Source: a virus. Taken from it: 64,000 nucleotides of DNA. A program made the translations under genes and the position numbers. The notes under the pieces are model-generated. The model saw only the letters and a program-made list of their open reading frames with translations. It made no database searches and was not told the DNA's origin. Location of the stretch: positions 89,400 to 153,399 of the IMG/VR virus record IMGVR_UViG_3300023179_000016; one strand, given 5' to 3'. This document shows, piece by piece, positions 1 through 64,000 of the stretch. How positions within the stretch are numbered: the first letter of the stretch is position 1; the number at the start of each line of letters is the position of its first letter.

Positions 1-1
1 C

Positions 2-3000
2 TCTTCTGGCTCTGTGGCATTCTGGTATGATGTCGGTAATGATGGAACACCAGAGCCGTTTCACGGAGCAGATAGATCGGTAAAAATAGATTCTGTTGCT
101 TATGGTGACAGCGCTGCAAATGTTGCAGCTGCAACTGCAGCTGCAATTAATTCCGATCCTCAATTCAACGCAATTAACGTTGGCGATGTTGTCACTGCAA
201 CCAATGTCTCTATAATGGACGTCAATGATGCGTCTGCTGGGACATCTGGTTTTGCGATTAATGTGGTCGATGGTTCCTCTCCTATCAATGAAACTATATC
301 AAATCCAGGCGATATAGTGTTTTTCTCGCTCACTGGAACTGACGTGTCTACGATACAATCTACTGTAAACGATAAAGAAATATTAGAGATTGCCGCGGCA
401 GGAAGCACTTCGTCAACCATAACTAAAGCAACAAAAGAAGATGTATATGCGTATTCTGGTAATTCTAGTGCTCTAGCATATAATCATAACCCTAATTCTA
501 ACTCTTTAAGAGGTTTTATTAGTCTATATGATGGCGTAAATTGGGTAAAAGAATTTAAAAATACTGATCCTAATTTTACAGTAAAAAAGACTTTCACTCT
601 AAATAACGTCGCTCCCAGCGTATATCAAATGAACACCGCGCCTAATTATAATTCTAGTTCTTTAGGTGAACTATTTAAACTTATACCAGTTACAGTAACA
701 AATATACACCATCATTTAACACAAAAAGCTCTATCACAGCTGCCTATTATCTCCAATATTAGAATATGCAATGATAGAAAAAATGTACAAATAACATCTA
801 AAAATCTAGGTTCTTCTGGCGCTATAGAGATAATAGGCGGCAATGCCAATAAATCTCAAGCATATCTCGAGAGTGAATCTGAAGTTGCCACAGATACGAG
901 TGGTCAGTATCTATTAGCTAAAATACCCGCATACCCAGATACATTTAATATAGGTGATTATGTAAAATTAGAGAACGATTCTGGTGTTAAAAGATATTCT
1001 AGATTAATATCTAGCGACACCATCACGGTTACAAATACTACAACCGGCATAGTCGAATATAATTTTAATCCTAAAACAACCAATATATCTAGCTCTACTG
1101 CTTTTACTATTACTGATGTATCTTCTTCATATGGAAGACCTTCTGGATTTATATGGCGCTGGACACATGATGGTTCTGCTACACTCGCACAAGTGAAAGC
1201 AGGCGACCTAGTATACGCATTTGGCGCTACATTAAGTTGGGATCAAGGTAACAAGGTTAGAGTTACCGGCGATGACAATGTATCTGGTCTTCCAATAATA
1301 AACGTGAATGATGCCTTAAATTATTTTGATGTTGTTAATTCTTACGGCAAAAGTATGTCCTCTACTGTAGTCGGCGTAAACAATGTAGTGCAAATATGTC
1401 CAACTCCAGTAATTAAATGGAATCTAAGCCACAGAACAAGAACCAATATATTATCTATTGTTGGTAATGGCACTACTGCAACTATAACCTGCGTAAATGC
1501 CCATATGCTGAACACTGGGGACGTTGTAGATATAATAGACAGCGACAACATACCGGATGGTATCTATGGGCCCATAGTTGCAATAGCAGAAAATAAATTG
1601 ACAATAGCTTATGTATCTTCTCCTTTTATCGAGACCAGTTCCGGCGCAACTGTAATTAAAGATGGCATAACACCTACCAGATACAGAGTAGAAAAATTAG
1701 GCTATAACGGCATGACTAGAATATCTAGGCAAGACGGGCAGTCACCGCGTTTTGCCGATAACGGTGTTGCCGTGGATGATTATGTTGTGGTGGGCGGTAA
1801 TACTTTTGCATCTAATAATAATGGTAGATTTAGAGTAGTTTCTGTCGACAATGATTCAATAATCATCATTAATGACACTGCTACAGATGAACTAAATACC
1901 GTAACACCGTTTAATAATAAAAATAAATATGCTGTTTGGACTTCCAATACAAATATAGTGACAGGGGATCCAGGGACCTTTAAGAACGTGTTTGTTGGTA
2001 CTTGGGTTAAAAAACCAGAAGACCCAGACTCGTACTATAGACAAGTTGTATCTATGTCTCCTATTACACCATCATTAGCCACTACTATAACCTTAGGTGC
2101 AAACTATAGTGGTTCTAGTGCTACAGCATCTGGCGTTAAATATGACATGTTAAATGATTATGATAAAGGGGTGATATTGCAGAGCATAGACGATATAAAA
2201 ATATATGAGGGCGATTCTGCTGTAGTTGGAGACACACTGTACGTTCAGAATATAGTTAATTCTAATTGGTTCAGTGTTGGCAATGTGGGCAGTTTTGCTG
2301 TAACTGGCATTGGAACTAATGAAGTTAGACTTAATCCTCTTTCTGATGTAATTGCACACAAACCGTTTTTGAGAGTCAATAATGCTGCTGGTTCATCGCA
2401 ATCAAACAGATTGATGTCTGTAAACACGTCTGGTTTCTATCTTATAGAGAGTAACGCTAATAAATTTAGCACTATCAGACAACTATCGCATGTCGCAATA
2501 GATGATTTAAATAGCTTAAGAAGATCGCTATATATATCGCCACACAATAGGTCGTATAAATTCAGTAATTCAAATAATACAAGTGTGACCCATATGGGTA
2601 AATTAGGTTATAGCACAGACGTCACTACCGGCATAGATGGATATCTATACTATACTGGTCTTCTTAGAAGAGCACAAAGGATAGTCGACGGGTATGAACC
2701 AGATCCCGATAATTATCCCGGCAGAAGAGCAGTAGGTGGTTTAATAGAGATATTACCGCCACTGAATCGTAAGATTTCTGTGTCTGTAAACATAACTACA
2801 AATGAGGGTGTAAATCTTGGCGACATATCTAACAATATAAAATCTGTAGTGATTAATTATGTCTCTACACTGGGAGTCGGAGAAGACGTAATATTGTCAG
2901 AAATAATAGCGTCGATAATGCAAATAAAGGGAGTGGGGGCAGTAACGTTCTCATATCCATCGCCATCTACGGAAAGAATCACTATTGCGGACAACGAAAA

Positions 3001-3037
3001 AGCAACTGTCGATCCTAACGATATTGGTATTTCATAA
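2..3037 (+). CDS. Large baseplate wedge protein with C-terminal baseplate J-like domain (5'-truncated by window)
   Basis: Frame is open from position 2; beta-rich Ser/Thr/Asn/Gly composition; C-terminus (ISVSVNITT...IKSVVINYVSTLGVGEDVILSEIIASIMQIKGV) resembles the baseplate J C-terminal domain; TAATG overlap with next gene. Confidence 0.7.
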   Translation, partial: SSGSVAFWYDVGNDGTPEPFHGADRSVKIDSVAYGDSAANVAAATAAAINSDPQFNAINVGDVVTATNVSIMDVNDASAGTSGFAINVVDGSSPINETISNPGDIVFFSLTGTDVSTIQSTVNDKEILEIAAAGSTSSTITKATKEDVYAYSGNSSALAYNHNPNSNSLRGFISLYDGVNWVKEFKNTDPNFTVKKTFTLNNVAPSVYQMNTAPNYNSSSLGELFKLIPVTVTNIHHHLTQKALSQLPIISNIRICNDRKNVQITSKNLGSSGAIEIIGGNANKSQAYLESESEVATDTSGQYLLAKIPAYPDTFNIGDYVKLENDSGVKRYSRLISSDTITVTNTTTGIVEYNFNPKTTNISSSTAFTITDVSSSYGRPSGFIWRWTHDGSATLAQVKAGDLVYAFGATLSWDQGNKVRVTGDDNVSGLPIINVNDALNYFDVVNSYGKSMSSTVVGVNNVVQICPTPVIKWNLSHRTRTNILSIVGNGTTATITCVNAHMLNTGDVVDIIDSDNIPDGIYGPIVAIAENKLTIAYVSSPFIETSSGATVIKDGITPTRYRVEKLGYNGMTRISRQDGQSPRFADNGVAVDDYVVVGGNTFASNNNGRFRVVSVDNDSIIIINDTATDELNTVTPFNNKNKYAVWTSNTNIVTGDPGTFKNVFVGTWVKKPEDPDSYYRQVVSMSPITPSLATTITLGANYSGSSATASGVKYDMLNDYDKGVILQSIDDIKIYEGDSAVVGDTLYVQNIVNSNWFSVGNVGSFAVTGIGTNEVRLNPLSDVIAHKPFLRVNNAAGSSQSNRLMSVNTSGFYLIESNANKFSTIRQLSHVAIDDLNSLRRSLYISPHNRSYKFSNSNNTSVTHMGKLGYSTDVTTGIDGYLYYTGLLRRAQRIVDGYEPDPDNYPGRRAVGGLIEILPPLNRKISVSVNITTNEGVNLGDISNNIKSVVINYVSTLGVGEDVILSEIIASIMQIKGVGAVTFSYPSPSTERITIADNEKATVDPNDIGIS

Positions 3038-5568
3038 TGGCAGATAATAAAGGCAAAATAGATCAACTACATGATCTTCTACCTAGAGGCTTTAATAGCC
3101 GCAACAATGCCAATTGGAAGGCAATGGTAGAGGCCTTTGGCGAACAAGATCAAAAGATATTCGATCTGATATCGGAAGTTAGAAAACAATTCTTTGTTAA
3201 GACAGCGTCTCGTCCATATCTTGATAGGTTAGGTGCAAATAATAAGATTGCTAGACCTAAATTAGTCGGCATGGATGATCCGTCTTTTAGACAGTATATA
3301 CCGATACTTTCTTATCAACCTAAGCAAGTAAAACTGATAATAGATAAATTACTAGACGTATTCTTCTTCAAAGAATCAACCACTGCATTTATCACTACTC
3401 AGAACTTTGGACCATTTAATTTCGACGACGGATGGGAATTAGAGTTATTTATCGATGAGCAATATACAGATCGAGTCGTTTTTACTAATGCAGACTTTAC
3501 AGATATACATGCTGCAACAGCAAATGAAACAGTGGCGGCAATTAATAGACAAACAAAGCACTGTTATGCCACATCGTATTATGATAGTATCACTAAAAAC
3601 ACATATATAAGAATCTTTACTAATACTATAGGTTCTAAAGGTTCACTACGTATTAAGGGCGGAAGAATAAATACTGCAATTAGATTAAACGGTTTTATCG
3701 ATGCTGCAGGTGTCGGATCAAATACGCAGTGGAGTGTCACAAAAGTTGGAGATGAGGTTGTTTTTCAATATGTTGGAGGCACATCGCCTGCGATAGATCA
3801 GTTGCAAGTCGGCGACATAGCCATAATCAATATTCCGGGAAACGTTGGATCGTTTGAGATTAAAAGCATAGATCTAGTCAATAATAATATAAGTTTTAAA
3901 AATCTTTTTGCCACAGTTGGTCTATATACTCAGACATCTGAATATGATATAAAGTTTATAAGACCTAAAAAATATGTCGCATACACGAATGTGCGTAGAG
4001 CAATGACTTGGGAAACCACTTCTGGAGAAGTAGTGGTAGAGATACCTACCTCTCCACCGGTCGTTAAGAGATCATTAAGGGGATCGTTCCACACTAATGG
4101 TGTATTTAGTCAAATGTCTAATAGAGACTCAGATAACTCTATGACATTAGTAGATGCATATCTATTCCCAGAATCTGGTTCTTTTGTAATGGAAGAATCT
4201 AGAGAAATGTTGACTAGAATGCTAACAAGTTCTGAAAACGAGATAGTTTCTAAAAAGAATCAATATAGATTACAGCATCCAGTTACTGTATATGAATTTT
4301 CTAGCAGAACTGTTTTAAATACCACTGGAGATATTCTAGCTGGAACAACGCAGATTACGAATCTTGCTAGTACTGTCGGAATTCAAATAGGGCAACAAGT
4401 ATCGATGGATGGTGTTCCGGGTTATTCTCGTGTCGTAAGCATATCTGGTTCCACCGTCAATATTTCTTTCCCCGCAAGCTCTACAATATTAGGCGGACAA
4501 ATAAAATTTTTAGGTAACACGCTAAACGGAATAACCCCAAGTTTACCAAAATTAGCGTCATTAAACGAATATTCGCTATCTTCAATAACTAGGGTATCAG
4601 ATGTCGTAACAGCTACTACATCTATGCCTAATGATTATGTAGTGGGCGAATATACTGTAATATATGGGTGCGATGGGATCTTAGTTGCATCTGAAACAGG
4701 TGACACAACAAATCTATCGAACACTATACTTAATTTAAGTAGCACATCTGGAATAGTTCCGGGCATGCTAGTAGCAGGTCCTGGAATTCCAATTGGCACA
4801 ACCGTAGTATCTGTAGGCATATCTTCTATAATTATAAGTGATTTTGCCACTGCAACATCGATAGGTGTTAATTTAACTTTTAGTGAGAATTTAAACGGAG
4901 CATATAAGATAGAATCGGTATCTGGTTCTACTTTTAGTTTTACTGCACCTGGGTCCAATGGAACACCCTTGATCCCTGGTTCAGTTAGAGTAGAAAGAAT
5001 GGGTTTATCAAACTCTGGTTCCAAAATAATAGTCCTTGACGCGATACATAGTGAAGTCAGTAGAATATCTGGCTCATATGTTTGGGATAAAACGGCGCCC
5101 TATGTATTATCTTCTAGTGCTTCAGAAATAACAGATGAGATTAAGGCTGGAAAAATAGTTAGATTGCTAAATACAACTGCCAACACTATGCCAGATTCTG
5201 GCGGATATGTCATATTTGACTATGGGAGAGAGAATCAAGAGGGTCCTGTAAGATATTTATATAAGCCAACCGATAATACTTTGGCCATAGATCCATCTTA
5301 CACATTTCAACATGGTCATTCGGTAGGGTCACCGGTTATAGCTATTAGTAAAAAGGGCCCTCATGCAGTCAGTACTAGCGGCAAGGAGTATTCACCATAT
5401 ATCACAGATCCATCTGAGGCCAGATTCATATTGCAGGACCTAGTTAAGTCTATAAAGAGTGCTGGCATATTCGTGAATTTCTTAGTTAGATATCCAGAAC
5501 AGCTATACGGCGTACTAGATGTATATAATGAGCAAAATCTAGGGGCTGGAGCTCCATTTAGTGACTAA
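3037..5568 (+). CDS. Baseplate wedge protein (gpI/gp7-like) with inserted beta-rich repeats
   Basis: Follows the J-like gene; N-terminus LLPRGF...TASRPYLDRLG and C-terminus LVKSIKSAGI resemble wedge proteins; internal STxGIxxGxxV repeats are typical of virion proteins. Confidence 0.6.
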   Translation: MADNKGKIDQLHDLLPRGFNSRNNANWKAMVEAFGEQDQKIFDLISEVRKQFFVKTASRPYLDRLGANNKIARPKLVGMDDPSFRQYIPILSYQPKQVKLIIDKLLDVFFFKESTTAFITTQNFGPFNFDDGWELELFIDEQYTDRVVFTNADFTDIHAATANETVAAINRQTKHCYATSYYDSITKNTYIRIFTNTIGSKGSLRIKGGRINTAIRLNGFIDAAGVGSNTQWSVTKVGDEVVFQYVGGTSPAIDQLQVGDIAIINIPGNVGSFEIKSIDLVNNNISFKNLFATVGLYTQTSEYDIKFIRPKKYVAYTNVRRAMTWETTSGEVVVEIPTSPPVVKRSLRGSFHTNGVFSQMSNRDSDNSMTLVDAYLFPESGSFVMEESREMLTRMLTSSENEIVSKKNQYRLQHPVTVYEFSSRTVLNTTGDILAGTTQITNLASTVGIQIGQQVSMDGVPGYSRVVSISGSTVNISFPASSTILGGQIKFLGNTLNGITPSLPKLASLNEYSLSSITRVSDVVTATTSMPNDYVVGEYTVIYGCDGILVASETGDTTNLSNTILNLSSTSGIVPGMLVAGPGIPIGTTVVSVGISSIIISDFATATSIGVNLTFSENLNGAYKIESVSGSTFSFTAPGSNGTPLIPGSVRVERMGLSNSGSKIIVLDAIHSEVSRISGSYVWDKTAPYVLSSSASEITDEIKAGKIVRLLNTTANTMPDSGGYVIFDYGRENQEGPVRYLYKPTDNTLAIDPSYTFQHGHSVGSPVIAISKKGPHAVSTSGKEYSPYITDPSEARFILQDLVKSIKSAGIFVNFLVRYPEQLYGVLDVYNEQNLGAGAPFSD

Positions 5569-5606
5569 TAAATATAAATATTGATATTTAAACTAACATC
5601 TAACGC

Positions 5607-5614
5607 AGTATAAT
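5607..5614 (+). promoter_or_regulatory. -10 promoter box AGTATAAT, followed by SD AGGAG (5625-5629) and GTG start
   Basis: Member of the recurrent RGTATAAT motif found upstream of many genes. Confidence 0.6.
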
Positions 5615-5635
5615 TTAATCACATAGGAGCTAAAC

Positions 5636-8600
5636 GTGGCTGTATTAGGAAGAGTTCTAATTAGTTCTGGTGAGCGCTTAGATTTACCAGATTTACTCAG
5701 TGTTGATTCATATACTGCAGGTGATTTTAAATTTCTATTAAAGGGTCTAGTAGGCGAAGATACGCCCTATATCTTAAAAGGCTTTGACATAATAGATCCT
5801 GAAAATGCTATCGGTACTCAAAGCTGCTCTATTAGAGTGGCAGATTCCGTCGTATTTTATCCTGGTTCTGGTGCTGGATCTTTTTATCACGGTCTAGAAG
5901 AAGGAAATACGCTTTCTGCACCGCTAGTTCCAGAACTTAGAAAAAATGCAGTCAACTATATATATTTAACTTTTTCTACCACAAATACTTCCATAGATAC
6001 TAGGGCATTCTGGGATCCAGACAAGGACGGCGGCAACGGTGGAGAGTTTACACAAGACGTTAATACAGAGTCTGTCTTAAAAGTAGAAGTAAACGTATCG
6101 GTAGGATCGTTCCCACAAAATACTATACCGATTGCAAAAGTTACAGTTGGCGCTGTCGTAATATCCTCAATAGAGGATGCCAGAACCATGCTGTTCCGTT
6201 TAGGGACTGGTGGTATAAATCCAAATCCGTTTAATACGTATGCTTGGAGATCTCTTCCTGCCACTGCGTATCAAAGAACAGAACCACCTACAAAAACAAC
6301 AGCGGGTGGAGTTAATCCATTTCAAGGTGCAGATAAAAACATCTATACTCTAAAAGAATGGATGGACGTAATAATGTCTAAACTCCGAGAAATCGGAGGC
6401 ACAACATATTGGTATGAAGACATATCTACGTATAGTTTAATATCTAGCTTTGTAGACGCAACAAGCACCGCCTTTAAATCAAAGGGTAAATGGCTACACG
6501 ATTCTTCGACTCCTGGTTTATTAACCTGGACAGAAGATGTTCACATTAAAACCACATCTGATTTAAGAACATACATCGTTAGAAGTGGCAGTAAAACATT
6601 AACTGATGAGCAGGTAATGTATCTGCCATTGACTAGAAATCAACCAATAAACACAACAGATGATGTAGTTGATTGGGTCAATGGACAGGCGTGTGTTAAT
6701 ACAATTGGCGGATCAGTTGGATTATTTTCTCAATTATCAAAAGGCGATTACGTAAAAAAAATAAACGACTCAAATGATAAGTTCTTAAGAGTCGAAGAAT
6801 TCTACGATTCCATCAACTTAAGCGGATCGACCACTACATCATCTTTAGCAAAATCAATTAGATTAAGCTCTAATTATCTTGGCACCAGCGGTGCTGAAAA
6901 GGGCCGATACGATAAGGGCATATACGCCGTATCAGACGTTATTGTTTCTGACAGAAATCAAACAACCATAAGCTCAGTCGGTGGTAATTTCCACTGGATG
7001 GCTATGCGTAGTGACTCTATACAGAATATTTCTTCTATATCTACTACATATCTAAGCATAAATATAGAAGAACATGATGGAGCAACTGCATTAGTGACAT
7101 CTACTAGTCCTCATGGTCTTGTAGATGGAGATAGAATCACTATAACTGGTTCTGCAAACTTTAATGGGACGTATACAGTAGAGGTGGAAACAACCACCAC
7201 TCTCTATATCGCAAAGACTGGTGGAACCTTTGCAGATGAATATTCAAGATCTGCTCAATACGCGACGGTAACCACTTCAGCAAGATACACACCATACAGT
7301 CTTCAATTAGAATCTGCAAACCACGGTTTTAAGACAAACGACACGATTACGGTTTCTGGTACTACAAATTACAATGGGTCTTATAAGATCAGTGTAAGAA
7401 GCGATAATACGTTTACCATACCTGTGCCGTCTTATCTTTCATCTGAAAGTGTCGGCTCTGCTACATTAGCTAAAACTATAGTTAGAACAGAAGGGTCTGT
7501 AATTCAGGTAGTTCAAGGTGAAGGAGCCGCAATAGGCGGGGATTCTGTGGAAAGCATCAGACAGTTTGTCGGAATGCAGTCTCTTACAGAAACAAATCCG
7601 TCGTATGCCGTGCCTGCATCTTACAATACCATAGACGGTTTTGTAAATTATAATTCTTCTGCCAGCGAAAATCTTACTGCAAGAGTTTCTAAGCTAACCG
7701 CAATGATGGCAGATAAAGCTCAAGACAAGACCATCAAATTAATGCCATCTGGCTATCAGAGTATTACTAATACTACCAGCGGCGCATATCAACAGATCAC
7801 TTTCAACGCATTACCATCAGGAACTCCTCGTTTAGATGTTGTATTGCCTAGTTCTACAAACAATGGATATGCGCTGCTAAGCGGCAATATTTCATTACAG
7901 ACAAATCAAGCGGCCTATATACAGATTGACAGAAATGCAGCATTTTCTTATGCAAATCTAGCAGCTGTCACTATTGCAAACATAAAATCAGTTCCATTAG
8001 ATGAAAATGTCTTAGTGTTGGCGCTTAGAACTACCGGTACAAATGTTTGGCTTTGGGACGGCTTAAATGTTGTTGCAGGAGCTACTGTTCCCACGCTGTC
8101 GTATTTGGACACCATAGTAAGACAGAATCGCACACTCAAGATGATCGGAAATGGCCAGTGGCAATGGAATTTAGCCACTAATACGCTATCTTGGTCAGAT
8201 GATGTCTATATACAGATACCTTCACTATCAGATGCTAGAAACACTATACCTGCAGGCAGCGCAGTATTATCTGGCAATGATATAGTTGCATACGTAGATA
8301 TCAATAGAAGTTCTGGTGCAACTACTAATTTAACTGTCAATACTGCCAATATAAGTTCTCTGACATTAAATGACGACAGGGTAATAATTGCAAGAAGATA
8401 TCAGGATGACGTTATAGTAGGTAGTAACTCCATGCGTCTAGTCCACGGAGATCTTAAGGGACTAGACTCTGACGATAAAATCGTAAAAGTAACTGTTGTC
8501 GACAATATAAATTTTGCTTTACCTACGGGTACTTCTATTACTGTAGATGGAATAAGTCTAGCCAACGGGGACACAGTCTTATTCACTAAAGCAAATAAAG

Positions 8601-11600
8601 TATGCATGCTAACAGGCGTTGGCACTTCGTTGACATGGACGCAATTAAATTCGTTTAATGGTGCTACTACTCCACCAGAAGGAGCACTAGTATTCTCTAA
8701 AAATGGCACTAGCGCATACAATACGCTATGGATGAGATCTGGATCTGCTTGGAGACAAGTAGAGCACACCCAAATAACAAAAGAACCAACCGGATTTCCG
8801 AATAGAACAGATACCACTATAAGCTTCAACAATAGCACTAGAACATTTACAATAACTCCAACAGGCGCTTTCTTTGAAGTATATCAAAAAGGTAAACCAT
8901 ATAGATTTGACTCTGCTCAGAGCAAGACGATAACTAATACAGAAGGCCTGCACTACATATATTTTGATAATGGTATTCTTCAGTCTACTCAGACATTTGA
9001 TATAGCTATAATAAAAGAATACGTATTTGTCGCAACTATTCAGTGGGATGCAACTAATCAAGTCAGAATAATGTTTGGCGACGAACGTCACGGTCTCACT
9101 ATGGATGGCGAGACGCATTCATATCTGCATCAATCTATAGGTGCTAGATATATAAGTGGACTATCTGCTGGTAATTTTACTACCTCAGGTACTGGTTCAT
9201 CTAATTCAGACGCTCAACTCTCTATAGCGAATGGTACAGTCAGAGATGAAGACCTATCGTTTGACTACACAAATTCTGCTACACCAACTCAACCATTTCA
9301 GCAGATACTAAGTCCAATCGCTAATATACCGATGTACTACAGAAGTGGTGCTAGCGGCAATTGGAGAAAAGATACAGCCACAGCATATTCATTAAAACAA
9401 GGAACTAGCAGGATCAAATGGAACAATCCCGCGGGTCCATGGACCACGCCAGATGCGTCATCTGACGATAACTATGTGGCTGTTTGGCTTTTTTCAAGTA
9501 ACAGCCAAGAAGAACCAATTATAGGTATTGTTGGCCAAAGAGAAGACACTACATTAAATAATGCTCTAGCGAATAACACGTATGAATCTATTTCTTTTGG
9601 AAGTCTTCCATCTCTAGAATTGAAAGTGCTATATCGCCTAATATTCCAGACCTCATCTGCATATACCAACGCCGTCAAAGCAAGACTTGTAGATGTTAGA
9701 GATCTTCGTAGAGCAGTAGATGTATCATTAGGTGCATATGCTCCTAGTGATCACGGTCTATTAACTGGGTTGACTGATCAAGATCACCCGGATTATTCTA
9801 TATTTGTGAATAGTCCTTCATCTTATGTTGGTGCCCTAAAACAGATTCAAGTATCAGACAATAATGATGTTCAAAAAGCCCTTAACAGCCTAGATAGATT
9901 TTTTGCTCAGATGAGGCTTGCACCGCACCCAAGCAATGGCAATAGGGTGATAATGTCTGGGGCAGATCAGGCTCTAACTAACGGCATAACACTCACGCAG
10001 AACATCAAGGATCTGATGATATCGTTTGATGGTGCGCAGATAGATTTCTCTACTGGCGCTGTATATAAAGCAGATGGATTAACAGCGCTCGGCGTCAATT
10101 TTACGCCTGCTACCATAACATCTAATCAGTATCGCTGGTATTCCATTACTGGAATAGCATCTTCGATAAATTCTGATAACACGATAAATCTTCAGTTAAT
10201 AGTGTTACCTGCGTCAGGTGATGGAGCTACTCCAACTGCAGCACCAAAAGCTGCCTATGCAAAAGGTATACAAATAGGTTCAATTGTAGTTCGTGAAAAT
10301 GGTTTAGGCGGCATAACCGCAATTACTGCCTCTAGCATAAGACAGCTTGGTATAGGTGGAGGCGGTAGCAGTAGTGATACTGGTAGCGGTCTAGGCGACG
10401 ATATAAATACACTTCGCTTTAAGGCAAGTTTCAGCGATGATTTTTCAGATAGTCCAACTAGCTCATCAAGCGCAGTCAATAGCTCTCTTACTACAGCATC
10501 ATATAATACGGCAAATACACTATATCGTCTGAGCTATGACGCATCGAGAACCGTTACTGGTACAGGCACATCGATGACGCTATCTGGCACACCATCATAC
10601 ACCGTTGTAGCAGGAGACATGTTGGTTGTTGGATCTGAAGCTCGGCGCATAGTAACAGTATCTACTCAGACTTCTTATATTATAGAATCAGCATTCAGCT
10701 CTAATCCATCTGGTGCAGCCGCTTGCGTTTCTCAGGCTGTTCACACCAATGATGTTAGAGCCCATAATGAAAATTCTACAGGTCTTGCACTTAACTCGGT
10801 AATAACAGACTCTGTAAATACTTTCATGCTTCGCTACAGAGATAGCGCCGCATCTGGTGACACTATCTGGGATTTCCCAAGCTCGGCACTGATTGCTGCC
10901 AGCGCCTCTGCAGATAATTCAAATTGGACTGCACCATTCACACGTGTAACTTCATTGAGCGCACAAGAACCAATACGCACCGTATCTGTATCTGGTTCTC
11001 AATTTAGAGTAAGATTCTTCGCCAACGCAGTAAGCGGAACGGGCGCTGTAAACATACTAGATTATAAGGCGTATCTCCATGAAGATATCGGCACTGTATC
11101 TGGCACCACTATGGATCAAGCATATTGCTTGACTAACGGTACAGGCACCAGTGTAAATTGTTCTGTATCTTCTGCGACAGGTAAAACTCGCATCACTACT
11201 ACTTGGGCCTATGCCACCTCTGTTAATCCTGGTACCCAGCAAGGTCAAATAATGGTGATATTGGACGGCAAAATATTGCCGCGCTATATCGATGCCACTT
11301 TGACTCCTAGCGGTTATTATAAAGAGATATCTGGCCAAGTGATAGAGTTAGATTCTAATTATAGCAGCGTCGCTCTTGAGATTGATATCAAGAAGATGGT
11401 CAATGCTGTTGATACTACGAGTCAAAACAGCACTAATATAAGCTATATACAAGACATGAGCACCGCTGGTCTTCAAGGGTTTGTTGACGAGAGTTCTGTA
11501 TTAATTGCCTCTAGTACTATGACTGCTGGCCAACTTGGCGGTAACGGTATATTTAGAAGCACCATTACAAATCGCGCTTCTATTCCCGATCTAGCGAATG

Positions 11601-13882
11601 ATTTAAAAGTTAGAATCGGCGTAGACAGAATAATAACTCAGGGCATATATCAGATACAGAATGAGTCTGGTTCAAACGGTGAACCAGTTTGGGGGGTACT
11701 AAACGACGATAGAAATCTAATTAGATTTATTGGCGGTGGTTGGGGTAGCTATGTAGGAACAGAGTCTGCATCGATAAGCAACAACAATACGGCAAATTCT
11801 TCTATAGAAATTACTTTTTATGGTACTGGTTTAAATATACTAATGGTAAGAGATGTTGGACAAGCACCAGCATTAAGTTATCAATTAGACGGTCAGCCGC
11901 AAGTTTCATTCTTGTCTGGAACATTTTCTCAAGTAATTAACTTTAAGAATTATGCGTCAAATTCTATAGTTTCTGTTGTATCCAATCAGACTTTAGGTTT
12001 ACATACTGTAAAAATAAATCAAACCAATACAGCATATTGGGAAGTATACGGATTTGAAGTATTAAACGAGTCTGCAAATGTAAATGTTCGTCCAGGTATC
12101 GCATATGGCGGCGGTAAAAAATTAATATCGTCTTCTGCATCAAGTGTCGCCTATAATGGCGGAACATTTGATTCTGTTACACAAGATGGAGTATCTACAT
12201 CGTTCTCTACTACTCGTGGAGCCCGAGTATTAACTTATATCAAATCAGATGGAACTATAGGTAAATCAGCTTATCTTACTAATGCTTCTTCACTTGAATT
12301 GACATCAGCAAATCATACTTACGAAGAAGTAGCTAGAACGTACTATCCCAGAGAATTTGGCAGCGGTAGAACGCTAGACGATTCTTCTAACCTGCTTGCC
12401 TTTAATAATTTATTTGATACTGCAGGACCAAGGGGTTTTACGCTAGATGATGGCGTAACCACACTAGTTGCAAGTAAATCAATTATAGCAACTACAGGCG
12501 GCGTTGAAGTATTAAGGGTAGGTTATCAAAGTACGGCAAATGATTATGTAATGTTTACTTTCGTAGGTACCGGTCTAGACATTATGCATGTGGAAGCTAG
12601 TTCTCAATCTAGTCCAGATTCATATACATATTCTATAGATAGTTCTAGTCCTCAACCGCTATTAACTACTGGTATAACTACTCCAACTATTCAAAAAATA
12701 GTATCTGGCTTACCATATGGCACGCACACGTTAATAATTAAACGTTCAAATACGAATCCTACTTATTGGGACTATGGTATAGTAAAATTTATAGTGTATC
12801 AACCTAAAAAACCATCTATTCCTGCGGGTGCGATAGAACTAGCAGATCACAATATAATGGCTAATTTTGCCTTTGCCGGTGCTGGTCAATATACCGTATC
12901 TACCGGCACCTTAAGAAGAAACAACATGAGAGAGGCCATATATAGTGGATCTAGTTGGGTACTTGGAACAAGCTATACTAGCACATGGGGCACTGGAATA
13001 TATACTGAAACTAATAGTCAAAACGCATATATAGAGTATACGTTTTTTGGTACCGGTTTTGATTGGAAGCATATAACTAATACAACTCAAACATCTAATT
13101 GCACAGTAACGTTAAATGGATCGCCATTAAACAACACATATCCTGGAGCAGCATCTATAACGGTAAGACATGCAGGTAACGGAGGCTTTTCAAGTTCTCC
13201 AACATTAAGCAATAGTAGTGCACTTTTAAGTACACTTACTTCAAACATTTTAAACAAAAACGGAAGTCTCGCTTCTGCAAGTTTTGGTATTTCTGGTCTT
13301 CCTTTGGGTCTATATAAACTTAGATTTACTCAAAGTGCTGCCACATCTGCAAGCACATATATGACATCACTTTATCTAGATGTGATCACTCCGATACATT
13401 CATTAAGATCCAATACAAATTCCAGTATTCAAAATGCTCTTACTGTGGGTAATTGTTCTGTCTCAGACAGCAGGCTTACATCTCCCATAAAGACAGAAAG
13501 TCCAAAAAAGAATATAAATAAGGCGCAAGGCATCACGGGTGGATTAACGCTCACAACAACAGCCAATACATATACAGCTATGACAGATATGATTTTAACT
13601 GTAAAATCTGAAGGTAGTTGGTTCTTAGTTGGTTATAGCGTTAATATGCAAATGAACGGTGCATACGTAGGATGGACTTCAATATATTTAAACGGTGTAA
13701 TAGTTCAAGAAACTGAACAAAGAATATACAGTATAACTGGTGAAATACCTCAATCATGTTATGCCCCAGTATATCTTCCAAAGGGAACACATAATTTAGT
13801 ACTTATGTGGAAAATAAATAATGGAGCTGGCACATTGACTAGTAATTTCACTAACAGAGTAATCACAGCAATCAGCATCTAA
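5636..13882 (+). CDS. Very large tail fibre / baseplate-attached receptor-binding protein (2748 aa)
   Basis: Position after baseplate; HGLxxGDxITITGSxxFNGTY repeats; DHGLLTGLTDQDHPDY fibre motif; Gly linker; C-terminal ~800 aa of repeated beta-sandwich modules (FTFxGTG / GLxxGxHT). Confidence 0.75.
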   Translation: MAVLGRVLISSGERLDLPDLLSVDSYTAGDFKFLLKGLVGEDTPYILKGFDIIDPENAIGTQSCSIRVADSVVFYPGSGAGSFYHGLEEGNTLSAPLVPELRKNAVNYIYLTFSTTNTSIDTRAFWDPDKDGGNGGEFTQDVNTESVLKVEVNVSVGSFPQNTIPIAKVTVGAVVISSIEDARTMLFRLGTGGINPNPFNTYAWRSLPATAYQRTEPPTKTTAGGVNPFQGADKNIYTLKEWMDVIMSKLREIGGTTYWYEDISTYSLISSFVDATSTAFKSKGKWLHDSSTPGLLTWTEDVHIKTTSDLRTYIVRSGSKTLTDEQVMYLPLTRNQPINTTDDVVDWVNGQACVNTIGGSVGLFSQLSKGDYVKKINDSNDKFLRVEEFYDSINLSGSTTTSSLAKSIRLSSNYLGTSGAEKGRYDKGIYAVSDVIVSDRNQTTISSVGGNFHWMAMRSDSIQNISSISTTYLSINIEEHDGATALVTSTSPHGLVDGDRITITGSANFNGTYTVEVETTTTLYIAKTGGTFADEYSRSAQYATVTTSARYTPYSLQLESANHGFKTNDTITVSGTTNYNGSYKISVRSDNTFTIPVPSYLSSESVGSATLAKTIVRTEGSVIQVVQGEGAAIGGDSVESIRQFVGMQSLTETNPSYAVPASYNTIDGFVNYNSSASENLTARVSKLTAMMADKAQDKTIKLMPSGYQSITNTTSGAYQQITFNALPSGTPRLDVVLPSSTNNGYALLSGNISLQTNQAAYIQIDRNAAFSYANLAAVTIANIKSVPLDENVLVLALRTTGTNVWLWDGLNVVAGATVPTLSYLDTIVRQNRTLKMIGNGQWQWNLATNTLSWSDDVYIQIPSLSDARNTIPAGSAVLSGNDIVAYVDINRSSGATTNLTVNTANISSLTLNDDRVIIARRYQDDVIVGSNSMRLVHGDLKGLDSDDKIVKVTVVDNINFALPTGTSITVDGISLANGDTVLFTKANKVCMLTGVGTSLTWTQLNSFNGATTPPEGALVFSKNGTSAYNTLWMRSGSAWRQVEHTQITKEPTGFPNRTDTTISFNNSTRTFTITPTGAFFEVYQKGKPYRFDSAQSKTITNTEGLHYIYFDNGILQSTQTFDIAIIKEYVFVATIQWDATNQVRIMFGDERHGLTMDGETHSYLHQSIGARYISGLSAGNFTTSGTGSSNSDAQLSIANGTVRDEDLSFDYTNSATPTQPFQQILSPIANIPMYYRSGASGNWRKDTATAYSLKQGTSRIKWNNPAGPWTTPDASSDDNYVAVWLFSSNSQEEPIIGIVGQREDTTLNNALANNTYESISFGSLPSLELKVLYRLIFQTSSAYTNAVKARLVDVRDLRRAVDVSLGAYAPSDHGLLTGLTDQDHPDYSIFVNSPSSYVGALKQIQVSDNNDVQKALNSLDRFFAQMRLAPHPSNGNRVIMSGADQALTNGITLTQNIKDLMISFDGAQIDFSTGAVYKADGLTALGVNFTPATITSNQYRWYSITGIASSINSDNTINLQLIVLPASGDGATPTAAPKAAYAKGIQIGSIVVRENGLGGITAITASSIRQLGIGGGGSSSDTGSGLGDDINTLRFKASFSDDFSDSPTSSSSAVNSSLTTASYNTANTLYRLSYDASRTVTGTGTSMTLSGTPSYTVVAGDMLVVGSEARRIVTVSTQTSYIIESAFSSNPSGAAACVSQAVHTNDVRAHNENSTGLALNSVITDSVNTFMLRYRDSAASGDTIWDFPSSALIAASASADNSNWTAPFTRVTSLSAQEPIRTVSVSGSQFRVRFFANAVSGTGAVNILDYKAYLHEDIGTVSGTTMDQAYCLTNGTGTSVNCSVSSATGKTRITTTWAYATSVNPGTQQGQIMVILDGKILPRYIDATLTPSGYYKEISGQVIELDSNYSSVALEIDIKKMVNAVDTTSQNSTNISYIQDMSTAGLQGFVDESSVLIASSTMTAGQLGGNGIFRSTITNRASIPDLANDLKVRIGVDRIITQGIYQIQNESGSNGEPVWGVLNDDRNLIRFIGGGWGSYVGTESASISNNNTANSSIEITFYGTGLNILMVRDVGQAPALSYQLDGQPQVSFLSGTFSQVINFKNYASNSIVSVVSNQTLGLHTVKINQTNTAYWEVYGFEVLNESANVNVRPGIAYGGGKKLISSSASSVAYNGGTFDSVTQDGVSTSFSTTRGARVLTYIKSDGTIGKSAYLTNASSLELTSANHTYEEVARTYYPREFGSGRTLDDSSNLLAFNNLFDTAGPRGFTLDDGVTTLVASKSIIATTGGVEVLRVGYQSTANDYVMFTFVGTGLDIMHVEASSQSSPDSYTYSIDSSSPQPLLTTGITTPTIQKIVSGLPYGTHTLIIKRSNTNPTYWDYGIVKFIVYQPKKPSIPAGAIELADHNIMANFAFAGAGQYTVSTGTLRRNNMREAIYSGSSWVLGTSYTSTWGTGIYTETNSQNAYIEYTFFGTGFDWKHITNTTQTSNCTVTLNGSPLNNTYPGAASITVRHAGNGGFSSSPTLSNSSALLSTLTSNILNKNGSLASASFGISGLPLGLYKLRFTQSAATSASTYMTSLYLDVITPIHSLRSNTNSSIQNALTVGNCSVSDSRLTSPIKTESPKKNINKAQGITGGLTLTTTANTYTAMTDMILTVKSEGSWFLVGYSVNMQMNGAYVGWTSIYLNGVIVQETEQRIYSITGEIPQSCYAPVYLPKGTHNLVLMWKINNGAGTLTSNFTNRVITAISI

Positions 13883-13897
13883 TTAAGAGAGATACAT

Positions 13898-14236
13898 ATG
13901 GTTAAATACACTATTGAAATTAAATGGAAAGATCACTCGATAAATCTTGAATCTTTAGAAAAATGGCTAAGAGAAAATGCTGGCGAGCATTATTGCGGCA
14001 ACTCTGCAGATATTAATCTTAGATTGCACTTTTTAGAAGAACCATCTGAAGATGTAAAAGACGCAATCATGGCAAAAATGGAAGAACTAGATGATCCAGA
14101 GCATGAGATGTGCAAGTCTTATATGTCTCATGCAGAAAAGACAGAGGCGAAGAAGAAAGCAAAAGAATCTGCCATTAGGGCACTTGCAGATGTATCTGGT
14201 CTATCTAAAGAACAAGTAGAGGCCTTATTGGGATAA
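13898..14236 (+). CDS. Small charged protein, possible tail-fibre assembly chaperone
   Basis: 112 aa directly after the fibre gene; C-terminal LSKEQVEALLG helix is common in fibre-associated small proteins; function inferred from position. Confidence 0.4.
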   Translation: MVKYTIEIKWKDHSINLESLEKWLRENAGEHYCGNSADINLRLHFLEEPSEDVKDAIMAKMEELDDPEHEMCKSYMSHAEKTEAKKKAKESAIRALADVSGLSKEQVEALLG

Positions 14237-14239
14237 TTT

Positions 14240-14791
14240 ATGGCTAGGATAGCTGGTATTCATTACAATCCTGACGTCATCGGATCAGTTAAACCTTTTG
14301 CAGGATCAGATCTGCCGATTGGTTTTCTTTTCTGCGATGGTTCCCCAATATCCAGAACCGCCTATCCCTTATTGTTTGCTGCAATTGGAACTACTTATGG
14401 CGTTGGTGACGGTTCTACAACCTTTAATTTACCTGATTTTCGTGGTCGAGCTGCAATAGGTAAAGATAATATGGGTGGCACAGCCGCAAATAGAATCACT
14501 GCTGCAGGTTCTGGTATAACTGGTACTACCTTAGGTGCTACAGGTGGCGCAGAAACACATACACTAAGTATTGCTCAAACACCGTCTCATTATCACCATT
14601 TAACTACAGCAAATAACAACGGATGGGCATACGATAACAATTTCTCAAATCCTAATAACAAGTGGTCTTCTGTTGTAGCCATAAATAGCGGCTTATATTC
14701 TGCGGATAGATCTGAATCAATTGGAGGAGATGGGCCTCACAACAATACGCAACCATCATTAGTTATTAATTATGTCATTAAGGCATCGTAA
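14240..14791 (+). CDS. Phage tail collar domain protein (short fibre)
   Basis: Canonical collar motif GSVKPFAGSDLPIGFLFCDGSPISRTAYPLLFAAIGTTYGVGDGSTTFNLPDFRGR, plus GGAETHTL..PSHYH and HNNTQPSLVINYVIK. Confidence 0.9.
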   Translation: MARIAGIHYNPDVIGSVKPFAGSDLPIGFLFCDGSPISRTAYPLLFAAIGTTYGVGDGSTTFNLPDFRGRAAIGKDNMGGTAANRITAAGSGITGTTLGATGGAETHTLSIAQTPSHYHHLTTANNNGWAYDNNFSNPNNKWSSVVAINSGLYSADRSESIGGDGPHNNTQPSLVINYVIKAS

Positions 14792-14847
14792 TATAAACTT
14801 ATATGATCATAAATTACCTTATTAAAATTAACAATTAAGAGAAGACA

Positions 14848-17571
14848 ATGCCAATAACTACCGATCTAAATAAAAAAAGCAATGTGCGGTTCAATTCGGC
14901 AGCAGATTTGAGTGCAAATCTTAGTCAGCCAGTTATAGCTCGTTATAATGCTATCTCTACAGCCGGTCAAACTACCATATCTCTCCCATTCTTAGTGGAT
15001 CAATCTAATACCGACGCATGCTTTGTCTTTGTAAACGGTCAGAAACTCACGATCGGTTCATCTAATGACTATATATTTTCTGCGATAGATGGGGCAAATT
15101 CGTCATCGTTGATCACTTTAAGCTCTGCTCTTACCGCGGGACTAAATATTGAAGTATTCAAGATGGGTCTCAAGAGAGAAATTGAGTTTCAGACTGACTC
15201 TCGCTTCACGCAGATGTATGATCTATATGGTGCCGGCTTTCAAGGTTTCGTAGATGAGAGTTCTCGCCTAACTGCGACAAGCGGCACACCAACATCTACG
15301 CAATTTAAATCTACCGTAATTAACCGCGCATCTATCCCAGATATAGCAAACGATCTAAAAGCTAGAATTGGCATAGAAAGAATAATAACCCAGCAAATAT
15401 ATCAGATACAAAATGAGTTTGGACCAAATGGTGAACCCGTATGGGGAGCATTAAATGACGATCGCGGGTTGATAAGATTTGTCGGAAATTGGTTCAATCA
15501 AAATGATAATTATGGCATTCGCGCATATTCTTCTAACAGCACATCTGATTACGTAGAGATTACATTTTACGGGACAGGGTTGAATCTATTGCATGTTGCA
15601 AATCCGACAGGTTATGCGTATGCTGTCTCTATTGACAACAATATAGGTGTATCAGAAACTACATATGTCACTCCAACTACCACATCAAATATTCTTGGAG
15701 TGAGAAATTACTCCTCTAATCAACAAATAAATGTAGGATTGGGTTTGACACTTGGTCTTCACACTGTAAGAATAAGAAATGCCACAACTACAAGTTCTAG
15801 TATTAACTGCTATGGTTTTGAAGTTTTAAATGAATCCTCAAGCGTTAATGTGCGGCCTGGCATAGCTTATCAAAACAATAAAAAAGTAGTCTCAAGTGCT
15901 GTAAACTCTATTGCATATAATTCTGTAGCCACTGGCACTAAAGGTGGACGCGTTCTTGTATATCAGAAATCAGACGGCACTGTAGGCCAGAGTTGGCAAG
16001 CGGTAGATTCTGGTTCTCCACTTTATCTCACTAATGCTAACCATACCAATGAAGAGGTAGTTAGAGCATATCATTTGCGCGAATTTGGTGCCGGTAGGGG
16101 TTCTAACGTATCCAATAACTTCACCGGAGATGATTTTAGTACGCTTACCTCTAGCGTTTCGAGTAGGGCATTTACATTAGATGATGGAACTACTACTCTT
16201 GCCGGTAATGCTGTAAATACAAATCAAGGATCAGGGCTTCCAGAAGGACTTTATTTGAACGCTTCGGGTAGTTTTTGGACTTTTACTTTTATTGGTACTG
16301 GTATAGATATAGTTCAATATGACTCAGGTTCAGGAACAGATACTACGTTGCAGATGACTATAGATGGCAGTTCAGTTGGAACTTATACTACTGGAAGCAC
16401 ATCTATGAGAACGGTAAAAATCGCATCTGGACTATCTTATGGAACACATGTGTTAAGGTTGACTAGAGCCGCAGGTAGTACTCTAATTCCCACCGTTGTT
16501 AGATTTATTGTATATCAACCTAAAAAACCTTCTTTACCTTCCGGCGCAGTAGAGCTTGCTGATTACAACGTGATGGCTGATTATGTTCTTAATTCAACTG
16601 CCAACGTATTAAATTTAGGTACAGGGGTCTTAAGAAAAGTTATTACTAGAGAAGCCACATATGTTGGAACTTGGTCTATATCTTCCGTTGCGACAAGTGA
16701 AATAAGTGGTTTTTCTACTAATTCTTCTACTACTGGGGACTATGTACAGTTTGTTTTTTTTGGTACGGGGTTTGAATATAGGTTTTCGACTGACGCATCT
16801 ACGCCTACTTGGCGGATTACAATAGATGGATCGTTTAACCTATCAACTTCTAACTCTTCTCCTGTAGGTGGTGCTGGATGGAGTGGCGCGGTATCGGCAG
16901 ATACCAATAAATATGGAACCGGTATATCCACATGGACATCTAGCAGTGGAACATTGGTATTAGCAGCTTCTGCTAGCAATAGCAATGGCATAAGAGTTAA
17001 CGGATTATCTATAGGTCTTCATACTGTTAAAATTGAAAAGACAGCAGGCACTGGCAATATTTATAATACAGGTTTTGATATTGTCACGCCTATTCATTCT
17101 CATAAGCCTAATTTATACGCTGATATACAAAACACCTTACTAATTGGATCTCAGGGTATTACCGACAATAGAAGATTTACTCCGATTAAAGAAGCCCTGC
17201 CTTCTCAGAAATCTTGGGTTCAGGCAGTTGGTGTTACAGCTAATCCTACAACCACTGTCTCTTCATATGTTCCGTGCCCCGACATGAGTGTTACTATAAA
17301 AACTAATGGACAGCCTATACAGATACAATATTCGATCTCTATAACTAACAATGGGGGCTCATATTCTGCCTTTAGAGTTTACGTTGATGGTATTGCCGTT
17401 GGAGTTAGAAAAGGTGCGCATACAGGGTCAGGATTAAACACGAATCTTGGCGATACAATAATCGTTCCTGTGTCTGCAGGCACGCATAAAGTAGATATTT
17501 ATTGGTTAACTTTTGGTAACATATTAACTGCAGAAACTATAGATAGAGGTCTCATAGTACGAGAACTTTAA
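14848..17571 (+). CDS. Tail fibre / receptor-binding protein paralogous to the C-terminal part of the 2748-aa fibre
   Basis: Shares blocks QGFVDESS, RASIPDxANDLK, IYQIQNExGxNGEPVWG, FTLDDGxTTL and FIVYQPKKPS with 5636-13882. Confidence 0.75.
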   Translation: MPITTDLNKKSNVRFNSAADLSANLSQPVIARYNAISTAGQTTISLPFLVDQSNTDACFVFVNGQKLTIGSSNDYIFSAIDGANSSSLITLSSALTAGLNIEVFKMGLKREIEFQTDSRFTQMYDLYGAGFQGFVDESSRLTATSGTPTSTQFKSTVINRASIPDIANDLKARIGIERIITQQIYQIQNEFGPNGEPVWGALNDDRGLIRFVGNWFNQNDNYGIRAYSSNSTSDYVEITFYGTGLNLLHVANPTGYAYAVSIDNNIGVSETTYVTPTTTSNILGVRNYSSNQQINVGLGLTLGLHTVRIRNATTTSSSINCYGFEVLNESSSVNVRPGIAYQNNKKVVSSAVNSIAYNSVATGTKGGRVLVYQKSDGTVGQSWQAVDSGSPLYLTNANHTNEEVVRAYHLREFGAGRGSNVSNNFTGDDFSTLTSSVSSRAFTLDDGTTTLAGNAVNTNQGSGLPEGLYLNASGSFWTFTFIGTGIDIVQYDSGSGTDTTLQMTIDGSSVGTYTTGSTSMRTVKIASGLSYGTHVLRLTRAAGSTLIPTVVRFIVYQPKKPSLPSGAVELADYNVMADYVLNSTANVLNLGTGVLRKVITREATYVGTWSISSVATSEISGFSTNSSTTGDYVQFVFFGTGFEYRFSTDASTPTWRITIDGSFNLSTSNSSPVGGAGWSGAVSADTNKYGTGISTWTSSSGTLVLAASASNSNGIRVNGLSIGLHTVKIEKTAGTGNIYNTGFDIVTPIHSHKPNLYADIQNTLLIGSQGITDNRRFTPIKEALPSQKSWVQAVGVTANPTTTVSSYVPCPDMSVTIKTNGQPIQIQYSISITNNGGSYSAFRVYVDGIAVGVRKGAHTGSGLNTNLGDTIIVPVSAGTHKVDIYWLTFGNILTAETIDRGLIVREL

Positions 17572-17659
17572 TAAGCATTTATGACTAAAATTTTAAATAA
17601 TTATATTAAGACAACATATCTACACAGTTATAAATCTAAGAATTAGGTAACCATAACAT

Positions 17660-20353
17660 ATGGCAATAACAAATTTAAATTACGGTTCGTTAGCTTCTCC
17701 TACGCAGCAAAAATTTACTATAACCGGTTCGGGTACATACTACACACCGCCTAATTGTCTATATATACGTGTGAGAATGGTCGGCGGCGGCGGTGGTGGC
17801 GCGGGCGGTGGTGGTGGTTCCGCTGGAAGCGGCGGCTCGGGTGGTAACACTACTTTCGGTTCATCCTTGCTTACAGCTAACGGAGGAACGGGCGGCGCAC
17901 CGGCTGCTACTAGCGGCGTTGCTGGTGGTGGTGGCGCGACAATTAACTCTCCCGCCTATGGATCGGCACTCGGTGGTGGTGCGGGGTCTGGAGGAAATAG
18001 TTATCTTGTGGCCGGTTATGCTGCCGGTATGTCTGGCGGCGTCAATCCACTCGGTGGGGCCGGCGCGTCAGCGGCCAACGCTGCTGGCGGGGCTGCGGCG
18101 ACTAATAGCGGCGCGGGCGGCGGCGGTGGTGGTAGTAACCAGTCGGGCGGCGGAACAGGCGGTGGCGGTGGTGCCGGCGGTTATATTGAGGCAATCATTC
18201 CCAGTCCTTCGACGACCTATTCTTATTCGATTGGAACAGGAGGAACAGCGGGGACAGCCGGAACCAACGGATTTGTTGGCGGTGCTGGCGGTTCTGGTGT
18301 AATTATAGTCGATGAATTCTATACCTTTACCGGTGGAGTTTCTAGTGGAACTACTGTAGTAGGTTCAGGTCTTAAAAATTATCTTGCTTCTGTTACAACG
18401 TCAAATGGTGCAAATTCTCTATCTGGTAATTTTGAAGGCGGTTCGACAGCCTCATTCTCTCTAGCAAATACAGCACTATCTTCACAGTTGGCTCCTACAT
18501 CTGTTGCTTCAGCCGGTATAGAATTTAGTTCTTCTAACGGCGGTACCAATGCTAATGCAAATCTTAGCCTAAGTTCTACTGGTGCTAATCAACTTACAGG
18601 TCTATATTCTGCATTATTGTCTTCTAGTGCTTCATCTACTGCAGGCAATATGTTAGTGTCTAAAGCTTTTTACATAGACAAGAGCGATCAGGCAAAAATA
18701 TTGCAGATAAGTTTTAATTATAGCGTAATAAGCGGTGGAACTAATTTAGTTCTTTCGGGCACGTCGACGAACTCATTTGCAATATGGGCATATGACGTTA
18801 CAAATGCTGTATGGATACAGCCTGCAGGCGTATATAATATAACTCAAGGTACTGGTGTTGGGACATGCACGGCAACTTTTCAAACTACATCTAATAGTAC
18901 TCAATATCAAATAGCGCTGATAAATGTAAATGCTACATCTGGGGCGTATACTTTAGCCTTAGATGAATTTTCTGTTGGACCGCAAATAAAGTCTATCGGT
19001 CCTGCCATGTCGGATTGGCAATCTTATACACCCGCATTTACAGCATCAACAGTTAATCCATCGCTTGGATCTGGCGGAAACTTTAATCAGCAAGGTCGCT
19101 GGCGACGTGTTGGCGATACCATGCAAGTGCAAGTTTCTCTAACTTGGGGAACTTCTGGTACTTCGTTCGGCACTGGGACTTATCGCATCGGATTGCCATC
19201 TGGTTATAGCATGGATACAGCCAAGATCGCGACATCCGGCCCAGGCGGTGTTGGCGTTTTGCAAGGACAGGCAGCCTATTGGGACGCTTCTCCAGGAACA
19301 GGAGCATCTGATCTCTTAGCGGTATATGATGGCTCGGGGACCGGCTATATATCTCTCTCGCGCCTTGGTGGCGGCAGTAACGTCAACCCGACGGCGCCTA
19401 TCACTTGGGCGAACGGGGACACGATCAACGCTGAGTTTTTCGTACCCATCGCGGGCTGGTCGTCCAATACGCTGATCTCCGACTCGGCGGATACGCGGGT
19501 GGTGGCGTTTAATGCCGCAAATACTTCAAATCAAGCGGTCACGGCGAGTGTCACAACGCTTGCTTTCCCTAATAACGTATCAGACAGCCATGGAGCATTC
19601 AGCGGAACCAATACCTACATCGTTCCAGTTCCGGGAGACTATGTAGTCAATGGGATCTTTGTAGTCATCGGAACGACAACTGATATCTACGTTTATCTAA
19701 ACGGTTCAAGCAGCGTGCACCTTGTCGGCGTTGCTAATACTTCCCAAGCATTTAATGGATCGGCCCTGCTTAGAAACCTAAAAGCAGGTGATGCAATTAC
19801 TCTTCGCGCAAGCAGCAACACAACGATTGCCGGTTCCACCGATAATTGTAGGCTGCAAATTTACCGGCTCTCCGGCCCATCGCAGATCGCAGCGAGTGAG
19901 GTCATTGCATGCAGAGCCTATCTGAGCGCCGGTAAATCTATTTCAACGACAAACTTCAGCACGATTGCTTACGATGTAAAACTTTACGACACTCACAACA
20001 CCTATAACACAAGCACCGGCCTCTTTACTTGTCCTTCACCCGGCTACTATCGAGTCACCGCTGCGTTAGGGGCTGACGCGACTGCGGCAGCCAGACATTT
20101 TGAAATTCGCATTATTCAAAACGGCACATCTGCGACACCGCCAGTTGGCGGGACAATTCAAGCGATTGCAACCGGGACAAAGCCGTCAGGAACCACTTCT
20201 TATCGTTTGAATGCAAACGGTACGGCAACATTTTTATGTAACACAGGCGACACGATTCAGGCGGCAGCAGCGGCCCATGACACGGCTTTTACGTCGGATT
20301 TCGGAAGCTATAACAACTCGATCATGATCGAGCGAATCGGCGGTGTGATGTAA
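17660..20353 (+). CDS. Tail fibre protein with glycine-rich domain and C-terminal C1q/TNF-like modules
   Basis: GSGTYYTP..YIRVRMVGGGGGG glycine-rich domain; WQSYTP and GRWRRVGDTM fibre motifs; two modules with DSHG/DTHN, YIVPVPGDY/FTCPSPGYY and LKAGDAI/NTGDTI. Confidence 0.75.
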   Translation: MAITNLNYGSLASPTQQKFTITGSGTYYTPPNCLYIRVRMVGGGGGGAGGGGGSAGSGGSGGNTTFGSSLLTANGGTGGAPAATSGVAGGGGATINSPAYGSALGGGAGSGGNSYLVAGYAAGMSGGVNPLGGAGASAANAAGGAAATNSGAGGGGGGSNQSGGGTGGGGGAGGYIEAIIPSPSTTYSYSIGTGGTAGTAGTNGFVGGAGGSGVIIVDEFYTFTGGVSSGTTVVGSGLKNYLASVTTSNGANSLSGNFEGGSTASFSLANTALSSQLAPTSVASAGIEFSSSNGGTNANANLSLSSTGANQLTGLYSALLSSSASSTAGNMLVSKAFYIDKSDQAKILQISFNYSVISGGTNLVLSGTSTNSFAIWAYDVTNAVWIQPAGVYNITQGTGVGTCTATFQTTSNSTQYQIALINVNATSGAYTLALDEFSVGPQIKSIGPAMSDWQSYTPAFTASTVNPSLGSGGNFNQQGRWRRVGDTMQVQVSLTWGTSGTSFGTGTYRIGLPSGYSMDTAKIATSGPGGVGVLQGQAAYWDASPGTGASDLLAVYDGSGTGYISLSRLGGGSNVNPTAPITWANGDTINAEFFVPIAGWSSNTLISDSADTRVVAFNAANTSNQAVTASVTTLAFPNNVSDSHGAFSGTNTYIVPVPGDYVVNGIFVVIGTTTDIYVYLNGSSSVHLVGVANTSQAFNGSALLRNLKAGDAITLRASSNTTIAGSTDNCRLQIYRLSGPSQIAASEVIACRAYLSAGKSISTTNFSTIAYDVKLYDTHNTYNTSTGLFTCPSPGYYRVTAALGADATAAARHFEIRIIQNGTSATPPVGGTIQAIATGTKPSGTTSYRLNANGTATFLCNTGDTIQAAAAAHDTAFTSDFGSYNNSIMIERIGGVM

Positions 20354-20713
20354 TTAAAAAAGAAGCATATCGCCGACATCAATATATACTTGCGAGTCTA
20401 TGTTGTGAGATATAGCAAAACGAGAATTCCAAGTAATCGTGACTCCGCTCACGTTATTATCAGATGTCATGTGTATGTTGATCTTACATTTGGGGTCAAT
20501 TATGGACAGTCTTTCTAACAAAGATCTTTTAGCCATCATTAGCCAACTATCATCTGTCTTGATCAGATCGCCAGAATCTTCAAAGTTTCTAAAAAAATCA
20601 AAGACTGCCGCCCTATAGTCTTTAGGGTCTATAGAGTTTTCTTTCTTTTCTCTTCTGTCTTTTATCTTCTTGTCTATCTCATTTAATAGATTTGATTTAA
20701 TACTTGGACTCAT
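20354..20713 (-). CDS. Hypothetical protein
   Basis: 119-aa ORF, last of the minus-strand operon; its stop abuts the fibre stop. Confidence 0.6.
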   Translation of the reverse strand: MSPSIKSNLLNEIDKKIKDRREKKENSIDPKDYRAAVFDFFRNFEDSGDLIKTDDSWLMMAKRSLLERLSIIDPKCKINIHMTSDNNVSGVTITWNSRFAISHNIDSQVYIDVGDMLLF

Positions 20714-21039
20714 GTGTTTACTCTAGATACAACTATATGATTACCAAATTTAATCGGTATCTTGTCGCCTATGTTTAATTTCATAGTGGTGCTATATGTA
20801 TAATTAGATACAGTTGTCGTGGGTGATGTATGTGCGCTATATGTCACGATATATTCGCCGCTCATAGGTACTTTATAATAATAAGTAGCTGGAAATTCCC
20901 CTATTACCTTTAAAGATCTAAGCAATTTAGATAGTCTCCAGGATTCGGTCAAAACTTCCATGCTTCCGGCTGTGACGCCGCCGTGTGTGTCTATTCCATA
21001 TCTACTATCAAAATAGATGGTGGTTCCCTTAGAAATCAT
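20710..21039 (-). CDS. Small protein resembling a stand-alone C1q-like fibre module
   Basis: TIYFD..IDTHG, YKVPMSGEYIV and LNIGDKI echo the distal modules of the adjacent fibre; 4-nt overlaps with both neighbours. Confidence 0.5.
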   Translation of the reverse strand: MISKGTTIYFDSRYGIDTHGGVTAGSMEVLTESWRLSKLLRSLKVIGEFPATYYYKVPMSGEYIVTYSAHTSPTTTVSNYTYSTTMKLNIGDKIPIKFGNHIVVSRVNT

Positions 21040-21911
21040 CGCGATGCTCCTTTTAAATTCTTCATGAAGACGCTAACTAAATATTGCGAATTGTTCTCTT
21101 TTAAGAGATCATTCCAGTCTTTATTAGTCTCTTCTGTGAGAGAATAATGAGTAATACAATTAAAATCTAACATCTTCTTAAGACCTTTTAGGCCAGCCTC
21201 ATCAGAGTCAAATGCAGATATTACTTTGTATCCCTTTTCTTTAAGTTCTTTAAGAGCGCCTGCTTGATGCTCGGATACGCCAGAGCCAGAAGAACAAATG
21301 AACTTCCAGGGATTACGAGAAAAGCCATCATACTTAACATTAAACGCTTGTTGCAGAGATAGCGCGTTAAAATACCCTTCACAAACCACCACAGCTTTTA
21401 CATGGGGCATCATCTTAGATTGATTCCACATGCCAAAAAGTAAACCTAAACGAGTACCTGGTAAAGTAGTAATCTTCCAAGGATCCCCGTCGCTATTTAT
21501 TCTTTCTTCTATAAATCTTATCTGTGCACCGCAGAAATGATTTTCATAATAATACGGAAATACTATACCATCCATGTCTAAATCATAGTACATGTCGCCT
21601 TCTAGATTTAGACCTCTACTCTTTAGATATAATACACCGTTATTTGCCCTAGGATCTGACAAAGGTATGAAGGAACTTGGCCATGCCATTGCTCGGACCT
21701 CGTTGTCAGAATCCGTGGCAATTTCTATCCCTCCCTTAATAAACTCGTGTATGTCTATGCCAGCTGTCTCGCAATATTGCTCTAATGAATAGCCTCTCTG
21801 GCATTTTCCAGCACACCATGTCCACGGCAGATTTGTCTTTTCATCTATATGCCAGTATAAGCAATCGTTCTTTCTTCCACCTTTGCATATATAGCATTTC
21901 TTGCTTAACAT
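21036..21911 (-). CDS. DNA primase (Zn finger + TOPRIM)
   Basis: N-terminal CxxC...CxxxC; YLKSRGL; TOPRIM motifs VVCEGYFNAL and AFDSDEAG; KDWND. Confidence 0.88.
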   Translation of the reverse strand: MLSKKCYICKGGRKNDCLYWHIDEKTNLPWTWCAGKCQRGYSLEQYCETAGIDIHEFIKGGIEIATDSDNEVRAMAWPSSFIPLSDPRANNGVLYLKSRGLNLEGDMYYDLDMDGIVFPYYYENHFCGAQIRFIEERINSDGDPWKITTLPGTRLGLLFGMWNQSKMMPHVKAVVVCEGYFNALSLQQAFNVKYDGFSRNPWKFICSSGSGVSEHQAGALKELKEKGYKVISAFDSDEAGLKGLKKMLDFNCITHYSLTEETNKDWNDLLKENNSQYLVSVFMKNLKGASR

Positions 21912-22171
21912 AAGTCACCTAACACCTCATTTATCCCGGTAATTTCTGTATACCCATAAAACTTAATTAGATTATCTATATTCTTCTGAATGTTTGCATT
22001 TAAATTTTTTATATATGCCGCATAATAATATGCGGCAGCTATCACTGGTGCACCTGACGCTATCGATATAAGCGATATCAACTCTATATCATCTTTAGCA
22101 TAGGGATTATTCTTGCAGACAGATTCTGTTATCGTAGCTAAATGTCTATAACTTGTTAGATCTATTTTCAT
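21905..22171 (-). CDS. Hypothetical protein
   Basis: 88-aa ORF between helicase and primase, in operon. Confidence 0.55.
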   Translation of the reverse strand: MKIDLTSYRHLATITESVCKNNPYAKDDIELISLISIASGAPVIAAAYYYAAYIKNLNANIQKNIDNLIKFYGYTEITGINEVLGDLC

Positions 22172-23185
22172 TTAATCTGGTTGTCCAAGCATGGCTTCAA
22201 GTTTATCTAGCTTCTCTTCTTGCTGCTTTAGCTTACCTCTTTTTTCTCGCTCTACTATCTCCTCCATCGAGATCTTCACATATCGACCCTTCTCGAAACC
22301 GCATACTATTTTGTTGCCGGCTCGACCAAATCGGTCTTTATGAATTATGAATTCAGACGTTTGAGCTTCAAAATTAGGGACCACTTCGATAATAACCGTC
22401 GCAGGTTCCACTATCGCAGTGCAATCTTTTATTCTAGTGTCTATATCTTTTGCACCGCCCTTTTTAGAGACAGAATACAGCTGAGCAAACAGCACTACCG
22501 GCATAGTAGAAGATTTTATATATTGACCCAACCATACTCTTATATCGTTTAGATTGTCATATGCAGTCTTTTTAGAATCTTTAAGAGAATATTTGATGAG
22601 TTGATAGTAGTCAATAAGAACACAGCTATAACTAGCTTCTTTCTTAACCGCTTCTAGTGCCTTTTTGATACCTTCAACTTTAGTAGTTAATCCATCTTTA
22701 TAGGTTACATCTATAACCTTTACATATTTTGTAATTTCTGGAAACAGATAGATTACTCTCTTTTGGTCTTCGATGGGCATATGGCCCTTCTTGTAATCGT
22801 TGAAATTTAATCCTAATTCTAGACATGCAATCCTGAATATGACATCGTGCTCAGATTCTTCATTAGAGAGCACAAGTGTCTTCTTATTCTGCTTCCACAG
22901 TGGATATGTTATGTTAGCAGCAACAGTAGATTTACCTGATCCTGTATAGGCACAGAACAGATATAGATTTTCTCTTGTAAATGGTATTGTAGCGCTAAGA
23001 GGCTCATTGATGAGCGTAATTCGCTCTTTGAGCATCTCGTTGTATCTATGGATGTTTGTCAACATCCCGCGCAATGAGTCTTTATCGCCAAAAGATTCGA
23101 TCTCATCTAAAGAAACTTCTAGATCTGAACCGTCTTTTTTAGATAACTTTAATTGGAGCTCAATTTGCTCCGCTGTCAGTTTCAT
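22172..23185 (-). CDS. DnaB-like (SF4) replicative helicase, C-terminal ATPase domain only
   Basis: Walker A AYTGSGKST, LSNEE, Walker B LIDYYQL, LFAQL, HKDRFG; ATG at 23185 preceded by GGAGA. Confidence 0.85.
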   Translation of the reverse strand: MKLTAEQIELQLKLSKKDGSDLEVSLDEIESFGDKDSLRGMLTNIHRYNEMLKERITLINEPLSATIPFTRENLYLFCAYTGSGKSTVAANITYPLWKQNKKTLVLSNEESEHDVIFRIACLELGLNFNDYKKGHMPIEDQKRVIYLFPEITKYVKVIDVTYKDGLTTKVEGIKKALEAVKKEASYSCVLIDYYQLIKYSLKDSKKTAYDNLNDIRVWLGQYIKSSTMPVVLFAQLYSVSKKGGAKDIDTRIKDCTAIVEPATVIIEVVPNFEAQTSEFIIHKDRFGRAGNKIVCGFEKGRYVKISMEEIVEREKRGKLKQQEEKLDKLEAMLGQPD

Positions 23186-23711
23186 CTGTTTCTCCAAAAA
23201 CGTTTTTTATCATATCTTGTACATCAAGATTATACTGCTGCTGTCGCCATCTCTCTTCTAATTCTGATGTATCTAATACAGGGAACTGGTCTGCATATCG
23301 ACGCTGTGCTCGATATTCTGCAGCACTCATGTTTCCGTGAGAAGTTTCTTTCTTAGAATTTAGTTTAGCCGGAGATTTAAACAGTTCAAGAAATGTCAGT
23401 AGAGCAATATTATTTATGTTTTCGATCCATTGATCGGCAAACTCTTTTTCAGTTTTGTCGAAATTTGGTATGCATCTTTTGAAGGATTTATATGATTTTT
23501 TAATTATGTGGGTGTTTGGATGATGGGCCTTTATCGCCTTCTTAAGAAGCGAATCATATAGGTCGTCGAAGGTTGCGCCAGCCTCTTTCCAAGACTGGAA
23601 CAACTCCTCAAAGTTATTCTTCATATTCTTATGAGAGCGATCCTTAGTTGGAAGGAGGGCTATCCACTCATCTAAGATGATATCTAATAGTTTAGATTTT
23701 TCCATGGCCAA
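23160..23711 (-). CDS. Hypothetical protein in the replication operon (possible loader/initiator)
   Basis: 183-aa ORF overlapping the helicase start; no recognised motif. Confidence 0.55.
   Translation of the reverse strand: MAMEKSKLLDIILDEWIALLPTKDRSHKNMKNNFEELFQSWKEAGATFDDLYDSLLKKAIKAHHPNTHIIKKSYKSFKRCIPNFDKTEKEFADQWIENINNIALLTFLELFKSPAKLNSKKETSHGNMSAAEYRAQRRYADQFPVLDTSELEERWRQQQYNLDVQDMIKNVFGETDETDSGAN
23229..23236 (-). promoter_or_regulatory. Internal -10 box AGTATAAT upstream of helicase
   Basis: + strand attatact; about 44 nt before the helicase ATG. Confidence 0.45.
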
Positions 23712-23913
23712 TCTCAGCGCCTGATTCGATACCGTCTATAATTTCACCAGTTTTTAGGTTAGTTATACGGATCTTAGCGGAGTTATTGACCTTATCTAAG
23801 AAGAGAAGTTCTAACTTATATTCGTCGTTTATTATGAATGGTCTAGCTCTACCCAACCACCAATAAAGACTAGTCTTAAGTTTACCAGCATACTCGTTAA
23901 AGGAATCAGACAT
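23692..23913 (-). CDS. Hypothetical protein
   Basis: First gene of the minus-strand operon; ATG at 23913 with GGAGA upstream. Confidence 0.6.
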   Translation of the reverse strand: MSDSFNEYAGKLKTSLYWWLGRARPFIINDEYKLELLFLDKVNNSAKIRITNLKTGEIIDGIESGAEIGHGKI

Positions 23914-23939
23914 AAAATATTTCTCCAAATTATTGATTT

Positions 23940-23995
23940 ATTATACTGATCGATAAAAATGAGTCAAATAAGGTATCTATTACCTTTAGTAGAAT
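23940..23995. promoter_or_regulatory. Divergent promoter pair: minus-strand AGTATAAT (23947-23940) and plus-strand AGTAGAAT (23988-23995)
   Basis: Both motifs lie in the intergenic gap at the strand switch; the + box is 6 nt before ATG 24002. Confidence 0.65.
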
Positions 23996-24001
23996 ATACT
24001 C

Positions 24002-25399
24002 ATGAAAATATTCGTATATAATGACTCTATAAAAATTGAAAATCCAACTCAAGACACGTTAAATATTATAAAATCGGATCTTGTTTATAGAGACAAATCT
24101 AAAGATTATCAACTCAGAAAAATGGCAAGAAATCCTTGGCATCGTAATTCTGTCTTATACAAAAAATTACAAAAAGAAGTAGAGGGTGTTCTATATAAAG
24201 AACAAGACGATGTCATCGTCGTGTCTTCCGCCTTATTCGATGAATATAAATCCATATTCAATGGGTGTCACGTAGAAGATTTAAGAAAAGAGACAGGGTC
24301 TAAGATAAGCCTTCCGTGGACAAACAAGCCATTTGATCTCAGAGATTATCAACGAGAAGCAGTAGATGTGATGATGGTCTCTAATAGAGGCATAATAAAT
24401 TACGCTACCGGTCTAGGAAAGACATTACTGGCGACGCATCTGATAAAGCAATACAAGAGAAAAGCATTAGTAGTTTGTCCAAGTGAATCTGTCGCGAAGC
24501 AGTTCTACGATATTTTAGAAAAATCATTCGGAAAGACAAGAGTAGGCTTTTACGGAGGCGGGAAGAAAAAGATAGAAGATATAACGGTAGGTATTGCCGC
24601 ATCGATATCATTAAATATCCACGAATTCAAGAATAAAGATTTAGGTCTCGTCATAATAGACGAATGCCATCATACTCCAGCAAATACCTTCATGCAGATA
24701 GCAGAAGGTCTTTCACACGTAGGTAAGATGTTCGGTCTAACTGCAACTGATTATAGATCCGACGGCAAAGATCTCTTGATAAAGGCAGGATGCGGGTCTG
24801 TTCTCGTCAAGAGAGATATAAAATGGGGAATCGAGAATGGATGGCTCGCTGAACCTTATTTTATAGTGAGAGAGGTTCTTACTCACGGCAAGGACTATAA
24901 AGACGATAAATTAAAATCATATAAAGAGCACGTGTTGAACAACAACGAGATGAAATCTAGAATCGAATCGGACGCACGGGCGATGATTAGCGCCGGCAAG
25001 CAGGTACTTATCCTTGTAGATGAAGTAGCCCACGGCAAAGAATTATCTAAGAATTTAGGAATACCGTTTGCGACCGGACAAGATAAGAAGTCGCAAGAAT
25101 ATGTAGATGCTTTGAATAAAAAGAAGATATCTGCATTGGTAGGAACCTCAGGAAAAGTGGGGGAGGGAACAGACACTAAAAATGTGGATGTGCTTATATT
25201 AGCAGATTTCACGGCCTCTAAGGGTCCTGTAATACAGGCAGTAGGTAGAGCTCTTAGAAAGCAAGATGATAAGACTAAGGCCCTAATATTGGACTATATT
25301 CCTTTAGGATCTTCTATGTTGACTAGACATGCCAAAGGCAGAATTAAGTACTACCAAGAGATAACAGACAAGATTAAGATAATACAGCACAATTCATAG
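24002..25399 (+). CDS. SF2 DExH helicase, UvsW-like
   Basis: LRDYQ, ATGLGKT, IIDECHH, GLTAT, GEGTD and QAVGRALR motifs. Confidence 0.92.
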   Translation: MKIFVYNDSIKIENPTQDTLNIIKSDLVYRDKSKDYQLRKMARNPWHRNSVLYKKLQKEVEGVLYKEQDDVIVVSSALFDEYKSIFNGCHVEDLRKETGSKISLPWTNKPFDLRDYQREAVDVMMVSNRGIINYATGLGKTLLATHLIKQYKRKALVVCPSESVAKQFYDILEKSFGKTRVGFYGGGKKKIEDITVGIAASISLNIHEFKNKDLGLVIIDECHHTPANTFMQIAEGLSHVGKMFGLTATDYRSDGKDLLIKAGCGSVLVKRDIKWGIENGWLAEPYFIVREVLTHGKDYKDDKLKSYKEHVLNNNEMKSRIESDARAMISAGKQVLILVDEVAHGKELSKNLGIPFATGQDKKSQEYVDALNKKKISALVGTSGKVGEGTDTKNVDVLILADFTASKGPVIQAVGRALRKQDDKTKALILDYIPLGSSMLTRHAKGRIKYYQEITDKIKIIQHNS

Positions 25400-25412
25400 T
25401 ATAATAGTCTGC

Positions 25413-25952
25413 ATGAGACAGCCCAATAAAGCGTGTATAGATATAATCAAGTCATTTGAAGGTCTTTTTCTTAAGCCTTATCTATGTCCAGCTGGAATAC
25501 CAACTATAGGTTACGGCACCATTAGATACCCTGATGGCACATCTGTCTCTTTAAAAGATTCCCCAATATCTGAACAAGATGCAGAAAGATACCTGATGCA
25601 TGAGATAAACGAGAAAGCAAACGGCGTCGAGTCGCTTTTAACTATAAAAGTATCCGACAACGAATTTGGTGCTCTAGTGTCTTTTGCCTACAACCTTGGT
25701 CTAGGTAATCTTAAAAAATCCACTCTATTAAAGATATTAAACGCTGACGCAGACAGACAAAAAATCGGAGATGAATTCTTAAAATGGAATAAGGCTGCCG
25801 GTAAAGAACTATCTGGTCTTACTAGACGTAGACAGGCAGAGAGAGCACTTTTTCTTCAACCAGACACTTCTCCATCTAATTTGCCAGAAGGTCCTTCAGA
25901 TAAAGAGATAGAAGAAAAACTCGAACAGATAGAAAAAGATATAACATCTTAA
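25413..25952 (+). CDS. Endolysin, GH24 lysozyme family
   Basis: IKSFEG...YLCPAGIPTIGYG, ALVSFAYNLG, GLTRRRQAERALF. Confidence 0.92.
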   Translation: MRQPNKACIDIIKSFEGLFLKPYLCPAGIPTIGYGTIRYPDGTSVSLKDSPISEQDAERYLMHEINEKANGVESLLTIKVSDNEFGALVSFAYNLGLGNLKKSTLLKILNADADRQKIGDEFLKWNKAAGKELSGLTRRRQAERALFLQPDTSPSNLPEGPSDKEIEEKLEQIEKDITS

Positions 25953-26278
25953 TGCAAAAGATCGGCAATATCTTCATTAATCCATTAGAATTAAATCTGA
26001 TCCCGGGCTTGTTATTAACTAAAGGTCTATATCAAGTCACAATGAGCTCTACATTGATCAGATTAGATGATCCATATTCTTTTGAGACACAAAATTCATC
26101 TTGGCATTCTAGATCAGACATGAATGTAATGTTTGGCGATGATGTGCATAGTGTTGTTTACACTATAAATTCTATAGATGGTTATAGTGGGGTCTATAAG
26201 CATTTTAGAATGACAAAGTCAGAACTTATACTATTGAATCTAGCCAATAGATTTTTAAACAAGCCTCTTGTTCCTTAA
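25952..26278 (+). CDS. Hypothetical protein
   Basis: 108-aa ORF coupled to endolysin by TAATG. Confidence 0.55.
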   Translation: MQKIGNIFINPLELNLIPGLLLTKGLYQVTMSSTLIRLDDPYSFETQNSSWHSRSDMNVMFGDDVHSVVYTINSIDGYSGVYKHFRMTKSELILLNLANRFLNKPLVP

Positions 26279-26294
26279 AAACAAACCAAATCTT

Positions 26295-26480
26295 CTTGCT
26301 CGCGCGCTCTTAGCGCGCGAAGTGTGTGCGAAGCACACACGTAAGCTTAGAGTAAGCTTAGATAAATTTTGTAAGCTTAGAGTAAGCAAGTAGTGGGAGT
26401 TTCTTCTATTATGATACCCGCGACAGCACACTTTTTAACTTAGATATAAAAATATTTTTTAACTTCATAAAAATATAAAA
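26295..26480. repeat. Two perfect GC-rich hairpins, 11-bp direct repeats and an AT-rich tract; candidate replication origin or ncRNA locus
   Basis: TCGCGCGCT-ctt-AGCGCGCGA (26300-26320); GTGTGTGC-gaa-GCACACAC (26322-26340); GTAAGCTTAGA at 26341, 26352 and 26371 plus a partial copy at 26382; duplicated TTTTTAACTT..ATAAAAATAT at about 26432-26476. Confidence 0.7.
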
Positions 26481-26511
26481 TCAGTACAATTAGCCAAATT
26501 AGGAGATTTAT

Positions 26512-27033
26512 ATGCTTACCATTAAAAATGAAGAGGCTAAAGATATTGTTAAAAAAATATACGAAGAGACATATAAGATAGAAGTTAAAATTGAAGAGGG
26601 CGGTAAATTACCTTCTAAGGTAAGACAGACTGATGCTGGCTTCGACGTATATTCGACAGAGGATATTTCACTTTACCCAGGTCAATCTGGAAAAACGCCA
26701 TTAAATATAAGACTTAAATTACCAAAATCTACCTATGCAGAGATCACTACTAAATCTGGTTTAGGCTCAAGAGGTCATTCAGTCAGAGCTGGCATAATAG
26801 ATGAAGAATATAGAGGCGTAGTTCACGTCATTCATTCTAATGTGAGCCTATTTGATGGTACAGACTATCCATATTCGATGAATCAGCAGCCGCTTCTAAT
26901 AAAGAAAGGCGAGAAAATAGCTCAGATGATAATTCATCCCTATAGTTCTAACTATTATATAGAAGAAGTCACTGAACTTGACACCGCTACGTCGCGAGGA
27001 GAAGGCGGCTTTGGCAGTACAGGTAGTCACTAA
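26512..27033 (+). CDS. dut: Trimeric dUTPase
   Basis: DAGFD, KSGL, AGIIDEEYRG, KIAQ and RGEGGFGSTG motifs; promoter AGTACAAT 26483-26490 and SD AGGAG. Confidence 0.95.
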   Translation: MLTIKNEEAKDIVKKIYEETYKIEVKIEEGGKLPSKVRQTDAGFDVYSTEDISLYPGQSGKTPLNIRLKLPKSTYAEITTKSGLGSRGHSVRAGIIDEEYRGVVHVIHSNVSLFDGTDYPYSMNQQPLLIKKGEKIAQMIIHPYSSNYYIEEVTELDTATSRGEGGFGSTGSH

Positions 27034-27061
27034 TATTCTGTGAACTAAGTACAATTAGTAC

Positions 27062-27829
27062 ATGAAATTAGATAATCTATCAAGTCTCTTCAATACCACG
27101 ATAAGAATACAAGAGAGATCGCCTCTCAGCCAAGATGCTATATGGCCAGCTAATATAGAGATCTGTCTGACCCGCGTACCTATAAGAAAGAGAGACGGAT
27201 GGGACCCGGAAGAATTCACTAAATTTGCCAAAAAACTTAAGACAAATATGGTGACAAATGGAGTTGTATTCTTGATATGCTATGCTCCAATAGAGGCCAA
27301 ATGGCGCCCATTTGAGATAGCAAAGATAATGGTCGATGCAGGATTCAATCATGTCGACAATATCGTAATCAAAAAGACCTGGTTTCCTGGAAAAAGATCT
27401 GAGACTAACCTAGTAAACTCTCACGAGTATGTTCTGCATTTTTGCAATGGGAGTGTTTGGAAATTAGATCGTCTTCCTGTTAGACAGTATCTAGACATCG
27501 ACGACGATCTGTCGTGCCCCGGAAACACGTGGGAAGTAGAGACCGGTTCACTAGATGAATCTTATCCAGTAGATCTCGCGGAGCTCCTTATAAGGATGAC
27601 TAATTGCTTGCCAGGTTCAGTTGTCTTTGATCCATATGGAGGGGGAACTGGCGCATTAAAGGCCGCCCTTAAATTAGGACATAGTTTTTTTGGATTTGAG
27701 ACAGACAAGAAGCAATTAAAAAAATACGAAAAGATAGTAGAAAGCTTTAACGACAGAAAGAAAAACAACAAAAAGAGAATTAACACGGTCTTGAAACAAA
27801 AAGACTTAATGGACGATGACGATATTTGA
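27062..27829 (+). CDS. N4/N6 DNA methyltransferase-like protein with degenerate catalytic motif
   Basis: HEYVLHF, GNTW, YPVDLAELLI and PGSVVFDPYGGGTG..AALKLGHSFFGFE match beta-class MTases; the expected DPPY/SPPY site reads TRVP. Confidence 0.75.
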   Translation: MKLDNLSSLFNTTIRIQERSPLSQDAIWPANIEICLTRVPIRKRDGWDPEEFTKFAKKLKTNMVTNGVVFLICYAPIEAKWRPFEIAKIMVDAGFNHVDNIVIKKTWFPGKRSETNLVNSHEYVLHFCNGSVWKLDRLPVRQYLDIDDDLSCPGNTWEVETGSLDESYPVDLAELLIRMTNCLPGSVVFDPYGGGTGALKAALKLGHSFFGFETDKKQLKKYEKIVESFNDRKKNNKKRINTVLKQKDLMDDDDI

Positions 27830-27837
27830 GGTTAAAT

Positions 27838-29565
27838 ATGTTATATGAAAAATCCAAGGCCAAAAGAATACTAGTAGATAAGAATAAAGTTAGGAGCATA
27901 GTTCATTCCACAATAAATGATATGGCGACTATTGTGGGAGCTACTCTAGGTCCAGGTGGAAATCCTGTCTTGATCGAGAGAGACGGTCTATCTCCATTAA
28001 TAACAAAAGATGGGGTCACTGTAGCTAAATCTTTAGGTGTGGACAACGCAGAGGCCAATATCATAGTAGATGCGGCAAAAGAGATATGTCTCAAGACTGC
28101 CAAAGAAGCCGGCGATGGCACAACTACTGCTATTGTTCTAGCTAATAGCATAACTAAGCATGGCTCGCTGTTCTTAGAAAAAAACCCAAAATATAATCCC
28201 CAGCGGATGATAACCGAACTGCAGGATCTTTATAAAACTATAATTGTGCCCTATCTAAAAGATAAGGCTAGAGTAGTAGATAGCAGACACGAATTAATTA
28301 ATGTGGCAAAGATCTCTGCCAATGGCGATCAAAGAATTGCAGAGGCGGCAGTAGATGCTGTTCTAGCAGCAGGGGACGATGGACATGTCTTGATCGAAGA
28401 GGCTCAAGGTGATCAGTTAAGAGTTGAAACTATGGACGGTTTCATAGTGACTACTGGCCTAAGAGATATCGGCTCTGTCGGTCGAGTATTCATAAATGAC
28501 AGGGCAAATCAGCAAGTCAAGATGGATAGAGGGCTTGTCTTTCTATTTGATGGCTCTTTAAACGACTTAAAGATTCCAAGCGCTATACAGCAAGCCGTAG
28601 AGGGAACAGAACTGTACGGTCTACCCATAATGGTTTTTGCTCATGGATTTGCCGATGTCGTAACAGATGCATTTGCTAAAACTACTAAAGGCGGCTATAC
28701 CGTAGTTCCAGTCAAAACTCCTATGAGTGGAATAGCCAACTCTAGATCTTCATTCTTGTTAGATATGGCGGCATATACCGGAGCAACGGTGTTTGATCCA
28801 GGATCTGTAGATAAATTTATAGAAGACGAGGATCATGTAGGATTTGGTTTTTTCAATTCTGCAAAGGTAGGCATGTACGAATCTGTTGTTCAATCTGAAT
28901 CAAATACAGATGTTTTAGATGCCAGAATAAATGAACTTAAGCACCTGATGGAGGTTAGTCCGAGTGATTTTGATAAGATGCATATCAAGGCCTCTATCGG
29001 TAAATTAACAGGCGGAATATCGACTGTGTGGGTCGGCGGTGGATCAGAATTAGAAGCAAGAGAAAAAAGAGATAGAGTAGAGGATGCGGTAGAAGCTGTT
29101 AAATCTGCAATTGCAGAGGGCATAGTTCCAGGTGGATGTGCGGTTCAATTAACGCTATCTTGGATCATAGCGACCCACCCTAATAAAAAACCTTCCTGGG
29201 AAATAATGGCTCTAGCTTTAACAGAACCATTTAATCTATTGCTTAATAATTGCGGTGAAACCGTAGATGAGGTGTGGCCTCATTTAAAAGAGCATATACA
29301 GGATTGCGCCGCAAGCAATCTCTTACCTAAGATGGTATTTGACGCCAATCAGCATACCATAGTTGATCCTATGGTGAGCGGAATTGTAGAACCAGCTAAA
29401 GTATGTAGAGTTACAATTGGTAATGCTTTATCTGTCGCCTCATTATTGGTAACATTAGGTGGTATTGTAGTAGTACCAAGAGATTCTGCACTAGAAAATC
29501 AATTGGCTCTTAGTAAACAGGCCTTTAAAGATATGATGACTGGTGCAGGCGTTGGAGCAGAATAA
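27838..29565 (+). CDS. groEL: Phage-encoded GroEL-like chaperonin
   Basis: TLGPGG, ITKDGVTVAK, AGDGTTTA, EKRDRVEDA, EGIVPGGC; GAGG precedes ATG 27838. Confidence 0.93.
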   Translation: MLYEKSKAKRILVDKNKVRSIVHSTINDMATIVGATLGPGGNPVLIERDGLSPLITKDGVTVAKSLGVDNAEANIIVDAAKEICLKTAKEAGDGTTTAIVLANSITKHGSLFLEKNPKYNPQRMITELQDLYKTIIVPYLKDKARVVDSRHELINVAKISANGDQRIAEAAVDAVLAAGDDGHVLIEEAQGDQLRVETMDGFIVTTGLRDIGSVGRVFINDRANQQVKMDRGLVFLFDGSLNDLKIPSAIQQAVEGTELYGLPIMVFAHGFADVVTDAFAKTTKGGYTVVPVKTPMSGIANSRSSFLLDMAAYTGATVFDPGSVDKFIEDEDHVGFGFFNSAKVGMYESVVQSESNTDVLDARINELKHLMEVSPSDFDKMHIKASIGKLTGGISTVWVGGGSELEAREKRDRVEDAVEAVKSAIAEGIVPGGCAVQLTLSWIIATHPNKKPSWEIMALALTEPFNLLLNNCGETVDEVWPHLKEHIQDCAASNLLPKMVFDANQHTIVDPMVSGIVEPAKVCRVTIGNALSVASLLVTLGGIVVVPRDSALENQLALSKQAFKDMMTGAGVGAE

Positions 29566-30266
29566 TGGACATCAAGTCTCTATTAGAAAAAGAACCAATT
29601 AGATACGTTTTGTTTCTTATAGTAGGAATAACTATAGGAACGATTTTTTATCCAACAAAGAGCATAGAAGAAACGCTTAATCAAAAGCATCAACAGGAAA
29701 TTGCTCAACTTAAGCAAACTTTTTCTACTGAGAAAAAATCACTAAACGAACAAATAGATTCTATTAATTCACAGTTTTCTTCTTACAAGAAAGAAACAGA
29801 TATTCAACTTACAAAAAATGTAAATGAAATAAAAGACTTAAAAAGAAAGCAAAAAACTTCATATTTTAAAATAATTAAGCCGGATGGAACCATAGAGATA
29901 AAGAAATTTTCTGAGTCTGAAGAGACTGAATCTCAGAGAGTTGTTGAGCAGGTTCAACAAGAATTTAAGATTAAATTAACTCAAATAGAGCAAAAATGGG
30001 AACAAGTGCATAGAGACAGAGTTGAACAGTTAGATAAATCGTTCAAACAAAAAGAAAGTAATTACATAAAAACCATAGAAGAATTAGAAAAGTCTAAGAC
30101 TATTCTAATAAATTCTAAAAAATTTACAGTTGAGGCTGGCATTATGACTAATAAAGACTATTATGGCCACGCTACAATGGATGTCTGGGGACCAATGGTT
30201 TTAGGAATACATGGTCAATTTAATGTAAATAATGCCATGGGAGCAGGCATAGGTATCAGATTCTAA
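29565..30266 (+). CDS. Membrane-anchored coiled-coil protein with C-terminal beta-strands (candidate spanin)
   Basis: Hydrophobic YVLFLIVGITIGTIFYP, long Q/E/K helix, terminal GAGIGIRF. Confidence 0.5.
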   Translation: MDIKSLLEKEPIRYVLFLIVGITIGTIFYPTKSIEETLNQKHQQEIAQLKQTFSTEKKSLNEQIDSINSQFSSYKKETDIQLTKNVNEIKDLKRKQKTSYFKIIKPDGTIEIKKFSESEETESQRVVEQVQQEFKIKLTQIEQKWEQVHRDRVEQLDKSFKQKESNYIKTIEELEKSKTILINSKKFTVEAGIMTNKDYYGHATMDVWGPMVLGIHGQFNVNNAMGAGIGIRF

Positions 30267-30613
30267 TGCCAAAATATTATTTTTTCTGTGAAAAGTGTGA
30301 TATTAAGGTGCATAGATATGTGGCATCTAGTGTATTAAGTACTGTTTGTACTTGTGGCAATAAGACTACCCGTTTGCTCCCTAAAATAGACGGACAGACT
30401 GAAGTCCGCGAGATAGTTGATCCTTATCTAAATAAGACGCATCAAAAGGATCAAAAAGAAATATTAGATGAACGTAGAGAGCAATACTATTGGGAAATAG
30501 AAGTGCCCAGATTGATAGAAAAATACTCTTTAGAGACATGTTTAGAACAAAAATGGCTTGTCTATAACGACAAGGGCGAATTAGTAATAAACAAAGCTCC
30601 GTCAAAACGCTAG
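30266..30613 (+). CDS. FmdB-like zinc-ribbon protein
   Basis: MPKYYFFCEKC...CTCG...RL pattern. Confidence 0.65.
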   Translation: MPKYYFFCEKCDIKVHRYVASSVLSTVCTCGNKTTRLLPKIDGQTEVREIVDPYLNKTHQKDQKEILDERREQYYWEIEVPRLIEKYSLETCLEQKWLVYNDKGELVINKAPSKR

Positions 30614-30625
30614 TATAAAAATACT

Positions 30626-32338
30626 ATGCAAATAATATCTGTAAATATAGAAAATATTTTAAGTTTTGAGAAGGCTTCTTTGTCTTTTGAAGACAAGGGA
30701 CTATGTTTAGTAGAGGGGTGGAATTTTGACGCCGAGAGATCCAATGGCGCAGGGAAATCTGCTATATTTAATTGCATAAGTTTTGCCCTATATGACAAGT
30801 TTCCAAGAAAAATCACTGCTACAGAAATTTTAAGAAGAGACACTAAGAAAGGTCAAGTCACTGTAAAAATTCTATGTGGCGAAGACGAATGGACCATAAT
30901 TAGAAAAAGACCAAAAGAAGTTAAATTCTATAAAAACAATATAGAGCAGACCCTTACTCAAAGCGAATTCGAGTCTCTAATCGGATTAAACTATGATCAG
31001 TTTATCATTACAGTTTATAATAGTCAAAATGTTGGAAATAATATTAGATTTTTAAACTGCTCGGATTCCGATAAGAAAGGTTTTCTTTTAAAGCTACTTA
31101 ATTTAGAAAAACTTGATCTTTACAAAAAGAACTCAGACTTAAAATTTAAAGAATTAAGCTCGCAGATAGAAGAACACACCAATAAGATATCTAATCTAAA
31201 TGCAAAAATAGATGCTTACAGGGAATCTCTAATAGATGAGAATGAAGTCAATATTAACATTGTTGAGATTAAACAAAAAATAGAAGATTTAAACTCTAAA
31301 CTGATTCAGTTAAGTCTAGTTGAAAAACCAGATATTGATAAATTTTATAAATTAGAGGAAGACATTAAAAACAAGATTCTAGTGATAAATAAGGTCAAAT
31401 ATAAAAGAGAACTGTTGTTTAACGAATATCAAAAGATCGACAATACTGCAATAGAAAAAACTTGCATGCATTGCGGCAATACTATTAGTGCAGATACTGT
31501 TGAACTACATAAAGAAGAAAAAGATAGAACTTTACAATCTATAAAGAAACAATTAGATCAATACGATTCTGACTGCGTCAAGGAAAATGAACTAAATGAC
31601 TTACTATCCAAGATAAAACTAAAGAAAAACTCCAGTACTGCAGAATACGATAAGGCTAAAGAGCAAAGTTTAGATATTAAAAATATTATAAATATTTATA
31701 ATTCGGAGTTGAATAGTTTAAATTTAAAACTTAAAAATAATTCAATATATTTAAACAAGATCAATGATTTAGTCAATTCATGTAACAACATGTCGACATT
31801 GGTTGATGAAAATAAGCGCGAATTAGAGTTTTATAAAACCATATCCAACATTTACTCCTCTACCGGAGCGCAAGCCTATATCCTTGATTCTATTATAGAT
31901 TACTTCAACGAGAGTGTCCAAAAATATATGCAAATATTGTGGCCTAATATGGATTACACTTTAAATTCTTATAAGGAAACCTTAAAGGGCGAAACTGTTG
32001 CAAAGTTTTCAGAAACACTGACTATGGATGGTAAGCAGATCTCTATAGGAAGTCTGTCCGGTGGCGAATATCGAGCTGTGTCCTTGTGCATCGATTTTGC
32101 TTTATTAGACGTAATAAATAATCAATTTAATATTAATATCAACCCAATTATATTAGATGAACCTTTTGATGGATTAGACTCGGCAGGGAAAGAGATAGTA
32201 ATTTCTCTATTAGAGGGAACAGCTAAAGATCGTCAAATACTTGTAGTAGATCATGCTAGTGAGTCTAAGTTATTGTTTTCTAAAGTAATAAGCGTTGAAA
32301 AGAAAAATGGCATATCTTCTATTAAACTAGAAGTATGA
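30626..32338 (+). CDS. SbcC/Rad50 (T4 gp46-like) recombination ATPase
   Basis: NGAGKS Walker A, coiled coil with CMHC zinc hook, LSGGE signature, ILDEPFDGLD, VVDH. Confidence 0.93.
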   Translation: MQIISVNIENILSFEKASLSFEDKGLCLVEGWNFDAERSNGAGKSAIFNCISFALYDKFPRKITATEILRRDTKKGQVTVKILCGEDEWTIIRKRPKEVKFYKNNIEQTLTQSEFESLIGLNYDQFIITVYNSQNVGNNIRFLNCSDSDKKGFLLKLLNLEKLDLYKKNSDLKFKELSSQIEEHTNKISNLNAKIDAYRESLIDENEVNINIVEIKQKIEDLNSKLIQLSLVEKPDIDKFYKLEEDIKNKILVINKVKYKRELLFNEYQKIDNTAIEKTCMHCGNTISADTVELHKEEKDRTLQSIKKQLDQYDSDCVKENELNDLLSKIKLKKNSSTAEYDKAKEQSLDIKNIINIYNSELNSLNLKLKNNSIYLNKINDLVNSCNNMSTLVDENKRELEFYKTISNIYSSTGAQAYILDSIIDYFNESVQKYMQILWPNMDYTLNSYKETLKGETVAKFSETLTMDGKQISIGSLSGGEYRAVSLCIDFALLDVINNQFNININPIILDEPFDGLDSAGKEIVISLLEGTAKDRQILVVDHASESKLLFSKVISVEKKNGISSIKLEV

Positions 32339-32344
32339 TAGTAT

Positions 32345-32650
32345 ATGTATATGGATCAGATGCAAGATAAAATTGATGAACTGATAAAGGCATTAAAACA
32401 GTCTAAGAATATCATTTCTCCTGCTCCTCTTGCCACGATTCCAGCCTTAAAACCTATTAAGGCACCATCTATGGTCGTATCCAGCACTTCTAATCCTAAA
32501 TTGCCAGCGCCGGCGCCTGATGCTAAAAAAGACCCAAAAAAAATTGCTCAACAAATAAGAGATGGCGCCATGTCTACAAAGACGCAAAAAATAATGTTAA
32601 AGAGTGAAACATTACACATTTCACCCAATGGGCAATGGACCTTAATATAA
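32345..32650 (+). CDS. Small Pro/Lys-rich protein, possibly head-associated
   Basis: LIKA and MLKS motifs like those of the head proteins; C-terminal NGQWTL. Confidence 0.45.
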   Translation: MYMDQMQDKIDELIKALKQSKNIISPAPLATIPALKPIKAPSMVVSSTSNPKLPAPAPDAKKDPKKIAQQIRDGAMSTKTQKIMLKSETLHISPNGQWTLI

Positions 32651-32691
32651 AAACATAAATTTATATTTTTAAAATAAGGTATCATCAATAG

Positions 32692-33246
32692 ATGAAGAAA
32701 AAACCTTCTTTTAATCAAGAGATGGCTATACGTGGAGCCAATAGAAGGCTTTTTGCCAGAAGCCCGCTAGTGATACAAAAATTAGAGCAGTCTAGACAAG
32801 AATTTCCTAGATTTAAAAAAGATGGATCTAGGCATAAAAAAAATTGGGTCAAAAGACAGTGTGAAGTTTGTCAAGAATGGGTCAGCAGCTCAAAGATAGC
32901 TGTTGACCATATTGATCCAGTTGTTCCACCCGAAGGATTCCCCGTAGAATTTGATATGTGGGATAGGATAACTCTTTTTCTTAAAAGACTCTGGTGCGAT
33001 ATTTCAAATCTTCAGAGAATTTGTAGCGAATGCCATGATAAAAAAACCTACAAAGAGCGAATAGATAGATTGTCTAAAAAATACATAGATGAGCTTAACA
33101 TAATCGAAATAGAATTAAAGTCAAATAAAAAACAATATTTAGATTTTAAGAAACAAATCAAAAAATATCTTGCAAAAAAGAAAATAGTTGGTTTAGAACC
33201 TGTGGTACAAAAGGCATTGGCGATCAAAAATAATTTTGAAAAATAG
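32692..33246 (+). CDS. HNH endonuclease
   Basis: CEVC...VDHIDPVV...NLQRICSECHDKKT. Confidence 0.85.
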   Translation: MKKKPSFNQEMAIRGANRRLFARSPLVIQKLEQSRQEFPRFKKDGSRHKKNWVKRQCEVCQEWVSSSKIAVDHIDPVVPPEGFPVEFDMWDRITLFLKRLWCDISNLQRICSECHDKKTYKERIDRLSKKYIDELNIIEIELKSNKKQYLDFKKQIKKYLAKKKIVGLEPVVQKALAIKNNFEK

Positions 33247-33254
33247 GAGAAAAT

Positions 33255-33554
33255 ATGGCCAACATGGAATCTGTTAAAAAAGTGCTCAGTAAATCTTTTG
33301 TCGACAATCATGACAATATAAATGAAGATGTCGCCGGTGAATTAATAATTAAGGCAGAACAAAAGATTAAAGAAATTGAAGAAGAAAAGGCAGCCGATGA
33401 AAAGCTTATGGCGGCAAAACAAATAGTCAAAGATATCAATAGTGCATATACTAGCGCAGTAAAGTATGAACGGGCTAAAATATCGTTCTTGCTAGAAAAG
33501 ATCAATGAGATACAGACAGGTCAAGTAAACCCTAGTTCAGGCGCCAACTCTTGA
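33255..33554 (+). CDS. Hypothetical coiled-coil protein
   Basis: 99 aa, SD AGGAG. Confidence 0.65.
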   Translation: MANMESVKKVLSKSFVDNHDNINEDVAGELIIKAEQKIKEIEEEKAADEKLMAAKQIVKDINSAYTSAVKYERAKISFLLEKINEIQTGQVNPSSGANS

Positions 33555-33575
33555 TATAATAATTAAGAGGTTAAT

Positions 33576-33935
33576 ATGAGTTTAAAAACAGATTATTTTG
33601 ATGGCTTAACTGGTTTACACCAAAAAGAGATTGATGCATTTAACGCCGGTGTTACATTCGTTAATGTAAGCAATCTCAGCACTATTAGTGCTGAGATGGT
33701 AAATGCTGCCTCTGCAGGTAAAACTTCTTTCGTGGTCAGCATTACTACGTCCTATTTACCTAATGTCTTAAGAGGCAGTAGAGGCGATAATCTAATCGCT
33801 AAATCTTATCTAGCGGGCGTAAGAAAGGCACTATCTGATCAATCCGTGTTTGAATACGAGTGTACTCCTACCCTAAATATCGCTGATCCTCTTAATGTTA
33901 AGATAGATCTAAATTTCAATTTTCAAACAACTTAA
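33576..33935 (+). CDS. Hypothetical protein with its own promoter and terminator
   Basis: TGATATAAT at 33552-33560, SD GAGG, strong terminator downstream. Confidence 0.65.
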   Translation: MSLKTDYFDGLTGLHQKEIDAFNAGVTFVNVSNLSTISAEMVNAASAGKTSFVVSITTSYLPNVLRGSRGDNLIAKSYLAGVRKALSDQSVFEYECTPTLNIADPLNVKIDLNFNFQTT

Positions 33936-33957
33936 TTTTTATATAAAATTTAATTAT

Positions 33958-33990
33958 AAAAGGCCGGCGCAATGCCGGCCTTTTCTTTTT
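33958..33990 (+). terminator. Rho-independent terminator
   Basis: AAAAGGCCGGC-gcaat-GCCGGCCTTTT followed by CTTTTT. Confidence 0.88.
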
Positions 33991-34003
33991 GTATAATTCG
34001 TTC

Positions 34004-37000
34004 ATGTCATCCGGAAAAATAAATTATCTTTGGTTGGACGTCGAAACAACAGGTTTAGACTCTGTTAGAAATGACATTGTGCAACTTGCCTGTATACCTG
34101 TCATCGATGGGGTTGAAAATTCTCATTTTAATGAATACTGTCAGCCACATGATTGGTCTACCGTAGAAGATGGCGCAATAGCAGTTTCTGGTATCACAAG
34201 AGATCAATTAAAGACATTTCAAGACCCAAAATTACTAATCAGTAAACTAATATCATTCTTGCGTAAGTTTAATACTAAATTTACTATAGCAGGATACAAC
34301 GTGTCTTTCGATAAAGACTTCCTTTCTTCTGCCTTTAAGAAGGCAAATAAAGAAAGAGAGTATTTTGAGCTATTCACTTCAGATGTAAGAGATACATACA
34401 AAAGGGCTAAAAGATTAAAGAGTCAATTACAGACGCAAAATCTAAAATTAGCCACATTAGCCAAACACTTTGATCTTCCAATACAAGCACACAACGCTAT
34501 ATCGGACATTACTGCTACCATGAAGGTAGATAAGATATTAGCTAACATGCTTGGTGAGACTGAAATAAAAATAGATGACAGTTATGAAATAATTGATATA
34601 GAGTTGCCAGAACCTGCGCAACTCCATTGTCATTCAATGTTTAGCCATACAGACTCCCTTAACTCTGTCAAAGAGTGGGCAGAATGGTGCGAGACCAATA
34701 AAATACCAGGATTCTCAATAGTCGATCACGGAAATGCGACGTCTCTGTTTGATATGGTGCGGATCACTAATTCGGTTGTTGGTGTGCCGGGTTGCGGTAT
34801 ACTTGTTAATCATAATAATTTTAAATTTTATTTAAATGCTTGGGCAACTTCTAACACTGGATACAGCAATATTTTAAAATTGGCCTCTATAGGTTGGTCA
34901 TCGAGAATAGAAGATTCTTCTATAGAGTTTCCAGTTGTTTCTTTAGAGCAGATCATAAAATATAAAAACGGCATTGTATTCGGTGTTCCTGGGGCAAACG
35001 GACCAATTAAAGAATTGCTTATTTCTAGGCAGACTGAACAGGCTCAAGAAATAATAGAGATGTTAAATTCTAATCTTGATATTAGATTAGAATTAGCCGC
35101 AGTAAACATCCATCATTTCTTTGATTCGACTATAGGTTTTGTGGGATACAATGTCGATGGTGGAAATATACAAAAACATATAAATCAGTTCTATTACGAC
35201 ATCGGAACTAAATTAGGCATCAAGCTGGTCCCTGTCACAGATGCCCATTTTATAAATAAAGAAGACAAGATAGTACAGGATTGCATATCCAAGAACTCCT
35301 ACAAAGACAATAGATATTTCTTTGAAAGTCGCCATCAGATAAAGTCTAGAGAGATGTATTCTATATTAAGATCTCATATAGGCGATTCATTTACTGTAGA
35401 AATCTATAAACAGCTAGTATCTAACACTATAGATATAATTGAATTAGCTAGATCAATCAAGATAAAGCATGAATATCATTTACCAAATATTCAGATACCA
35501 GAAGAAATAAAGCAAAAAACATCTGATTATGGTCAGCAGTGCTATTACTACACCTTACAGAAGATAAAAGAACACGGTAGATGGAACAACTCTAAAGAGT
35601 ATGTTGAAAGATTTAAAAAAGAAATAGATGTTATTACTAAAAACGACACCCTCAACTTCCTACCGTACTTCCTCATATATGAAGATGTCTGTAGACACGC
35701 TAGATCTTCTGGTTTTTTACAGGGAATTGCGAGGGGGTCCGCCGGTGGATCACTATTAAGTTTTTATTTAAAGATAATTCACGTCGATCCTGTAAAGGCA
35801 AATCTTCCCTTTGAAAGATTTTTAAGTAAGGCCAGAATCAGAGCCGGATCCTTTCCTGATATTGATCTTGATATCGCGGATAAGGCTAGATCATTGGTAA
35901 TGAAATTCTTAAAAGATAAATATGGTCTTGGTTTTGCTCAAATCTCTACCTTTAATAAAATGAAGACTAAAAATGCCATAAAGGACGCCATGTACGCTCT
36001 TTATGGCAGAAATCGCAACGACCCTGAAGTTAAAGCCGTATGCGATCAGATAGATGACAGCCCTCAAGGCGTCGACGAATATGATTTTTTGTATGGATAT
36101 GCAGATCAAGAGGGAATAGAACATCAAGGCGAAATACAGAAGAAACAGATCTTAAAAAATTTCTTTGAGCAGCGCCCTGAAGTAGAGTCTATGGTTAAAA
36201 AACTAATAGGTTCTATTAGAGGATGGTCCAGACACGCATCTGCATTCATCATATCTACCTTAGACCTATCGATGGATCGCGTGCCTACCATGATTATGGA
36301 CGATAAAGAATTGGGTGAAATATTGGTGACTCAATTCGATGCCTCTATGGTCGAAAAATCAGGTCTAGTAAAGGCGGACATATTAGGCATTAAAACGTTA
36401 ACTACTACTTCAGATGCCATAGAACTAATAAGACAAAATCACTCTATAGATCTATTAGCAGAAGACAATGGCGTCCCATTGGTATATAGACTGCCCGATA
36501 AAGATTCAGGTGTTTTCGCAGACTTTTATAATAAAGATACTGACTCTTCGTTCCAATTTAACACTGAATTAATTAAAGGGTACGCAAGAGAGTTTGCTCC
36601 ACTATGTAAAGCAGATTTGGCATCTATGACTTCACTTTGTAGACCTGGAGCACTTGATGCTCCACTATATGATACTACAGCAACTCAATATTACATGGAT
36701 GTTAAGAATGGAAAAAGAGATATAGAGTATCTGCATGAAGACTTAAAACCCATATTAAAAGACTCCAATGGTGTCTTTCAGTATCAAGAAGAGGTCATGA
36801 AATTCCTCGTGGATATAGTTGGATATTCATGGGAGGAATCTGACATGATCAGGTCTGCTATCGCCAAAAAGAAACATGAAGTCATCATGAACACTTTTTC
36901 TCGTATTAGGCAATCCTGTTCTGAGAGAGGTTGGGAACTAAATGCCATAGAGACTGTATGCCAACAGATCCAAGCCTTCTCCAGATACTCTTTTAACAAG

Positions 37001-37960
37001 AGTCACTCTTATGCATATGCTGAACTTGGATATATTACTTTATATTTAAAGCATCACTACCCGTTAGAGTGGTGGTGCAGCGTATTAAACAATGAAGATA
37101 AAGAGGACAAGATAAGAAAATATATCTCTTATCTAGGTGACAAGATAGCTGCACCTAGTCTTAAAAAACCAACTAATAAATTTACTATTTCTAATGGAAA
37201 AATAGTTGCACCTATATCTGCTATAAAAGGAGTCGGTCCAGCAGTTGTCGCTGAAATAGTGAATAAAGGGCCATTTGAGTCAATAGATCATTTTATGTCG
37301 ATAATAGACCATACAAAGGTTAATATAGGCTCTATGAGCGCTTTAATAAAGGGTAGAGCGGCAGATACATTGATGGACGAATCGATAGACAACTATATTG
37401 ATAGAAGAAAAGCATTCATGAAAAGATATTCGTCTCTTAGAAAGAGTAAGACTAAGTTTAAAGACGAGATGTATGATCTAGACTCTATTAATATTTTCTT
37501 GCAAGAAAAAGAATATAACCAGGTATTTAATAAATCTCTGCTTTCTTTTTCTGAAATAACCGCTGTCCTACAAACAAGGTGGCCAGGATTAAAAAGAACT
37601 GGTAGAAAGGGAATACCTTTCTATATGCAGTCCAATGGCTCAAAAGAAACATATGTATTGGGCAGTATTAAGGTTGCAGAGGGTCTTTTAAAGAAAAACT
37701 TTGAAGATGATGTTGGTATCATACTATTGTTTGAATCTTCTAGCTACAGTAACGGCATTTCAAAGAAAAGTGGAAGACCTTGGCACAAGGTTTCCGTCAT
37801 GTTGTCAGATGGATACAACGTAATGGAAGCTGTAATGTGGGACGTTAAAAAATCATTGGGGTGGAATAAAAATACAATAGTTTATGTTAGTGGAAAGTTG
37901 AAGCAAGGGTGGAAGACACCTATTAGTATAGATGTAAAAGAAATAACGAAAGTTGAATAA
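34004..37960 (+). CDS. dnaE: DNA polymerase III alpha (family C) with fused N-terminal DEDDh 3'-5' exonuclease
   Basis: Exo motifs LDVETTG, GYNVSFD, HNAISD; PHP LHCHS, DHG, TDAH; ARGSAGGS, PDIDLD, KADILG, YSFNKSH. Start set at ATG 34004, 6 nt after TATAAT. Confidence 0.93.
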   Translation: MSSGKINYLWLDVETTGLDSVRNDIVQLACIPVIDGVENSHFNEYCQPHDWSTVEDGAIAVSGITRDQLKTFQDPKLLISKLISFLRKFNTKFTIAGYNVSFDKDFLSSAFKKANKEREYFELFTSDVRDTYKRAKRLKSQLQTQNLKLATLAKHFDLPIQAHNAISDITATMKVDKILANMLGETEIKIDDSYEIIDIELPEPAQLHCHSMFSHTDSLNSVKEWAEWCETNKIPGFSIVDHGNATSLFDMVRITNSVVGVPGCGILVNHNNFKFYLNAWATSNTGYSNILKLASIGWSSRIEDSSIEFPVVSLEQIIKYKNGIVFGVPGANGPIKELLISRQTEQAQEIIEMLNSNLDIRLELAAVNIHHFFDSTIGFVGYNVDGGNIQKHINQFYYDIGTKLGIKLVPVTDAHFINKEDKIVQDCISKNSYKDNRYFFESRHQIKSREMYSILRSHIGDSFTVEIYKQLVSNTIDIIELARSIKIKHEYHLPNIQIPEEIKQKTSDYGQQCYYYTLQKIKEHGRWNNSKEYVERFKKEIDVITKNDTLNFLPYFLIYEDVCRHARSSGFLQGIARGSAGGSLLSFYLKIIHVDPVKANLPFERFLSKARIRAGSFPDIDLDIADKARSLVMKFLKDKYGLGFAQISTFNKMKTKNAIKDAMYALYGRNRNDPEVKAVCDQIDDSPQGVDEYDFLYGYADQEGIEHQGEIQKKQILKNFFEQRPEVESMVKKLIGSIRGWSRHASAFIISTLDLSMDRVPTMIMDDKELGEILVTQFDASMVEKSGLVKADILGIKTLTTTSDAIELIRQNHSIDLLAEDNGVPLVYRLPDKDSGVFADFYNKDTDSSFQFNTELIKGYAREFAPLCKADLASMTSLCRPGALDAPLYDTTATQYYMDVKNGKRDIEYLHEDLKPILKDSNGVFQYQEEVMKFLVDIVGYSWEESDMIRSAIAKKKHEVIMNTFSRIRQSCSERGWELNAIETVCQQIQAFSRYSFNKSHSYAYAELGYITLYLKHHYPLEWWCSVLNNEDKEDKIRKYISYLGDKIAAPSLKKPTNKFTISNGKIVAPISAIKGVGPAVVAEIVNKGPFESIDHFMSIIDHTKVNIGSMSALIKGRAADTLMDESIDNYIDRRKAFMKRYSSLRKSKTKFKDEMYDLDSINIFLQEKEYNQVFNKSLLSFSEITAVLQTRWPGLKRTGRKGIPFYMQSNGSKETYVLGSIKVAEGLLKKNFEDDVGIILLFESSSYSNGISKKSGRPWHKVSVMLSDGYNVMEAVMWDVKKSLGWNKNTIVYVSGKLKQGWKTPISIDVKEITKVE

Positions 37961-37970
37961 AGGAAAAATT

Positions 37971-38489
37971 ATGGCTAAATTTCTAATTGTTAAAAATAAA
38001 CCAGAAGAGCTAAAAAAGGGCGAATATGTGATAGATGCACCCTCTTTCATGGAAGAGATTGTATCCAATAAAACTAAAGCACCTAAAAATGGTCTTACCG
38101 GCGCATATCATTTGCGAGTAATAGCAGACACCATAGCCCAAAACTATGATCCGGAAAACATGAACGGATTCTCCGTTAAAGTTCATTCCTATGAAGGAAG
38201 ACCTTTTGCTACCGATGAAGATCTCAATACAATAGTTGTAGAGATGCTAAAAGAATCTTGTCCGTCTGTGTTTTTGAAATACGTGGATAAAAAAATACGC
38301 AATAGACCATTCGGGACTAACTTAGTTTATTATGTTGATTCAAATTTGAAAGGAGCATATGAACTGTTTTATAAACATGGATTATCTGACGCTAGAGAGG
38401 TAGAACCGGATACTCAAAAACTAAAAAAGACCGTAGGAAAACCTGCATTAACAAAAGAACAAGCTGAAGCTGTATTAAAACAATCTTAA
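37971..38489 (+). CDS. Hypothetical protein
   Basis: ATG 37971 with AAGGA SD; lies between the polymerase and SSB. Confidence 0.6.
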   Translation: MAKFLIVKNKPEELKKGEYVIDAPSFMEEIVSNKTKAPKNGLTGAYHLRVIADTIAQNYDPENMNGFSVKVHSYEGRPFATDEDLNTIVVEMLKESCPSVFLKYVDKKIRNRPFGTNLVYYVDSNLKGAYELFYKHGLSDAREVEPDTQKLKKTVGKPALTKEQAEAVLKQS

Positions 38490-38555
38490 TAATTTTAAGG
38501 TATAATCGGAATATGGCTAATTGCCATATAATCAATAACCTATGAAGGAATATCT

Positions 38556-39545
38556 ATGACTCCAGTTAATAAAATCAAAATCAATCTAGACTCTTTAAAA
38601 GCCCGCCGTGAATGGAAAAGACATAAGGTCAAAGACGGACACAATGTCTTCCGAATCCTCCCTCCATTTGGAGAATCATCTAATGGATATGCTTATCGTA
38701 AGTGGCAAATAGTTTGGGGCCTGACCGACCCTGAATCTGGACGCATGAGACCTTTTGCTTCTTCGCTTACCAGCGAAAAGCGTTGTCCTGTCACAGAATA
38801 CGTTCAAGCCCTTAAAAAGAAAGCTGATCAACTTAGATCACAACTCCAGGCAACTGGAGAAACAGAAGATGTCATCAAAGAACGTCTATCTACTCTTAAT
38901 AAATTAGTGACAGATTTAACGCCAAAAACCGTATATATCTACAATGCGGCAGATAAATCTGGCGAAGTTGGTCTTCTTGAATTAAAGTCAACTGCACACA
39001 AGAAAATGAAAGCCGAAATGATCCAGTATATCCAGGATTATAACCAGGATCCAACGTCTCTTAATTCCGATGAGACAGATTCTGGTGTGTGGTTTGATGT
39101 TGTCAGAACCGGCGAAGGTCGAGATACAGAATATGACGTTAAAAAATATCAAAACAAAGTAAAAAAGGCCGGCGGTGGCTTTTCATTTGAAGACGATAGA
39201 TCTGCATTACCAGACTCTATAGTCGAAAACTATGAAAATATGGCATACGATCTATCGTCTGTTTATCAAATAAAGACCTACGAAGAACTAAAGCAAATAC
39301 TAGAAGCTAATATGCCTAATCTTCTTGATGTGTGTCCGGACGCAGCACTAGATGATGTAACTGTTGTTACGGTCTCAACTAAAACAACCGCAAATCCAAC
39401 TAAGGGAAAAAAGCCGGTTTCGCTTAAACTAGAAGATCTAGATGACGAAGAAGATGTAGATCTTGCCCCTAAAAGGACCACAAAACCATCTAAATTGATG
39501 GATGATGATTTTCTTGCCGAAGCAGACGCGATCCTTAATTCCTAA
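38556..39545 (+). CDS. Single-stranded DNA-binding protein, T4 gp32-like
   Basis: FRILPP, IYNA, GEGRDTEYDV, acidic tail DDDFLAEADAILNS; adjacent to UvsY/RecA-like genes. Confidence 0.78.
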   Translation: MTPVNKIKINLDSLKARREWKRHKVKDGHNVFRILPPFGESSNGYAYRKWQIVWGLTDPESGRMRPFASSLTSEKRCPVTEYVQALKKKADQLRSQLQATGETEDVIKERLSTLNKLVTDLTPKTVYIYNAADKSGEVGLLELKSTAHKKMKAEMIQYIQDYNQDPTSLNSDETDSGVWFDVVRTGEGRDTEYDVKKYQNKVKKAGGGFSFEDDRSALPDSIVENYENMAYDLSSVYQIKTYEELKQILEANMPNLLDVCPDAALDDVTVVTVSTKTTANPTKGKKPVSLKLEDLDDEEDVDLAPKRTTKPSKLMDDDFLAEADAILNS

Positions 39546-39557
39546 ACGGATCATAAA

Positions 39558-40007
39558 ATGATAGATAAGACACTAACATCTGTAGATGTTACGTCTCTTG
39601 CCGAATATCTAGAAAAAGTAAAAGATGTCGCATCCATCAATAAAATGATGGGTGCGACTTATCTTAGAGACTTTATTCAAGGCCAAGACGTAGCTGGTGC
39701 TTTACTGGCTAAAGCCATACAGGCAGATATCAAGGCTAAATCTAGTCTTGAGCAAGCCGAGGCAATAGCTTATCTAGATAAGGCATCTGATTATTTAAAA
39801 GAAAAAAATATAAAAGATAGCTCTGAAGCTAGAAAAAAATACGTCGATATCGATAAAGATGTCATCGTGGCAAAAGATAATAAAGCTAAAACCGAGGCTC
39901 TTGTCTCTTTATTAAAAAATAAATTGAGTATACTTCGTCAAGCACACGATGATGTAAAAAAGATCGCATATGGAGACAACAATCTCAATCAATGGGAAGG
40001 TATGTAA
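39558..40007 (+). CDS. UvsY-like recombination mediator (putative)
   Basis: All-helical 149 aa between SSB and RecA; ARKKYVDIDKDV resembles UvsY-like proteins. Confidence 0.5.
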   Translation: MIDKTLTSVDVTSLAEYLEKVKDVASINKMMGATYLRDFIQGQDVAGALLAKAIQADIKAKSSLEQAEAIAYLDKASDYLKEKNIKDSSEARKKYVDIDKDVIVAKDNKAKTEALVSLLKNKLSILRQAHDDVKKIAYGDNNLNQWEGM

Positions 40008-40009
40008 TT

Positions 40010-41116
40010 ATGTCTAAATGGATGTCAAAATTAACTTCTGATTTTGGAAGCATTGCTAGCTCTTTAAAGCGCGAAGAACCACAAGTAGTCCCCTCTTGGA
40101 GTCCTAGTTTAAATTGGGCCACAGCAAGAGGTGGTTTTATGCCAGGTAAAGTAAATATACTTTACGGCCCGGAATCTAGCGGCAAATCTATGCTGGCCAT
40201 GATGGCATTGATAGAATTACAAAAAAGAGATCAAGATGCAATAGCCATCTGGTTTGACGCAGAGTACTCCTTTAACCCTGATTTTTTTACAAAATTAGGT
40301 GGAGATGCAGATAGACTTATTGTTAGAAGATCTAACGATCCGCTAAAGATATTTGATTATATCGGCGGAGAACTATTAGAACTGCTCCAGGAAGGGGCAC
40401 CTGTAAAAGCTATAGTAATCGACTCCGTCAGGTCCATCAGATTTCCTAAGGACATGAAGAAACAGACAACGGATATGATAATGGGCGGTACTGGCGCAAA
40501 CTACTTGCCATCTGCTTTTAAACTAATTTTGCCTGTTATCGCAGAACATAAACTTTTATCGTTCTTCATACAGCAGGTTAGTATTCAAATAGACCCAATG
40601 AAGGCACTAAGAAACCCATATGTTTTGCCTGATGGACAAGCGCTTAAACACGCTGGAGATCTAATGCTAGAAATAATTAAATTAGATACCAAAAATGGCG
40701 TCATAGAGGCAGGAGAAACTATTACAGGAAGCACTCAGCAAGTCGGACATAAGGTCCGAATTAAGGTTAAAAAAAATAGAATGGGACAACCGGCCAGAGT
40801 TGCACAGTTTACTTTTTCTTATGAAAAGGGTATAGTAGATGTCGGCAATGAGATATTCGATTTAGGAAAGTCGTTGGGGCTCATCTATCATCCAATTAAC
40901 GAATCCACCGGTAAAGAAAATCCTCAGATGTGGAAATTTTCTAATTATGACCCGATAAGGGGCGAACAAAATATGAGAGAATTTGTCTTATCTTCAAAAA
41001 AGATACAGGACGAGATAATGACGGAATGCTATAAGCATGTAGATGCAAAAGTTCAAGTGGATGCATCTGGTGTAGTTCTAGATTCCCCTGTTGAAGATCT
41101 AGTGGTAGAGCTATAA
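40010..41116 (+). CDS. recA: RecA/UvsX-like recombinase
   Basis: LYGPESSGKS, FDAE, IVIDSV, GQALKH, KVKKNR. Confidence 0.92.
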   Translation: MSKWMSKLTSDFGSIASSLKREEPQVVPSWSPSLNWATARGGFMPGKVNILYGPESSGKSMLAMMALIELQKRDQDAIAIWFDAEYSFNPDFFTKLGGDADRLIVRRSNDPLKIFDYIGGELLELLQEGAPVKAIVIDSVRSIRFPKDMKKQTTDMIMGGTGANYLPSAFKLILPVIAEHKLLSFFIQQVSIQIDPMKALRNPYVLPDGQALKHAGDLMLEIIKLDTKNGVIEAGETITGSTQQVGHKVRIKVKKNRMGQPARVAQFTFSYEKGIVDVGNEIFDLGKSLGLIYHPINESTGKENPQMWKFSNYDPIRGEQNMREFVLSSKKIQDEIMTECYKHVDAKVQVDASGVVLDSPVEDLVVEL

Positions 41117-41301
41117 TGGAAGAATTAATTATAGATGATAGTTGCATATCTTGTAAACAAGACAGTGATTATGGCATAGTTGGATTCAACGATAAACTCA
41201 TATTTCACGAGCATTATTGTCAATCTTGTTACTTTAAAAAAAGAAAAAATACAGATGGCCAAAATTCTATTGATAGGCGACCCCCATCTCAAAATAACTA
41301 A
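41116..41301 (+). CDS. Small CxxC..CxxC zinc-finger protein
   Basis: CISC and CQSC; TAATG coupling to recA. Confidence 0.45.
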   Translation: MEELIIDDSCISCKQDSDYGIVGFNDKLIFHEHYCQSCYFKKRKNTDGQNSIDRRPPSQNN

Positions 41302-42274
41302 ATTTGAACTAGCGCAAAAATTCCTATCCTGGATCAATTTTTTAATAATTGAAGAAAAACCTGATTTAGTTGTTAATTTAGGCGATACTTTTGATACTCA
41401 TGCGGTTTTGAGATCAGAAGTAATGTCTGAATTTATGGAACATGTCAAGTCAACGCTTAAAACCTGTCCGTATATCTATGTCATTGGAAATCATGATCAA
41501 TATAAGCCCAACGACAATAAGTACCATGCACTGTCTCATTTAAAGAATACAATCAAAGACTTCACAATAATAGATGAAATAACAGATATCGGCGATATCA
41601 CGTATGTCCCATACGTACACGACCAATCTCTTTTTCCTAAAAAAACCAAAACTATTTGCATAGCTCATCAAACTTTTAAAGGGGCTGATTATGGGAGTCT
41701 ATTGGCCTTAGATGGTATTGATCCGTCTACGATCGACGGGGCTGAATTAATCATATCTGGGCACATACATAAAAAGCAAGATCTCCAGTCCTCCAACGGT
41801 AATATCCGGATAGTGTATCCGGGAACTCCATTTTCGCAAAGTGCATCTGATGTTGACCAGATTAAAGGAATATCTATTTTTGACACCGACACGTTTAACT
41901 TTAGATTTGTGCAGTCGCCGATGCCAATGTGGTACAGTATTAATTTTGAATACTCAGATACTCTCGGTAGTGAAGAATTACATTTAGAGTTAGCAAAAAC
42001 TTTAAATAATAAAGATAATTGGGTCATAGAGATAATAGGCCCTAAAACTGAAATAGTGGCATATTTAGACTCAAAAGAATATAAATCTCTAATAAAAGAT
42101 AAAAACATCAAACTTAAAACTAAGTTTAATGATAAAAATAAGAAAAAAATTAAGATTACTGCTACCACTATAAAAGATATAGTAGATCAATATATTGATA
42201 AAGTTTATAGCGGTAACTTAGATAAAGAGACACTAAAAATAAAAGCTAAACAAATCATGGCTACAGTTGAGTGA
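41255..42274 (+). CDS. SbcD/Mre11 (T4 gp47-like) nuclease
   Basis: GDPH, LGDTFD, GNHD, AHQ, SGHIH, YPGTP metallophosphoesterase motifs. Confidence 0.92.
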   Translation: MAKILLIGDPHLKITKFELAQKFLSWINFLIIEEKPDLVVNLGDTFDTHAVLRSEVMSEFMEHVKSTLKTCPYIYVIGNHDQYKPNDNKYHALSHLKNTIKDFTIIDEITDIGDITYVPYVHDQSLFPKKTKTICIAHQTFKGADYGSLLALDGIDPSTIDGAELIISGHIHKKQDLQSSNGNIRIVYPGTPFSQSASDVDQIKGISIFDTDTFNFRFVQSPMPMWYSINFEYSDTLGSEELHLELAKTLNNKDNWVIEIIGPKTEIVAYLDSKEYKSLIKDKNIKLKTKFNDKNKKKIKITATTIKDIVDQYIDKVYSGNLDKETLKIKAKQIMATVE

Positions 42275-42311
42275 CTAACTCTGGTATAATAAAAATAGAT
42301 AAAGTACCTAT

Positions 42312-42767
42312 ATGGATCAAAAAGAACTTAAATTAGAAGAGTATGTAGATCAAAGGCGCTGGTTGCTAAACAATGGTTTAGTTACTGATGACGTCAAAAA
42401 TCAACTTTTTTTCTGTGGTTCTATTGTTCATAAGGATGTTCAGGCAGTAGAGTTGAGAATAGATGCTGAACAAAAGCATGTATACTACACTATATATGTT
42501 CAAAAAGATCTTCTTAAAAAGATCGATAAATACAATACTTTATCTAAGTCCGATAAACTATTTGACTTATGGCGCTTTAAGCGCCTTCTTAAAAAAGAGG
42601 GATCACTAGACTTTAATAAGGTCCTTAACGGATTTGTTAGGGATTTTTGTGGACCTAAGTGGAAGGTATCTGTAGAAATATTGGACTTCAATTCTTACGT
42701 AGATGGTATTGAGGTTGCCAATGGACCCGTTGAGTATAGTGAGACGGAAAATAAACCGTCTAACTAA
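42312..42767 (+). CDS. Hypothetical protein
   Basis: 151 aa; TGGTATAAT at 42282-42290 upstream. Confidence 0.6.
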   Translation: MDQKELKLEEYVDQRRWLLNNGLVTDDVKNQLFFCGSIVHKDVQAVELRIDAEQKHVYYTIYVQKDLLKKIDKYNTLSKSDKLFDLWRFKRLLKKEGSLDFNKVLNGFVRDFCGPKWKVSVEILDFNSYVDGIEVANGPVEYSETENKPSN

Positions 42768-43167
42768 TAATGAAGATCATAGACAGAGTCTATGGGTACA
42801 CTATTTAAACGGCAACTCTCCAGATTCGTTCTCTGAATATTTAATTAAATTAAAATTAGAAACTCAAATAAGCAATGATATTGAGCACCATATTCTTTAT
42901 GCTTTAAAGAAACCTGGCTACAATAGAATTCAGCTATTGTTAAACAACTTTTCCCAATATGAGCAGAGCATAATATGCCTATTAATGTTGGGTCTTACTG
43001 CGCATCAAATATCTATACTTAAAGGTATAAGTGAGGTGCGTATCAGGCAATCTTTGTCAACTATTAGGTATAATCCATATTGGGAAAAAGAATATGGCGT
43101 TAAAAAAGAATCTAACAGAAGACGAACGGTTCGGTCTAACAGAAGAAGAAATAAAGTTAGCGACTAA
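42721..43167 (+). CDS. Sigma-70 region-4-like helix-turn-helix protein
   Basis: LNNFSQYEQSIICLLMLGLTAHQISILKGISEVRIRQ matches the sigma r4 pattern LSxRExxVxxL...xTxxEIAxxLGISxxRVxQ; GAGG before ATG 42721. Confidence 0.6.
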   Translation: MDPLSIVRRKINRLTNNEDHRQSLWVHYLNGNSPDSFSEYLIKLKLETQISNDIEHHILYALKKPGYNRIQLLLNNFSQYEQSIICLLMLGLTAHQISILKGISEVRIRQSLSTIRYNPYWEKEYGVKKESNRRRTVRSNRRRNKVSD

Positions 43168-43702
43168 GTGGCTGAGAAAACATAAAACCGCTGGCGCATT
43201 AAAAGATTTAGACGCAGCAAAGTTATATGAACTTTATCTTTTGGGCGATTCACTTGCAAAAATATCTCAACAGTTCCCCCAATTCCCTATTGGGCAGATA
43301 GCTCTTACTGCTGCCCTTCGGGGATGGGCAAAAGATAGAGATAAAATGCTGCACACCTTACAAGATAGGGTTAGAGCAAAAGTTGTTAAATCTGTACTAG
43401 AACAGGTTGACTTTTTAACCGCCATGATGTCTGTTGCTAATGCTGAACACATGGAAGGCATGATTAAATACATTCAAAATCCCATTAACAACCCTAAGCC
43501 TCAACTTAGAATAGCAAACATTAAAGAATATAAAGATGTCGCTGAGACTCTTTATAAGATAGTTGCAGGAGCAACTAGCACTAAACCAGGTCAAGTTTCT
43601 CCTATGTTTTCGGCATTGACATCTCCAATAAAAAAAGAAATATCTCAAGAAGAGAAGCAAGAAGATGATATCAGTATATTAGACGCTGTAGATGAATCTT
43701 AA
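43094..43702 (+). CDS. Probable terminase small subunit
   Basis: HTH-like N-terminal half, helical body, TAATG-coupled to TerL. Confidence 0.55.
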   Translation: MALKKNLTEDERFGLTEEEIKLATKWLRKHKTAGALKDLDAAKLYELYLLGDSLAKISQQFPQFPIGQIALTAALRGWAKDRDKMLHTLQDRVRAKVVKSVLEQVDFLTAMMSVANAEHMEGMIKYIQNPINNPKPQLRIANIKEYKDVAETLYKIVAGATSTKPGQVSPMFSALTSPIKKEISQEEKQEDDISILDAVDES

Positions 43703-45633
43703 TGACCAATAAACGACCTAAAAATAGCATAGAAAAACAAAAACGGCTTTTATTAAAAAAATGCCAGACGCGCGCTGAAGTAAAGGCGTGGATTAAATAC
43801 TTTTTAAATTTAGATTTACCTGATACCAGAGTTTCTAGATATGCTACAACTACGCCATTAGATATCGTATGGGAAATGTATAAGATCTGCGTCCTAGACG
43901 ATAACCCAGAAAATATACAAGAATTATTATATACTGGCAGCAGGGGAAGCGGTAAGACTTTAGGCGTAGCAATAGCAGAATTCATGATTATGCTTCATGA
44001 TCAAAGAGATATTGCCCATGTCGGCGCAATAATGCAGCAGGCAGCTCGAGCCTATGAATACATACAAAGTTTCTGCATGTCTCCTAAGGTCAAATTGATC
44101 ATCGACCCTGCAAATGCGAAAGATGACAGCAAGATACTTCAAAAAAGCACGATGTCAAAGAGTATCTTTAATATCAATAGTAACGTATCTACTATAGAAA
44201 TATTGCCGACTACTTTAAAAGCGCTCAACGGCGTTCACTGTCAATTAGTTTCATGCGACGAATTAGATACACTGAGCGGCGAAGGTCTTAGAGCAATTAA
44301 AGAAGTATCCGGCATGTTGGATACTAAAAAAGGTAAAAAGCCACTGAGAGTTGGCATTTCTACTCGTAAGACTAAGTATGGTCTTATGAATTCGATGATA
44401 GAAAATGCTGAAAAAGAGGGTAGGCATGTAAGATATTGGACCGCTCTAGAATTCACAGAACGCTGTCCAGACACTAGAAGTGGTACTATGCCGACACCGC
44501 TATGGTTGAACCAAGATACCGGCGAATCCTTATTGACAGAGGATTACGAAAAACTATCTAAAAACAAACAACAAGGGTTTGTATTAGAGAGCGTCGGTAT
44601 GTACGACAAATGCCGTGGGTGTCCTGCTGCTGTATTTTGTAGAGGAGATGCTAAACTACAAACCTCAAATAGTCAAATGTTAAAGACTATAACAGAGCAC
44701 ATACAAAAAATAAAGTCAGAAGGCATCGATTGGGCTGCTTCCCAGCTATATAACTTAAAACCTTCTACAGAAGGACTAGTATTTACAGAATTTGAAGAGA
44801 GAATTCACGTTAAAGACTGGAATCAAATGTGGCATATTCTGGTTGGCAAGGAATTTCCCGGTCAATGCACGCACGATATTTTTGTAAAAAAAATCCATGA
44901 GATGAAGGTGCCTGTGTATGCTGGGTTAGACTGGGGCTTCACTAATCCAAACACGGTGGTATATTTTGCTGTAGATAAAAGAGATAATATCTATGTGTTG
45001 AAAACAGATGCAATGACGCATTTAAGCCAACCGGCATGGATACATCACTGTAAGACAAAATATCATACCGCGTATAGGTGCCAACTGTATTTTCCTGATT
45101 CTGCGGATCAGGGCGCGATACAGGAGATGCAGAAATCTGGTTTGCCGGTATCTAATTCACCAAAGGGAGAAATCAATGCCGGTATACAGGTTATAAAAAG
45201 ATTCTTACGCATACCTGGCACTAGTGAAACTAAACTATTTGTTGCAAAAGAGACTAATTCATTTTTGATAAATGAATTTAGTTTATATCATTTTAAGACC
45301 AATGCTGCCGGTGAAATAACCGATACCCCTGAAGGTGAAAATGACCACTCGCTAGATGCGCTTAGGTATGCATTAACACAATTATTTGGAAAAACAAATA
45401 TAATATTAGGTGGATCAGGGCTAGATTTAGATGTTTCTGAAGGCCTTATTGACAATCAAGGTAACTTTTTTAGAACACCTAATGCTATGGAATTTGCTGG
45501 AAGCAAGGGCTTATCCTTAAACATCAACGAAGAAGACGCTTCTAAATTAGGCAAAATAGGTACCCAAAAAGAATTAGATGATAATTCTGATGACGAGGAT
45601 GGCGGGGCAGGTTCATTTTTATGGACTTTTTAA
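43702..45633 (+). CDS. Terminase large subunit
   Basis: GSRGSGKT, VSCDELD, GIST, AGLDWGFTNP, DHSLDALRY; Cys-rich insertion between the domains. Confidence 0.92.
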   Translation: MTNKRPKNSIEKQKRLLLKKCQTRAEVKAWIKYFLNLDLPDTRVSRYATTTPLDIVWEMYKICVLDDNPENIQELLYTGSRGSGKTLGVAIAEFMIMLHDQRDIAHVGAIMQQAARAYEYIQSFCMSPKVKLIIDPANAKDDSKILQKSTMSKSIFNINSNVSTIEILPTTLKALNGVHCQLVSCDELDTLSGEGLRAIKEVSGMLDTKKGKKPLRVGISTRKTKYGLMNSMIENAEKEGRHVRYWTALEFTERCPDTRSGTMPTPLWLNQDTGESLLTEDYEKLSKNKQQGFVLESVGMYDKCRGCPAAVFCRGDAKLQTSNSQMLKTITEHIQKIKSEGIDWAASQLYNLKPSTEGLVFTEFEERIHVKDWNQMWHILVGKEFPGQCTHDIFVKKIHEMKVPVYAGLDWGFTNPNTVVYFAVDKRDNIYVLKTDAMTHLSQPAWIHHCKTKYHTAYRCQLYFPDSADQGAIQEMQKSGLPVSNSPKGEINAGIQVIKRFLRIPGTSETKLFVAKETNSFLINEFSLYHFKTNAAGEITDTPEGENDHSLDALRYALTQLFGKTNIILGGSGLDLDVSEGLIDNQGNFFRTPNAMEFAGSKGLSLNINEEDASKLGKIGTQKELDDNSDDEDGGAGSFLWTF

Positions 45634-45682
45634 GTAAGTCAATGATAAAATTGGTATAATATAAAGATTAAGGATTACTTAA

Positions 45683-47662
45683 ATGGCGTTCTGGGATTCA
45701 TGGTTCAAAAAACAAATTCAAGAAGAAATCCAAGACCTATTGAAGGCGGATGGCATCGTTCCAAACGAGACAGGGCCCGCTCCAATTAGAGGATCTTATA
45801 CCGCCGATGCATTACCCGATTCTCCAGAAGCGCACGACGCATCTAATCAAATAGGCCGTAAGGCAATAGTCGACGATCCCTACTTTGAAAATCTAACCCA
45901 TCAAATAAATGTTAAGCATAAGCTATCTAGACTTAGTAATAGAATGCTTAAAGAGGTCTCTGTTAGAGATTGGCTTGTATCTTCAATAATACAATGTCGC
46001 GTAGACACTTTATTGAGATTTTCTAGACCAGAGCATAAAAGATTCGAGATGGGGTTTCGTTTAATAAAAAAGGAAAAATCGTCTGAATATTCAAAAGAAG
46101 AACTAGAAGAGATTTCCGCTCTAGAAGACTTTATATATCATTGCGGGCGCAAAGAAGGCACTCCGGCGAATGAGCGAATGCTATTTGGAGAATTTCTAAA
46201 ATTAGTTGTTAGAGATGCTCTTACATTTGGGCATGTTGCAGTAGAAAAAGTTAAAACTAGGGGTGGCGGCCTACATAGATTTCGTCCTCTTCCGGCAGAA
46301 TCTGTCTATCTGATAAATAAGAGACTGTCGAAAGAACAGGTGGCCGAACAAGAAAAAAATGCTCAAACTGTGTTTGGTAAGCCACTAAGCAACAACGACC
46401 CTAAAAAGGATCAAAAAGTCAACAAAGTAGACATTGATTATTATAAATATATTCAGATGTCTTATAACATGCAGCCCTTGGCTCATTTTGGCGATGAAGA
46501 CCTAATCTTTAAATTATTTAATCCGCAAAATTTTGCCGACTCAAATGGTTATTGCTATTCTCCATTAGAATTAACTATTATTAATATAACAAACCATCTA
46601 AATGTTGAGAATTATAATGCTAATTTCTTTACGCATGGTTATGCCGCTAGAGGCGTCCTGCACCTTAAAGGAACAGTTACTCAATCGCAATTAATGAACT
46701 TTAGAAGGCAGTTTTATAATAGCATCTCTGGTCAACAGCATGCTTGGAGAACACCTATTGTAGCTGGATTGGATGATGTACAGTGGGTACCCATGTCCGG
46801 ATCTTCCAAGGAAATGGAATATATAAATTTTAATAACCATTTAATGAGAATAATCTGTGCGCAATTTGCCATAGATCCGGTTGAGATAGGATTAGATTAT
46901 CTAGTTAGCGCTACTGGCAGAGCGCCAATGCAACAAGCTAACAATGAATATAAGATAGCTTACTCTAGAGAGCGCGGCCTATATCCAATATTGATGTTCG
47001 TAGAGGACATGATCAATGGAGATCTACTTCCAGCAATAGATAAAAGTTTAGCAGACAAATATAGATTTGTATTTACTGGCTACACTGATGAAACTTCACA
47101 ATCTGAAGTTGCTCAGATGCAGGCAGAAATGTCTATCTTTAAGTCTATGAACGATCTGCTGATCCAGTCGCAGAAAGAGAAAATAAATACACCTGCTGCA
47201 GACTTACCGCTTAACCAAGCTTTTTGGGCTCTAGTCGAGAAAAACTATACTAGAGGTGAAATAAGAGAGATCTTCTTTAAAGATAAAGGCGCCTCTGAAA
47301 GAAGAGAACTCCAATATATACCTGGAGATGCGGCCTTTATGTCTTGGCAGCAAACTATACTTGCTCTTGATCAATCTAGAGAGCAAAAGAAAATGGCCGA
47401 ACAGCAACAAGAAGCTCAACAGGCTCAAATGCAGCACGAAAAAGAACAGAAAGAAATGGAAAATAAGCATGCAGAGGCCGCACACGGCAGAGAAGAAGAA
47501 AAACATGCCATGGAGATGGAGCAGATGAAAGCTGAAGCTGCAGCTAATGCCGTAAAAGCCGGATCCTTGCGCTCTTCTGCTCAGGCATTTGGTGCCTCTA
47601 AGGCTATGAATATAGGTGGCACTATGATTGCCAACCCCATAAATAAACTACCAGAAGAATAA
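45683..47662 (+). CDS. Portal protein
   Basis: GYCYSPLE, FFTHG..RGVL, WRTPIV, KEMEY...ICAQFAIDPVEIG portal motifs; TGGTATAAT at 45652-45660. Confidence 0.9.
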   Translation: MAFWDSWFKKQIQEEIQDLLKADGIVPNETGPAPIRGSYTADALPDSPEAHDASNQIGRKAIVDDPYFENLTHQINVKHKLSRLSNRMLKEVSVRDWLVSSIIQCRVDTLLRFSRPEHKRFEMGFRLIKKEKSSEYSKEELEEISALEDFIYHCGRKEGTPANERMLFGEFLKLVVRDALTFGHVAVEKVKTRGGGLHRFRPLPAESVYLINKRLSKEQVAEQEKNAQTVFGKPLSNNDPKKDQKVNKVDIDYYKYIQMSYNMQPLAHFGDEDLIFKLFNPQNFADSNGYCYSPLELTIINITNHLNVENYNANFFTHGYAARGVLHLKGTVTQSQLMNFRRQFYNSISGQQHAWRTPIVAGLDDVQWVPMSGSSKEMEYINFNNHLMRIICAQFAIDPVEIGLDYLVSATGRAPMQQANNEYKIAYSRERGLYPILMFVEDMINGDLLPAIDKSLADKYRFVFTGYTDETSQSEVAQMQAEMSIFKSMNDLLIQSQKEKINTPAADLPLNQAFWALVEKNYTRGEIREIFFKDKGASERRELQYIPGDAAFMSWQQTILALDQSREQKKMAEQQQEAQQAQMQHEKEQKEMENKHAEAAHGREEEKHAMEMEQMKAEAAANAVKAGSLRSSAQAFGASKAMNIGGTMIANPINKLPEE

Positions 47663-47664
47663 AC

Positions 47665-47701
47665 TATCGCATTTCAATGCGATAATCTAATTTAGTATAA
47701 T
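47665..47701 (+). promoter_or_regulatory. 8-bp hairpin after portal, followed by -10 box AGTATAAT
   Basis: TATCGCAT-ttca-ATGCGATA (47665-47684); AGTATAAT 47694-47701. Confidence 0.5.
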
Positions 47702-47747
47702 CTATAAAATTATTGCCAACAATCAATTGGCTTAAGAGGATCACTAA

Positions 47748-48521
47748 ATGGCATTGATTATTCTTGAAGGATTAGATCGCACTGGCAAATCAACAGTGGC
47801 AAGATATTACGAAAGTCTTGGATATCATTTAATCCACATGTCGGCTCCTTCTAAAGGCACAACAGCAGATCAATATCTTCAAGATATCACTGATCTATTG
47901 TCCTCTGCTTCCACAAGAGACATAGTATTAGATAGATCTCATTATGGCGAATTAATATGGTCATCGGTCTATGGTAGATCTTCACTTTTGACAGAAGAAG
48001 ATATAGAATCTCTAGCGGAGATAGAAACAGCCGTAGGCGTCAAAAGAATACTTATGGTTGATCCAAACGTTGAAGCACATTGGAATAGATGTGTTGAAAA
48101 TAATGAACCGTTGACTAAAGCCCAATTCATCAAGGCAAGATCCCTTTATTATCAAATGGCCCAAAAGTTTAACTTTGAAAGTCAAAATCTGCCGCAATTC
48201 TTAAGACTAAATCCGGATGCAGAATCTATTTCTAAAATAGACAGCGGCGACAACGATATTGTTACAACAGATGAGACAAAAAAATCTAAAACACCAGAAC
48301 AATTAAAACTAGAAAAGGCAAACGCAATAAACGATATTCTGTCTAAAAGAATTTTAAAGCAAAAAGGCGACACATACGAAGATTTAGAGCGCGATATTAG
48401 AAACTTTTTAAATGCAAAATTAGGTAAACTTTTTGGCGACACGTCTGACTTAGGTTTTACAAGTGAAGAAATTAAATTTTACAAGACAATGTATAAAAAG
48501 GCAACTAAAAAAGGGGAATGA
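47748..48521 (+). CDS. P-loop (d)NMP kinase, thymidylate-kinase-like
   Basis: IILEGLDRTGKST, VLDRSHYGE. Confidence 0.8.
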   Translation: MALIILEGLDRTGKSTVARYYESLGYHLIHMSAPSKGTTADQYLQDITDLLSSASTRDIVLDRSHYGELIWSSVYGRSSLLTEEDIESLAEIETAVGVKRILMVDPNVEAHWNRCVENNEPLTKAQFIKARSLYYQMAQKFNFESQNLPQFLRLNPDAESISKIDSGDNDIVTTDETKKSKTPEQLKLEKANAINDILSKRILKQKGDTYEDLERDIRNFLNAKLGKLFGDTSDLGFTSEEIKFYKTMYKKATKKGE

Positions 48522-49093
48522 AGATGAAGGGATTTAAACTGCACGAACAACCGTCCAAAAAAACTCAAATTAAACAACTTGAGACAGAATTAAAAAATTC
48601 TCAAGTTGCCAATAGAATGTCTCAACTAATGATTCAACAGTTGGTCAACAGCGTAAAATCTATTGGAGATGATTTAAATACTGCTGTGAGTAGATTGTAC
48701 GAGTTGCAGTATAAATACGATGCATTGAGACAGTATTTAAATGCAGACGTAAATAACTTAAATGATATTGCAAATCAACTTCGCCTAAAAGATTTTCAAG
48801 AGGCAGCAGAGAGAGCAGATCTTCAAGAAGAATTGCAGACGGTAGAGACTGCCACAGAAGATAGCACTGTAGTACTGACCTCTACTGCCAAAGATGAAAA
48901 TAACGTCGATAAGGGCATATTTAGATCCAGAGTTAAACTGTCTGAGTCAGGTTCTCCAGATCTCATCAGCAAACTCTTAGGTAAAAAAGTTGGCGATAAG
49001 GTCTTAGTTAAGTTAAATAACTTAGATCATACCGTAGAACTTCTTTCTGTAAAGAATGGGCCAACTAAAGCTGATCCGGAGACTACACACTAA
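48518..49093 (+). CDS. Coiled-coil protein with GreA/GreB-C-terminal-like (FKBP-fold) domain
   Basis: STVVL...SPDLISKLLGKKVGDKVLVKL...VELLSV resembles the GreA C-domain SPLxxALxGKxxGDxVxV...EILxV. Confidence 0.5.
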   Translation: MKMKGFKLHEQPSKKTQIKQLETELKNSQVANRMSQLMIQQLVNSVKSIGDDLNTAVSRLYELQYKYDALRQYLNADVNNLNDIANQLRLKDFQEAAERADLQEELQTVETATEDSTVVLTSTAKDENNVDKGIFRSRVKLSESGSPDLISKLLGKKVGDKVLVKLNNLDHTVELLSVKNGPTKADPETTH

Positions 49094-49491
49094 TGAAGGG
49101 TTGTAAAATGGATTCTAGGTGCCCTAGAAATCTTAAAGAGACACCAGATGACTGGTGTCCTCTTGCTGTTTTAAGGCTAAAAGCTATAAGAAATGCTGGC
49201 AGGGAACTAACAGAATCTGAAGAAGCTAAACTACCAGGTTGTCCGTGGGCTATTGATCATCAATTGGCCAATTATTGTTTTTTTAAATATATTAACGAAT
49301 TTTCTAATGGTAAACCTGCTACGGATATAGAGTTAGCAGCCCTGCTAAACATTTCTCCTGAATCCGTTAAAAGAATAGAAAGATCTGGTTTAAATAAATT
49401 AAAATACAGCAATTCGTTCTCGAATATGAAGACGCAAGACGGTCCTATAGTGGAAGAAAAAGACGACAGTACCTATAAAGTACATAAGTAA
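49093..49491 (+). CDS. Cys-rich protein with sigma-70 region 4.2-like HTH
   Basis: ATDIELAALLNISPESVKRIERSGLNKLK versus RpoD TLEEVGxxFxVTRERIRQIEAKALRKLR; N-terminal CP..WCP..GCPW..YCF cluster. Confidence 0.65.
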   Translation: MKGCKMDSRCPRNLKETPDDWCPLAVLRLKAIRNAGRELTESEEAKLPGCPWAIDHQLANYCFFKYINEFSNGKPATDIELAALLNISPESVKRIERSGLNKLKYSNSFSNMKTQDGPIVEEKDDSTYKVHK

Positions 49492-49508
49492 TTGATTGTA
49501 TTAAATAT

Positions 49509-49763
49509 ATGAAATGTTACTATTGGTTGATAAATAATCAAACTTTAAGGGCATTGAAGTGCTCAACAGCCTACGATATTGAAGATAAATTAAATCACAA
49601 TTTCTTCAAAAAACAAAAAGAAGCCTATATAACTGGCGGTCATTCAATAGATAATCACTATTATCTTCATGTAGATAATATAGACCAAAAAACTTTATAT
49701 AATTTTAAGTCTTATTTAAGAAGATATTATTCGTTGAACCCTAAGCTAATACTAGAAAAATAA
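49509..49763 (+). CDS. Hypothetical protein
   Basis: 84-aa AT-rich ORF filling the gap; weak start signals. Confidence 0.4.
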   Translation: MKCYYWLINNQTLRALKCSTAYDIEDKLNHNFFKKQKEAYITGGHSIDNHYYLHVDNIDQKTLYNFKSYLRRYYSLNPKLILEK

Positions 49764-49818
49764 GCATTACATATATTTAGTCAATATAATGTAGACACGT
49801 GGTAAAATACCTAAAGGT

Positions 49819-51513
49819 ATGGCTAAAAAACCTTTAGAAATAGATATGATAGCTGGTTCTCAATTGAGAGACACTCAAGGTGAAATGTTGAGTGTTGAGG
49901 GAGCTGATATAAGCGATTTGCAGGCCGGTAAAGGTCGATTAAACGATAATCACGGAAAAGGCTTCTTTAATTCGATTGGTACAGTAACAGACGCAAAAAA
50001 AATATTTAAAAAAGAAGACTGCGAGAACGACCGCCACTCCTACTATTGGGATAAGGTGAAGGCACCCTTTATATACGTTAGAGGTTATCTCTTCGACGAC
50101 GAAGATCATCCCAACGCAAGAGCCGCTGCAGCAATATTAAGAAACATCCATAAAAATGATTCGCCTCTTCAACTAAAAGCTTCTGTAGAGGGTGGAGTGT
50201 TAGCAAGAGGCATATCTGACAATACATTGCTTGCAAAAACAAAGATACATTCAGTCGCCCTAACATTCACTCCAGCCAATAAAAATACTCTTGTAGAGCC
50301 TGTCAGTCTAGATAAAACTTCTTTCAATGAAGAAGAGGACACCAGAATAATAAAATCTGTGCTTCATCTAGCAAAAACTAATGTTCCTTCTTTTAGACAC
50401 ATAGTAAGAGATGCTGCAGCTCAAAAGATAGAAGATAACTTAAACAAGATATCTGATTTATCTAAAAAACTTGGATTGCCGCAAAATTTTTCTAATATAT
50501 CCAAGCAGTCCATCTTGGAAAACGCAATAGAAGACAAAATAAAGCACAATGTTGCATTGATTCATTCTATTATCACTGGATCAGAAGATTTAGACAAGGG
50601 TTTAAAAGAAACTGGATTAGCTGCTGCACTTAGTGCAGGTTTAATGGCCTCTACTCCACAACAGGCAGAAGCAAAAAGATATAATCCACCTGTCGCTAAA
50701 AGACCCATTAGTGCGGTTGTAAATAAAAAACCGAAATTAGGTTCAATGGTCATAAGAAATAATGATCACGCTCCTCATATTGCTATGTATGAAAAAGTTA
50801 AACAAACCAATCCATTTTTGGGAATTACAGGTTTTATCGAATCTTCTGGCGGACTTCAGCACGATGGACATATAACCTTAACAGCTAAAGATATGAATTA
50901 TGGTCATACTGCTGGAGGAATATGGGCGATGTTACCAAATCATGCGGCCTTTACTATCTCAAAAGATAAACAGTTAGCCGCCAAATATCCGCAATTAGCT
51001 AAATTAGCAAAAACAGTAAAAAATAAAAATTTCAAACATCACATATTCACCAACACATTTAATAAAGACCCTCAAGCTGCGGCAGATTTTGCAATATCTG
51101 CCTATAATTATTTGCGCACTAAATTTAAAAGTTACGATGCCATGGCTGCAGCATGGAATATCGGAATCAGCGGAACAATGAAATTGCTTAAAAATGGCAA
51201 AAATGCATTAGCAAATTTAGGATATGTTCAAAAATTTAGAAAAGGGTATCGTGAATATTTGAATCAGAGAAGACTTGCGTCTGATCGGGCAGATAATATG
51301 TCAAAAGCTTTGATGGCTGGATATGGTGGCGGATCTGCACCGACATCAAGAGTGGGTGGCGCGGTATTGCAATCCGAGTGGTCACCTAAGTCATTGAAAT
51401 ATATAACATGTGACAGATGCGGAAAAGAACAAGTTCACGCAAAATATCAAGTTAAGTGTAGACATTGTAATGATAATTTTAGTTTAAAAAAATTAAATGA
51501 AATTTTAAGTTAA
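49819..51513 (+). CDS. Prohead (capsid maturation) protease with SLT-like domain, capsid N-arm-like segment and C-terminal zinc ribbon
   Basis: RDTQGE, LNDNH, ASVEG, VALTFTPAN protease motifs; IESSGG..GIWAM..AAAWNIG SLT-like motifs; KALMAGYGG; CDRC..CRHC. Confidence 0.8.
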   Translation: MAKKPLEIDMIAGSQLRDTQGEMLSVEGADISDLQAGKGRLNDNHGKGFFNSIGTVTDAKKIFKKEDCENDRHSYYWDKVKAPFIYVRGYLFDDEDHPNARAAAAILRNIHKNDSPLQLKASVEGGVLARGISDNTLLAKTKIHSVALTFTPANKNTLVEPVSLDKTSFNEEEDTRIIKSVLHLAKTNVPSFRHIVRDAAAQKIEDNLNKISDLSKKLGLPQNFSNISKQSILENAIEDKIKHNVALIHSIITGSEDLDKGLKETGLAAALSAGLMASTPQQAEAKRYNPPVAKRPISAVVNKKPKLGSMVIRNNDHAPHIAMYEKVKQTNPFLGITGFIESSGGLQHDGHITLTAKDMNYGHTAGGIWAMLPNHAAFTISKDKQLAAKYPQLAKLAKTVKNKNFKHHIFTNTFNKDPQAAADFAISAYNYLRTKFKSYDAMAAAWNIGISGTMKLLKNGKNALANLGYVQKFRKGYREYLNQRRLASDRADNMSKALMAGYGGGSAPTSRVGGAVLQSEWSPKSLKYITCDRCGKEQVHAKYQVKCRHCNDNFSLKKLNEILS

Positions 51514-51612
51514 TTTGGGTAATATATAGGTATATATATTGCATGTTTAAGTGCAACCCATGGTATAGTATTAATAAATTAAGTTTACCTATTAGGTTAA
51601 AGGAGAAAGTTC

Positions 51613-52014
51613 ATGGCAAATTCAAAGCAGATTCTGCAAAAGCTCGCTCGTAATGCAAAAACAATCGGGCTCACTGTAAATTCTGAAAGTCAGACTGCAG
51701 TGGTTATCGAAAACGGATCTAACGATCTTACTGTTAGTTATGTTGACGCCTCATTTAGTCCAGCAGTTGTTGGTGGAGTAGACAGTTCTGTCTCTCCATA
51801 TCTTGGCATTGGAGTTGGAGCCCCTGGAAAAATTAAGATTAAATCCGCATCCAACGCAGCAGGAACAATTGCTGATGTTATGGACAGTGCAGTTGCTGCA
51901 CAGGTTCTAGCTATGTGCGCATCTATGGCAAACGATCTTAGCCTTGAAAATAGCGATGCCTCATTCTCTGCTTCCCTCCGTGGACACAGTGATCTTCTTG
52001 GTATGGGTCAATAA
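51613..52014 (+). CDS. Small head structural protein (decoration-like, putative)
   Basis: Ala/Ser/Gly-rich 133 aa between protease and scaffold; strong SD AAGGAG; TGGTATAGT upstream. Confidence 0.45.
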   Translation: MANSKQILQKLARNAKTIGLTVNSESQTAVVIENGSNDLTVSYVDASFSPAVVGGVDSSVSPYLGIGVGAPGKIKIKSASNAAGTIADVMDSAVAAQVLAMCASMANDLSLENSDASFSASLRGHSDLLGMGQ

Positions 52015-52044
52015 CAAATTAAACAACCTTATTAGGAGATCGAT

Positions 52045-52860
52045 ATGGACGAACAGCTAACAAAGAGTCTGACTGATCTGATCGATGAAACTCTCAGTGA
52101 ACTAGAAGAGCTTCGCAAATCAAAGATGTCAGCTGCTGAAATTAAGTTAGAGGGCCCTGGCGAAGGAATCGCAGGTAAACCTTCCGACGGTAAACTTGAT
52201 GCTAAAAAGGCAGACGACGAAGACGAAGAAGAGTCTGAAGACGAAGATGAAGAGGCTGAAAAGGCTGAAGCAGAAAAATCTGAAGACGAAGGCCACGATG
52301 AAGATGATCCTGCAGATAAGCCTTCAACTGGTCGTAAATTAAAAGCTATCATGGAATCCAAGAAGTCTGAAGACGCAGATGATGCCGATGAAGACGAAGA
52401 AGAAGACGAAGTTGAAAAGTCTTGGAAGATGGACAAGAAAGAAAAGAAAGACGACGACAAAAAGGAACCCCATAAGGACGACCCAAAGCATGAAGAAAAA
52501 GAGAAGAAAATTGCGAAAAAACTTCTCGAAATGCATAAGTCTACCGAAGAGGTTGGCTCTCTAATGAAGAGCTATGTCGAAGAGCGGATTAAACCGTTCG
52601 AAGAAAAACTCGAGACCATCCTCGAGCTCGTCAATTCAATTGCTGAGCAGCCAGTTGCCCCAAAGGGTGTTACCGTCAAGACGGCGCCACTCCTCAAGTC
52701 CTCTACTGCTGAGTATGGTGAAGTACTTTCAAAAGCCGAAATCGCAAACAAGCTTTTTGAACTTAAAAAGTCTGGCACTCGCGTTGATTCCTTAGATATC
52801 GCTAAGGTTGAAATGGGTCAAGACCTTGTTAACATTGTTAAAAAATACGATATTTCGTAA
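52045..52860 (+). CDS. Capsid scaffolding protein
   Basis: Highly acidic/charged, immediately before MCP, many xxKS/KA motifs. Confidence 0.75.
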   Translation: MDEQLTKSLTDLIDETLSELEELRKSKMSAAEIKLEGPGEGIAGKPSDGKLDAKKADDEDEEESEDEDEEAEKAEAEKSEDEGHDEDDPADKPSTGRKLKAIMESKKSEDADDADEDEEEDEVEKSWKMDKKEKKDDDKKEPHKDDPKHEEKEKKIAKKLLEMHKSTEEVGSLMKSYVEERIKPFEEKLETILELVNSIAEQPVAPKGVTVKTAPLLKSSTAEYGEVLSKAEIANKLFELKKSGTRVDSLDIAKVEMGQDLVNIVKKYDIS

Positions 52861-52878
52861 TCAAAGGAGAGCACGAAA

Positions 52879-54330
52879 ATGATGAACGATGCAGTTAATC
52901 AAATTTTACAGGGACTTGACCAGGGTCTGGTATCTCAGGCCGACGTCGAAGCCCTAAATAAGGCAATCACTGCCGGTTATGGTGGCGCAGGTAAACCTAC
53001 CGATCTAACCTACGGCGGTGTTCTTCAGGCTGAATCTCTCGAGGCAACCCTCAAGAGCGTCACCTTCGACATGAAGAATCTAAAAATGTGGCCAGCAATA
53101 TCAGTCGATAAGGCCTACAATCTCTTCGAGCAGTACAATCGCTTAATCAGCTACGGTTCTGATTCTGCGCCTTACCTCGGTGAAGGTGGAGCTCCTATCG
53201 AAGAAGATTCGACATATGTTCGTGACGGACAGAAGATCGTGTTCTTCGGAACTCGTCGTAAGGTTTCGCACCAGATGACGCTGGTCCGTACCACGGTCGG
53301 TGATGTCGTCGCTCAACAGGCAAAAGAAGGTACTATGCATCTTCTGAAAAACGTTGAACGCGAAATGTACTGGGGTCATGCCCACTTCATTGGTCGTCTC
53401 GACGGCGCTAACGACGGCAGCGATGCTGCTCTCCCAGCCAACAGCATCGCCATGAGCGGCCTTCTAAAGCAGCTCAAAAAAGGCGATACTGATGTTCTTC
53501 AGCGCTCTGGCGACTTTGAAGGATACGGTGATGCTCAGTCCATCGTTCAAGATCTCGGCGGAGCAGTTATTGCTCAAGACGATCTAGAGCGTCTTGCAGT
53601 TATCGCGCTTGAAAACTTCGGTTCTCCAAGCGAACTGCATATCGAGCCTGCTGCCCTGTCGTCATTCGTCAAGCAGTTCTATCCTCAGTTCCGTTCTGCT
53701 CCAGGTCTCTCAAATGAGACTGTCGGTTACAGCGTGAACAAGATGACTACCACTGCGGGCGTCATCGACTTCAAACCTAACCTCTTCCTCCGTCCTCGTG
53801 CAGGCGCTCGCGCACTCGCTGTCAGTGCACTCGCTCCTTCGCTCGGATCTCTCGGTGTGGCAACTGCTGCAACGGGTTCTGGTTCTGCTCTCGGTGCAGG
53901 CGTTTACCAAGTTAAGGTTACGCTCGTCAACGACGCAGGCGAATCAATTCCACTTCAGGCTGCTGCAGTTACTCTTACTGCGGGTCAGAAGATTCAGCTC
54001 ACTGTTACTAACATGCCCGCTGGTGTTAAGCACATGAAAGCTTATATCTCTGCACCAGGCGGCGCAGTTGGAACCGAAAAATTCGCAGGCAATCTTGCAA
54101 ACGCTGGCAATACTACCTATGTACTTGCTGGTCGTAAGCAGGCTGGTCTCGGCGAAGCATTCCTCCTCGACATGAGCGCTGAATGCATGAAGTTCAAACA
54201 ACTTGCACCTCTCAGCAAGATTAACTTCGCAATCGTCACCACTGCACTTGAATTTGCGATCGTCATGTACGGAGCTCTCTTCGTATATACTCCTCGCTTC
54301 AACTGTGTGATGGAAAACGTTGGCAAGTAA
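52879..54330 (+). CDS. Major capsid protein, Herelleviridae (SPO1/Twort)-like
   Basis: KAITAGYG N-arm, LQAESLE..LK, EQYNR, LAPLSKINFA..FAIVMYGAL..P; strong high-expression codon bias; terminator downstream. Confidence 0.88.
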   Translation: MMNDAVNQILQGLDQGLVSQADVEALNKAITAGYGGAGKPTDLTYGGVLQAESLEATLKSVTFDMKNLKMWPAISVDKAYNLFEQYNRLISYGSDSAPYLGEGGAPIEEDSTYVRDGQKIVFFGTRRKVSHQMTLVRTTVGDVVAQQAKEGTMHLLKNVEREMYWGHAHFIGRLDGANDGSDAALPANSIAMSGLLKQLKKGDTDVLQRSGDFEGYGDAQSIVQDLGGAVIAQDDLERLAVIALENFGSPSELHIEPAALSSFVKQFYPQFRSAPGLSNETVGYSVNKMTTTAGVIDFKPNLFLRPRAGARALAVSALAPSLGSLGVATAATGSGSALGAGVYQVKVTLVNDAGESIPLQAAAVTLTAGQKIQLTVTNMPAGVKHMKAYISAPGGAVGTEKFAGNLANAGNTTYVLAGRKQAGLGEAFLLDMSAECMKFKQLAPLSKINFAIVTTALEFAIVMYGALFVYTPRFNCVMENVGK

Positions 54331-54356
54331 TAATTGAATTAAATTCAGTTTTCTAG

Positions 54357-54387
54357 AAGGCCGATCTCGAAAGAGATCGGCCTTTTT
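54357..54387 (+). terminator. Rho-independent terminator after MCP
   Basis: AAGGCCGATCTC-gaaa-GAGATCGGCCTT then TTT. Confidence 0.92.
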
Positions 54388-54581
54388 AGTTTGTGAATTA
54401 TGTTGTTTATTTGCCATATTAAGCACATGGTATAATTTTGTAATCAAACGATTCTTCATTGGGATAACTCTAATACTTTATTTATATTATTTACGGCAAT
54501 AAAATTTAATTCTCAACAGAGAATATTGCATTTAATTTTTTTTAATATAGATTGTCGTAAATTAAGCGAAAGAGATAAGGC

Positions 54582-55283
54582 ATGAAAAAAGCGATTTATG
54601 TGTGCGTTGAGGGCGTTGAAGGTGTCGGAAAAACTACACAAGTAGAGTTATTAACAATCAAATTGAAAGAGCTTGGCTTTAAGGTTTTAAAAACTAAAGA
54701 ACCAGGCACACCTCATCTTCCAATTACCATGAAGATGCGCGAATTAATGTTAAGTAATGAGTTCGACAATCAATTGACAAAAAATTCTAGGGAACTCATC
54801 AGTCAAGCAATAAGATCTATTCACATCGAAAAATTAATAATTCCCTCCATGTTTGAATATGACTTTATAATTCAAGATAGAGGTGTATTGAGCGGTTATT
54901 CATATGGCGTATCGTGTGGAAATGATATAGAATATCTTAAACTATTAACTAAAAACTCTATAACTAATGCTCTCAACGCTGGAGACAATGATTTTAATCA
55001 AAGGGTAGAATATATACCAGAATCTATTTATGATTTAGTAATACTTCTAGATGGAGACGTAGAAGATTCTCTCAATAAGGCTATCTCTTCAAAGAATGAA
55101 TTTGAGGCAGGCGACGCCATGGAGTCTCGCGGATTGCAATTCATAAATCGTGTTGCTGATACTATGAAAGAGTATTCATTGATGTTTAATGTTAATAGGA
55201 TTTTAGTGAACAACAAAACTGCTCCTGAAGTTAATCAGGAAATAATGTACGCTGTATTAGGTAAATATAATGAAAAAAAATAA
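54582..55283 (+). CDS. tmk: Thymidylate kinase
   Basis: VEGVEGVGKTTQ, TKEPG, IQDRG..S.YSYG. Confidence 0.88.
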   Translation: MKKAIYVCVEGVEGVGKTTQVELLTIKLKELGFKVLKTKEPGTPHLPITMKMRELMLSNEFDNQLTKNSRELISQAIRSIHIEKLIIPSMFEYDFIIQDRGVLSGYSYGVSCGNDIEYLKLLTKNSITNALNAGDNDFNQRVEYIPESIYDLVILLDGDVEDSLNKAISSKNEFEAGDAMESRGLQFINRVADTMKEYSLMFNVNRILVNNKTAPEVNQEIMYAVLGKYNEKK

Positions 55284-56064
55284 ACCGAAGGTTCTAATTT
55301 ATGACATTGAAACTGCTCCTATATTAAGTTATGTATGGGGTCTTTGGGACAACAACGTTGCCCTGAATCAAATCGCATCTGATTGGCATATATTAAGTTG
55401 GAGCGCTAAATGGTTAGGTGATCCTGCATCTAAAGTGATGTATATGGATCAAAGAAATTCTAAAAATATAGAAGACGATAGAGATATTTTAAAACATATC
55501 TGGTCTCTATTAGATGAAGCTGATATAGTGATCACCCAAAATGGAAAAAGTTTTGATCAAAAAAAATTAAATGCCAGATTTATAATGCATGGTTTTCAAC
55601 CACCAAGCAGTTATAAGCACATCGACACGAAACTTCTTGCACAAAAGCATTTTGGTTTTACTTCATTAAAATTAGAATACATGACTGGCAAGTTGTGTAC
55701 AAAATATAAAAAACTGAAACACGCTAAGTATCCAGGATTCGAGATGTGGCGCGAGTGCATGTCCGGTAATATTAGCGCTTGGAAAGAAATGGAACGCTAT
55801 AATAAGCGAGATGTGTTAGCTCTGGAAGAGCTATACACCAAATTAATACCTTGGGACAATAGCATTAATTTTGCTCTATATGACGAAAGTACAGCCAGCA
55901 ATTGTAAGTGCGGTGGATCGTTTGTTAAAAATGGTTTTTATTATACTACAGTTGGTAAATATCAAAGATATAAGTGTAAAAAATGCGGTTCTGAGTCTAG
56001 AGATAGACAGAATCTTCTATCAGAAGAAAAGAAGCAGAGCTTAAAGATGGGCACTGTTCGCTGA
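55270..56064 (+). CDS. RNase H-like (DEDD) exonuclease with C-terminal zinc ribbon
   Basis: YDIET, NGKSFD, HIDT, YNKRDV..LEELY; CKCG..CKKCG. Confidence 0.82.
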   Translation: MKKNKPKVLIYDIETAPILSYVWGLWDNNVALNQIASDWHILSWSAKWLGDPASKVMYMDQRNSKNIEDDRDILKHIWSLLDEADIVITQNGKSFDQKKLNARFIMHGFQPPSSYKHIDTKLLAQKHFGFTSLKLEYMTGKLCTKYKKLKHAKYPGFEMWRECMSGNISAWKEMERYNKRDVLALEELYTKLIPWDNSINFALYDESTASNCKCGGSFVKNGFYYTTVGKYQRYKCKKCGSESRDRQNLLSEEKKQSLKMGTVR

Positions 56065-56065
56065 T

Positions 56066-56626
56066 ATGCACTTTAAAGAGATAGAGACTAAATATTCTGC
56101 CGATGGTATCGACATGAAAGACTTTGTCGATATTGTGGATTCTCTTAATCCAGAATGGATTATGGTTAGTTCGTACGATGATTATTTTATAAATGACAAA
56201 GATGAGTTTATAAGATATAGATATCATGACACGATGGGCGAATTAACAATTAAAAGAAAAACAACAGACACTAACAATAACAATAGGATAGAGGTTAACT
56301 TACCCACAAACGGCAAGTCCTCTAAAATAGTTGAGACATTTGTAAGTTTATTGGGCTATAAACTTAATTTTAGTATCTTTAAGACATGTAAAATAGGTCT
56401 TCTTGAAAAGGCTGTTTTGGTGTATTATGTCGTCTATGATAGGAATCTCAACGAACTTAGACGTTTTATAGAAGTAGAAGCTAGAGAAGACTATAAGTGG
56501 TCTTCTGAACAAGAAGCCTGGGACGAAGTCCTTAAATATGAAGCGATGCTGGCCCCTTTGGGAATAACAGCCAAAAATAGACTTAAAAAGTCATTATTTG
56601 AGCTTTTTAAGAATACCCTAAAGTAA
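56066..56626 (+). CDS. CYTH-superfamily triphosphatase / class IV cyclase-like protein
   Basis: N-terminal EIETKY (ExExK), DDYF, RYR, LTIK, RIEVN, FIEVE. Confidence 0.8.
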   Translation: MHFKEIETKYSADGIDMKDFVDIVDSLNPEWIMVSSYDDYFINDKDEFIRYRYHDTMGELTIKRKTTDTNNNNRIEVNLPTNGKSSKIVETFVSLLGYKLNFSIFKTCKIGLLEKAVLVYYVVYDRNLNELRRFIEVEAREDYKWSSEQEAWDEVLKYEAMLAPLGITAKNRLKKSLFELFKNTLK

Positions 56627-56697
56627 GTTTTCCCGAAAAACCTATTCGGTTTTATCGCCTTGCGCTGTATAATGCTTATATAGTGTAAGGAGATAAT

Positions 56698-57006
56698 ATG
56701 CGCACTTCCAATCTAGCCAACCAAGCCATTAGACAGGCAGAAGTCGGCCATGTCTGGGTAGAACAGCTCACAAACGCAGCTGGTACCCTCGAAATCCAAA
56801 AATACGCCACATTTAGAGTTAGAGCTGCTGCAGCAGTTACCGTCACAATAGATGGTGTCTTAGCTGCCACAATGACATCTGGAGAAATAATTCTATTTAA
56901 TTCGGGAAGCGGTATTAATGATGCTGCTGGCAATCTTGTACCCACTGTAACTGTAGTTATTACCGGTAATTGCTATCTTCAAGTTGCTCGCGATAAAGAT
57001 AGATAA
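56698..57006 (+). CDS. Small putative virion protein
   Basis: Beta-rich Ala/Thr/Val protein; TGTATAAT 56666-56673 and SD AAGGAG. Confidence 0.5.
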   Translation: MRTSNLANQAIRQAEVGHVWVEQLTNAAGTLEIQKYATFRVRAAAAVTVTIDGVLAATMTSGEIILFNSGSGINDAAGNLVPTVTVVITGNCYLQVARDKDR

Positions 57007-57024
57007 CATAATAGGCATAAGCGC

Positions 57025-58257
57025 ATGAAAACATCTAGTTTTAAAAAAATTCTATTAAGAAAAGTCGAAGGTGATCTTAAACTAACTACTCTTATATCTT
57101 CTTGCACTGGAGAGTTTTTAACTAACAAGATAATAGAGTCATTAGAAAAGATGGCTGCACCTGGAAAAAATACAGGTAGAAATGCCAATTCTGCGATTAC
57201 AAATTTTGCACAAAGACTTTCCAATAGAGATGTTGAAATGATGAGAGATGCCTTAGGACATCATGTTTCTGCTCATAAAGCAGAATTAAAAGCCGGAAAT
57301 AGACAAGCAGCGGATGCACATTTAAATAAGATAATCCCATTAATGCATTTAATGGCTAGAACTGCAGCACATTCTGGTGGAAAACTAGCTTTAGATTATG
57401 TTCCGCTAGAGCCATGGGAAACCAATTATACGGGTTTAGAGAGAAGACCAGAAACTGGAAAATTAAAAGAAGGAACTAAGGGATTAAGGAGACGACCCAG
57501 TAAAACCGATAGAATCTCAAACCCTAGAGGGGTTCCAGATTTTAGATATTTAGAGATGAAACCGCACCCAGGTCATTCAGATGTCAATACTTCTCCGCAT
57601 AAAGAAACCGCCTATCCGTTTGAGGAAATTCAGTTGGGTTCGCCCAGTGCTGTTGATTCTAAACAGGCATATCTACCTATTTCAAATATTCAAGCTACAG
57701 GTACGTTTAAACCTCATCCATTTGACGATCATCCTATACATAAATTAGCAGATTTAGAACAAGATAAAATTTCTAACGATACTATGAATAATTTTGGTAG
57801 CGCATTAGATAACTGGGTAAACCATGATTCATCTAAAAAATGGGGTGAATCCATTAAAAATCTATACGCGTCTAATCCAGAGTCTTATAAAAACAGAGGT
57901 AAACAAAAACCATCACATCATTTTGAAGGTATGAGTATTCTAGATCATCCGAAAGAGGTGGCAGAATATATATCTCAGAACCCAACATCTTCTGTTGAGT
58001 CAACTAAACTTAAAGAACCTAAATCAACTAGTTCAATTTTAACAGATGATCATATAAATGATCTACCGCCAGAATTGCAAAATCTAGGTAGACAGTTGCT
58101 TCAGGGACAAACTACCTCATCACGCATTACGCCATCACAGACCGCAATGTCCGATGAAGACATTGAAAAAGCATTTATAGGTGGAACACCAGAAGATCAG
58201 AAAAGACTTTGGCCACAATTTAAGCAGATTCAAGAAAAGAAACATGGAGCAAGATAA
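57025..58257 (+). CDS. Hypothetical protein, possible internal head protein
   Basis: 410 aa, His-rich, in the head module; LEKM motif near the N-terminus. Confidence 0.5.
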   Translation: MKTSSFKKILLRKVEGDLKLTTLISSCTGEFLTNKIIESLEKMAAPGKNTGRNANSAITNFAQRLSNRDVEMMRDALGHHVSAHKAELKAGNRQAADAHLNKIIPLMHLMARTAAHSGGKLALDYVPLEPWETNYTGLERRPETGKLKEGTKGLRRRPSKTDRISNPRGVPDFRYLEMKPHPGHSDVNTSPHKETAYPFEEIQLGSPSAVDSKQAYLPISNIQATGTFKPHPFDDHPIHKLADLEQDKISNDTMNNFGSALDNWVNHDSSKKWGESIKNLYASNPESYKNRGKQKPSHHFEGMSILDHPKEVAEYISQNPTSSVESTKLKEPKSTSSILTDDHINDLPPELQNLGRQLLQGQTTSSRITPSQTAMSDEDIEKAFIGGTPEDQKRLWPQFKQIQEKKHGAR

Positions 58258-60182
58258 TGCCAGGTTTTGTTAGGTCTAAAAAAGACGAAGTTAAATGGAA
58301 TAAGGCTAAAAAATCAGTAAGTGAATCTAAGTCAAAAAAAGAAGAATCTTTTTCTGATAGAGATTGGGCTTTAGTTAATCATATTTACCATAATATGAGT
58401 AAATCTAATTCTATTGAGCTGTCTGAAATAGACAATATAGTGAATCATTTATATAATACTAAAAAGTTATTGAAAGCTAGAGATTACGAAGACAAAGACT
58501 ATGACCCAGAAGATATAAGTGGACTATCAATAAGAGACGAATCGGAAGATCCATATGCAGATGACTTATCTTCTTATGACAACGATGAATTATTAAATGA
58601 AGATGAAAATATAGAACCTGAAGACGATGAATCGCGAGATGTATATGGACAGATGACTGGAAGACCATCTGAATCAGAAAATGAAGAAGAACCCCAACAG
58701 GAAATTAAACCGGCAAAAAATATAGATCAAATCAAGTCGTCACCGGAATCTTCAATAGAGTCTCAAACTATCAACATGGACCCTGAAGACTACGAGAAAC
58801 TGCCATCAGAAATCAAAAAAAAATATAAATTAGCTGTTTCTGAAGAAAAACCAAAAATAATACCTAAATCCACCAGCGAAACTCAAATTGAACCGACTTC
58901 AAGATCGGCTGTTATTACAAGAAAACAAGGCCAACCTTCATCTAACCCATCCTTAGCATCTTTAAAGGATGAACCCTCGTTTTCCGAAAAAGAAGAAATG
59001 TTTGAACCAACGGTAGAAGAACTTAACGCTCTAAGAGAACACACTAGACCATGGGAACAGAGAGCCAGAGACACAATAAAATTACAAGCTGATCCCAGAA
59101 AAAATCCTGTTTTGGCTAAGGAAGGTGTTTTATTAGAAGCTACGCGTAACGCCCATAAGGATAGAAATCAAGCATATAGCGAATTGACTAATTCCGCTGC
59201 ATATAAAAACGCGGATCCAATTGCTCAAATGGAATTAGATGAAAAGTTTCATAGAGATTGGATAAGCGGCAATCCAGATCATACTGCAAATGCAATTAGA
59301 GCTCATGCTGATGCACATCAAATAGGCGATGAAAAGAAAAAAATATTTGATGCTCATAAAGAAGCTCAAATAAAAACTATCTTAGAGGGCGGAGCTATGC
59401 CAGAAGAAACATTTTCCACCGAAGCTGGCTTACAGCATGCAGGCGGCGCTAAGAGCGAAGAAGGCACGGCAGGATCCATGGTATCTGATCCATATTCTTC
59501 TTTTGCGATGGGCAACAAACAATTCGTTAAAGAATATGCAAAAAATTATACAGATAAAAATAAAAAAGCCTCTTCAACTGAAGATTTAGAAAACTATGAT
59601 ATAGGTGATAAAAAAGATATAAATAGAATATTAGGACCAGCTGCCGCAAAAAGTCCTTTAGTAGAAGACTTTTTTAAAAAATACAATAGACTAATAGCGA
59701 TAAATGCAAAAAATGCAATAAAGGCACTAGGTTTGCAAGAAAACCATCCTAACGTGGATATAGGATTACTTCATGAGGCGGGCATGCATGGTTTAATGCA
59801 AGCAGTTAATTCTTATGATCCCTCTAAAGGTGCTCAATTTAAAACATGGGCCTCTAGAGTGATAAAAGGTCTTCAGATGACTGCCTTAAATAATCAACAT
59901 GAAATACCACAGAGTATTAGAAGAGCAGCCAAAGATTTCAATAAAAAAAGAAGTGCGCAGCCTCAAATGTCCGCACCCACTCTCACACCTACTTCCGCAT
60001 CGACCACAACTGCGACTCCTACGTCCACTCCAGCATCCGCAAGTACCCCATCGGTTCAAAAACCAGCGGCGCCTCATGTAGTCATATCAGAATCCAAACA
60101 TCCAAATGCTCCCAAAATGGCAGAAGCAATAAAGAGAATAGACGCTCAAAGAAATGTCATAACAAGAAAGAGATCTGAATAG
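58257..60182 (+). CDS. Acidic multi-domain head-associated protein containing a FliA-like sigma region-2 domain
   Basis: LHEAGMHGLMQAVNSYDPSKGAQFKTWASRVIKG...IPQSIRRAAKD aligns with the sigma28 pattern LLQAGxIGLLxAVERYDxxxGxxFxTYAxxRIRG...VPRSVRR; no region 4 follows. Confidence 0.75.
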   Translation: MPGFVRSKKDEVKWNKAKKSVSESKSKKEESFSDRDWALVNHIYHNMSKSNSIELSEIDNIVNHLYNTKKLLKARDYEDKDYDPEDISGLSIRDESEDPYADDLSSYDNDELLNEDENIEPEDDESRDVYGQMTGRPSESENEEEPQQEIKPAKNIDQIKSSPESSIESQTINMDPEDYEKLPSEIKKKYKLAVSEEKPKIIPKSTSETQIEPTSRSAVITRKQGQPSSNPSLASLKDEPSFSEKEEMFEPTVEELNALREHTRPWEQRARDTIKLQADPRKNPVLAKEGVLLEATRNAHKDRNQAYSELTNSAAYKNADPIAQMELDEKFHRDWISGNPDHTANAIRAHADAHQIGDEKKKIFDAHKEAQIKTILEGGAMPEETFSTEAGLQHAGGAKSEEGTAGSMVSDPYSSFAMGNKQFVKEYAKNYTDKNKKASSTEDLENYDIGDKKDINRILGPAAAKSPLVEDFFKKYNRLIAINAKNAIKALGLQENHPNVDIGLLHEAGMHGLMQAVNSYDPSKGAQFKTWASRVIKGLQMTALNNQHEIPQSIRRAAKDFNKKRSAQPQMSAPTLTPTSASTTTATPTSTPASASTPSVQKPAAPHVVISESKHPNAPKMAEAIKRIDAQRNVITRKRSE

Positions 60183-60183
60183 T

Positions 60184-61020
60184 ATGGCAATAGATAAAAC
60201 GCCCACAACATCTCCATTTCCGGCATTTGAGATAGAGCAAGAACCAGGAGTCACTAGGTATAGTAGTTTACCTACTCCACAATCTATGCGTCAAACTGTA
60301 TTATTTGGTCTACCATTAAAATCATTCATGACTGGACAAGAGGTTACGGATGACAGCATACAGCACTATATAGATCAAGCTATATCAGAAGTAGAGCATA
60401 TGCTCGATCTCTATATAGTTCCTGTATTATTTAGAGAAAGGCATGATTATAGCAGACATCAGTTTTTTTGGAGTTTTGGTTATTTCAAGGTAAATCATGG
60501 GCCAATACTCGATGTATCTAAGTTTCAGTTGACGTTTAACAATGGACAGATTGGGCCTGCCACACCTCCACTCGTGGATATACCGCTCGAATTCATACAT
60601 GTCCAGCCTCAAGAACAGACGATACAATTGGTTCCAGCTCAAGGTGTCACTATATCTGGACTTATTGTCAGTGTTTATTCAGGACTAGGGTTCCATGCAT
60701 TTAACAATCAGGCTCTATCGCATTGGCCTGGTGCTATTCTTATAGAATATAGAGCAGGATTCGAGGATGGAAGGATACCTGCATTATTGGCTGGACTTAT
60801 AGAAAATATGGCAGCATACAAGATGTTGTCGACCATGGGCCCCATATTATTTCCTCAAAACTCTGTTAGCATAGGTATCGATGGTGTTTCGCAGAGCGTA
60901 GGAACTCTTGGTCCGGGTTTTTTACAGAACCGTCTGGCTGATTTAGAAAAAATCATACAGCAGCAGACAGATTCTGCTAGAGGCTATTACCAAAAAAAGT
61001 TCATGATCGATTATATTTAA
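60184..61020 (+). CDS. Head-tail adaptor / neck protein
   Basis: IDQAISEVEHMLD, ERHDY, IEYRAGF..IP, SVSIGIDGVSQS typical of head-completion proteins. Confidence 0.65.
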   Translation: MAIDKTPTTSPFPAFEIEQEPGVTRYSSLPTPQSMRQTVLFGLPLKSFMTGQEVTDDSIQHYIDQAISEVEHMLDLYIVPVLFRERHDYSRHQFFWSFGYFKVNHGPILDVSKFQLTFNNGQIGPATPPLVDIPLEFIHVQPQEQTIQLVPAQGVTISGLIVSVYSGLGFHAFNNQALSHWPGAILIEYRAGFEDGRIPALLAGLIENMAAYKMLSTMGPILFPQNSVSIGIDGVSQSVGTLGPGFLQNRLADLEKIIQQQTDSARGYYQKKFMIDYI

Positions 61021-61103
61021 ATATAGGTCACATAAAATGACATACAAATATAATAATCTGCAATCAGCGCTTGCAATAAAAAATATTAAAAGGGATTATT
61101 ATC

Positions 61104-62216
61104 ATGATTAAGCATAAAGATGCAATAAAGGGTGGATTGGCAGATAAGAAAAAACCATCAGACTTTGATTCTAAATCATTAAAACAGGGTCAAAAAGTAG
61201 AATTAGAGCATACAAAAAATAAAGCTATAGCTAAAGAAATAGCTATGGATCATTTAACCGAAGACCCTAAATACTATAAAAAATTAAAAACAATAGAAAA
61301 AAATATGATTGAAATTGTACCAGACGGCAAGCAAGAAATAGTTGAAGGTAAAGAGCCATTAAAAAAAGAACCAAAGAAAAAAAATATGCGCAATGCAGAT
61401 AATGCATTAGACGCACGCTGGTCTAAACTTAAAAAGGGACTAAATAATTTAAAATCTATAATGAATTTAGAAGAGGCATCCAAAGACGACGAGTCTGAGC
61501 AGACTCCACAAGAGCAGACTCCACAAGAGCAGACTCCACAAGAGCAGACTCCACAAGAGCAGACTCCACAAGAGCAGACTCCACAAGAGCAGACTCCACA
61601 AGAGCAGACTGAAGTAGCATCTTTAACCCCTAGACCAGAAGAGTCAGAGCAAGTCTCACAAGGACAGCCTGTAGAAGAACAAACCGCACAAGAACAGGTT
61701 GGAGAAACCGAACAAACTACACAGGAACAGTCTGAAGAGTTAAATGTAGACGAAGAAGAACAAAAAATAATAGAATCTTTAAAAGAGCACGGCTATTCTG
61801 ATCCAGAGATATCTTATATAGTAAGAGGTCATCATTCTCCGCATCATGATGAAATTAAAACTGCAAAGGCTGCCGCTGCCGCTGCAATGTCCGATATAGA
61901 TATAGATCACTCTAAAAGAATAGGTGATTTAGAATTTAAGCATAAAGTTAGGCAAATGGATCTGGAACATGACCATGCAAAAAGAATGAAAGAACTGGAA
62001 TATAAAGACGCTACCACTAACGTTTCTGATCCGGACCATAAGAAAAAACTTTCTCAACTTGAATTAGAAGAAAAACTATTAGAGATACAAAGACGCAAGA
62101 AAGAAATCGAATTGGAACTTTCTTTTAAAGAAAAAGAACTAGAACAAAAACTTAAACATGCAGAAGAAGTCAATAAGAAAAAATTAACTTCTATTAACTC
62201 AAAGTCTGGTGAATAG
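61104..62216 (+). CDS. DUF5661-like domain protein with EQTPQ repeats and coiled coil
   Basis: GGLAD...GQKVELEHT...AKEIAMDHLTEDPKYYKKL motif. Confidence 0.7.
   Translation: MIKHKDAIKGGLADKKKPSDFDSKSLKQGQKVELEHTKNKAIAKEIAMDHLTEDPKYYKKLKTIEKNMIEIVPDGKQEIVEGKEPLKKEPKKKNMRNADNALDARWSKLKKGLNNLKSIMNLEEASKDDESEQTPQEQTPQEQTPQEQTPQEQTPQEQTPQEQTPQEQTEVASLTPRPEESEQVSQGQPVEEQTAQEQVGETEQTTQEQSEELNVDEEEQKIIESLKEHGYSDPEISYIVRGHHSPHHDEIKTAKAAAAAAMSDIDIDHSKRIGDLEFKHKVRQMDLEHDHAKRMKELEYKDATTNVSDPDHKKKLSQLELEEKLLEIQRRKKEIELELSFKEKELEQKLKHAEEVNKKKLTSINSKSGE
61497..61610 (+). repeat. Perfect 15-bp tandem repeat GAGCAGACTCCACAA, 7 copies plus a partial copy (EQTPQ)
   Basis: Read directly from sequence. Confidence 0.95.
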
Positions 62217-62217
62217 T

Positions 62218-63234
62218 ATGGAAAACATAAAGATATATAAAATAGATGACAATTCCATAGGTGCAGTAGTTTCACCAAAAACCCCTAAATATCTGATAGA
62301 TGCGTTGATTAATTCTCTAGAATCCAAAGGGATGATGCAGGATCTCTCTAAGAATGATTCCGATGAGATGGTATTTGTTCGTCGTACGATTGCCGATAAA
62401 TTGATTAAGGCCTTACAGGATCTATCCAAGCAAAACGATATACCGTACGATCCAAAAGAGCAACTTAAGTGGAAAAGAGAATGGAACAAGAAACAAGAAG
62501 AAGAAAAAAGAAGCAAGTGGAAATCTAATGTAAATAAGCTTCCAAAGCCTCAACCAAATATTGTTCAGACACCCGCAAGTAATGAGCCAGATCTTTGGCC
62601 AAGGGGCCCATCTTGGCAACCAAACACCGTGAAGAAGAGTAATTATGGTCCTAAAGGTGCTGGACAATACACTACGGCGGACAATGTAAAGCGCAAGGCA
62701 AAAAATGCAGGTCAAGAGATATCAGAGTTAGGCGCCAACAAGAATGTAAAAAATTGGGGAGTAAAGCCTAGTGCTATAAGCACAAAAAATGCAGTTGACT
62801 TAGAAGCCAAGAAGATGAAAAAACTTAATAGAAAACAACCAGTAAAGCAGTTCACTCCCGAGGAGATTGCGGAATTTGCTAGACAGAGAAAATTAGCATC
62901 TAGCGTAGATTATGAACAGCAATATGAAGAGACTCTATCGAAGCACGAAAATGAAGCGATGGGCAACTTATTGTCGTTGATGCATAAAAAGTCTATGTTA
63001 AAAAACATGCAGCCCTCTAACGATGATTTTGTCAATGCCGGTGAGAAAATGGGACTCGGTCTAACTAAAAAAAATCTAAACAGCGCAGAGAACAAATGGA
63101 ATAATACCATCAATGATTGGCTCAGTGAAGTATCTAAGCCCATATCCTCTAGATTTACCTCTCAAGCAGATGAGATCGAATATTGGAATTCTATTAAAAT
63201 TAAAAATAGCGAAGAAGACGGCTCCGGATATTAA
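62218..63234 (+). CDS. Hypothetical protein, possible internal head protein
   Basis: Basic, low-complexity protein with LSKN, LIKA, VKKS, LSKH motifs. Confidence 0.55.
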   Translation: MENIKIYKIDDNSIGAVVSPKTPKYLIDALINSLESKGMMQDLSKNDSDEMVFVRRTIADKLIKALQDLSKQNDIPYDPKEQLKWKREWNKKQEEEKRSKWKSNVNKLPKPQPNIVQTPASNEPDLWPRGPSWQPNTVKKSNYGPKGAGQYTTADNVKRKAKNAGQEISELGANKNVKNWGVKPSAISTKNAVDLEAKKMKKLNRKQPVKQFTPEEIAEFARQRKLASSVDYEQQYEETLSKHENEAMGNLLSLMHKKSMLKNMQPSNDDFVNAGEKMGLGLTKKNLNSAENKWNNTINDWLSEVSKPISSRFTSQADEIEYWNSIKIKNSEEDGSGY

Positions 63235-63300
63235 TTTAGTATATTCGATACTTTGCGCGTAAAATGTATTAACTATGATTTGTGATAAGATATATTAGTT

Positions 63301-63322
63301 AAACCTTGCAACGAGGTTTTTT
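63301..63322 (+). terminator. Terminator-like hairpin
   Basis: AAACCT-tgcaacg-AGGTTT followed by T-run. Confidence 0.55.
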
Positions 63323-63338
63323 ATTTTAGAGGATTTTT

Positions 63339-64000
63339 ATGGCAAATCAAATTAAAAAGAAATATATTTTAAACAAAGCAATCGACGGATCTAAGGTCTT
63401 ATTCTTAAACGATGATGCTTTTAAGGCGCTTAAAAGCGACAATTCTGAACAAGAACTATTTAAGCTTAATGCTCAAAATAAGTTAGTGTTTTCTGTCGTC
63501 CCACAGTTTTCGTCCGATCCAGCTTCTGCTGATGAACTTTCTAGGAAAAAGTACGTCGACGATAGAGACTCTGCTGAAACTGCAGCTCGTGAGCAGGCAA
63601 TTTCTGATCTATCTGACCAGATGGATTCGATGAATCAATCGCTTAATCAAAGCATATCTGATTTAACTTCAGATTTAAGTGCAGAAATAAATGCTCGCAC
63701 TGATGCAGATTCAGAACTTAATACAAAAATCGAAGCTGAAGAGTCCCGTGCAATGGCTGCTGAAGGCCTTCTTGATGGCCGTCTTGACGTGCTTGAAGGT
63801 GATGAGAACACAGCTGGTTCAGTAGCTAAAGCTCTTAAAGATGCTAAAGCTTACACTGACCAAGAAGTTTCTTCTGAAGAGTCCCGTGCAATGGCTGCTG
63901 AAGGCCTTCTTGATGGCCGTCTTGACGTGCTTGAAGGTGATGAGAACACAGCTGGTTCAGTAGCTAAAGCTCTTAAAGATGCTAAAGCTTACACTGACCA
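63339..64000 (+). CDS. Coiled-coil fibre protein (3'-truncated; absent from the ORF track)
   Basis: SD GAGGA; open frame MANQIKKKYILNKAIDGSK...RKKYVD...EESRAMAAEGLLDGRLDVLEG to the window end. Confidence 0.75.
   Translation, partial: MANQIKKKYILNKAIDGSKVLFLNDDAFKALKSDNSEQELFKLNAQNKLVFSVVPQFSSDPASADELSRKKYVDDRDSAETAAREQAISDLSDQMDSMNQSLNQSISDLTSDLSAEINARTDADSELNTKIEAEESRAMAAEGLLDGRLDVLEGDENTAGSVAKALKDAKAYTDQEVSSEESRAMAAEGLLDGRLDVLEGDENTAGSVAKALKDAKAYTD
63736..64000 (+). repeat. Exact 138-bp (46-codon) tandem repeat in the fibre gene
   Basis: Unit starting CTGAAGAGTCCCGTG at 63736 recurs at 63874 and is identical to the window end. Confidence 0.92.

Follow-up and report, generated by a model that had tools for sequence, protein, structure and literature searches.

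P0001, a protein encoded in the 64,000-nucleotide stretch of DNA from a large uncultivated phage analysed here (the window), contains a sigma domain 2 of the FliA/WhiG type together with the initial helix of domain 3, and it has no region 4. The reading we favour, at slightly better than even chances, is that P0001 redirects the host RNA polymerase to promoters made of a −10 element only; a link between it and three further proteins of the window (P0002, P0003 and P0004; Table 1) is putative. Redirection in the manner of T4 gp55 is the best reading because a sigma-2-only factor is found together with conserved −10-only promoters and with the lack of an intact sigma factor or T7-type polymerase. 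P0001 would bind the host core enzyme and direct it to promoters of the form T-n-G-TATAAT: domain 2 would bind the beta-prime clamp helices and read and melt the −10 element, and the first domain 3 helix would read the bases just upstream. Such an action would resemble that of T4 gp55 and probably that of SPO1 gp34. The initial annotation had proposed that separately encoded sigma modules reprogramme the host polymerase; its sigma-2-only protein and −10-only promoters stand, but its Gre assignment reduces to a shared fold and the co-occurrence of the genes is of little weight.

Table 1. Positions in the window of the genes, protein segments and promoter boxes discussed in the text
Feature	Position	Strand	Context or evidence
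Promoter box GGTATAAT	42283..42290	+	ahead of P0004 operon
P0004, 154 aa	42703..43167	+	36-sequence profile, Pfam, hhalign
Small terminase subunit (probable), 202 aa from ATG 43094	43094..43702	+	position
Large terminase	43702-45633		adjoins small terminase candidate
Box GGTATAAT	45653..45660	+	ahead of portal gene
Promoter box AGTATAAT	47694..47701	+	ahead of P0003 and P0002 operon
P0003, 191 aa	48518..49093	+	AlphaFold2 model, pLDDT 82
P0002, 132 aa	49093..49491	+	Pfam, hhalign, 70-sequence profile
Promoter box TGTATAAT	56666..56673	+	ahead of P0001 operon
P0001, 641 aa, sigma-2-only factor	58257..60182	+	Pfam, NCBIfam, phmmer, family profile, model
P0001 conserved helix, residues 253-276, 'TRPWEQRAR'	59013..59084	+	invariant A1 columns; pLDDT 76-88
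P0001 helical insertion, residues 284-376, between 1.2-like helix and region 2.1	59106..59384	+	pLDDT 85-94
P0001 sigma regions 2.1-2.4 and start of region 3.0, residues ~469-567	59661..59957	+	
P0001 conserved basic C-terminal helix, residues 618-640	60108..60176	+	family alignment, model
Further promoter boxes	5607, 25398, 33990, 38499, 43067, 54429	+	

Sequence and fold comparisons agree on the sigma domain of P0001. Pfam Sigma70_r2 scores 27.3 bits (cut-off 24) at residues 508-544, and the NCBIfam model TIGR02479 (FliA_WhiG) matches residues 495-567 with E 5.9e-11, at 42.5 bits where the cut-off for full-length proteins is 189.6 bits; a WhiG model spans residues 469-565. E. coli FliA (6pmi_F) is matched by phmmer with E 1.1e-5, and the P0001 family profile, A1, matches PDB sigma factors over ~100 positions (E 4.8e-8) that take in regions 2.1-2.4 and the 'IPxxVR' helix of region 3.0. 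Pfam, TIGR02479, phmmer and A1 thus bear out the FliA-like region 2 without region 4 that had been proposed at about 59670-59940, and the coordinates fit. Sigma-2 folds match the predicted model at Z 6.6-8.1 by structural alignment (VIA-align), among them sigB (Z 8.1, rmsd 2.5 over 92 aa) and the T4 gp55 chain 7d7d_F (Z 6.6, 98 residues, 4% identity). Pfam finds neither Sigma70_r4 nor Sigma70_r3 in P0001, the first helix of region 3.0 being the sole part of region 3 that aligns. Past residue 567, a Pro/Thr/Ala linker and one helix follow in all 37 aligned homologues, and this basic C-terminal helix occupies the place expected for regions 3.2-4. Across the same number of homologues (37), the DNA-facing residues of regions 2.3-2.4 are invariant or nearly so.

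Ahead of the sigma domain, P0001 has a variable N-terminus, an acidic disordered stretch, a region-1.2-like helix and a helical insertion. The helix at residues 253-276 appears, in fold matches to sigma fragments, to be placed like sigma region 1.2: over ranges of 1..303, P0001 aligns with fragments of sigma70 and with region 1.2+2 of RpoS, the equivalence being taken just from the first and last aligned residues. The position of the insertion recalls the sigma70 non-conserved region; a fold search with it returned generic helical-hairpin matches (Z 5.5-7), none of them specific.

The P0001 family has at least 159 members on phage contigs of up to ~200 kb, the protein being 500-640 residues long in this phage and its relatives. 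That the window holds no intact sigma factor or phage RNA polymerase was noted before, and for sigma factors and T7-type enzymes the statement extends to the whole 153-kb genome record, which holds all but ~9% of the full genome. In that record no T7-type polymerase was found, no DxDGD-type motif is present in long ORFs, Pfam detects no other Sigma70_r2, and P0002 is the sole Sigma70_r4 match. Three 100%-complete relatives likewise gave no further Pfam match to either of these sigma regions.

The promoters were examined as GTATAAT in three genomes of 40-49% GC. Counted alone in the window, RGTATAAT is not above chance (11 vs 8.6 expected). Upstream of late-strand genes, GTATAAT is the top 7-mer in all three genomes (9-11 occurrences vs ~0.4-0.5 expected), and intergenic sites number 10, 14 and 15 against shuffle means of 1.4-2.1; the signal is equally strong in each genome and is somewhat enriched on the other strand too. 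The box has G at −13 and often T at −15 (T-n-G-TATAAT). At 64 intergenic G-TATAAT sites, there is no upstream information besides the T at −15, and shuffled sequences yield −35 matches as good as the best ones seen there. At 3/19, 7/20 and 10/30 sites in the three genomes, the box is followed at exactly 6 nt by an ATG, a recurrent spacing that indicates leaderless mRNAs and establishes the box as a functional −10. GTATAAT promoters without a −35 are real and conserved in three genomes; in the clade, T-n-G-TATAAT precedes replication, packaging and structural genes. About 20 such boxes had been claimed for the window: boxes without a −35 do exist there, but they number about 10-13.

Because TATAAT is also the canonical −10 consensus of primary sigmas, the host holoenzyme might transcribe from these promoters unaided by P0001. 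Itself encoded behind a GTATAAT promoter, P0001 cannot alone start the class except when it enters the cell with the DNA; this arrangement is compatible with virion delivery and no less with the host sigma recognising the promoter at a basal level. Both points favour an alternative that we consider unlikely, in which the host primary sigma transcribes GTATAAT and P0001 is either a competitor at the sigma-2 site that shuts off host transcription or a factor for a different motif on the opposite strand. For primary sigmas, however, a promoter that has neither a −35 nor a TG at −15/−14 is usually weak, and a conserved base at −13 is unusual in primary-sigma promoters. A mere competitor, moreover, would not need the invariant DNA-facing residues of regions 2.3-2.4.

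The opposite-strand motif, CCGA-N3-TATA, is a second conserved and strand-specific signal: its strand split in five genomes is 19:0, 9:1, 6:0, 4:1 and 3:0, favouring the strand opposite the structural genes, and a reversed-pattern control showed no strand bias. The −10 element of sigma28, GCCGATAA, likewise contains CCGA; as P0001 is FliA-like, this motif may be what it truly targets. Against this, the motif is far rarer in relatives despite near-identical sigma-2 helices, whereas GTATAAT is equally strong in 3/3 genomes. Sigma28 reads position −13 (C-13), the residues reading C-13/G-12 being R58, Q73 and R74 (preprint 10.1101/2020.01.02.893370). None of the three is kept in P0001 when it is aligned with FliA, and its specificity therefore cannot be read from homology; we infer GTATAAT as its promoter class.

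One of the closest parallels is T4 late transcription, which reportedly uses a sigma2-only factor, gp55, together with a separate flap-binding co-activator, gp33. Like P0001, if P0001 acts as proposed, gp55 is a sigma-family protein cut to domain 2 that works at −10-only promoters in a phage that has no polymerase of its own. P0001 has three times the length of gp55, derives clearly from FliA/WhiG, retains the 3.0 helix and carries three extra elements (the disordered acidic stretch, the helical insertion and the basic helix at the C-terminus); P0001 has no PHROG match at E ≤ 0.01, and tblastn returned no T4-like record. The promoters differ as well (T-n-G-TATAAT here, TATAAATA in T4 late genes), no counterpart of gp33 or of the sliding clamp gp45 was identified, and none of the genes in the replication module was recognisable as a clamp gene. 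In contrast to the −10-only GTATAAT here, late promoters of SPO1 include a −35-like element. The SPO1 late sigma, Gp34, is small and is described (PMC13401047) as missing the domain in which region 4 of sigma-A lies, a description that likens it to P0001. The major capsid lineages are also related (32-34% identity to the proteins of SPO1-like and related phages); tblastn with the P0001 sigma domain returned just other Bacillus-phage sigma factors (E 0.007-0.1) and no SPO1 record. The best sequence matches are to bacterial FliA/WhiG (sigma28), with which P0001 has regions 2.1-2.4 and a 'VPRSVRR'-like 3.0 helix in common; unlike them it has no regions 3.1-4.2, does not conserve the C-13/G-12 readers and carries a long N-terminal extension.

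P0003 had been described as resembling the GreA C-domain, which does not hold beyond an FKBP-like fold common to both. Its model predicts a 60-residue helix (14-73), a turn (74-77), a 27-residue helix (78-104) and a small FKBP-like domain at residues ~104-185. An arrangement of N-terminal helices followed by an FKBP-like domain of Gre C-domain size is also that of GreA, GreB and Gfh1. SlyD, trigger factor and FKBP match the domain at Z 9-10, and having this fold is therefore not diagnostic of Gre factors, which match over the C-domain only (GreA 1grj Z 8.0, rmsd 2.8 over 64 aa; GreB 7.3; Gfh1 6.8), the N-terminal helices being co-aligned with none of them. Several GreA models align weakly but collinearly, all below cut-off (PF01272 17.9 bits, cut-off 26.9; TIGR01462 18.2 bits, cut-off 139), and PDB searches with profiles of the family (8 and 45 sequences) returned no Gre factor. 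Given the lengths of the two helices and the place of the turn, the proposed acidic tip 'GDDLN' (residues 50-54) sits mid-helix in the model, which has no symmetric hairpin with an acidic tip. With HMMs below cut-off and no profile match, the Gre assignment of P0003 gains no support beyond the shared fold; the model suggests a coiled-coil FKBP-like protein whose role is more likely chaperone-like or in assembly than that of a Gre factor.

P0002, whose start overlaps the P0003 stop, has four conserved cysteines, a sigma-4.2-type helix-turn-helix (residues ~71-110) and a conserved acidic/aromatic C-terminal tail. Across 70 relatives C10, C50 and C62 are invariant and C22 is present in at least 90%; in the close clade all four are invariant, and this site, which holds the helix-turn-helix, probably binds metal. 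Pfam Sigma70_r4 (PF04545) reaches 20.9 bits (cut-off 24.1) in P0002 and, at 25.3 bits, passes the cut-off in the homologue from genome G005. By hhalign P0002 matches phage sigma factors with 76% probability (P 2.3e-5), and its 70-sequence profile matches SigA region 4.2 in the PDB (E 1.3e-4) in a list of mostly sigma factors that includes LuxR/GerE helix-turn-helices. The sequence comparisons lend moderate support to a sigma-4.2-type assignment and make P0002 the leading candidate for a co-factor that is encoded as a separate protein and binds the flap or DNA. A bipartite sigma, in which P0001 (regions 1.2, 2 and 3.0) and the Cys4 protein P0002 assemble on the host core and the metal/redox site or the C-terminal tail of P0002 gates late transcription, is a speculation we rate as quite improbable; P0001 might then also ride in the capsid and prime the next infection.

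The genes for P0001, P0002, P0003 and P0004 co-occur in the same order in 5/5 long relatives, as a partnership among them had been expected to show; since each of the four belongs to the core gene set of the clade, this says little. A complete kit, with virion-carried P0001, P0002 and/or P0004 on the beta flap and a Gre-like P0003 jointly reprogramming the host polymerase, would draw on that shared order, on the sigma-4-type domains of P0002 and P0004, on the P0003/P0002 overlap and on the collinear GreA alignments, and virion delivery would solve the problem of P0001 lying behind its own promoter class. We judge it very improbable: SlyD and trigger factor match P0003 at least as well as GreA does, the acidic tip is mid-helix and the profiles bring up no Gre factor, shared presence has no discriminating power for core genes, and the P0002 family (179 clusters at 50% identity) is far wider than that of P0001. 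Of the two sequences used as queries in a scan of other genomes, neither had a look-alike there.

For P0002, P0003 and P0004 we have also weighed a role in head assembly and packaging, as an FKBP-like chaperone and two helix-turn-helix proteins for packaging or late-operon control, and find it conceivable but on balance doubtful. P0003 and P0002 are encoded between the portal and prohead protease genes, the terminase genes (small, then large) come directly after that of P0004, the fold of P0003 matches chaperone-type FKBP domains best, and the same phage encodes a GroEL-like chaperonin. On the other side, the P0002 helix-turn-helix matches sigma region 4.2 over every other class, and the module also holds non-structural genes (kinase-like at 47748 and 54582, an exonuclease subunit at 55270), which makes position weak evidence.

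P0004 has a conserved N-terminal 'EDxRQDLWVHYLSG' motif and, at its C-terminal end, a helix-turn-helix of sigma-4/LuxR type, an assignment with weak to moderate support from sequence. Its 36-sequence profile matches sigma-H region 4 (3mzy) in the PDB with E 7.3e-4, followed by LuxR/FixJ domains at E 0.04-0.45; Pfam matches among 36 family members are all weak (GerE 9/36, Sigma70_r4 8/36, Sigma70_r4_2 7/36), and hhalign gives 21% probability (P 0.0011). Two separate region-4-like proteins had been proposed, and profiles and hhalign retain both P0002 and P0004 as sigma-4/LuxR-type helix-turn-helix proteins, at the different grades given here. Late activators of the RinA/ArpU/LtrC type in Gram-positive phages lie immediately upstream of terS and terL (PMC3152322). 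P0004 is likewise small, with a sigma-4-like helix-turn-helix and a position before the terminase genes, and might be a regulator placed like such an activator; no match to these families was found in Pfam or NCBIfam, gene position alone agreeing. The adjoining small terminase candidate, for which no family match was found, is assigned by position alone. The P0004 start at 42721 given in the initial annotation is also possible.

P0001, the 641-aa product of the gene at 58257-60182, is a new phage sigma-like factor: it descends from FliA, carries sigma region 2 only, and is matched by promoters that consist of a -10 element only. The domain-2-only sigma factors recognised so far come chiefly from T4-like phages (gp55), with SPO1 Gp34 as a possible second case; P0001 is a variation on this theme, an independent third form that is much larger and clearly of FliA/WhiG type in descent. 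Multiple lines of evidence place it among the sigma factors. At the sequence level, it exceeds the Pfam Sigma70_r2 cut-off and matches both the FliA/WhiG model (E 5.9e-11) and E. coli FliA (6pmi; E 1.1e-5), and a profile of 37 family sequences finds PDB sigma factors at E 4.8e-8, in an alignment that takes in regions 2.1-2.4 together with the region 3.0 helix 'IPxxVR'. At the structural level, residues 245-641 were modelled with AlphaFold2 (pLDDT 69 overall, 75-89 in the sigma part), and an exhaustive structural search with this model ranked sigma-2 domains first: sigB (Z 8.1, rmsd 2.5 over 92 aa) was followed by RpoS region 1.2+2, pro-sigmaK, sigma70, WhiG, sigma28 and T4 gp55 (7d7d, Z 6.6). 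Foldseek against the PDB returned sigma factors exclusively, with E values of at least 0.02. Region 4 is absent from all family members in the 37-sequence alignment and from the P0001 model, and beyond residue 567 every member has a low-complexity linker and one basic helix. The sigma-2-only protein without region 4 claimed in the initial annotation is thus borne out by Pfam, the FliA/WhiG model, the PDB profile and the fold matches. Read from the first and last aligned residues alone, the model further suggests that the conserved 'TRPWEQRAR' helix (residues 253-276) occupies the place of region 1.2, and that a well-modelled helical insertion (residues 284-376) lies at the place of the sigma70 non-conserved region.

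A large clade of phages in the 150-200 kb range, none of them cultivated, conserves the protein. At least 159 homologues were found (45-63% identity, on contigs up to 204 kb); in an IMG/VR scan the single P0001 query returned no relatives and an alignment query returned 24 loci, and tblastn with the full-length protein gave no match. About a third of the homologues, P0001 included (58257-58400), have an extra N-terminal module, 'MPxF..DE.KW.KAK...YWALVN.IY.KM'; the rest start later. A nearby gene (61104-62216) encodes a 370-aa protein with DUF5661 at its N-terminus, the QEQTP repeat eight times over and a coiled coil at its C-terminus; its acidic, low-complexity composition recalls the N-terminal half of P0001. 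The record is 153,399 bp long and ~91% complete, with the window as its final 64 kb; over this whole genome, Pfam assigns Sigma70_r2 to P0001 alone and Sigma70_r4 to P0002 alone. No T7-type polymerase was found in the genome, and no DxDGD-type motif in its long ORFs (a search in which the T7 control likewise gave no match). The claim that the window has no intact sigma factor or phage polymerase is supported, with respect to T7-type polymerases, across the ~91% complete genome, and Pfam detected no further sigma regions in three relatives rated 100% complete.

RGTATAAT by itself is not over-represented in the window; its copies are located 6-50 nt ahead of gene starts. Both here and in two relatives with complete genomes (GC 40, 44 and 49% across the three), GTATAAT is the top-enriched 7-mer upstream of structural-strand genes, at 5- to 10-fold over shuffled intergenic DNA. 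At 64 intergenic G-TATAAT sites, upstream information is limited to a T at -15, and the best -35 matches equal those of shuffles, in agreement with the earlier proposal of -10-only promoters. On the late strand of three genomes, an ATG falls exactly 6 nt past the box at 3/19, 7/20 and 10/30 sites (with a few more at 7 nt), and because of this spacing the box can be taken as a working -10 and many of the mRNAs as leaderless. Examples lie at 25398-25415 and 33990-34006 and, in the relatives G001 and G004, at loci L047-L064. For DNA polymerase III alpha, the probable start is ATG 34004 rather than TTG 33989. One box, GGTATAAT (43067-43074), sits within the 3' end of the gene for P0004, a 154-aa helix-turn-helix (HTH) protein, 19 nt ahead of the probable small-terminase ATG; it is built from codons of a conserved 'RYN' and recurs in G001.

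CCGA-N3-TATA is a second conserved promoter class. All 19 sites in this genome are on the minus strand, opposite to the structural genes (19:0; one site is 24067-24077), and the same bias is seen at lower counts in four relatives, G001-G004 (9:1, 6:0, 4:1 and 3:0); a reversed-pattern control has no strand bias. The CCGA is common to this class and the sigma28 -10 element, a resemblance that would fit CCGA-N3-TATA as the target of P0001, but this assignment is judged the less likely one. Favoured is the GTATAAT class, because it is equally strong in genomes with near-identical sigma-2 helices, does without a -35 and conserves the base at -13. The counterpoint is that the primary host sigma may read these promoters: TATAAT is also its target, and P0001 itself lies behind a GTATAAT promoter. 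For the favoured GTATAAT class, the -13 base is at a position read by sigma28 (10.1101/2020.01.02.893370). The combination of a -10-only promoter with many leaderless mRNAs offers a clean system for asking how little of a sigma suffices for initiation, by what means -13 is read and whether region 4 may be provided in trans.

P0002, a 132-aa protein encoded at 49093-49491, is a possible sigma-4 partner in trans for P0001, judging from its sequence. Its close clade has four invariant cysteines (C10, C22, C50 and C62), three of them followed by proline, and C22 is kept in at least 90% of 70 wider relatives; behind the cysteines is an HTH with a sigma-4.2 signature. P0002 scores 20.9 bits against Pfam sigma region 4, and one homologue, at 25.3 bits, is over the cut-off. 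With hhalign it matches three Bacillus-phage sigma factors at 76% probability, and a 70-sequence profile finds SigA region 4.2 at E 1.3e-4 in a list that is mostly sigma factors. The family is broad (179 clusters at 50% identity). The idea that some relatives are small terminases or sigma-2 fusions was rejected, as Pfam had no match in ten longer relatives; the gene contexts of two relatives were uninformative, and the upstream neighbour of one remote relative is no homologue of P0003, the 191-aa protein encoded at 48518-49093. In P0126, a 504-aa homologue, the third of the invariant cysteines is directly followed by an intein (PGC|...HN|CSWAV), and this insertion argues that the site is functionally important. 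The remote relatives P0161 and P0185 share a conserved C-terminal 'GMP[IL]HRDG.K..L[FY]GLYS' motif, and 'DDDYKIYR', a conserved acidic/aromatic stretch, forms the C-terminus in the close clade (49450-49488); such motifs may be partner-binding tails. A 647-aa metagenomic protein, P0155, consists of seven tandem sigma-4-like HTH units.

The P0004 profile finds sigma-H region 4 at E 7.3e-4 and then LuxR-type HTHs, and family members have weak GerE and Sigma70_r4 matches. In position, directly ahead of the probable small and the large terminase genes, P0004 is like the RinA/ArpU activators, but it is no sequence member of those families. A reading of P0004 as a mini-sigma, with 'EDxRQDLWVHYL' as the region 2.2 helix, is unsupported because hhalign against phage sigma factors aligned the C-terminal HTH only. 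P0003 had been called GreA-like. In its model (pLDDT 82), two helices (14-73 and 78-104) precede a small domain of FKBP-like fold, and its structural matches are SlyD, trigger factor and FKBPs at Z 9-10 versus 8.0 for GreA, 7.3 for GreB and 6.8 for Gfh1, with the Gre factors aligned via the C-domain only. All Gre HMMs scored under the cut-off, two family profiles (A2 and A6) matched no Gre factor among PDB sequences, and the proposed acidic tip is mid-helix in the model; because of these results, the reading of P0003 as a Gre factor was rejected, finding no support past the fold that they share. All four genes do co-occur, in the same order, in 5/5 long relatives as anticipated, but as the clade has all four among its core genes, this says little about shared function. 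The case for a Gre-like factor is not a good one, and neither is that for delivery from the virion.

Promoter boxes and genome landmarks (window positions)
Feature	Position	Remarks
Box	42283	ahead of P0004 operon
Box	47694	ahead of P0003-P0002 operon
Box	56666	ahead of P0001 operon
Replication/recombination genes	24-42 kb	helicase, methylase, GroEL-like chaperonin, SbcCD-like genes, exonuclease-fused DNA polymerase III alpha, RecA
Probable small terminase	43094-43702	between P0004 and large terminase
Large terminase	43702-45633	

From 42 kb onwards, the large terminase, portal, prohead protease and major capsid protein genes are interspersed with kinase-like and exonuclease-subunit genes. Megablast with an 18.5 kb query found no DNA-level similarity to GenBank phages. 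By large terminase the closest isolate is Myxococcus phage Mx1 (27% identity), and in its major capsid protein the phage shares 32-34% identity with SPO1-like and related phages. For this phage group, which has no cultured member, the family alignment and the promoter motif provide an annotation handle. The phage also encodes its own GroEL-like chaperonin (27826-29565; Cpn60_TCP1, E 2e-44).

Follow-up and report, generated by a model that had tools for sequence, protein, structure and literature searches.

Why does a gene that reads in part like a bacterial sigma factor lie among the capsid and neck genes of a phage, and what would its product do there? The gene belongs to an uncultured phage of 153 kb (IMG/VR record IMGVR_UViG_3300023179_000016). 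The window analyzed here is a 64,000-nucleotide stretch of it (positions 89,400 to 153,399 of the record), and coordinates are those of the window unless stated otherwise. The open reading frame at 58257..60182 (+) encodes 641 amino acids, and its residues 466-567 correspond to sigma-70 region 2 (sigma2), nearest to FliA/WhiG. A sequence-only reading had placed a FliA-like region 2 in a probable virion protein, and had proposed that the protein is packaged and injected and acts either as a -10-only sigma or as a decoy in host shut-off.

The operon between the capsid and neck genes

The target gene stands downstream of the major capsid gene (52879-54330) and ahead of the neck adaptor gene (60184-61020), as the earlier description had it. 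However, genes for a dTMP kinase, a polymerase exonuclease and a 186-aa protein also lie in this interval, and the target belongs to an operon with its own promoter. The features of the operon are as follows.

56632..56649, plus strand: terminator-like hairpin before the operon promoter box, with CCCGAA...TTCGG as its inverted repeat and then TTTT
56666..56673, plus strand: operon promoter box TGTATAAT (family consensus GGTATAAT), without a conserved -35 element
56698..57006, plus strand: first gene of the operon, 102 aa, kept in all related loci, no family match
57025..58257, plus strand: His/Pro-rich partner gene, 410 aa, its stop overlapping the target ATG (TAATG)
60184..61020, plus strand: neck/adaptor gene, 1 nt after the target stop, matching PDB 8q01 "Adaptor protein / Neck protein" (E 8e-9) and PHROG 772

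Similar hairpins are found in the equivalent place in the relatives, and 16 of 18 related loci have the GGTATAAT box, placed 20-28 nt upstream of the Shine-Dalgarno sequence (SD) and ATG that serve the 102-aa gene. The synteny and the overlap of the 410-aa gene with the target are kept in 22 loci of the clade to which the target belongs (the fused clade) and in nine loci of a sister clade. In 31/31 loci the gene in the target position stands with structural genes and abuts the neck adaptor, and the promoter type is that of the replication genes. The 410-aa partner has many invariant His and Trp residues in the alignment; its AF2 model has a pLDDT of 78.7 and no fold match in the PDB. Homologues of the neck adaptor occur in Herelleviridae and in Mx1. 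A weak, sub-threshold sigma4-like ORF of 132 aa was also seen at 49093-49491. No tRNA was found within the window, and a WhiB search for a clue to the host was empty.

The sigma2 domain and its carrier protein

Residues 466-567 are a genuine sigma2 by sequence and by predicted fold, and binding to core RNA polymerase is predicted. Pfam Sigma70_r2 matched residues 508-544 at 27.3 bits (cut-off 24), and at 29.1 bits in the genome-wide scan, where it was the sole Sigma70_r2 match of the genome. The proposed FliA-like region extending through VPRSVRR was confirmed by PDB FliA 6pmi_F (E 2e-6), the alignment spanning this segment. Similarly, NCBIfam FliA_WhiG matched residues 495-567 (E 6e-11), and a profile of the target homologues matched WhiG (E 7e-10). 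The TIGR02479 score of 42.5 bits lies far below the curated cut-off of 189.6 for the FliA/WhiG subfamily, with model positions 19-91 of 224 matched. The AF2 model has pLDDT >90 for residues 467-547, where helices 2.1-2.4 form the sigma2 fold. It aligns with sigma2 of sigma28, WhiG, SigB, sigmaS and sigma70 (VIA-align Z 9-9.7, rmsd 1.9-3.0 A, 78-94 residues). In the whole-model Foldseek search against the PDB all top matches were sigma70, at marginal E-values (3e-3). No Sigma70_r3, r4 or r4_2 match was found in the 641-aa protein, which indicates that it is not a complete sigma-70-family factor; beyond residue 567 the model shows a disordered linker and then one helix.

The conserved residues were compared over 120 homologues. 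Conservation is highest, at least 94%, in helix 2.2 (LHEAGMHGL), the predicted contact of the module to the beta-prime clamp helices of core RNA polymerase. No homologue differs at F528, A532 or A543, R555 and K559 are kept in at least 118/120, and G538 is also conserved. The position that stacks on -11A is aromatic (H/W/Y) in 120/120, and near-invariance extends to the scaffold for the melted -10 strand. The sigma28 residues that specify GCCGATAA are not kept in the fused clade: the Asp87 position is Thr542 (T in 114/120), and position 552, equivalent to Arg97, is variable. The FliA label is therefore a nearest-neighbour statement only. The target itself deviates from its clade consensus at the contact positions W531, V535, Q527 and H548.

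These conservation data bear on the decoy proposal, by which the module would fill the sigma-binding clamp helices of core RNA polymerase and block host transcription while reading no DNA. The dominance of helix 2.2, the absence of sigma4 and an acidic linker that could mimic DNA agree with it. However, regions 2.3, 2.4 and 3.0 are as conserved as 2.2 (F528, A532, A543, R555 and K559 lie there), and a promoter base changes along with one of the specificity residues, as described below. A decoy would need neither, and host shut-off by this route is disfavoured as very improbable.

The architecture of the protein around sigma2 is given below.

58257..58496, plus strand: residues 1-80, N-terminal helices (AF2 helices 8-79) ending in the LxKAR block
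58497..59003, plus strand: residues 81-249, disordered acidic linker with DP and DWL short motifs, pLDDT <50
59004..59651, plus strand: residues 250-465, carrier helical domain, pLDDT >90 for 250-376
59652..59957, plus strand: residues 466-567, inserted sigma2, regions 2.1-2.4 and the first region 3 helix
59958..60071, plus strand: residues 568-605, Pro/Thr/Ala disordered linker, low pLDDT and low family occupancy
60072..60182, plus strand: residues 606-641 and stop, basic C-terminal helix (AF2 helix 618-640), family pattern HP..D-R-L-K-R-V

Residues 1-38 are found in about half of the homologues, and L71, K73, A74 and R75 of the LxKAR block are kept in at least 103/120. The long acidic linker was well described (net charge -26, pI 4.2 for residues 81-249); its acidic-aromatic motifs are conserved in the alignment and are also present in orthologues that lack sigma2. 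The low complexity noted after sigma2 is likewise real, with 31/38 residues of 568-605 being P, T, A or S and predicted disordered. The two candidate maturation sites, MSKS (47-50) and LLKA (71-74), are present in conserved blocks (LxKAR, [ML]xK[AS]). The motif [LIVMF]xK[ASG] occurs 4 times versus 2.7 +/- 1.6 expected, a chance frequency, and a Lys-type cleavage code as an enriched feature was rejected. The VITRK motif does occur twice, but its middle copy lies in a segment unique to the target (gapped in 119/120 homologues), so the repeat is a coincidence. No clamp-binding motif was evident in the C-tail of the target.

The target family has more than 148 homologues in 66 clusters at 50% identity (E <= 1e-30). 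A tblastn search of the target against 50,697 phage records gave no match, so no cultured-phage homologue was found there, and PHROGs held no family. The family profile also matched nothing in Myxococcus phage Mx1, the nearest cultured relative by terminase and adaptor. Matches of the target model in BFVD were uncharacterised proteins of uncultured phages only.

In the nine sister-clade loci, the slot between the 410-aa gene and the neck adaptor holds an orthologue without sigma2, with the N-part, the helical domain and the C-tail as in the fused form. The carrier-domain HMM matched 23/23 sigma2-less relatives and all sister-clade slot proteins. The C-tail HMM matched the extreme C-terminus of 9/23 sigma2-less relatives (E 2.5e-6 to 8e-3), and a C-tail common to fused and sigma2-less proteins indicates an internal insertion of sigma2. 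The sister clade also encodes free mini-sigma2 proteins of 118-159 aa in the accessory-gene arm, homologous to the inserted domain (E 4e-19); the free form comes from an ordinary arm-region gene with its own TATAAT-type promoter. In the capsid (MCP) tree, one event separates the fused and split forms (support 100/99). The claim of an embedded sigma2 is thereby borne out more strongly than it was made. A word-index search found no longer fused forms of the target; it also missed shorter forms, and the exhaustive profile search that found the split forms showed the earlier blanks to be false negatives. Locus searches from single proteins gave only an ordinary full-length FliA (L026) for P0243 and none for P0179.

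These data suggest that the 641-aa protein is a chimera, in which a sigma2 module with its Pro/Thr/Ala linker was inserted between the helical domain and the C-terminal tail. We hold this to be probable, with appreciable doubt; the grade is a joint one, for the chimera, its binding to the host core and its recognition of CCGA-N3-TATA promoters together.

A different role for the carrier has to be weighed here. The carrier may be a transcription protein that contributes segments like regions 1.1 and 1.2 and, in the sister clade, associates with mini-sigma2 in trans, so that the fusion joins partners and the operon position is historical. The fused-versus-split pattern between the clades suits this idea. 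In VIA alignment, carrier helix 248-276 of the AF2 model falls at the place of the region 1.2 helix of sigmaS, sigma70 and SigB, and the acidic segment stands directly before that helix, as in primary sigmas. Yet the match covers about 12-16 residues of one helix only, and the carrier has no detectable similarity to sigma regions or RNAP-binding families. The locking to the neck adaptor in both clades would also be left unexplained, and we regard this two-subunit arrangement as doubtful. A version in which residues 250-465 are region 1.2 plus an NCR-like insertion of one sigma was rejected, since the sigma2-less orthologues show an autonomous carrier domain. Bacillus subtilis SigO-RsoA is a two-subunit sigma, split into sigma2-like and sigma4-like parts. 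The likeness is that sigma functions are spread over two polypeptides; the difference is that the partner of mini-sigma2 here would be an unrelated helical protein.

Promoter boxes and their candidate reader

The motif CCGA-N3-TATA was found 0 times on the plus strand and 19 times on the minus strand of the genome, versus about 3 expected per strand. The logo of the 19 boxes carries no signal beyond position -2 on the upstream side, and a -35 element is thus absent. The boxes stand 16-54 nt before an SD and ATG, on the strand opposite to the structural genes, and precede small accessory, early-looking genes. The 16 convincing ones lie at 15-66 kb of the genome, outside the window. One box falls within the window.

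24067..24077, minus strand: CCGA-N3-TATA box within the divergent helicase gene, at 149 nt upstream from the first leftward ORF

This box is probably a chance match, for about 3 per strand are expected by chance and the true intergenic region has AGTATAAT on the minus strand. It was rejected as a promoter of the DnaB/primase block. The k-mer enrichment used for promoter discovery was too insensitive, as it did not recover the known box.

The sister clade has a related box, CCGA-N2-CGATA, likewise without a -35 element, on the anti-structural strand and ahead of its accessory-gene arm. Counted on the arm strand versus the other strand, the T-variant gave 43:2 in the fused clade and 4:7 in the sister clade; the G-variant gave 14:3 in the sister clade and 12:5 in the fused clade. 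One genome (G008) has few boxes, T- or G-variant. The proteins differ at the corresponding positions. The position of sigma28 Asp87 is Asp in 7/9 mini-sigma2s versus Thr in 114/120 fused forms, and the position of Tyr76 is Tyr in 9/9 mini-sigma2s versus His in 117/120 fused forms. In sigma28, Asp87 reads -12G and Tyr76 acts at -11A (PMC12784957). Promoter base and Asp87-position residue thus co-vary between the clades, Asp going with CGATA and Thr with TATA, and this covariation links the domain to the boxes; being one contrast of two clades, it is phylogenetically a single observation.

No Pfam match to a phage RNA polymerase was found in the genome, nor a DFDGD-type motif in any frame, so the sigma2 module should work on the host core enzyme. 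From sequence comparison, it is most likely that the target steers the host polymerase to a phage-specific promoter class. The target would be made together with the neck adaptor from the GGTATAAT-type, -10-only promoter. The module would then replace the host sigma on the host core RNA polymerase, and would recognise and melt the CCGA-N3-TATA promoters. The A after the T would be flipped as -11, and CCGA, which would occupy positions -19 to -16, might be read by the basic helix of region 3. The first helix of the carrier domain probably packs on sigma2 in the manner of region 1.2, and the acidic linker may play the part of region 1.1. The leftward arm of about 100 small genes would thereby be switched on. 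The earlier proposal of a -10-only sigma is supported by a sigma2 and first sigma3 helix without sigma4, conserved core-binding and DNA-contact residues, strand-specific boxes without -35 elements, and the residue-base covariation. Several points stand against this explanation. Arg97, the extended -10 reader of sigma28, is not conserved, which leaves CCGA without an assigned reader, and the target departs from its clade consensus at several contact positions. The predicted region-1.2-like helix suggests a -7 pocket, which suits the GGTATAAT class better, as -7 is not conserved in the CCGA class. A sigma for early-looking genes is also odd in a neck-gene operon unless the operon is early or the protein is delivered.

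A second promoter class leads to another candidate role, that of a late sigma of the T4 gp55 kind. In this role sigma2 would serve the rightward genes for replication and structure, its own operon included, by reading their -10-only GGTATAAT boxes, and CCGA would be read by another factor. The T4 gp55 precedent (PMC7892883) speaks for it. So do the boxes themselves, which precede many rightward genes without a -35 element and are kept upstream of the operon in 16/18 relatives, and the predicted region-1.2-like helix, which would give a -7T pocket where -7T is invariant in this class. But TATAAT with G at -14 is also read by the host primary sigma, and the strand bias of the class is mild (32:17). 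Both clades share the GGTATAAT box although their sigma2 contact residues differ, and the Asp/Thr-G/T covariation with the CCGA boxes would be left unexplained. We consider a late-sigma role improbable.

Possible delivery with the particle, known systems and meaning

The chimera reading is compatible with a further step, in which the protein is delivered. The carrier would be an internal capsid or ejection protein, and the chimera would be made late, packed in the head and ejected with the DNA. This is a tentative possibility, and an unlikely one at present; the same low confidence is given to the step that would follow, in which a small number of host polymerases would be armed for CCGA promoters ahead of all phage protein synthesis. 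The fixed place of the gene is consistent with it: in 31/31 loci of both clades it sits in the head-neck operon, translationally coupled, with an overlap on its upstream side and the neck adaptor directly behind it. Also consistent are the cognate boxes before small accessory, early-looking genes on the opposite strand. The fused clade has no other sigma gene to start the box-driven genes. The protein also evolves fast (34-48% identity versus 75-89% for MCP) and carries long disordered segments, both of them frequent in ejected proteins, and conserves LxKAR and [ML]xK[AS] near its N-terminus. Particle preparations of phage Arash contained a sigma factor (PMC10585845). However, the same region holds non-structural enzyme genes, and the operon promoter is TATAAT-type, as for replication genes, so the target operon need not be strictly late. 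Similarly, the sister clade encodes mini-sigma2 among the ordinary genes of the arm, behind a separate TATAAT box, which indicates that the system can work without packaging. The cleavage motifs are at chance frequency, the carrier is unlike known internal or ejection proteins, and sigma domains are absent from a survey of injected polyvalent proteins.

The nearest functional parallel is T4 gp55, a sigma2-only phage factor that docks on the clamp helices of the beta-prime subunit in host RNAP and serves -10-only promoters (PMC7892883, PMC2988020). The target module likewise has region 2 only, and its candidate promoters are -10-like without -35 elements, linked to it by covariation. The differences are clear. 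T4 gp55 is a free protein of 185 aa, the product of a middle gene, with gp33 and the sliding clamp as its activators; the module here is either free (118-159 aa) or within a 500-670-aa protein of the head-neck operon, and its promoter is CCGA-N3-TATA, not TATAAATA. Chains of gp55 were absent from the PDB profile search (E <= 10) and from the top structural matches, both of which a distant relationship could escape.

The nearest sequence relatives are FliA and WhiG (PDB 6pmi, 9wsm, 6pfv; PMC12784957), with region 2 running into the "PRSVR" helix (E 6e-11 to 7e-10). Equivalents of Tyr76 and Asp87 are retained in the sister-clade mini-sigma2, and the CGATA core of the sister-clade box agrees with GCCGATAA, the -10 element of sigma28. 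Unlike FliA and WhiG, the module lacks regions 3.1, 3.2 and 4, and would thus neither read a -35 element (TAAA) nor offer a surface for FlgM. Within the fused clade, moreover, Asp87 is replaced by Thr and Tyr76 by His or Trp, and Arg97 is not conserved.

SPO1 gp28 and gp34 are small free sigmas of a Herelleviridae phage, and gp34 lacks a whole sigmaA domain (PMC13401047). SPO1 resembles the present phage as a large myovirus without its own RNAP that redirects the host core by a reduced sigma, as is proposed here, and Herelleviridae are capsid-related. Its sigmas are free and come from the regulatory/replication region, whereas the target lies within the head-neck operon. Gp10 of Salmonella phage Arash is a complete RpoS-like sigma found in particle preparations alongside phage beta and beta-prime subunits (PMC10585845). 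Arash Gp10, T4 Alt and the N4 virion RNAP are transcription proteins of late genes, carried in the particle and acting at the start of infection; the target, if packaged, would resemble them in this respect. Gp10 differs as a complete sigma that comes with phage polymerase subunits, of which there are none here, and T4 Alt and the N4 virion RNAP differ as enzymes rather than sigma modules.

Truncated phage sigmas such as T4 gp55 and SPO1 gp34 are known. Three points, on the size of the module, its free and inserted forms, and the covariation, are apparently new and were not described in the literature found. A widespread uncultured group of 150-200-kb myophages would use a FliA/WhiG-derived sigma module of about 100-130 residues, smaller than gp55. 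The free and inserted forms, separated by a single transition, make a natural fusion/split pair that points to a physical or functional partnership. The covariation gives a testable specificity rule, Asp with G and Thr with T at -12, and the defined promoter class is available for annotating genomes of this myophage group. Packaging of the protein, if it occurs, would make this a clear case of a phage that delivers a sigma module to serve the host polymerase. Promoter recognition would then enter the cell with the phage, and some 100 accessory genes could be transcribed from CCGA-N3-TATA promoters ahead of phage protein synthesis; in evolution, an injected sigma would have arisen when an ancestral free mini-sigma was inserted into an ejected protein of the head-neck operon.

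Identity of the sigma region 2 module and its operon

The presence of a functional-looking minimal sigma module inside a conserved protein of the head-neck operon was confirmed. The 641-aa protein is referred to as the chimera, and its residues 466-567 as the sigma2 module.

Operon elements by window position:
56666-56673, operon promoter box TGTATAAT (GGTATAAT class), after a hairpin and without a -35 element
57025-58257, plus strand, 410-aa upstream partner
58257-60182, plus strand, 641-aa chimera

Residues 508-544 of the chimera match Pfam Sigma70_r2 with 27.3 bits, against a cut-off of 24. Residues 495-567 match the NCBIfam FliA/WhiG model (E 6e-11), and about 20 further sigma models match more weakly; every NCBIfam sigma match covers region 2 only and lies far under the full-length cut-offs. 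The alignment with E. coli FliA (PDB 6pmi) spans region 2.1 to the "VPRSVRR" helix (E 2e-6), verifying the FliA-like region 2 proposed in the sequence-only reading, whose ORF coordinates were exact. A profile of 120 homologues matches WhiG (E 7e-10) and FliA (E 1e-8), and conservation within the family peaks in the LHEAGMHGL core-binding helix. No match to region 3.1 or region 4 was found anywhere in the chimera. The other features noted in that reading were also located: a Pro/Thr/Ala stretch (568-605), a long acidic linker (81-249, net charge -26) and two VITRK copies.

An AlphaFold2 model of the chimera was made from the 120 homologues. The confident parts are the N-terminal helices (8-79), a helical domain (253-376), sigma2 (467-547, pLDDT above 90) together with the helix behind it (552-567), and a helix at the C-terminus (618-640); both linkers are disordered. 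When the model was compared with the PDB by Foldseek, the top matches were all sigma70 chains, with marginal E-values. VIA-align comparison with sigma2 of sigma28, WhiG, SigB, SigI, sigmaS and sigma70 gave Z of 9-9.7 and rmsd of about 2-3 A, with regions 2.1-2.4 superposed on residues 466-549. Where a sigma possesses a region 1.2 helix, 12-16 more residues of the chimera, from its helix 248-276, superpose on it.

The source record (153,399 bp) is estimated to be 91% complete; the window is its final 64 kb and encodes terminase, portal, prohead protease, DnaE-type polymerase and GroEL, among others. The major capsid protein (MCP) is SPO1-like (32-34% identical), and in its terminase and adaptor the virus is closest, among cultured phages, to Myxococcus phage Mx1. 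The chimera is the sole Sigma70_r2 match in the genome. Pfam searches for T7-type, Rpb1 and Rpb2 RNA polymerases returned no match, and a DFDGD-type catalytic motif was absent in all frames. Since no RNA polymerase is detectable, any sigma activity must act on the host core enzyme.

The 22 related viral loci all share one gene order:
protease, 133 aa, scaffold-like, MCP, (variable), dTMP kinase, exonuclease, 186 aa, 102 aa, 410 aa, chimera, adaptor, DUF5661 protein, 341 aa

The proposed location between capsid and neck genes was confirmed: the MCP lies upstream and, 3' of the chimera, a 278-aa gene encodes a genuine neck adaptor (E 8e-9 to PDB 8q01, "Adaptor / Neck protein") that has Herelleviridae and Mx1 homologues. 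The stop of the 410-aa gene overlaps the chimera ATG, and the adaptor ATG abuts the chimera stop. The GGTATAAT operon box is kept, with no -35, in 16 of 18 relatives. Across these loci the chimera is 34-48% identical, versus 75-89% for the MCP. The 410-aa/641-aa pair is absent from Mx1 and Herelleviridae.

Several neighbouring genes were also characterized. In the 410-aa partner, numerous His, Pro and Trp positions are invariant (HPGH, PHPFD.HPIH, WETNY); its predicted fold (pLDDT 78.7) has no PDB match and so may be novel and metal-binding. Next to the adaptor on its 3' side, a gene at 61104-62216 (plus strand) encodes a protein with a DUF5661 domain (E 6e-11), in which TPQEQ is repeated seven times in tandem and long charged segments resemble coiled coils. 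The literature searched does not mention DUF5661; the corresponding Mx1 position holds a 1480-aa "NUDIX hydrolase". Between portal and protease, a 132-aa ORF (49093-49491, plus strand) shows an HTH like region 4.2, with Sigma70_r4 scores of 20.9-22.1 bits, under the cut-off of 24.1, and is found in the same place in relatives at 51-61% identity. It may act with the sigma2 module as the partner that binds the flap. The 191-aa ORF coupled to it (48518-49093, plus strand) has a sub-cut-off match to the GreA/GreB C-terminal domain (E 0.003) and a marginal Peptidase_M16 match. A GroEL-type chaperonin is encoded at 27826-29565 (plus strand; PHROG 5725, E 7e-94). A giant 2748-aa ORF in the tail region (5636-13882, plus strand) has weak SH3-like Pfam matches (E1_FCCH, FeoA) and no PHROG match.

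Fused and split forms in two clades

An exhaustive profile search returned 66 clusters at E <= 1e-30, 320-460-aa proteins matching the N-part and helical domain only, and complete 118-133-aa proteins matching the sigma2 part only. The loci with the 320-460-aa proteins form a sister clade, with MCPs 68-74% identical to that of the window. In this clade the slot, with overlaps unchanged, is occupied by a 350-445-aa orthologue in which the helical domain is recognized (HMM E 1e-11 to 1e-33) but sigma2 is missing; nor is there a sigma2 ORF within 8 kb. HMM searches of 23 sigma2-less relatives detected the helical domain in all 23, the N-part in 16 and sigma2 in none; the C-tail HMM matches the extreme C-terminus in 9/23. 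The shared C-tail and helical domain indicate that sigma2 and the Pro/Thr/Ala linker lie inside a pre-existing protein, with a part of it on either side, so the description of region 2 as embedded is correct. One branch of the MCP tree (support 100/99) divides fused (19 rows) from sigma2-less forms (9 rows); the tree has no outgroup and cannot set the direction, insertion versus excision.

Free mini-sigma2 ORFs of 123-159 aa are present in all three complete sister-clade genomes (sigma2 HMM E 4e-19 to 1e-7). They are located in the accessory-gene arm, beside orthologues of genes at 37.5-38.5 kb in the window's genome, are oppositely oriented and are immediately preceded by a (G)GTATAAT box. 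The sister clade (L037-L039, in G008, G007 and G006) also has an ORF for an RpoD-like sigma, about 228-236 aa long, which scores 84 bits with Sigma70_r2 and covers regions 1.2-3 and the beginning of region 4; this ORF is absent from the window's genome. The whole sigma repertoire therefore differs between the clades.

Promoter boxes and residue-base covariation

The sequence-only reading had offered two roles, a -10-only sigma or a decoy that occupies the sigma-binding surface of core RNA polymerase. Regions 2.3-3.0 are conserved equally with the core-binding helix; this argues against a pure decoy. For a promoter-reading sigma, candidate boxes were found. In the window's genome, CCGA-N3-TATA occurs 19 times on the minus strand and never on the plus strand, with about 3 per strand expected. 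The boxes carry no information upstream of position -2, and those of the left arm (15-66 kb) lie 16-54 nt 5' of SD + ATG of small, functionally uncharacterized ORFs. The three right-arm boxes, one of them at window 24077, are in line with chance.

Box counts (arm strand : other strand) and contact residues by clade
CCGA-N3-TATA (T variant): fused clade (G000-G005) 43 : 2; sister clade (G006-G008) 4 : 7
CCGA-N3-GATA (G variant): fused clade 12 : 5 (near background); sister clade 14 : 3
Tyr76 equivalent: fused clade His 117/120, Trp in the chimera; mini-sigma2 Tyr 9/9
Asp87 equivalent (residue 542 of the chimera): fused clade Thr 114/120, rarely Asn, Ser or Gly; mini-sigma2 Asp 7/9, including G006 and G007

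The T and G variants on the arm strand differ between clades (Fisher's test, p = 3e-5), effectively one phylogenetic contrast. The sister-clade arm promoters are AA-CCGA-NN-CGATA(T), likewise ahead of SD + ATG. The ACTGCTACGCC box, near-invariant ahead of the arm promoters of the window's genome, also stands upstream of some of them at a similar distance (G007:C1:122500-142800 and G006:C1:100900-134900; L045-L050). Its presence in both clades indicates that it predates their split and is independent of the -12 base change.

Contacts of the P. aeruginosa sigma28 open complex, in which Tyr76 stacks the flipped -11A and Asp87 reads -12G of GCCGATAA (PMC12784957), were mapped onto the chimera and mini-sigma2 alignments. 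Asp pairs with G, and Thr with T, at the base before "ATA". This pairing is as expected if the modules read the boxes, with the base before ATA as -12 and the next A as -11; CCGA would then lie at -19 to -16. The equivalent of sigma28 Arg97 is not kept; a candidate reader of CCGA is the basic helix 552-567, in which R555 and K559 are present in at least 118/120.

CCGA-N3-TATA boxes are most numerous in the window's genome (19 versus 2-9 in relatives), and its chimera departs from the clade consensus at predicted DNA-contact positions (S527Q, H531W, N534R, K535V, D548H). A DnaB-like helicase and a Toprim primase are the products of the sole leftward block in the right arm (20354-23928, minus strand). 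Since AGTATAAT occurs on the minus strand of the block's intergenic region (23929-24001), this block seems to use the TATAAT class and not CCGA.

Packaging and the likely role of the module

It is rather unlikely that the chimera is packaged in the particle and delivered at infection. That its place and coupling within the head-neck operon are constant in both clades would suit delivery, but enzyme genes share the region and the operon promoter is of the replication-gene type. Also in favour of delivery, a neck-operon sigma is mismatched with its early-looking target genes, and the fused clade has no other sigma; in the sister clade, however, the mini-sigma2 gene is an arm gene like any other, and the circuit can therefore do without delivery. 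The chimera evolves fast, with long disordered segments and conserved LxKAR and [ML]xK[AS] blocks, but cleavage motifs occur at chance frequency, no cultured relative was found, and the protein that carries the module resembles no known ejection protein. A sigma was detected in particle preparations of phage Arash, where, however, it accompanies the phage's own polymerase (PMC10585845), and no sigma domain is listed in a survey of injected polyvalent proteins (PMC5512222).

Most likely, the sigma2 module would act on the host polymerase as specificity subunit for a class of -35-less promoters particular to the phage. T4 gp55 is a truncated phage sigma of the same known kind. Three features are, as far as we have found, undescribed: the very small size of the free form, the occurrence of the module in fused and split versions, and the testable residue-base rule.
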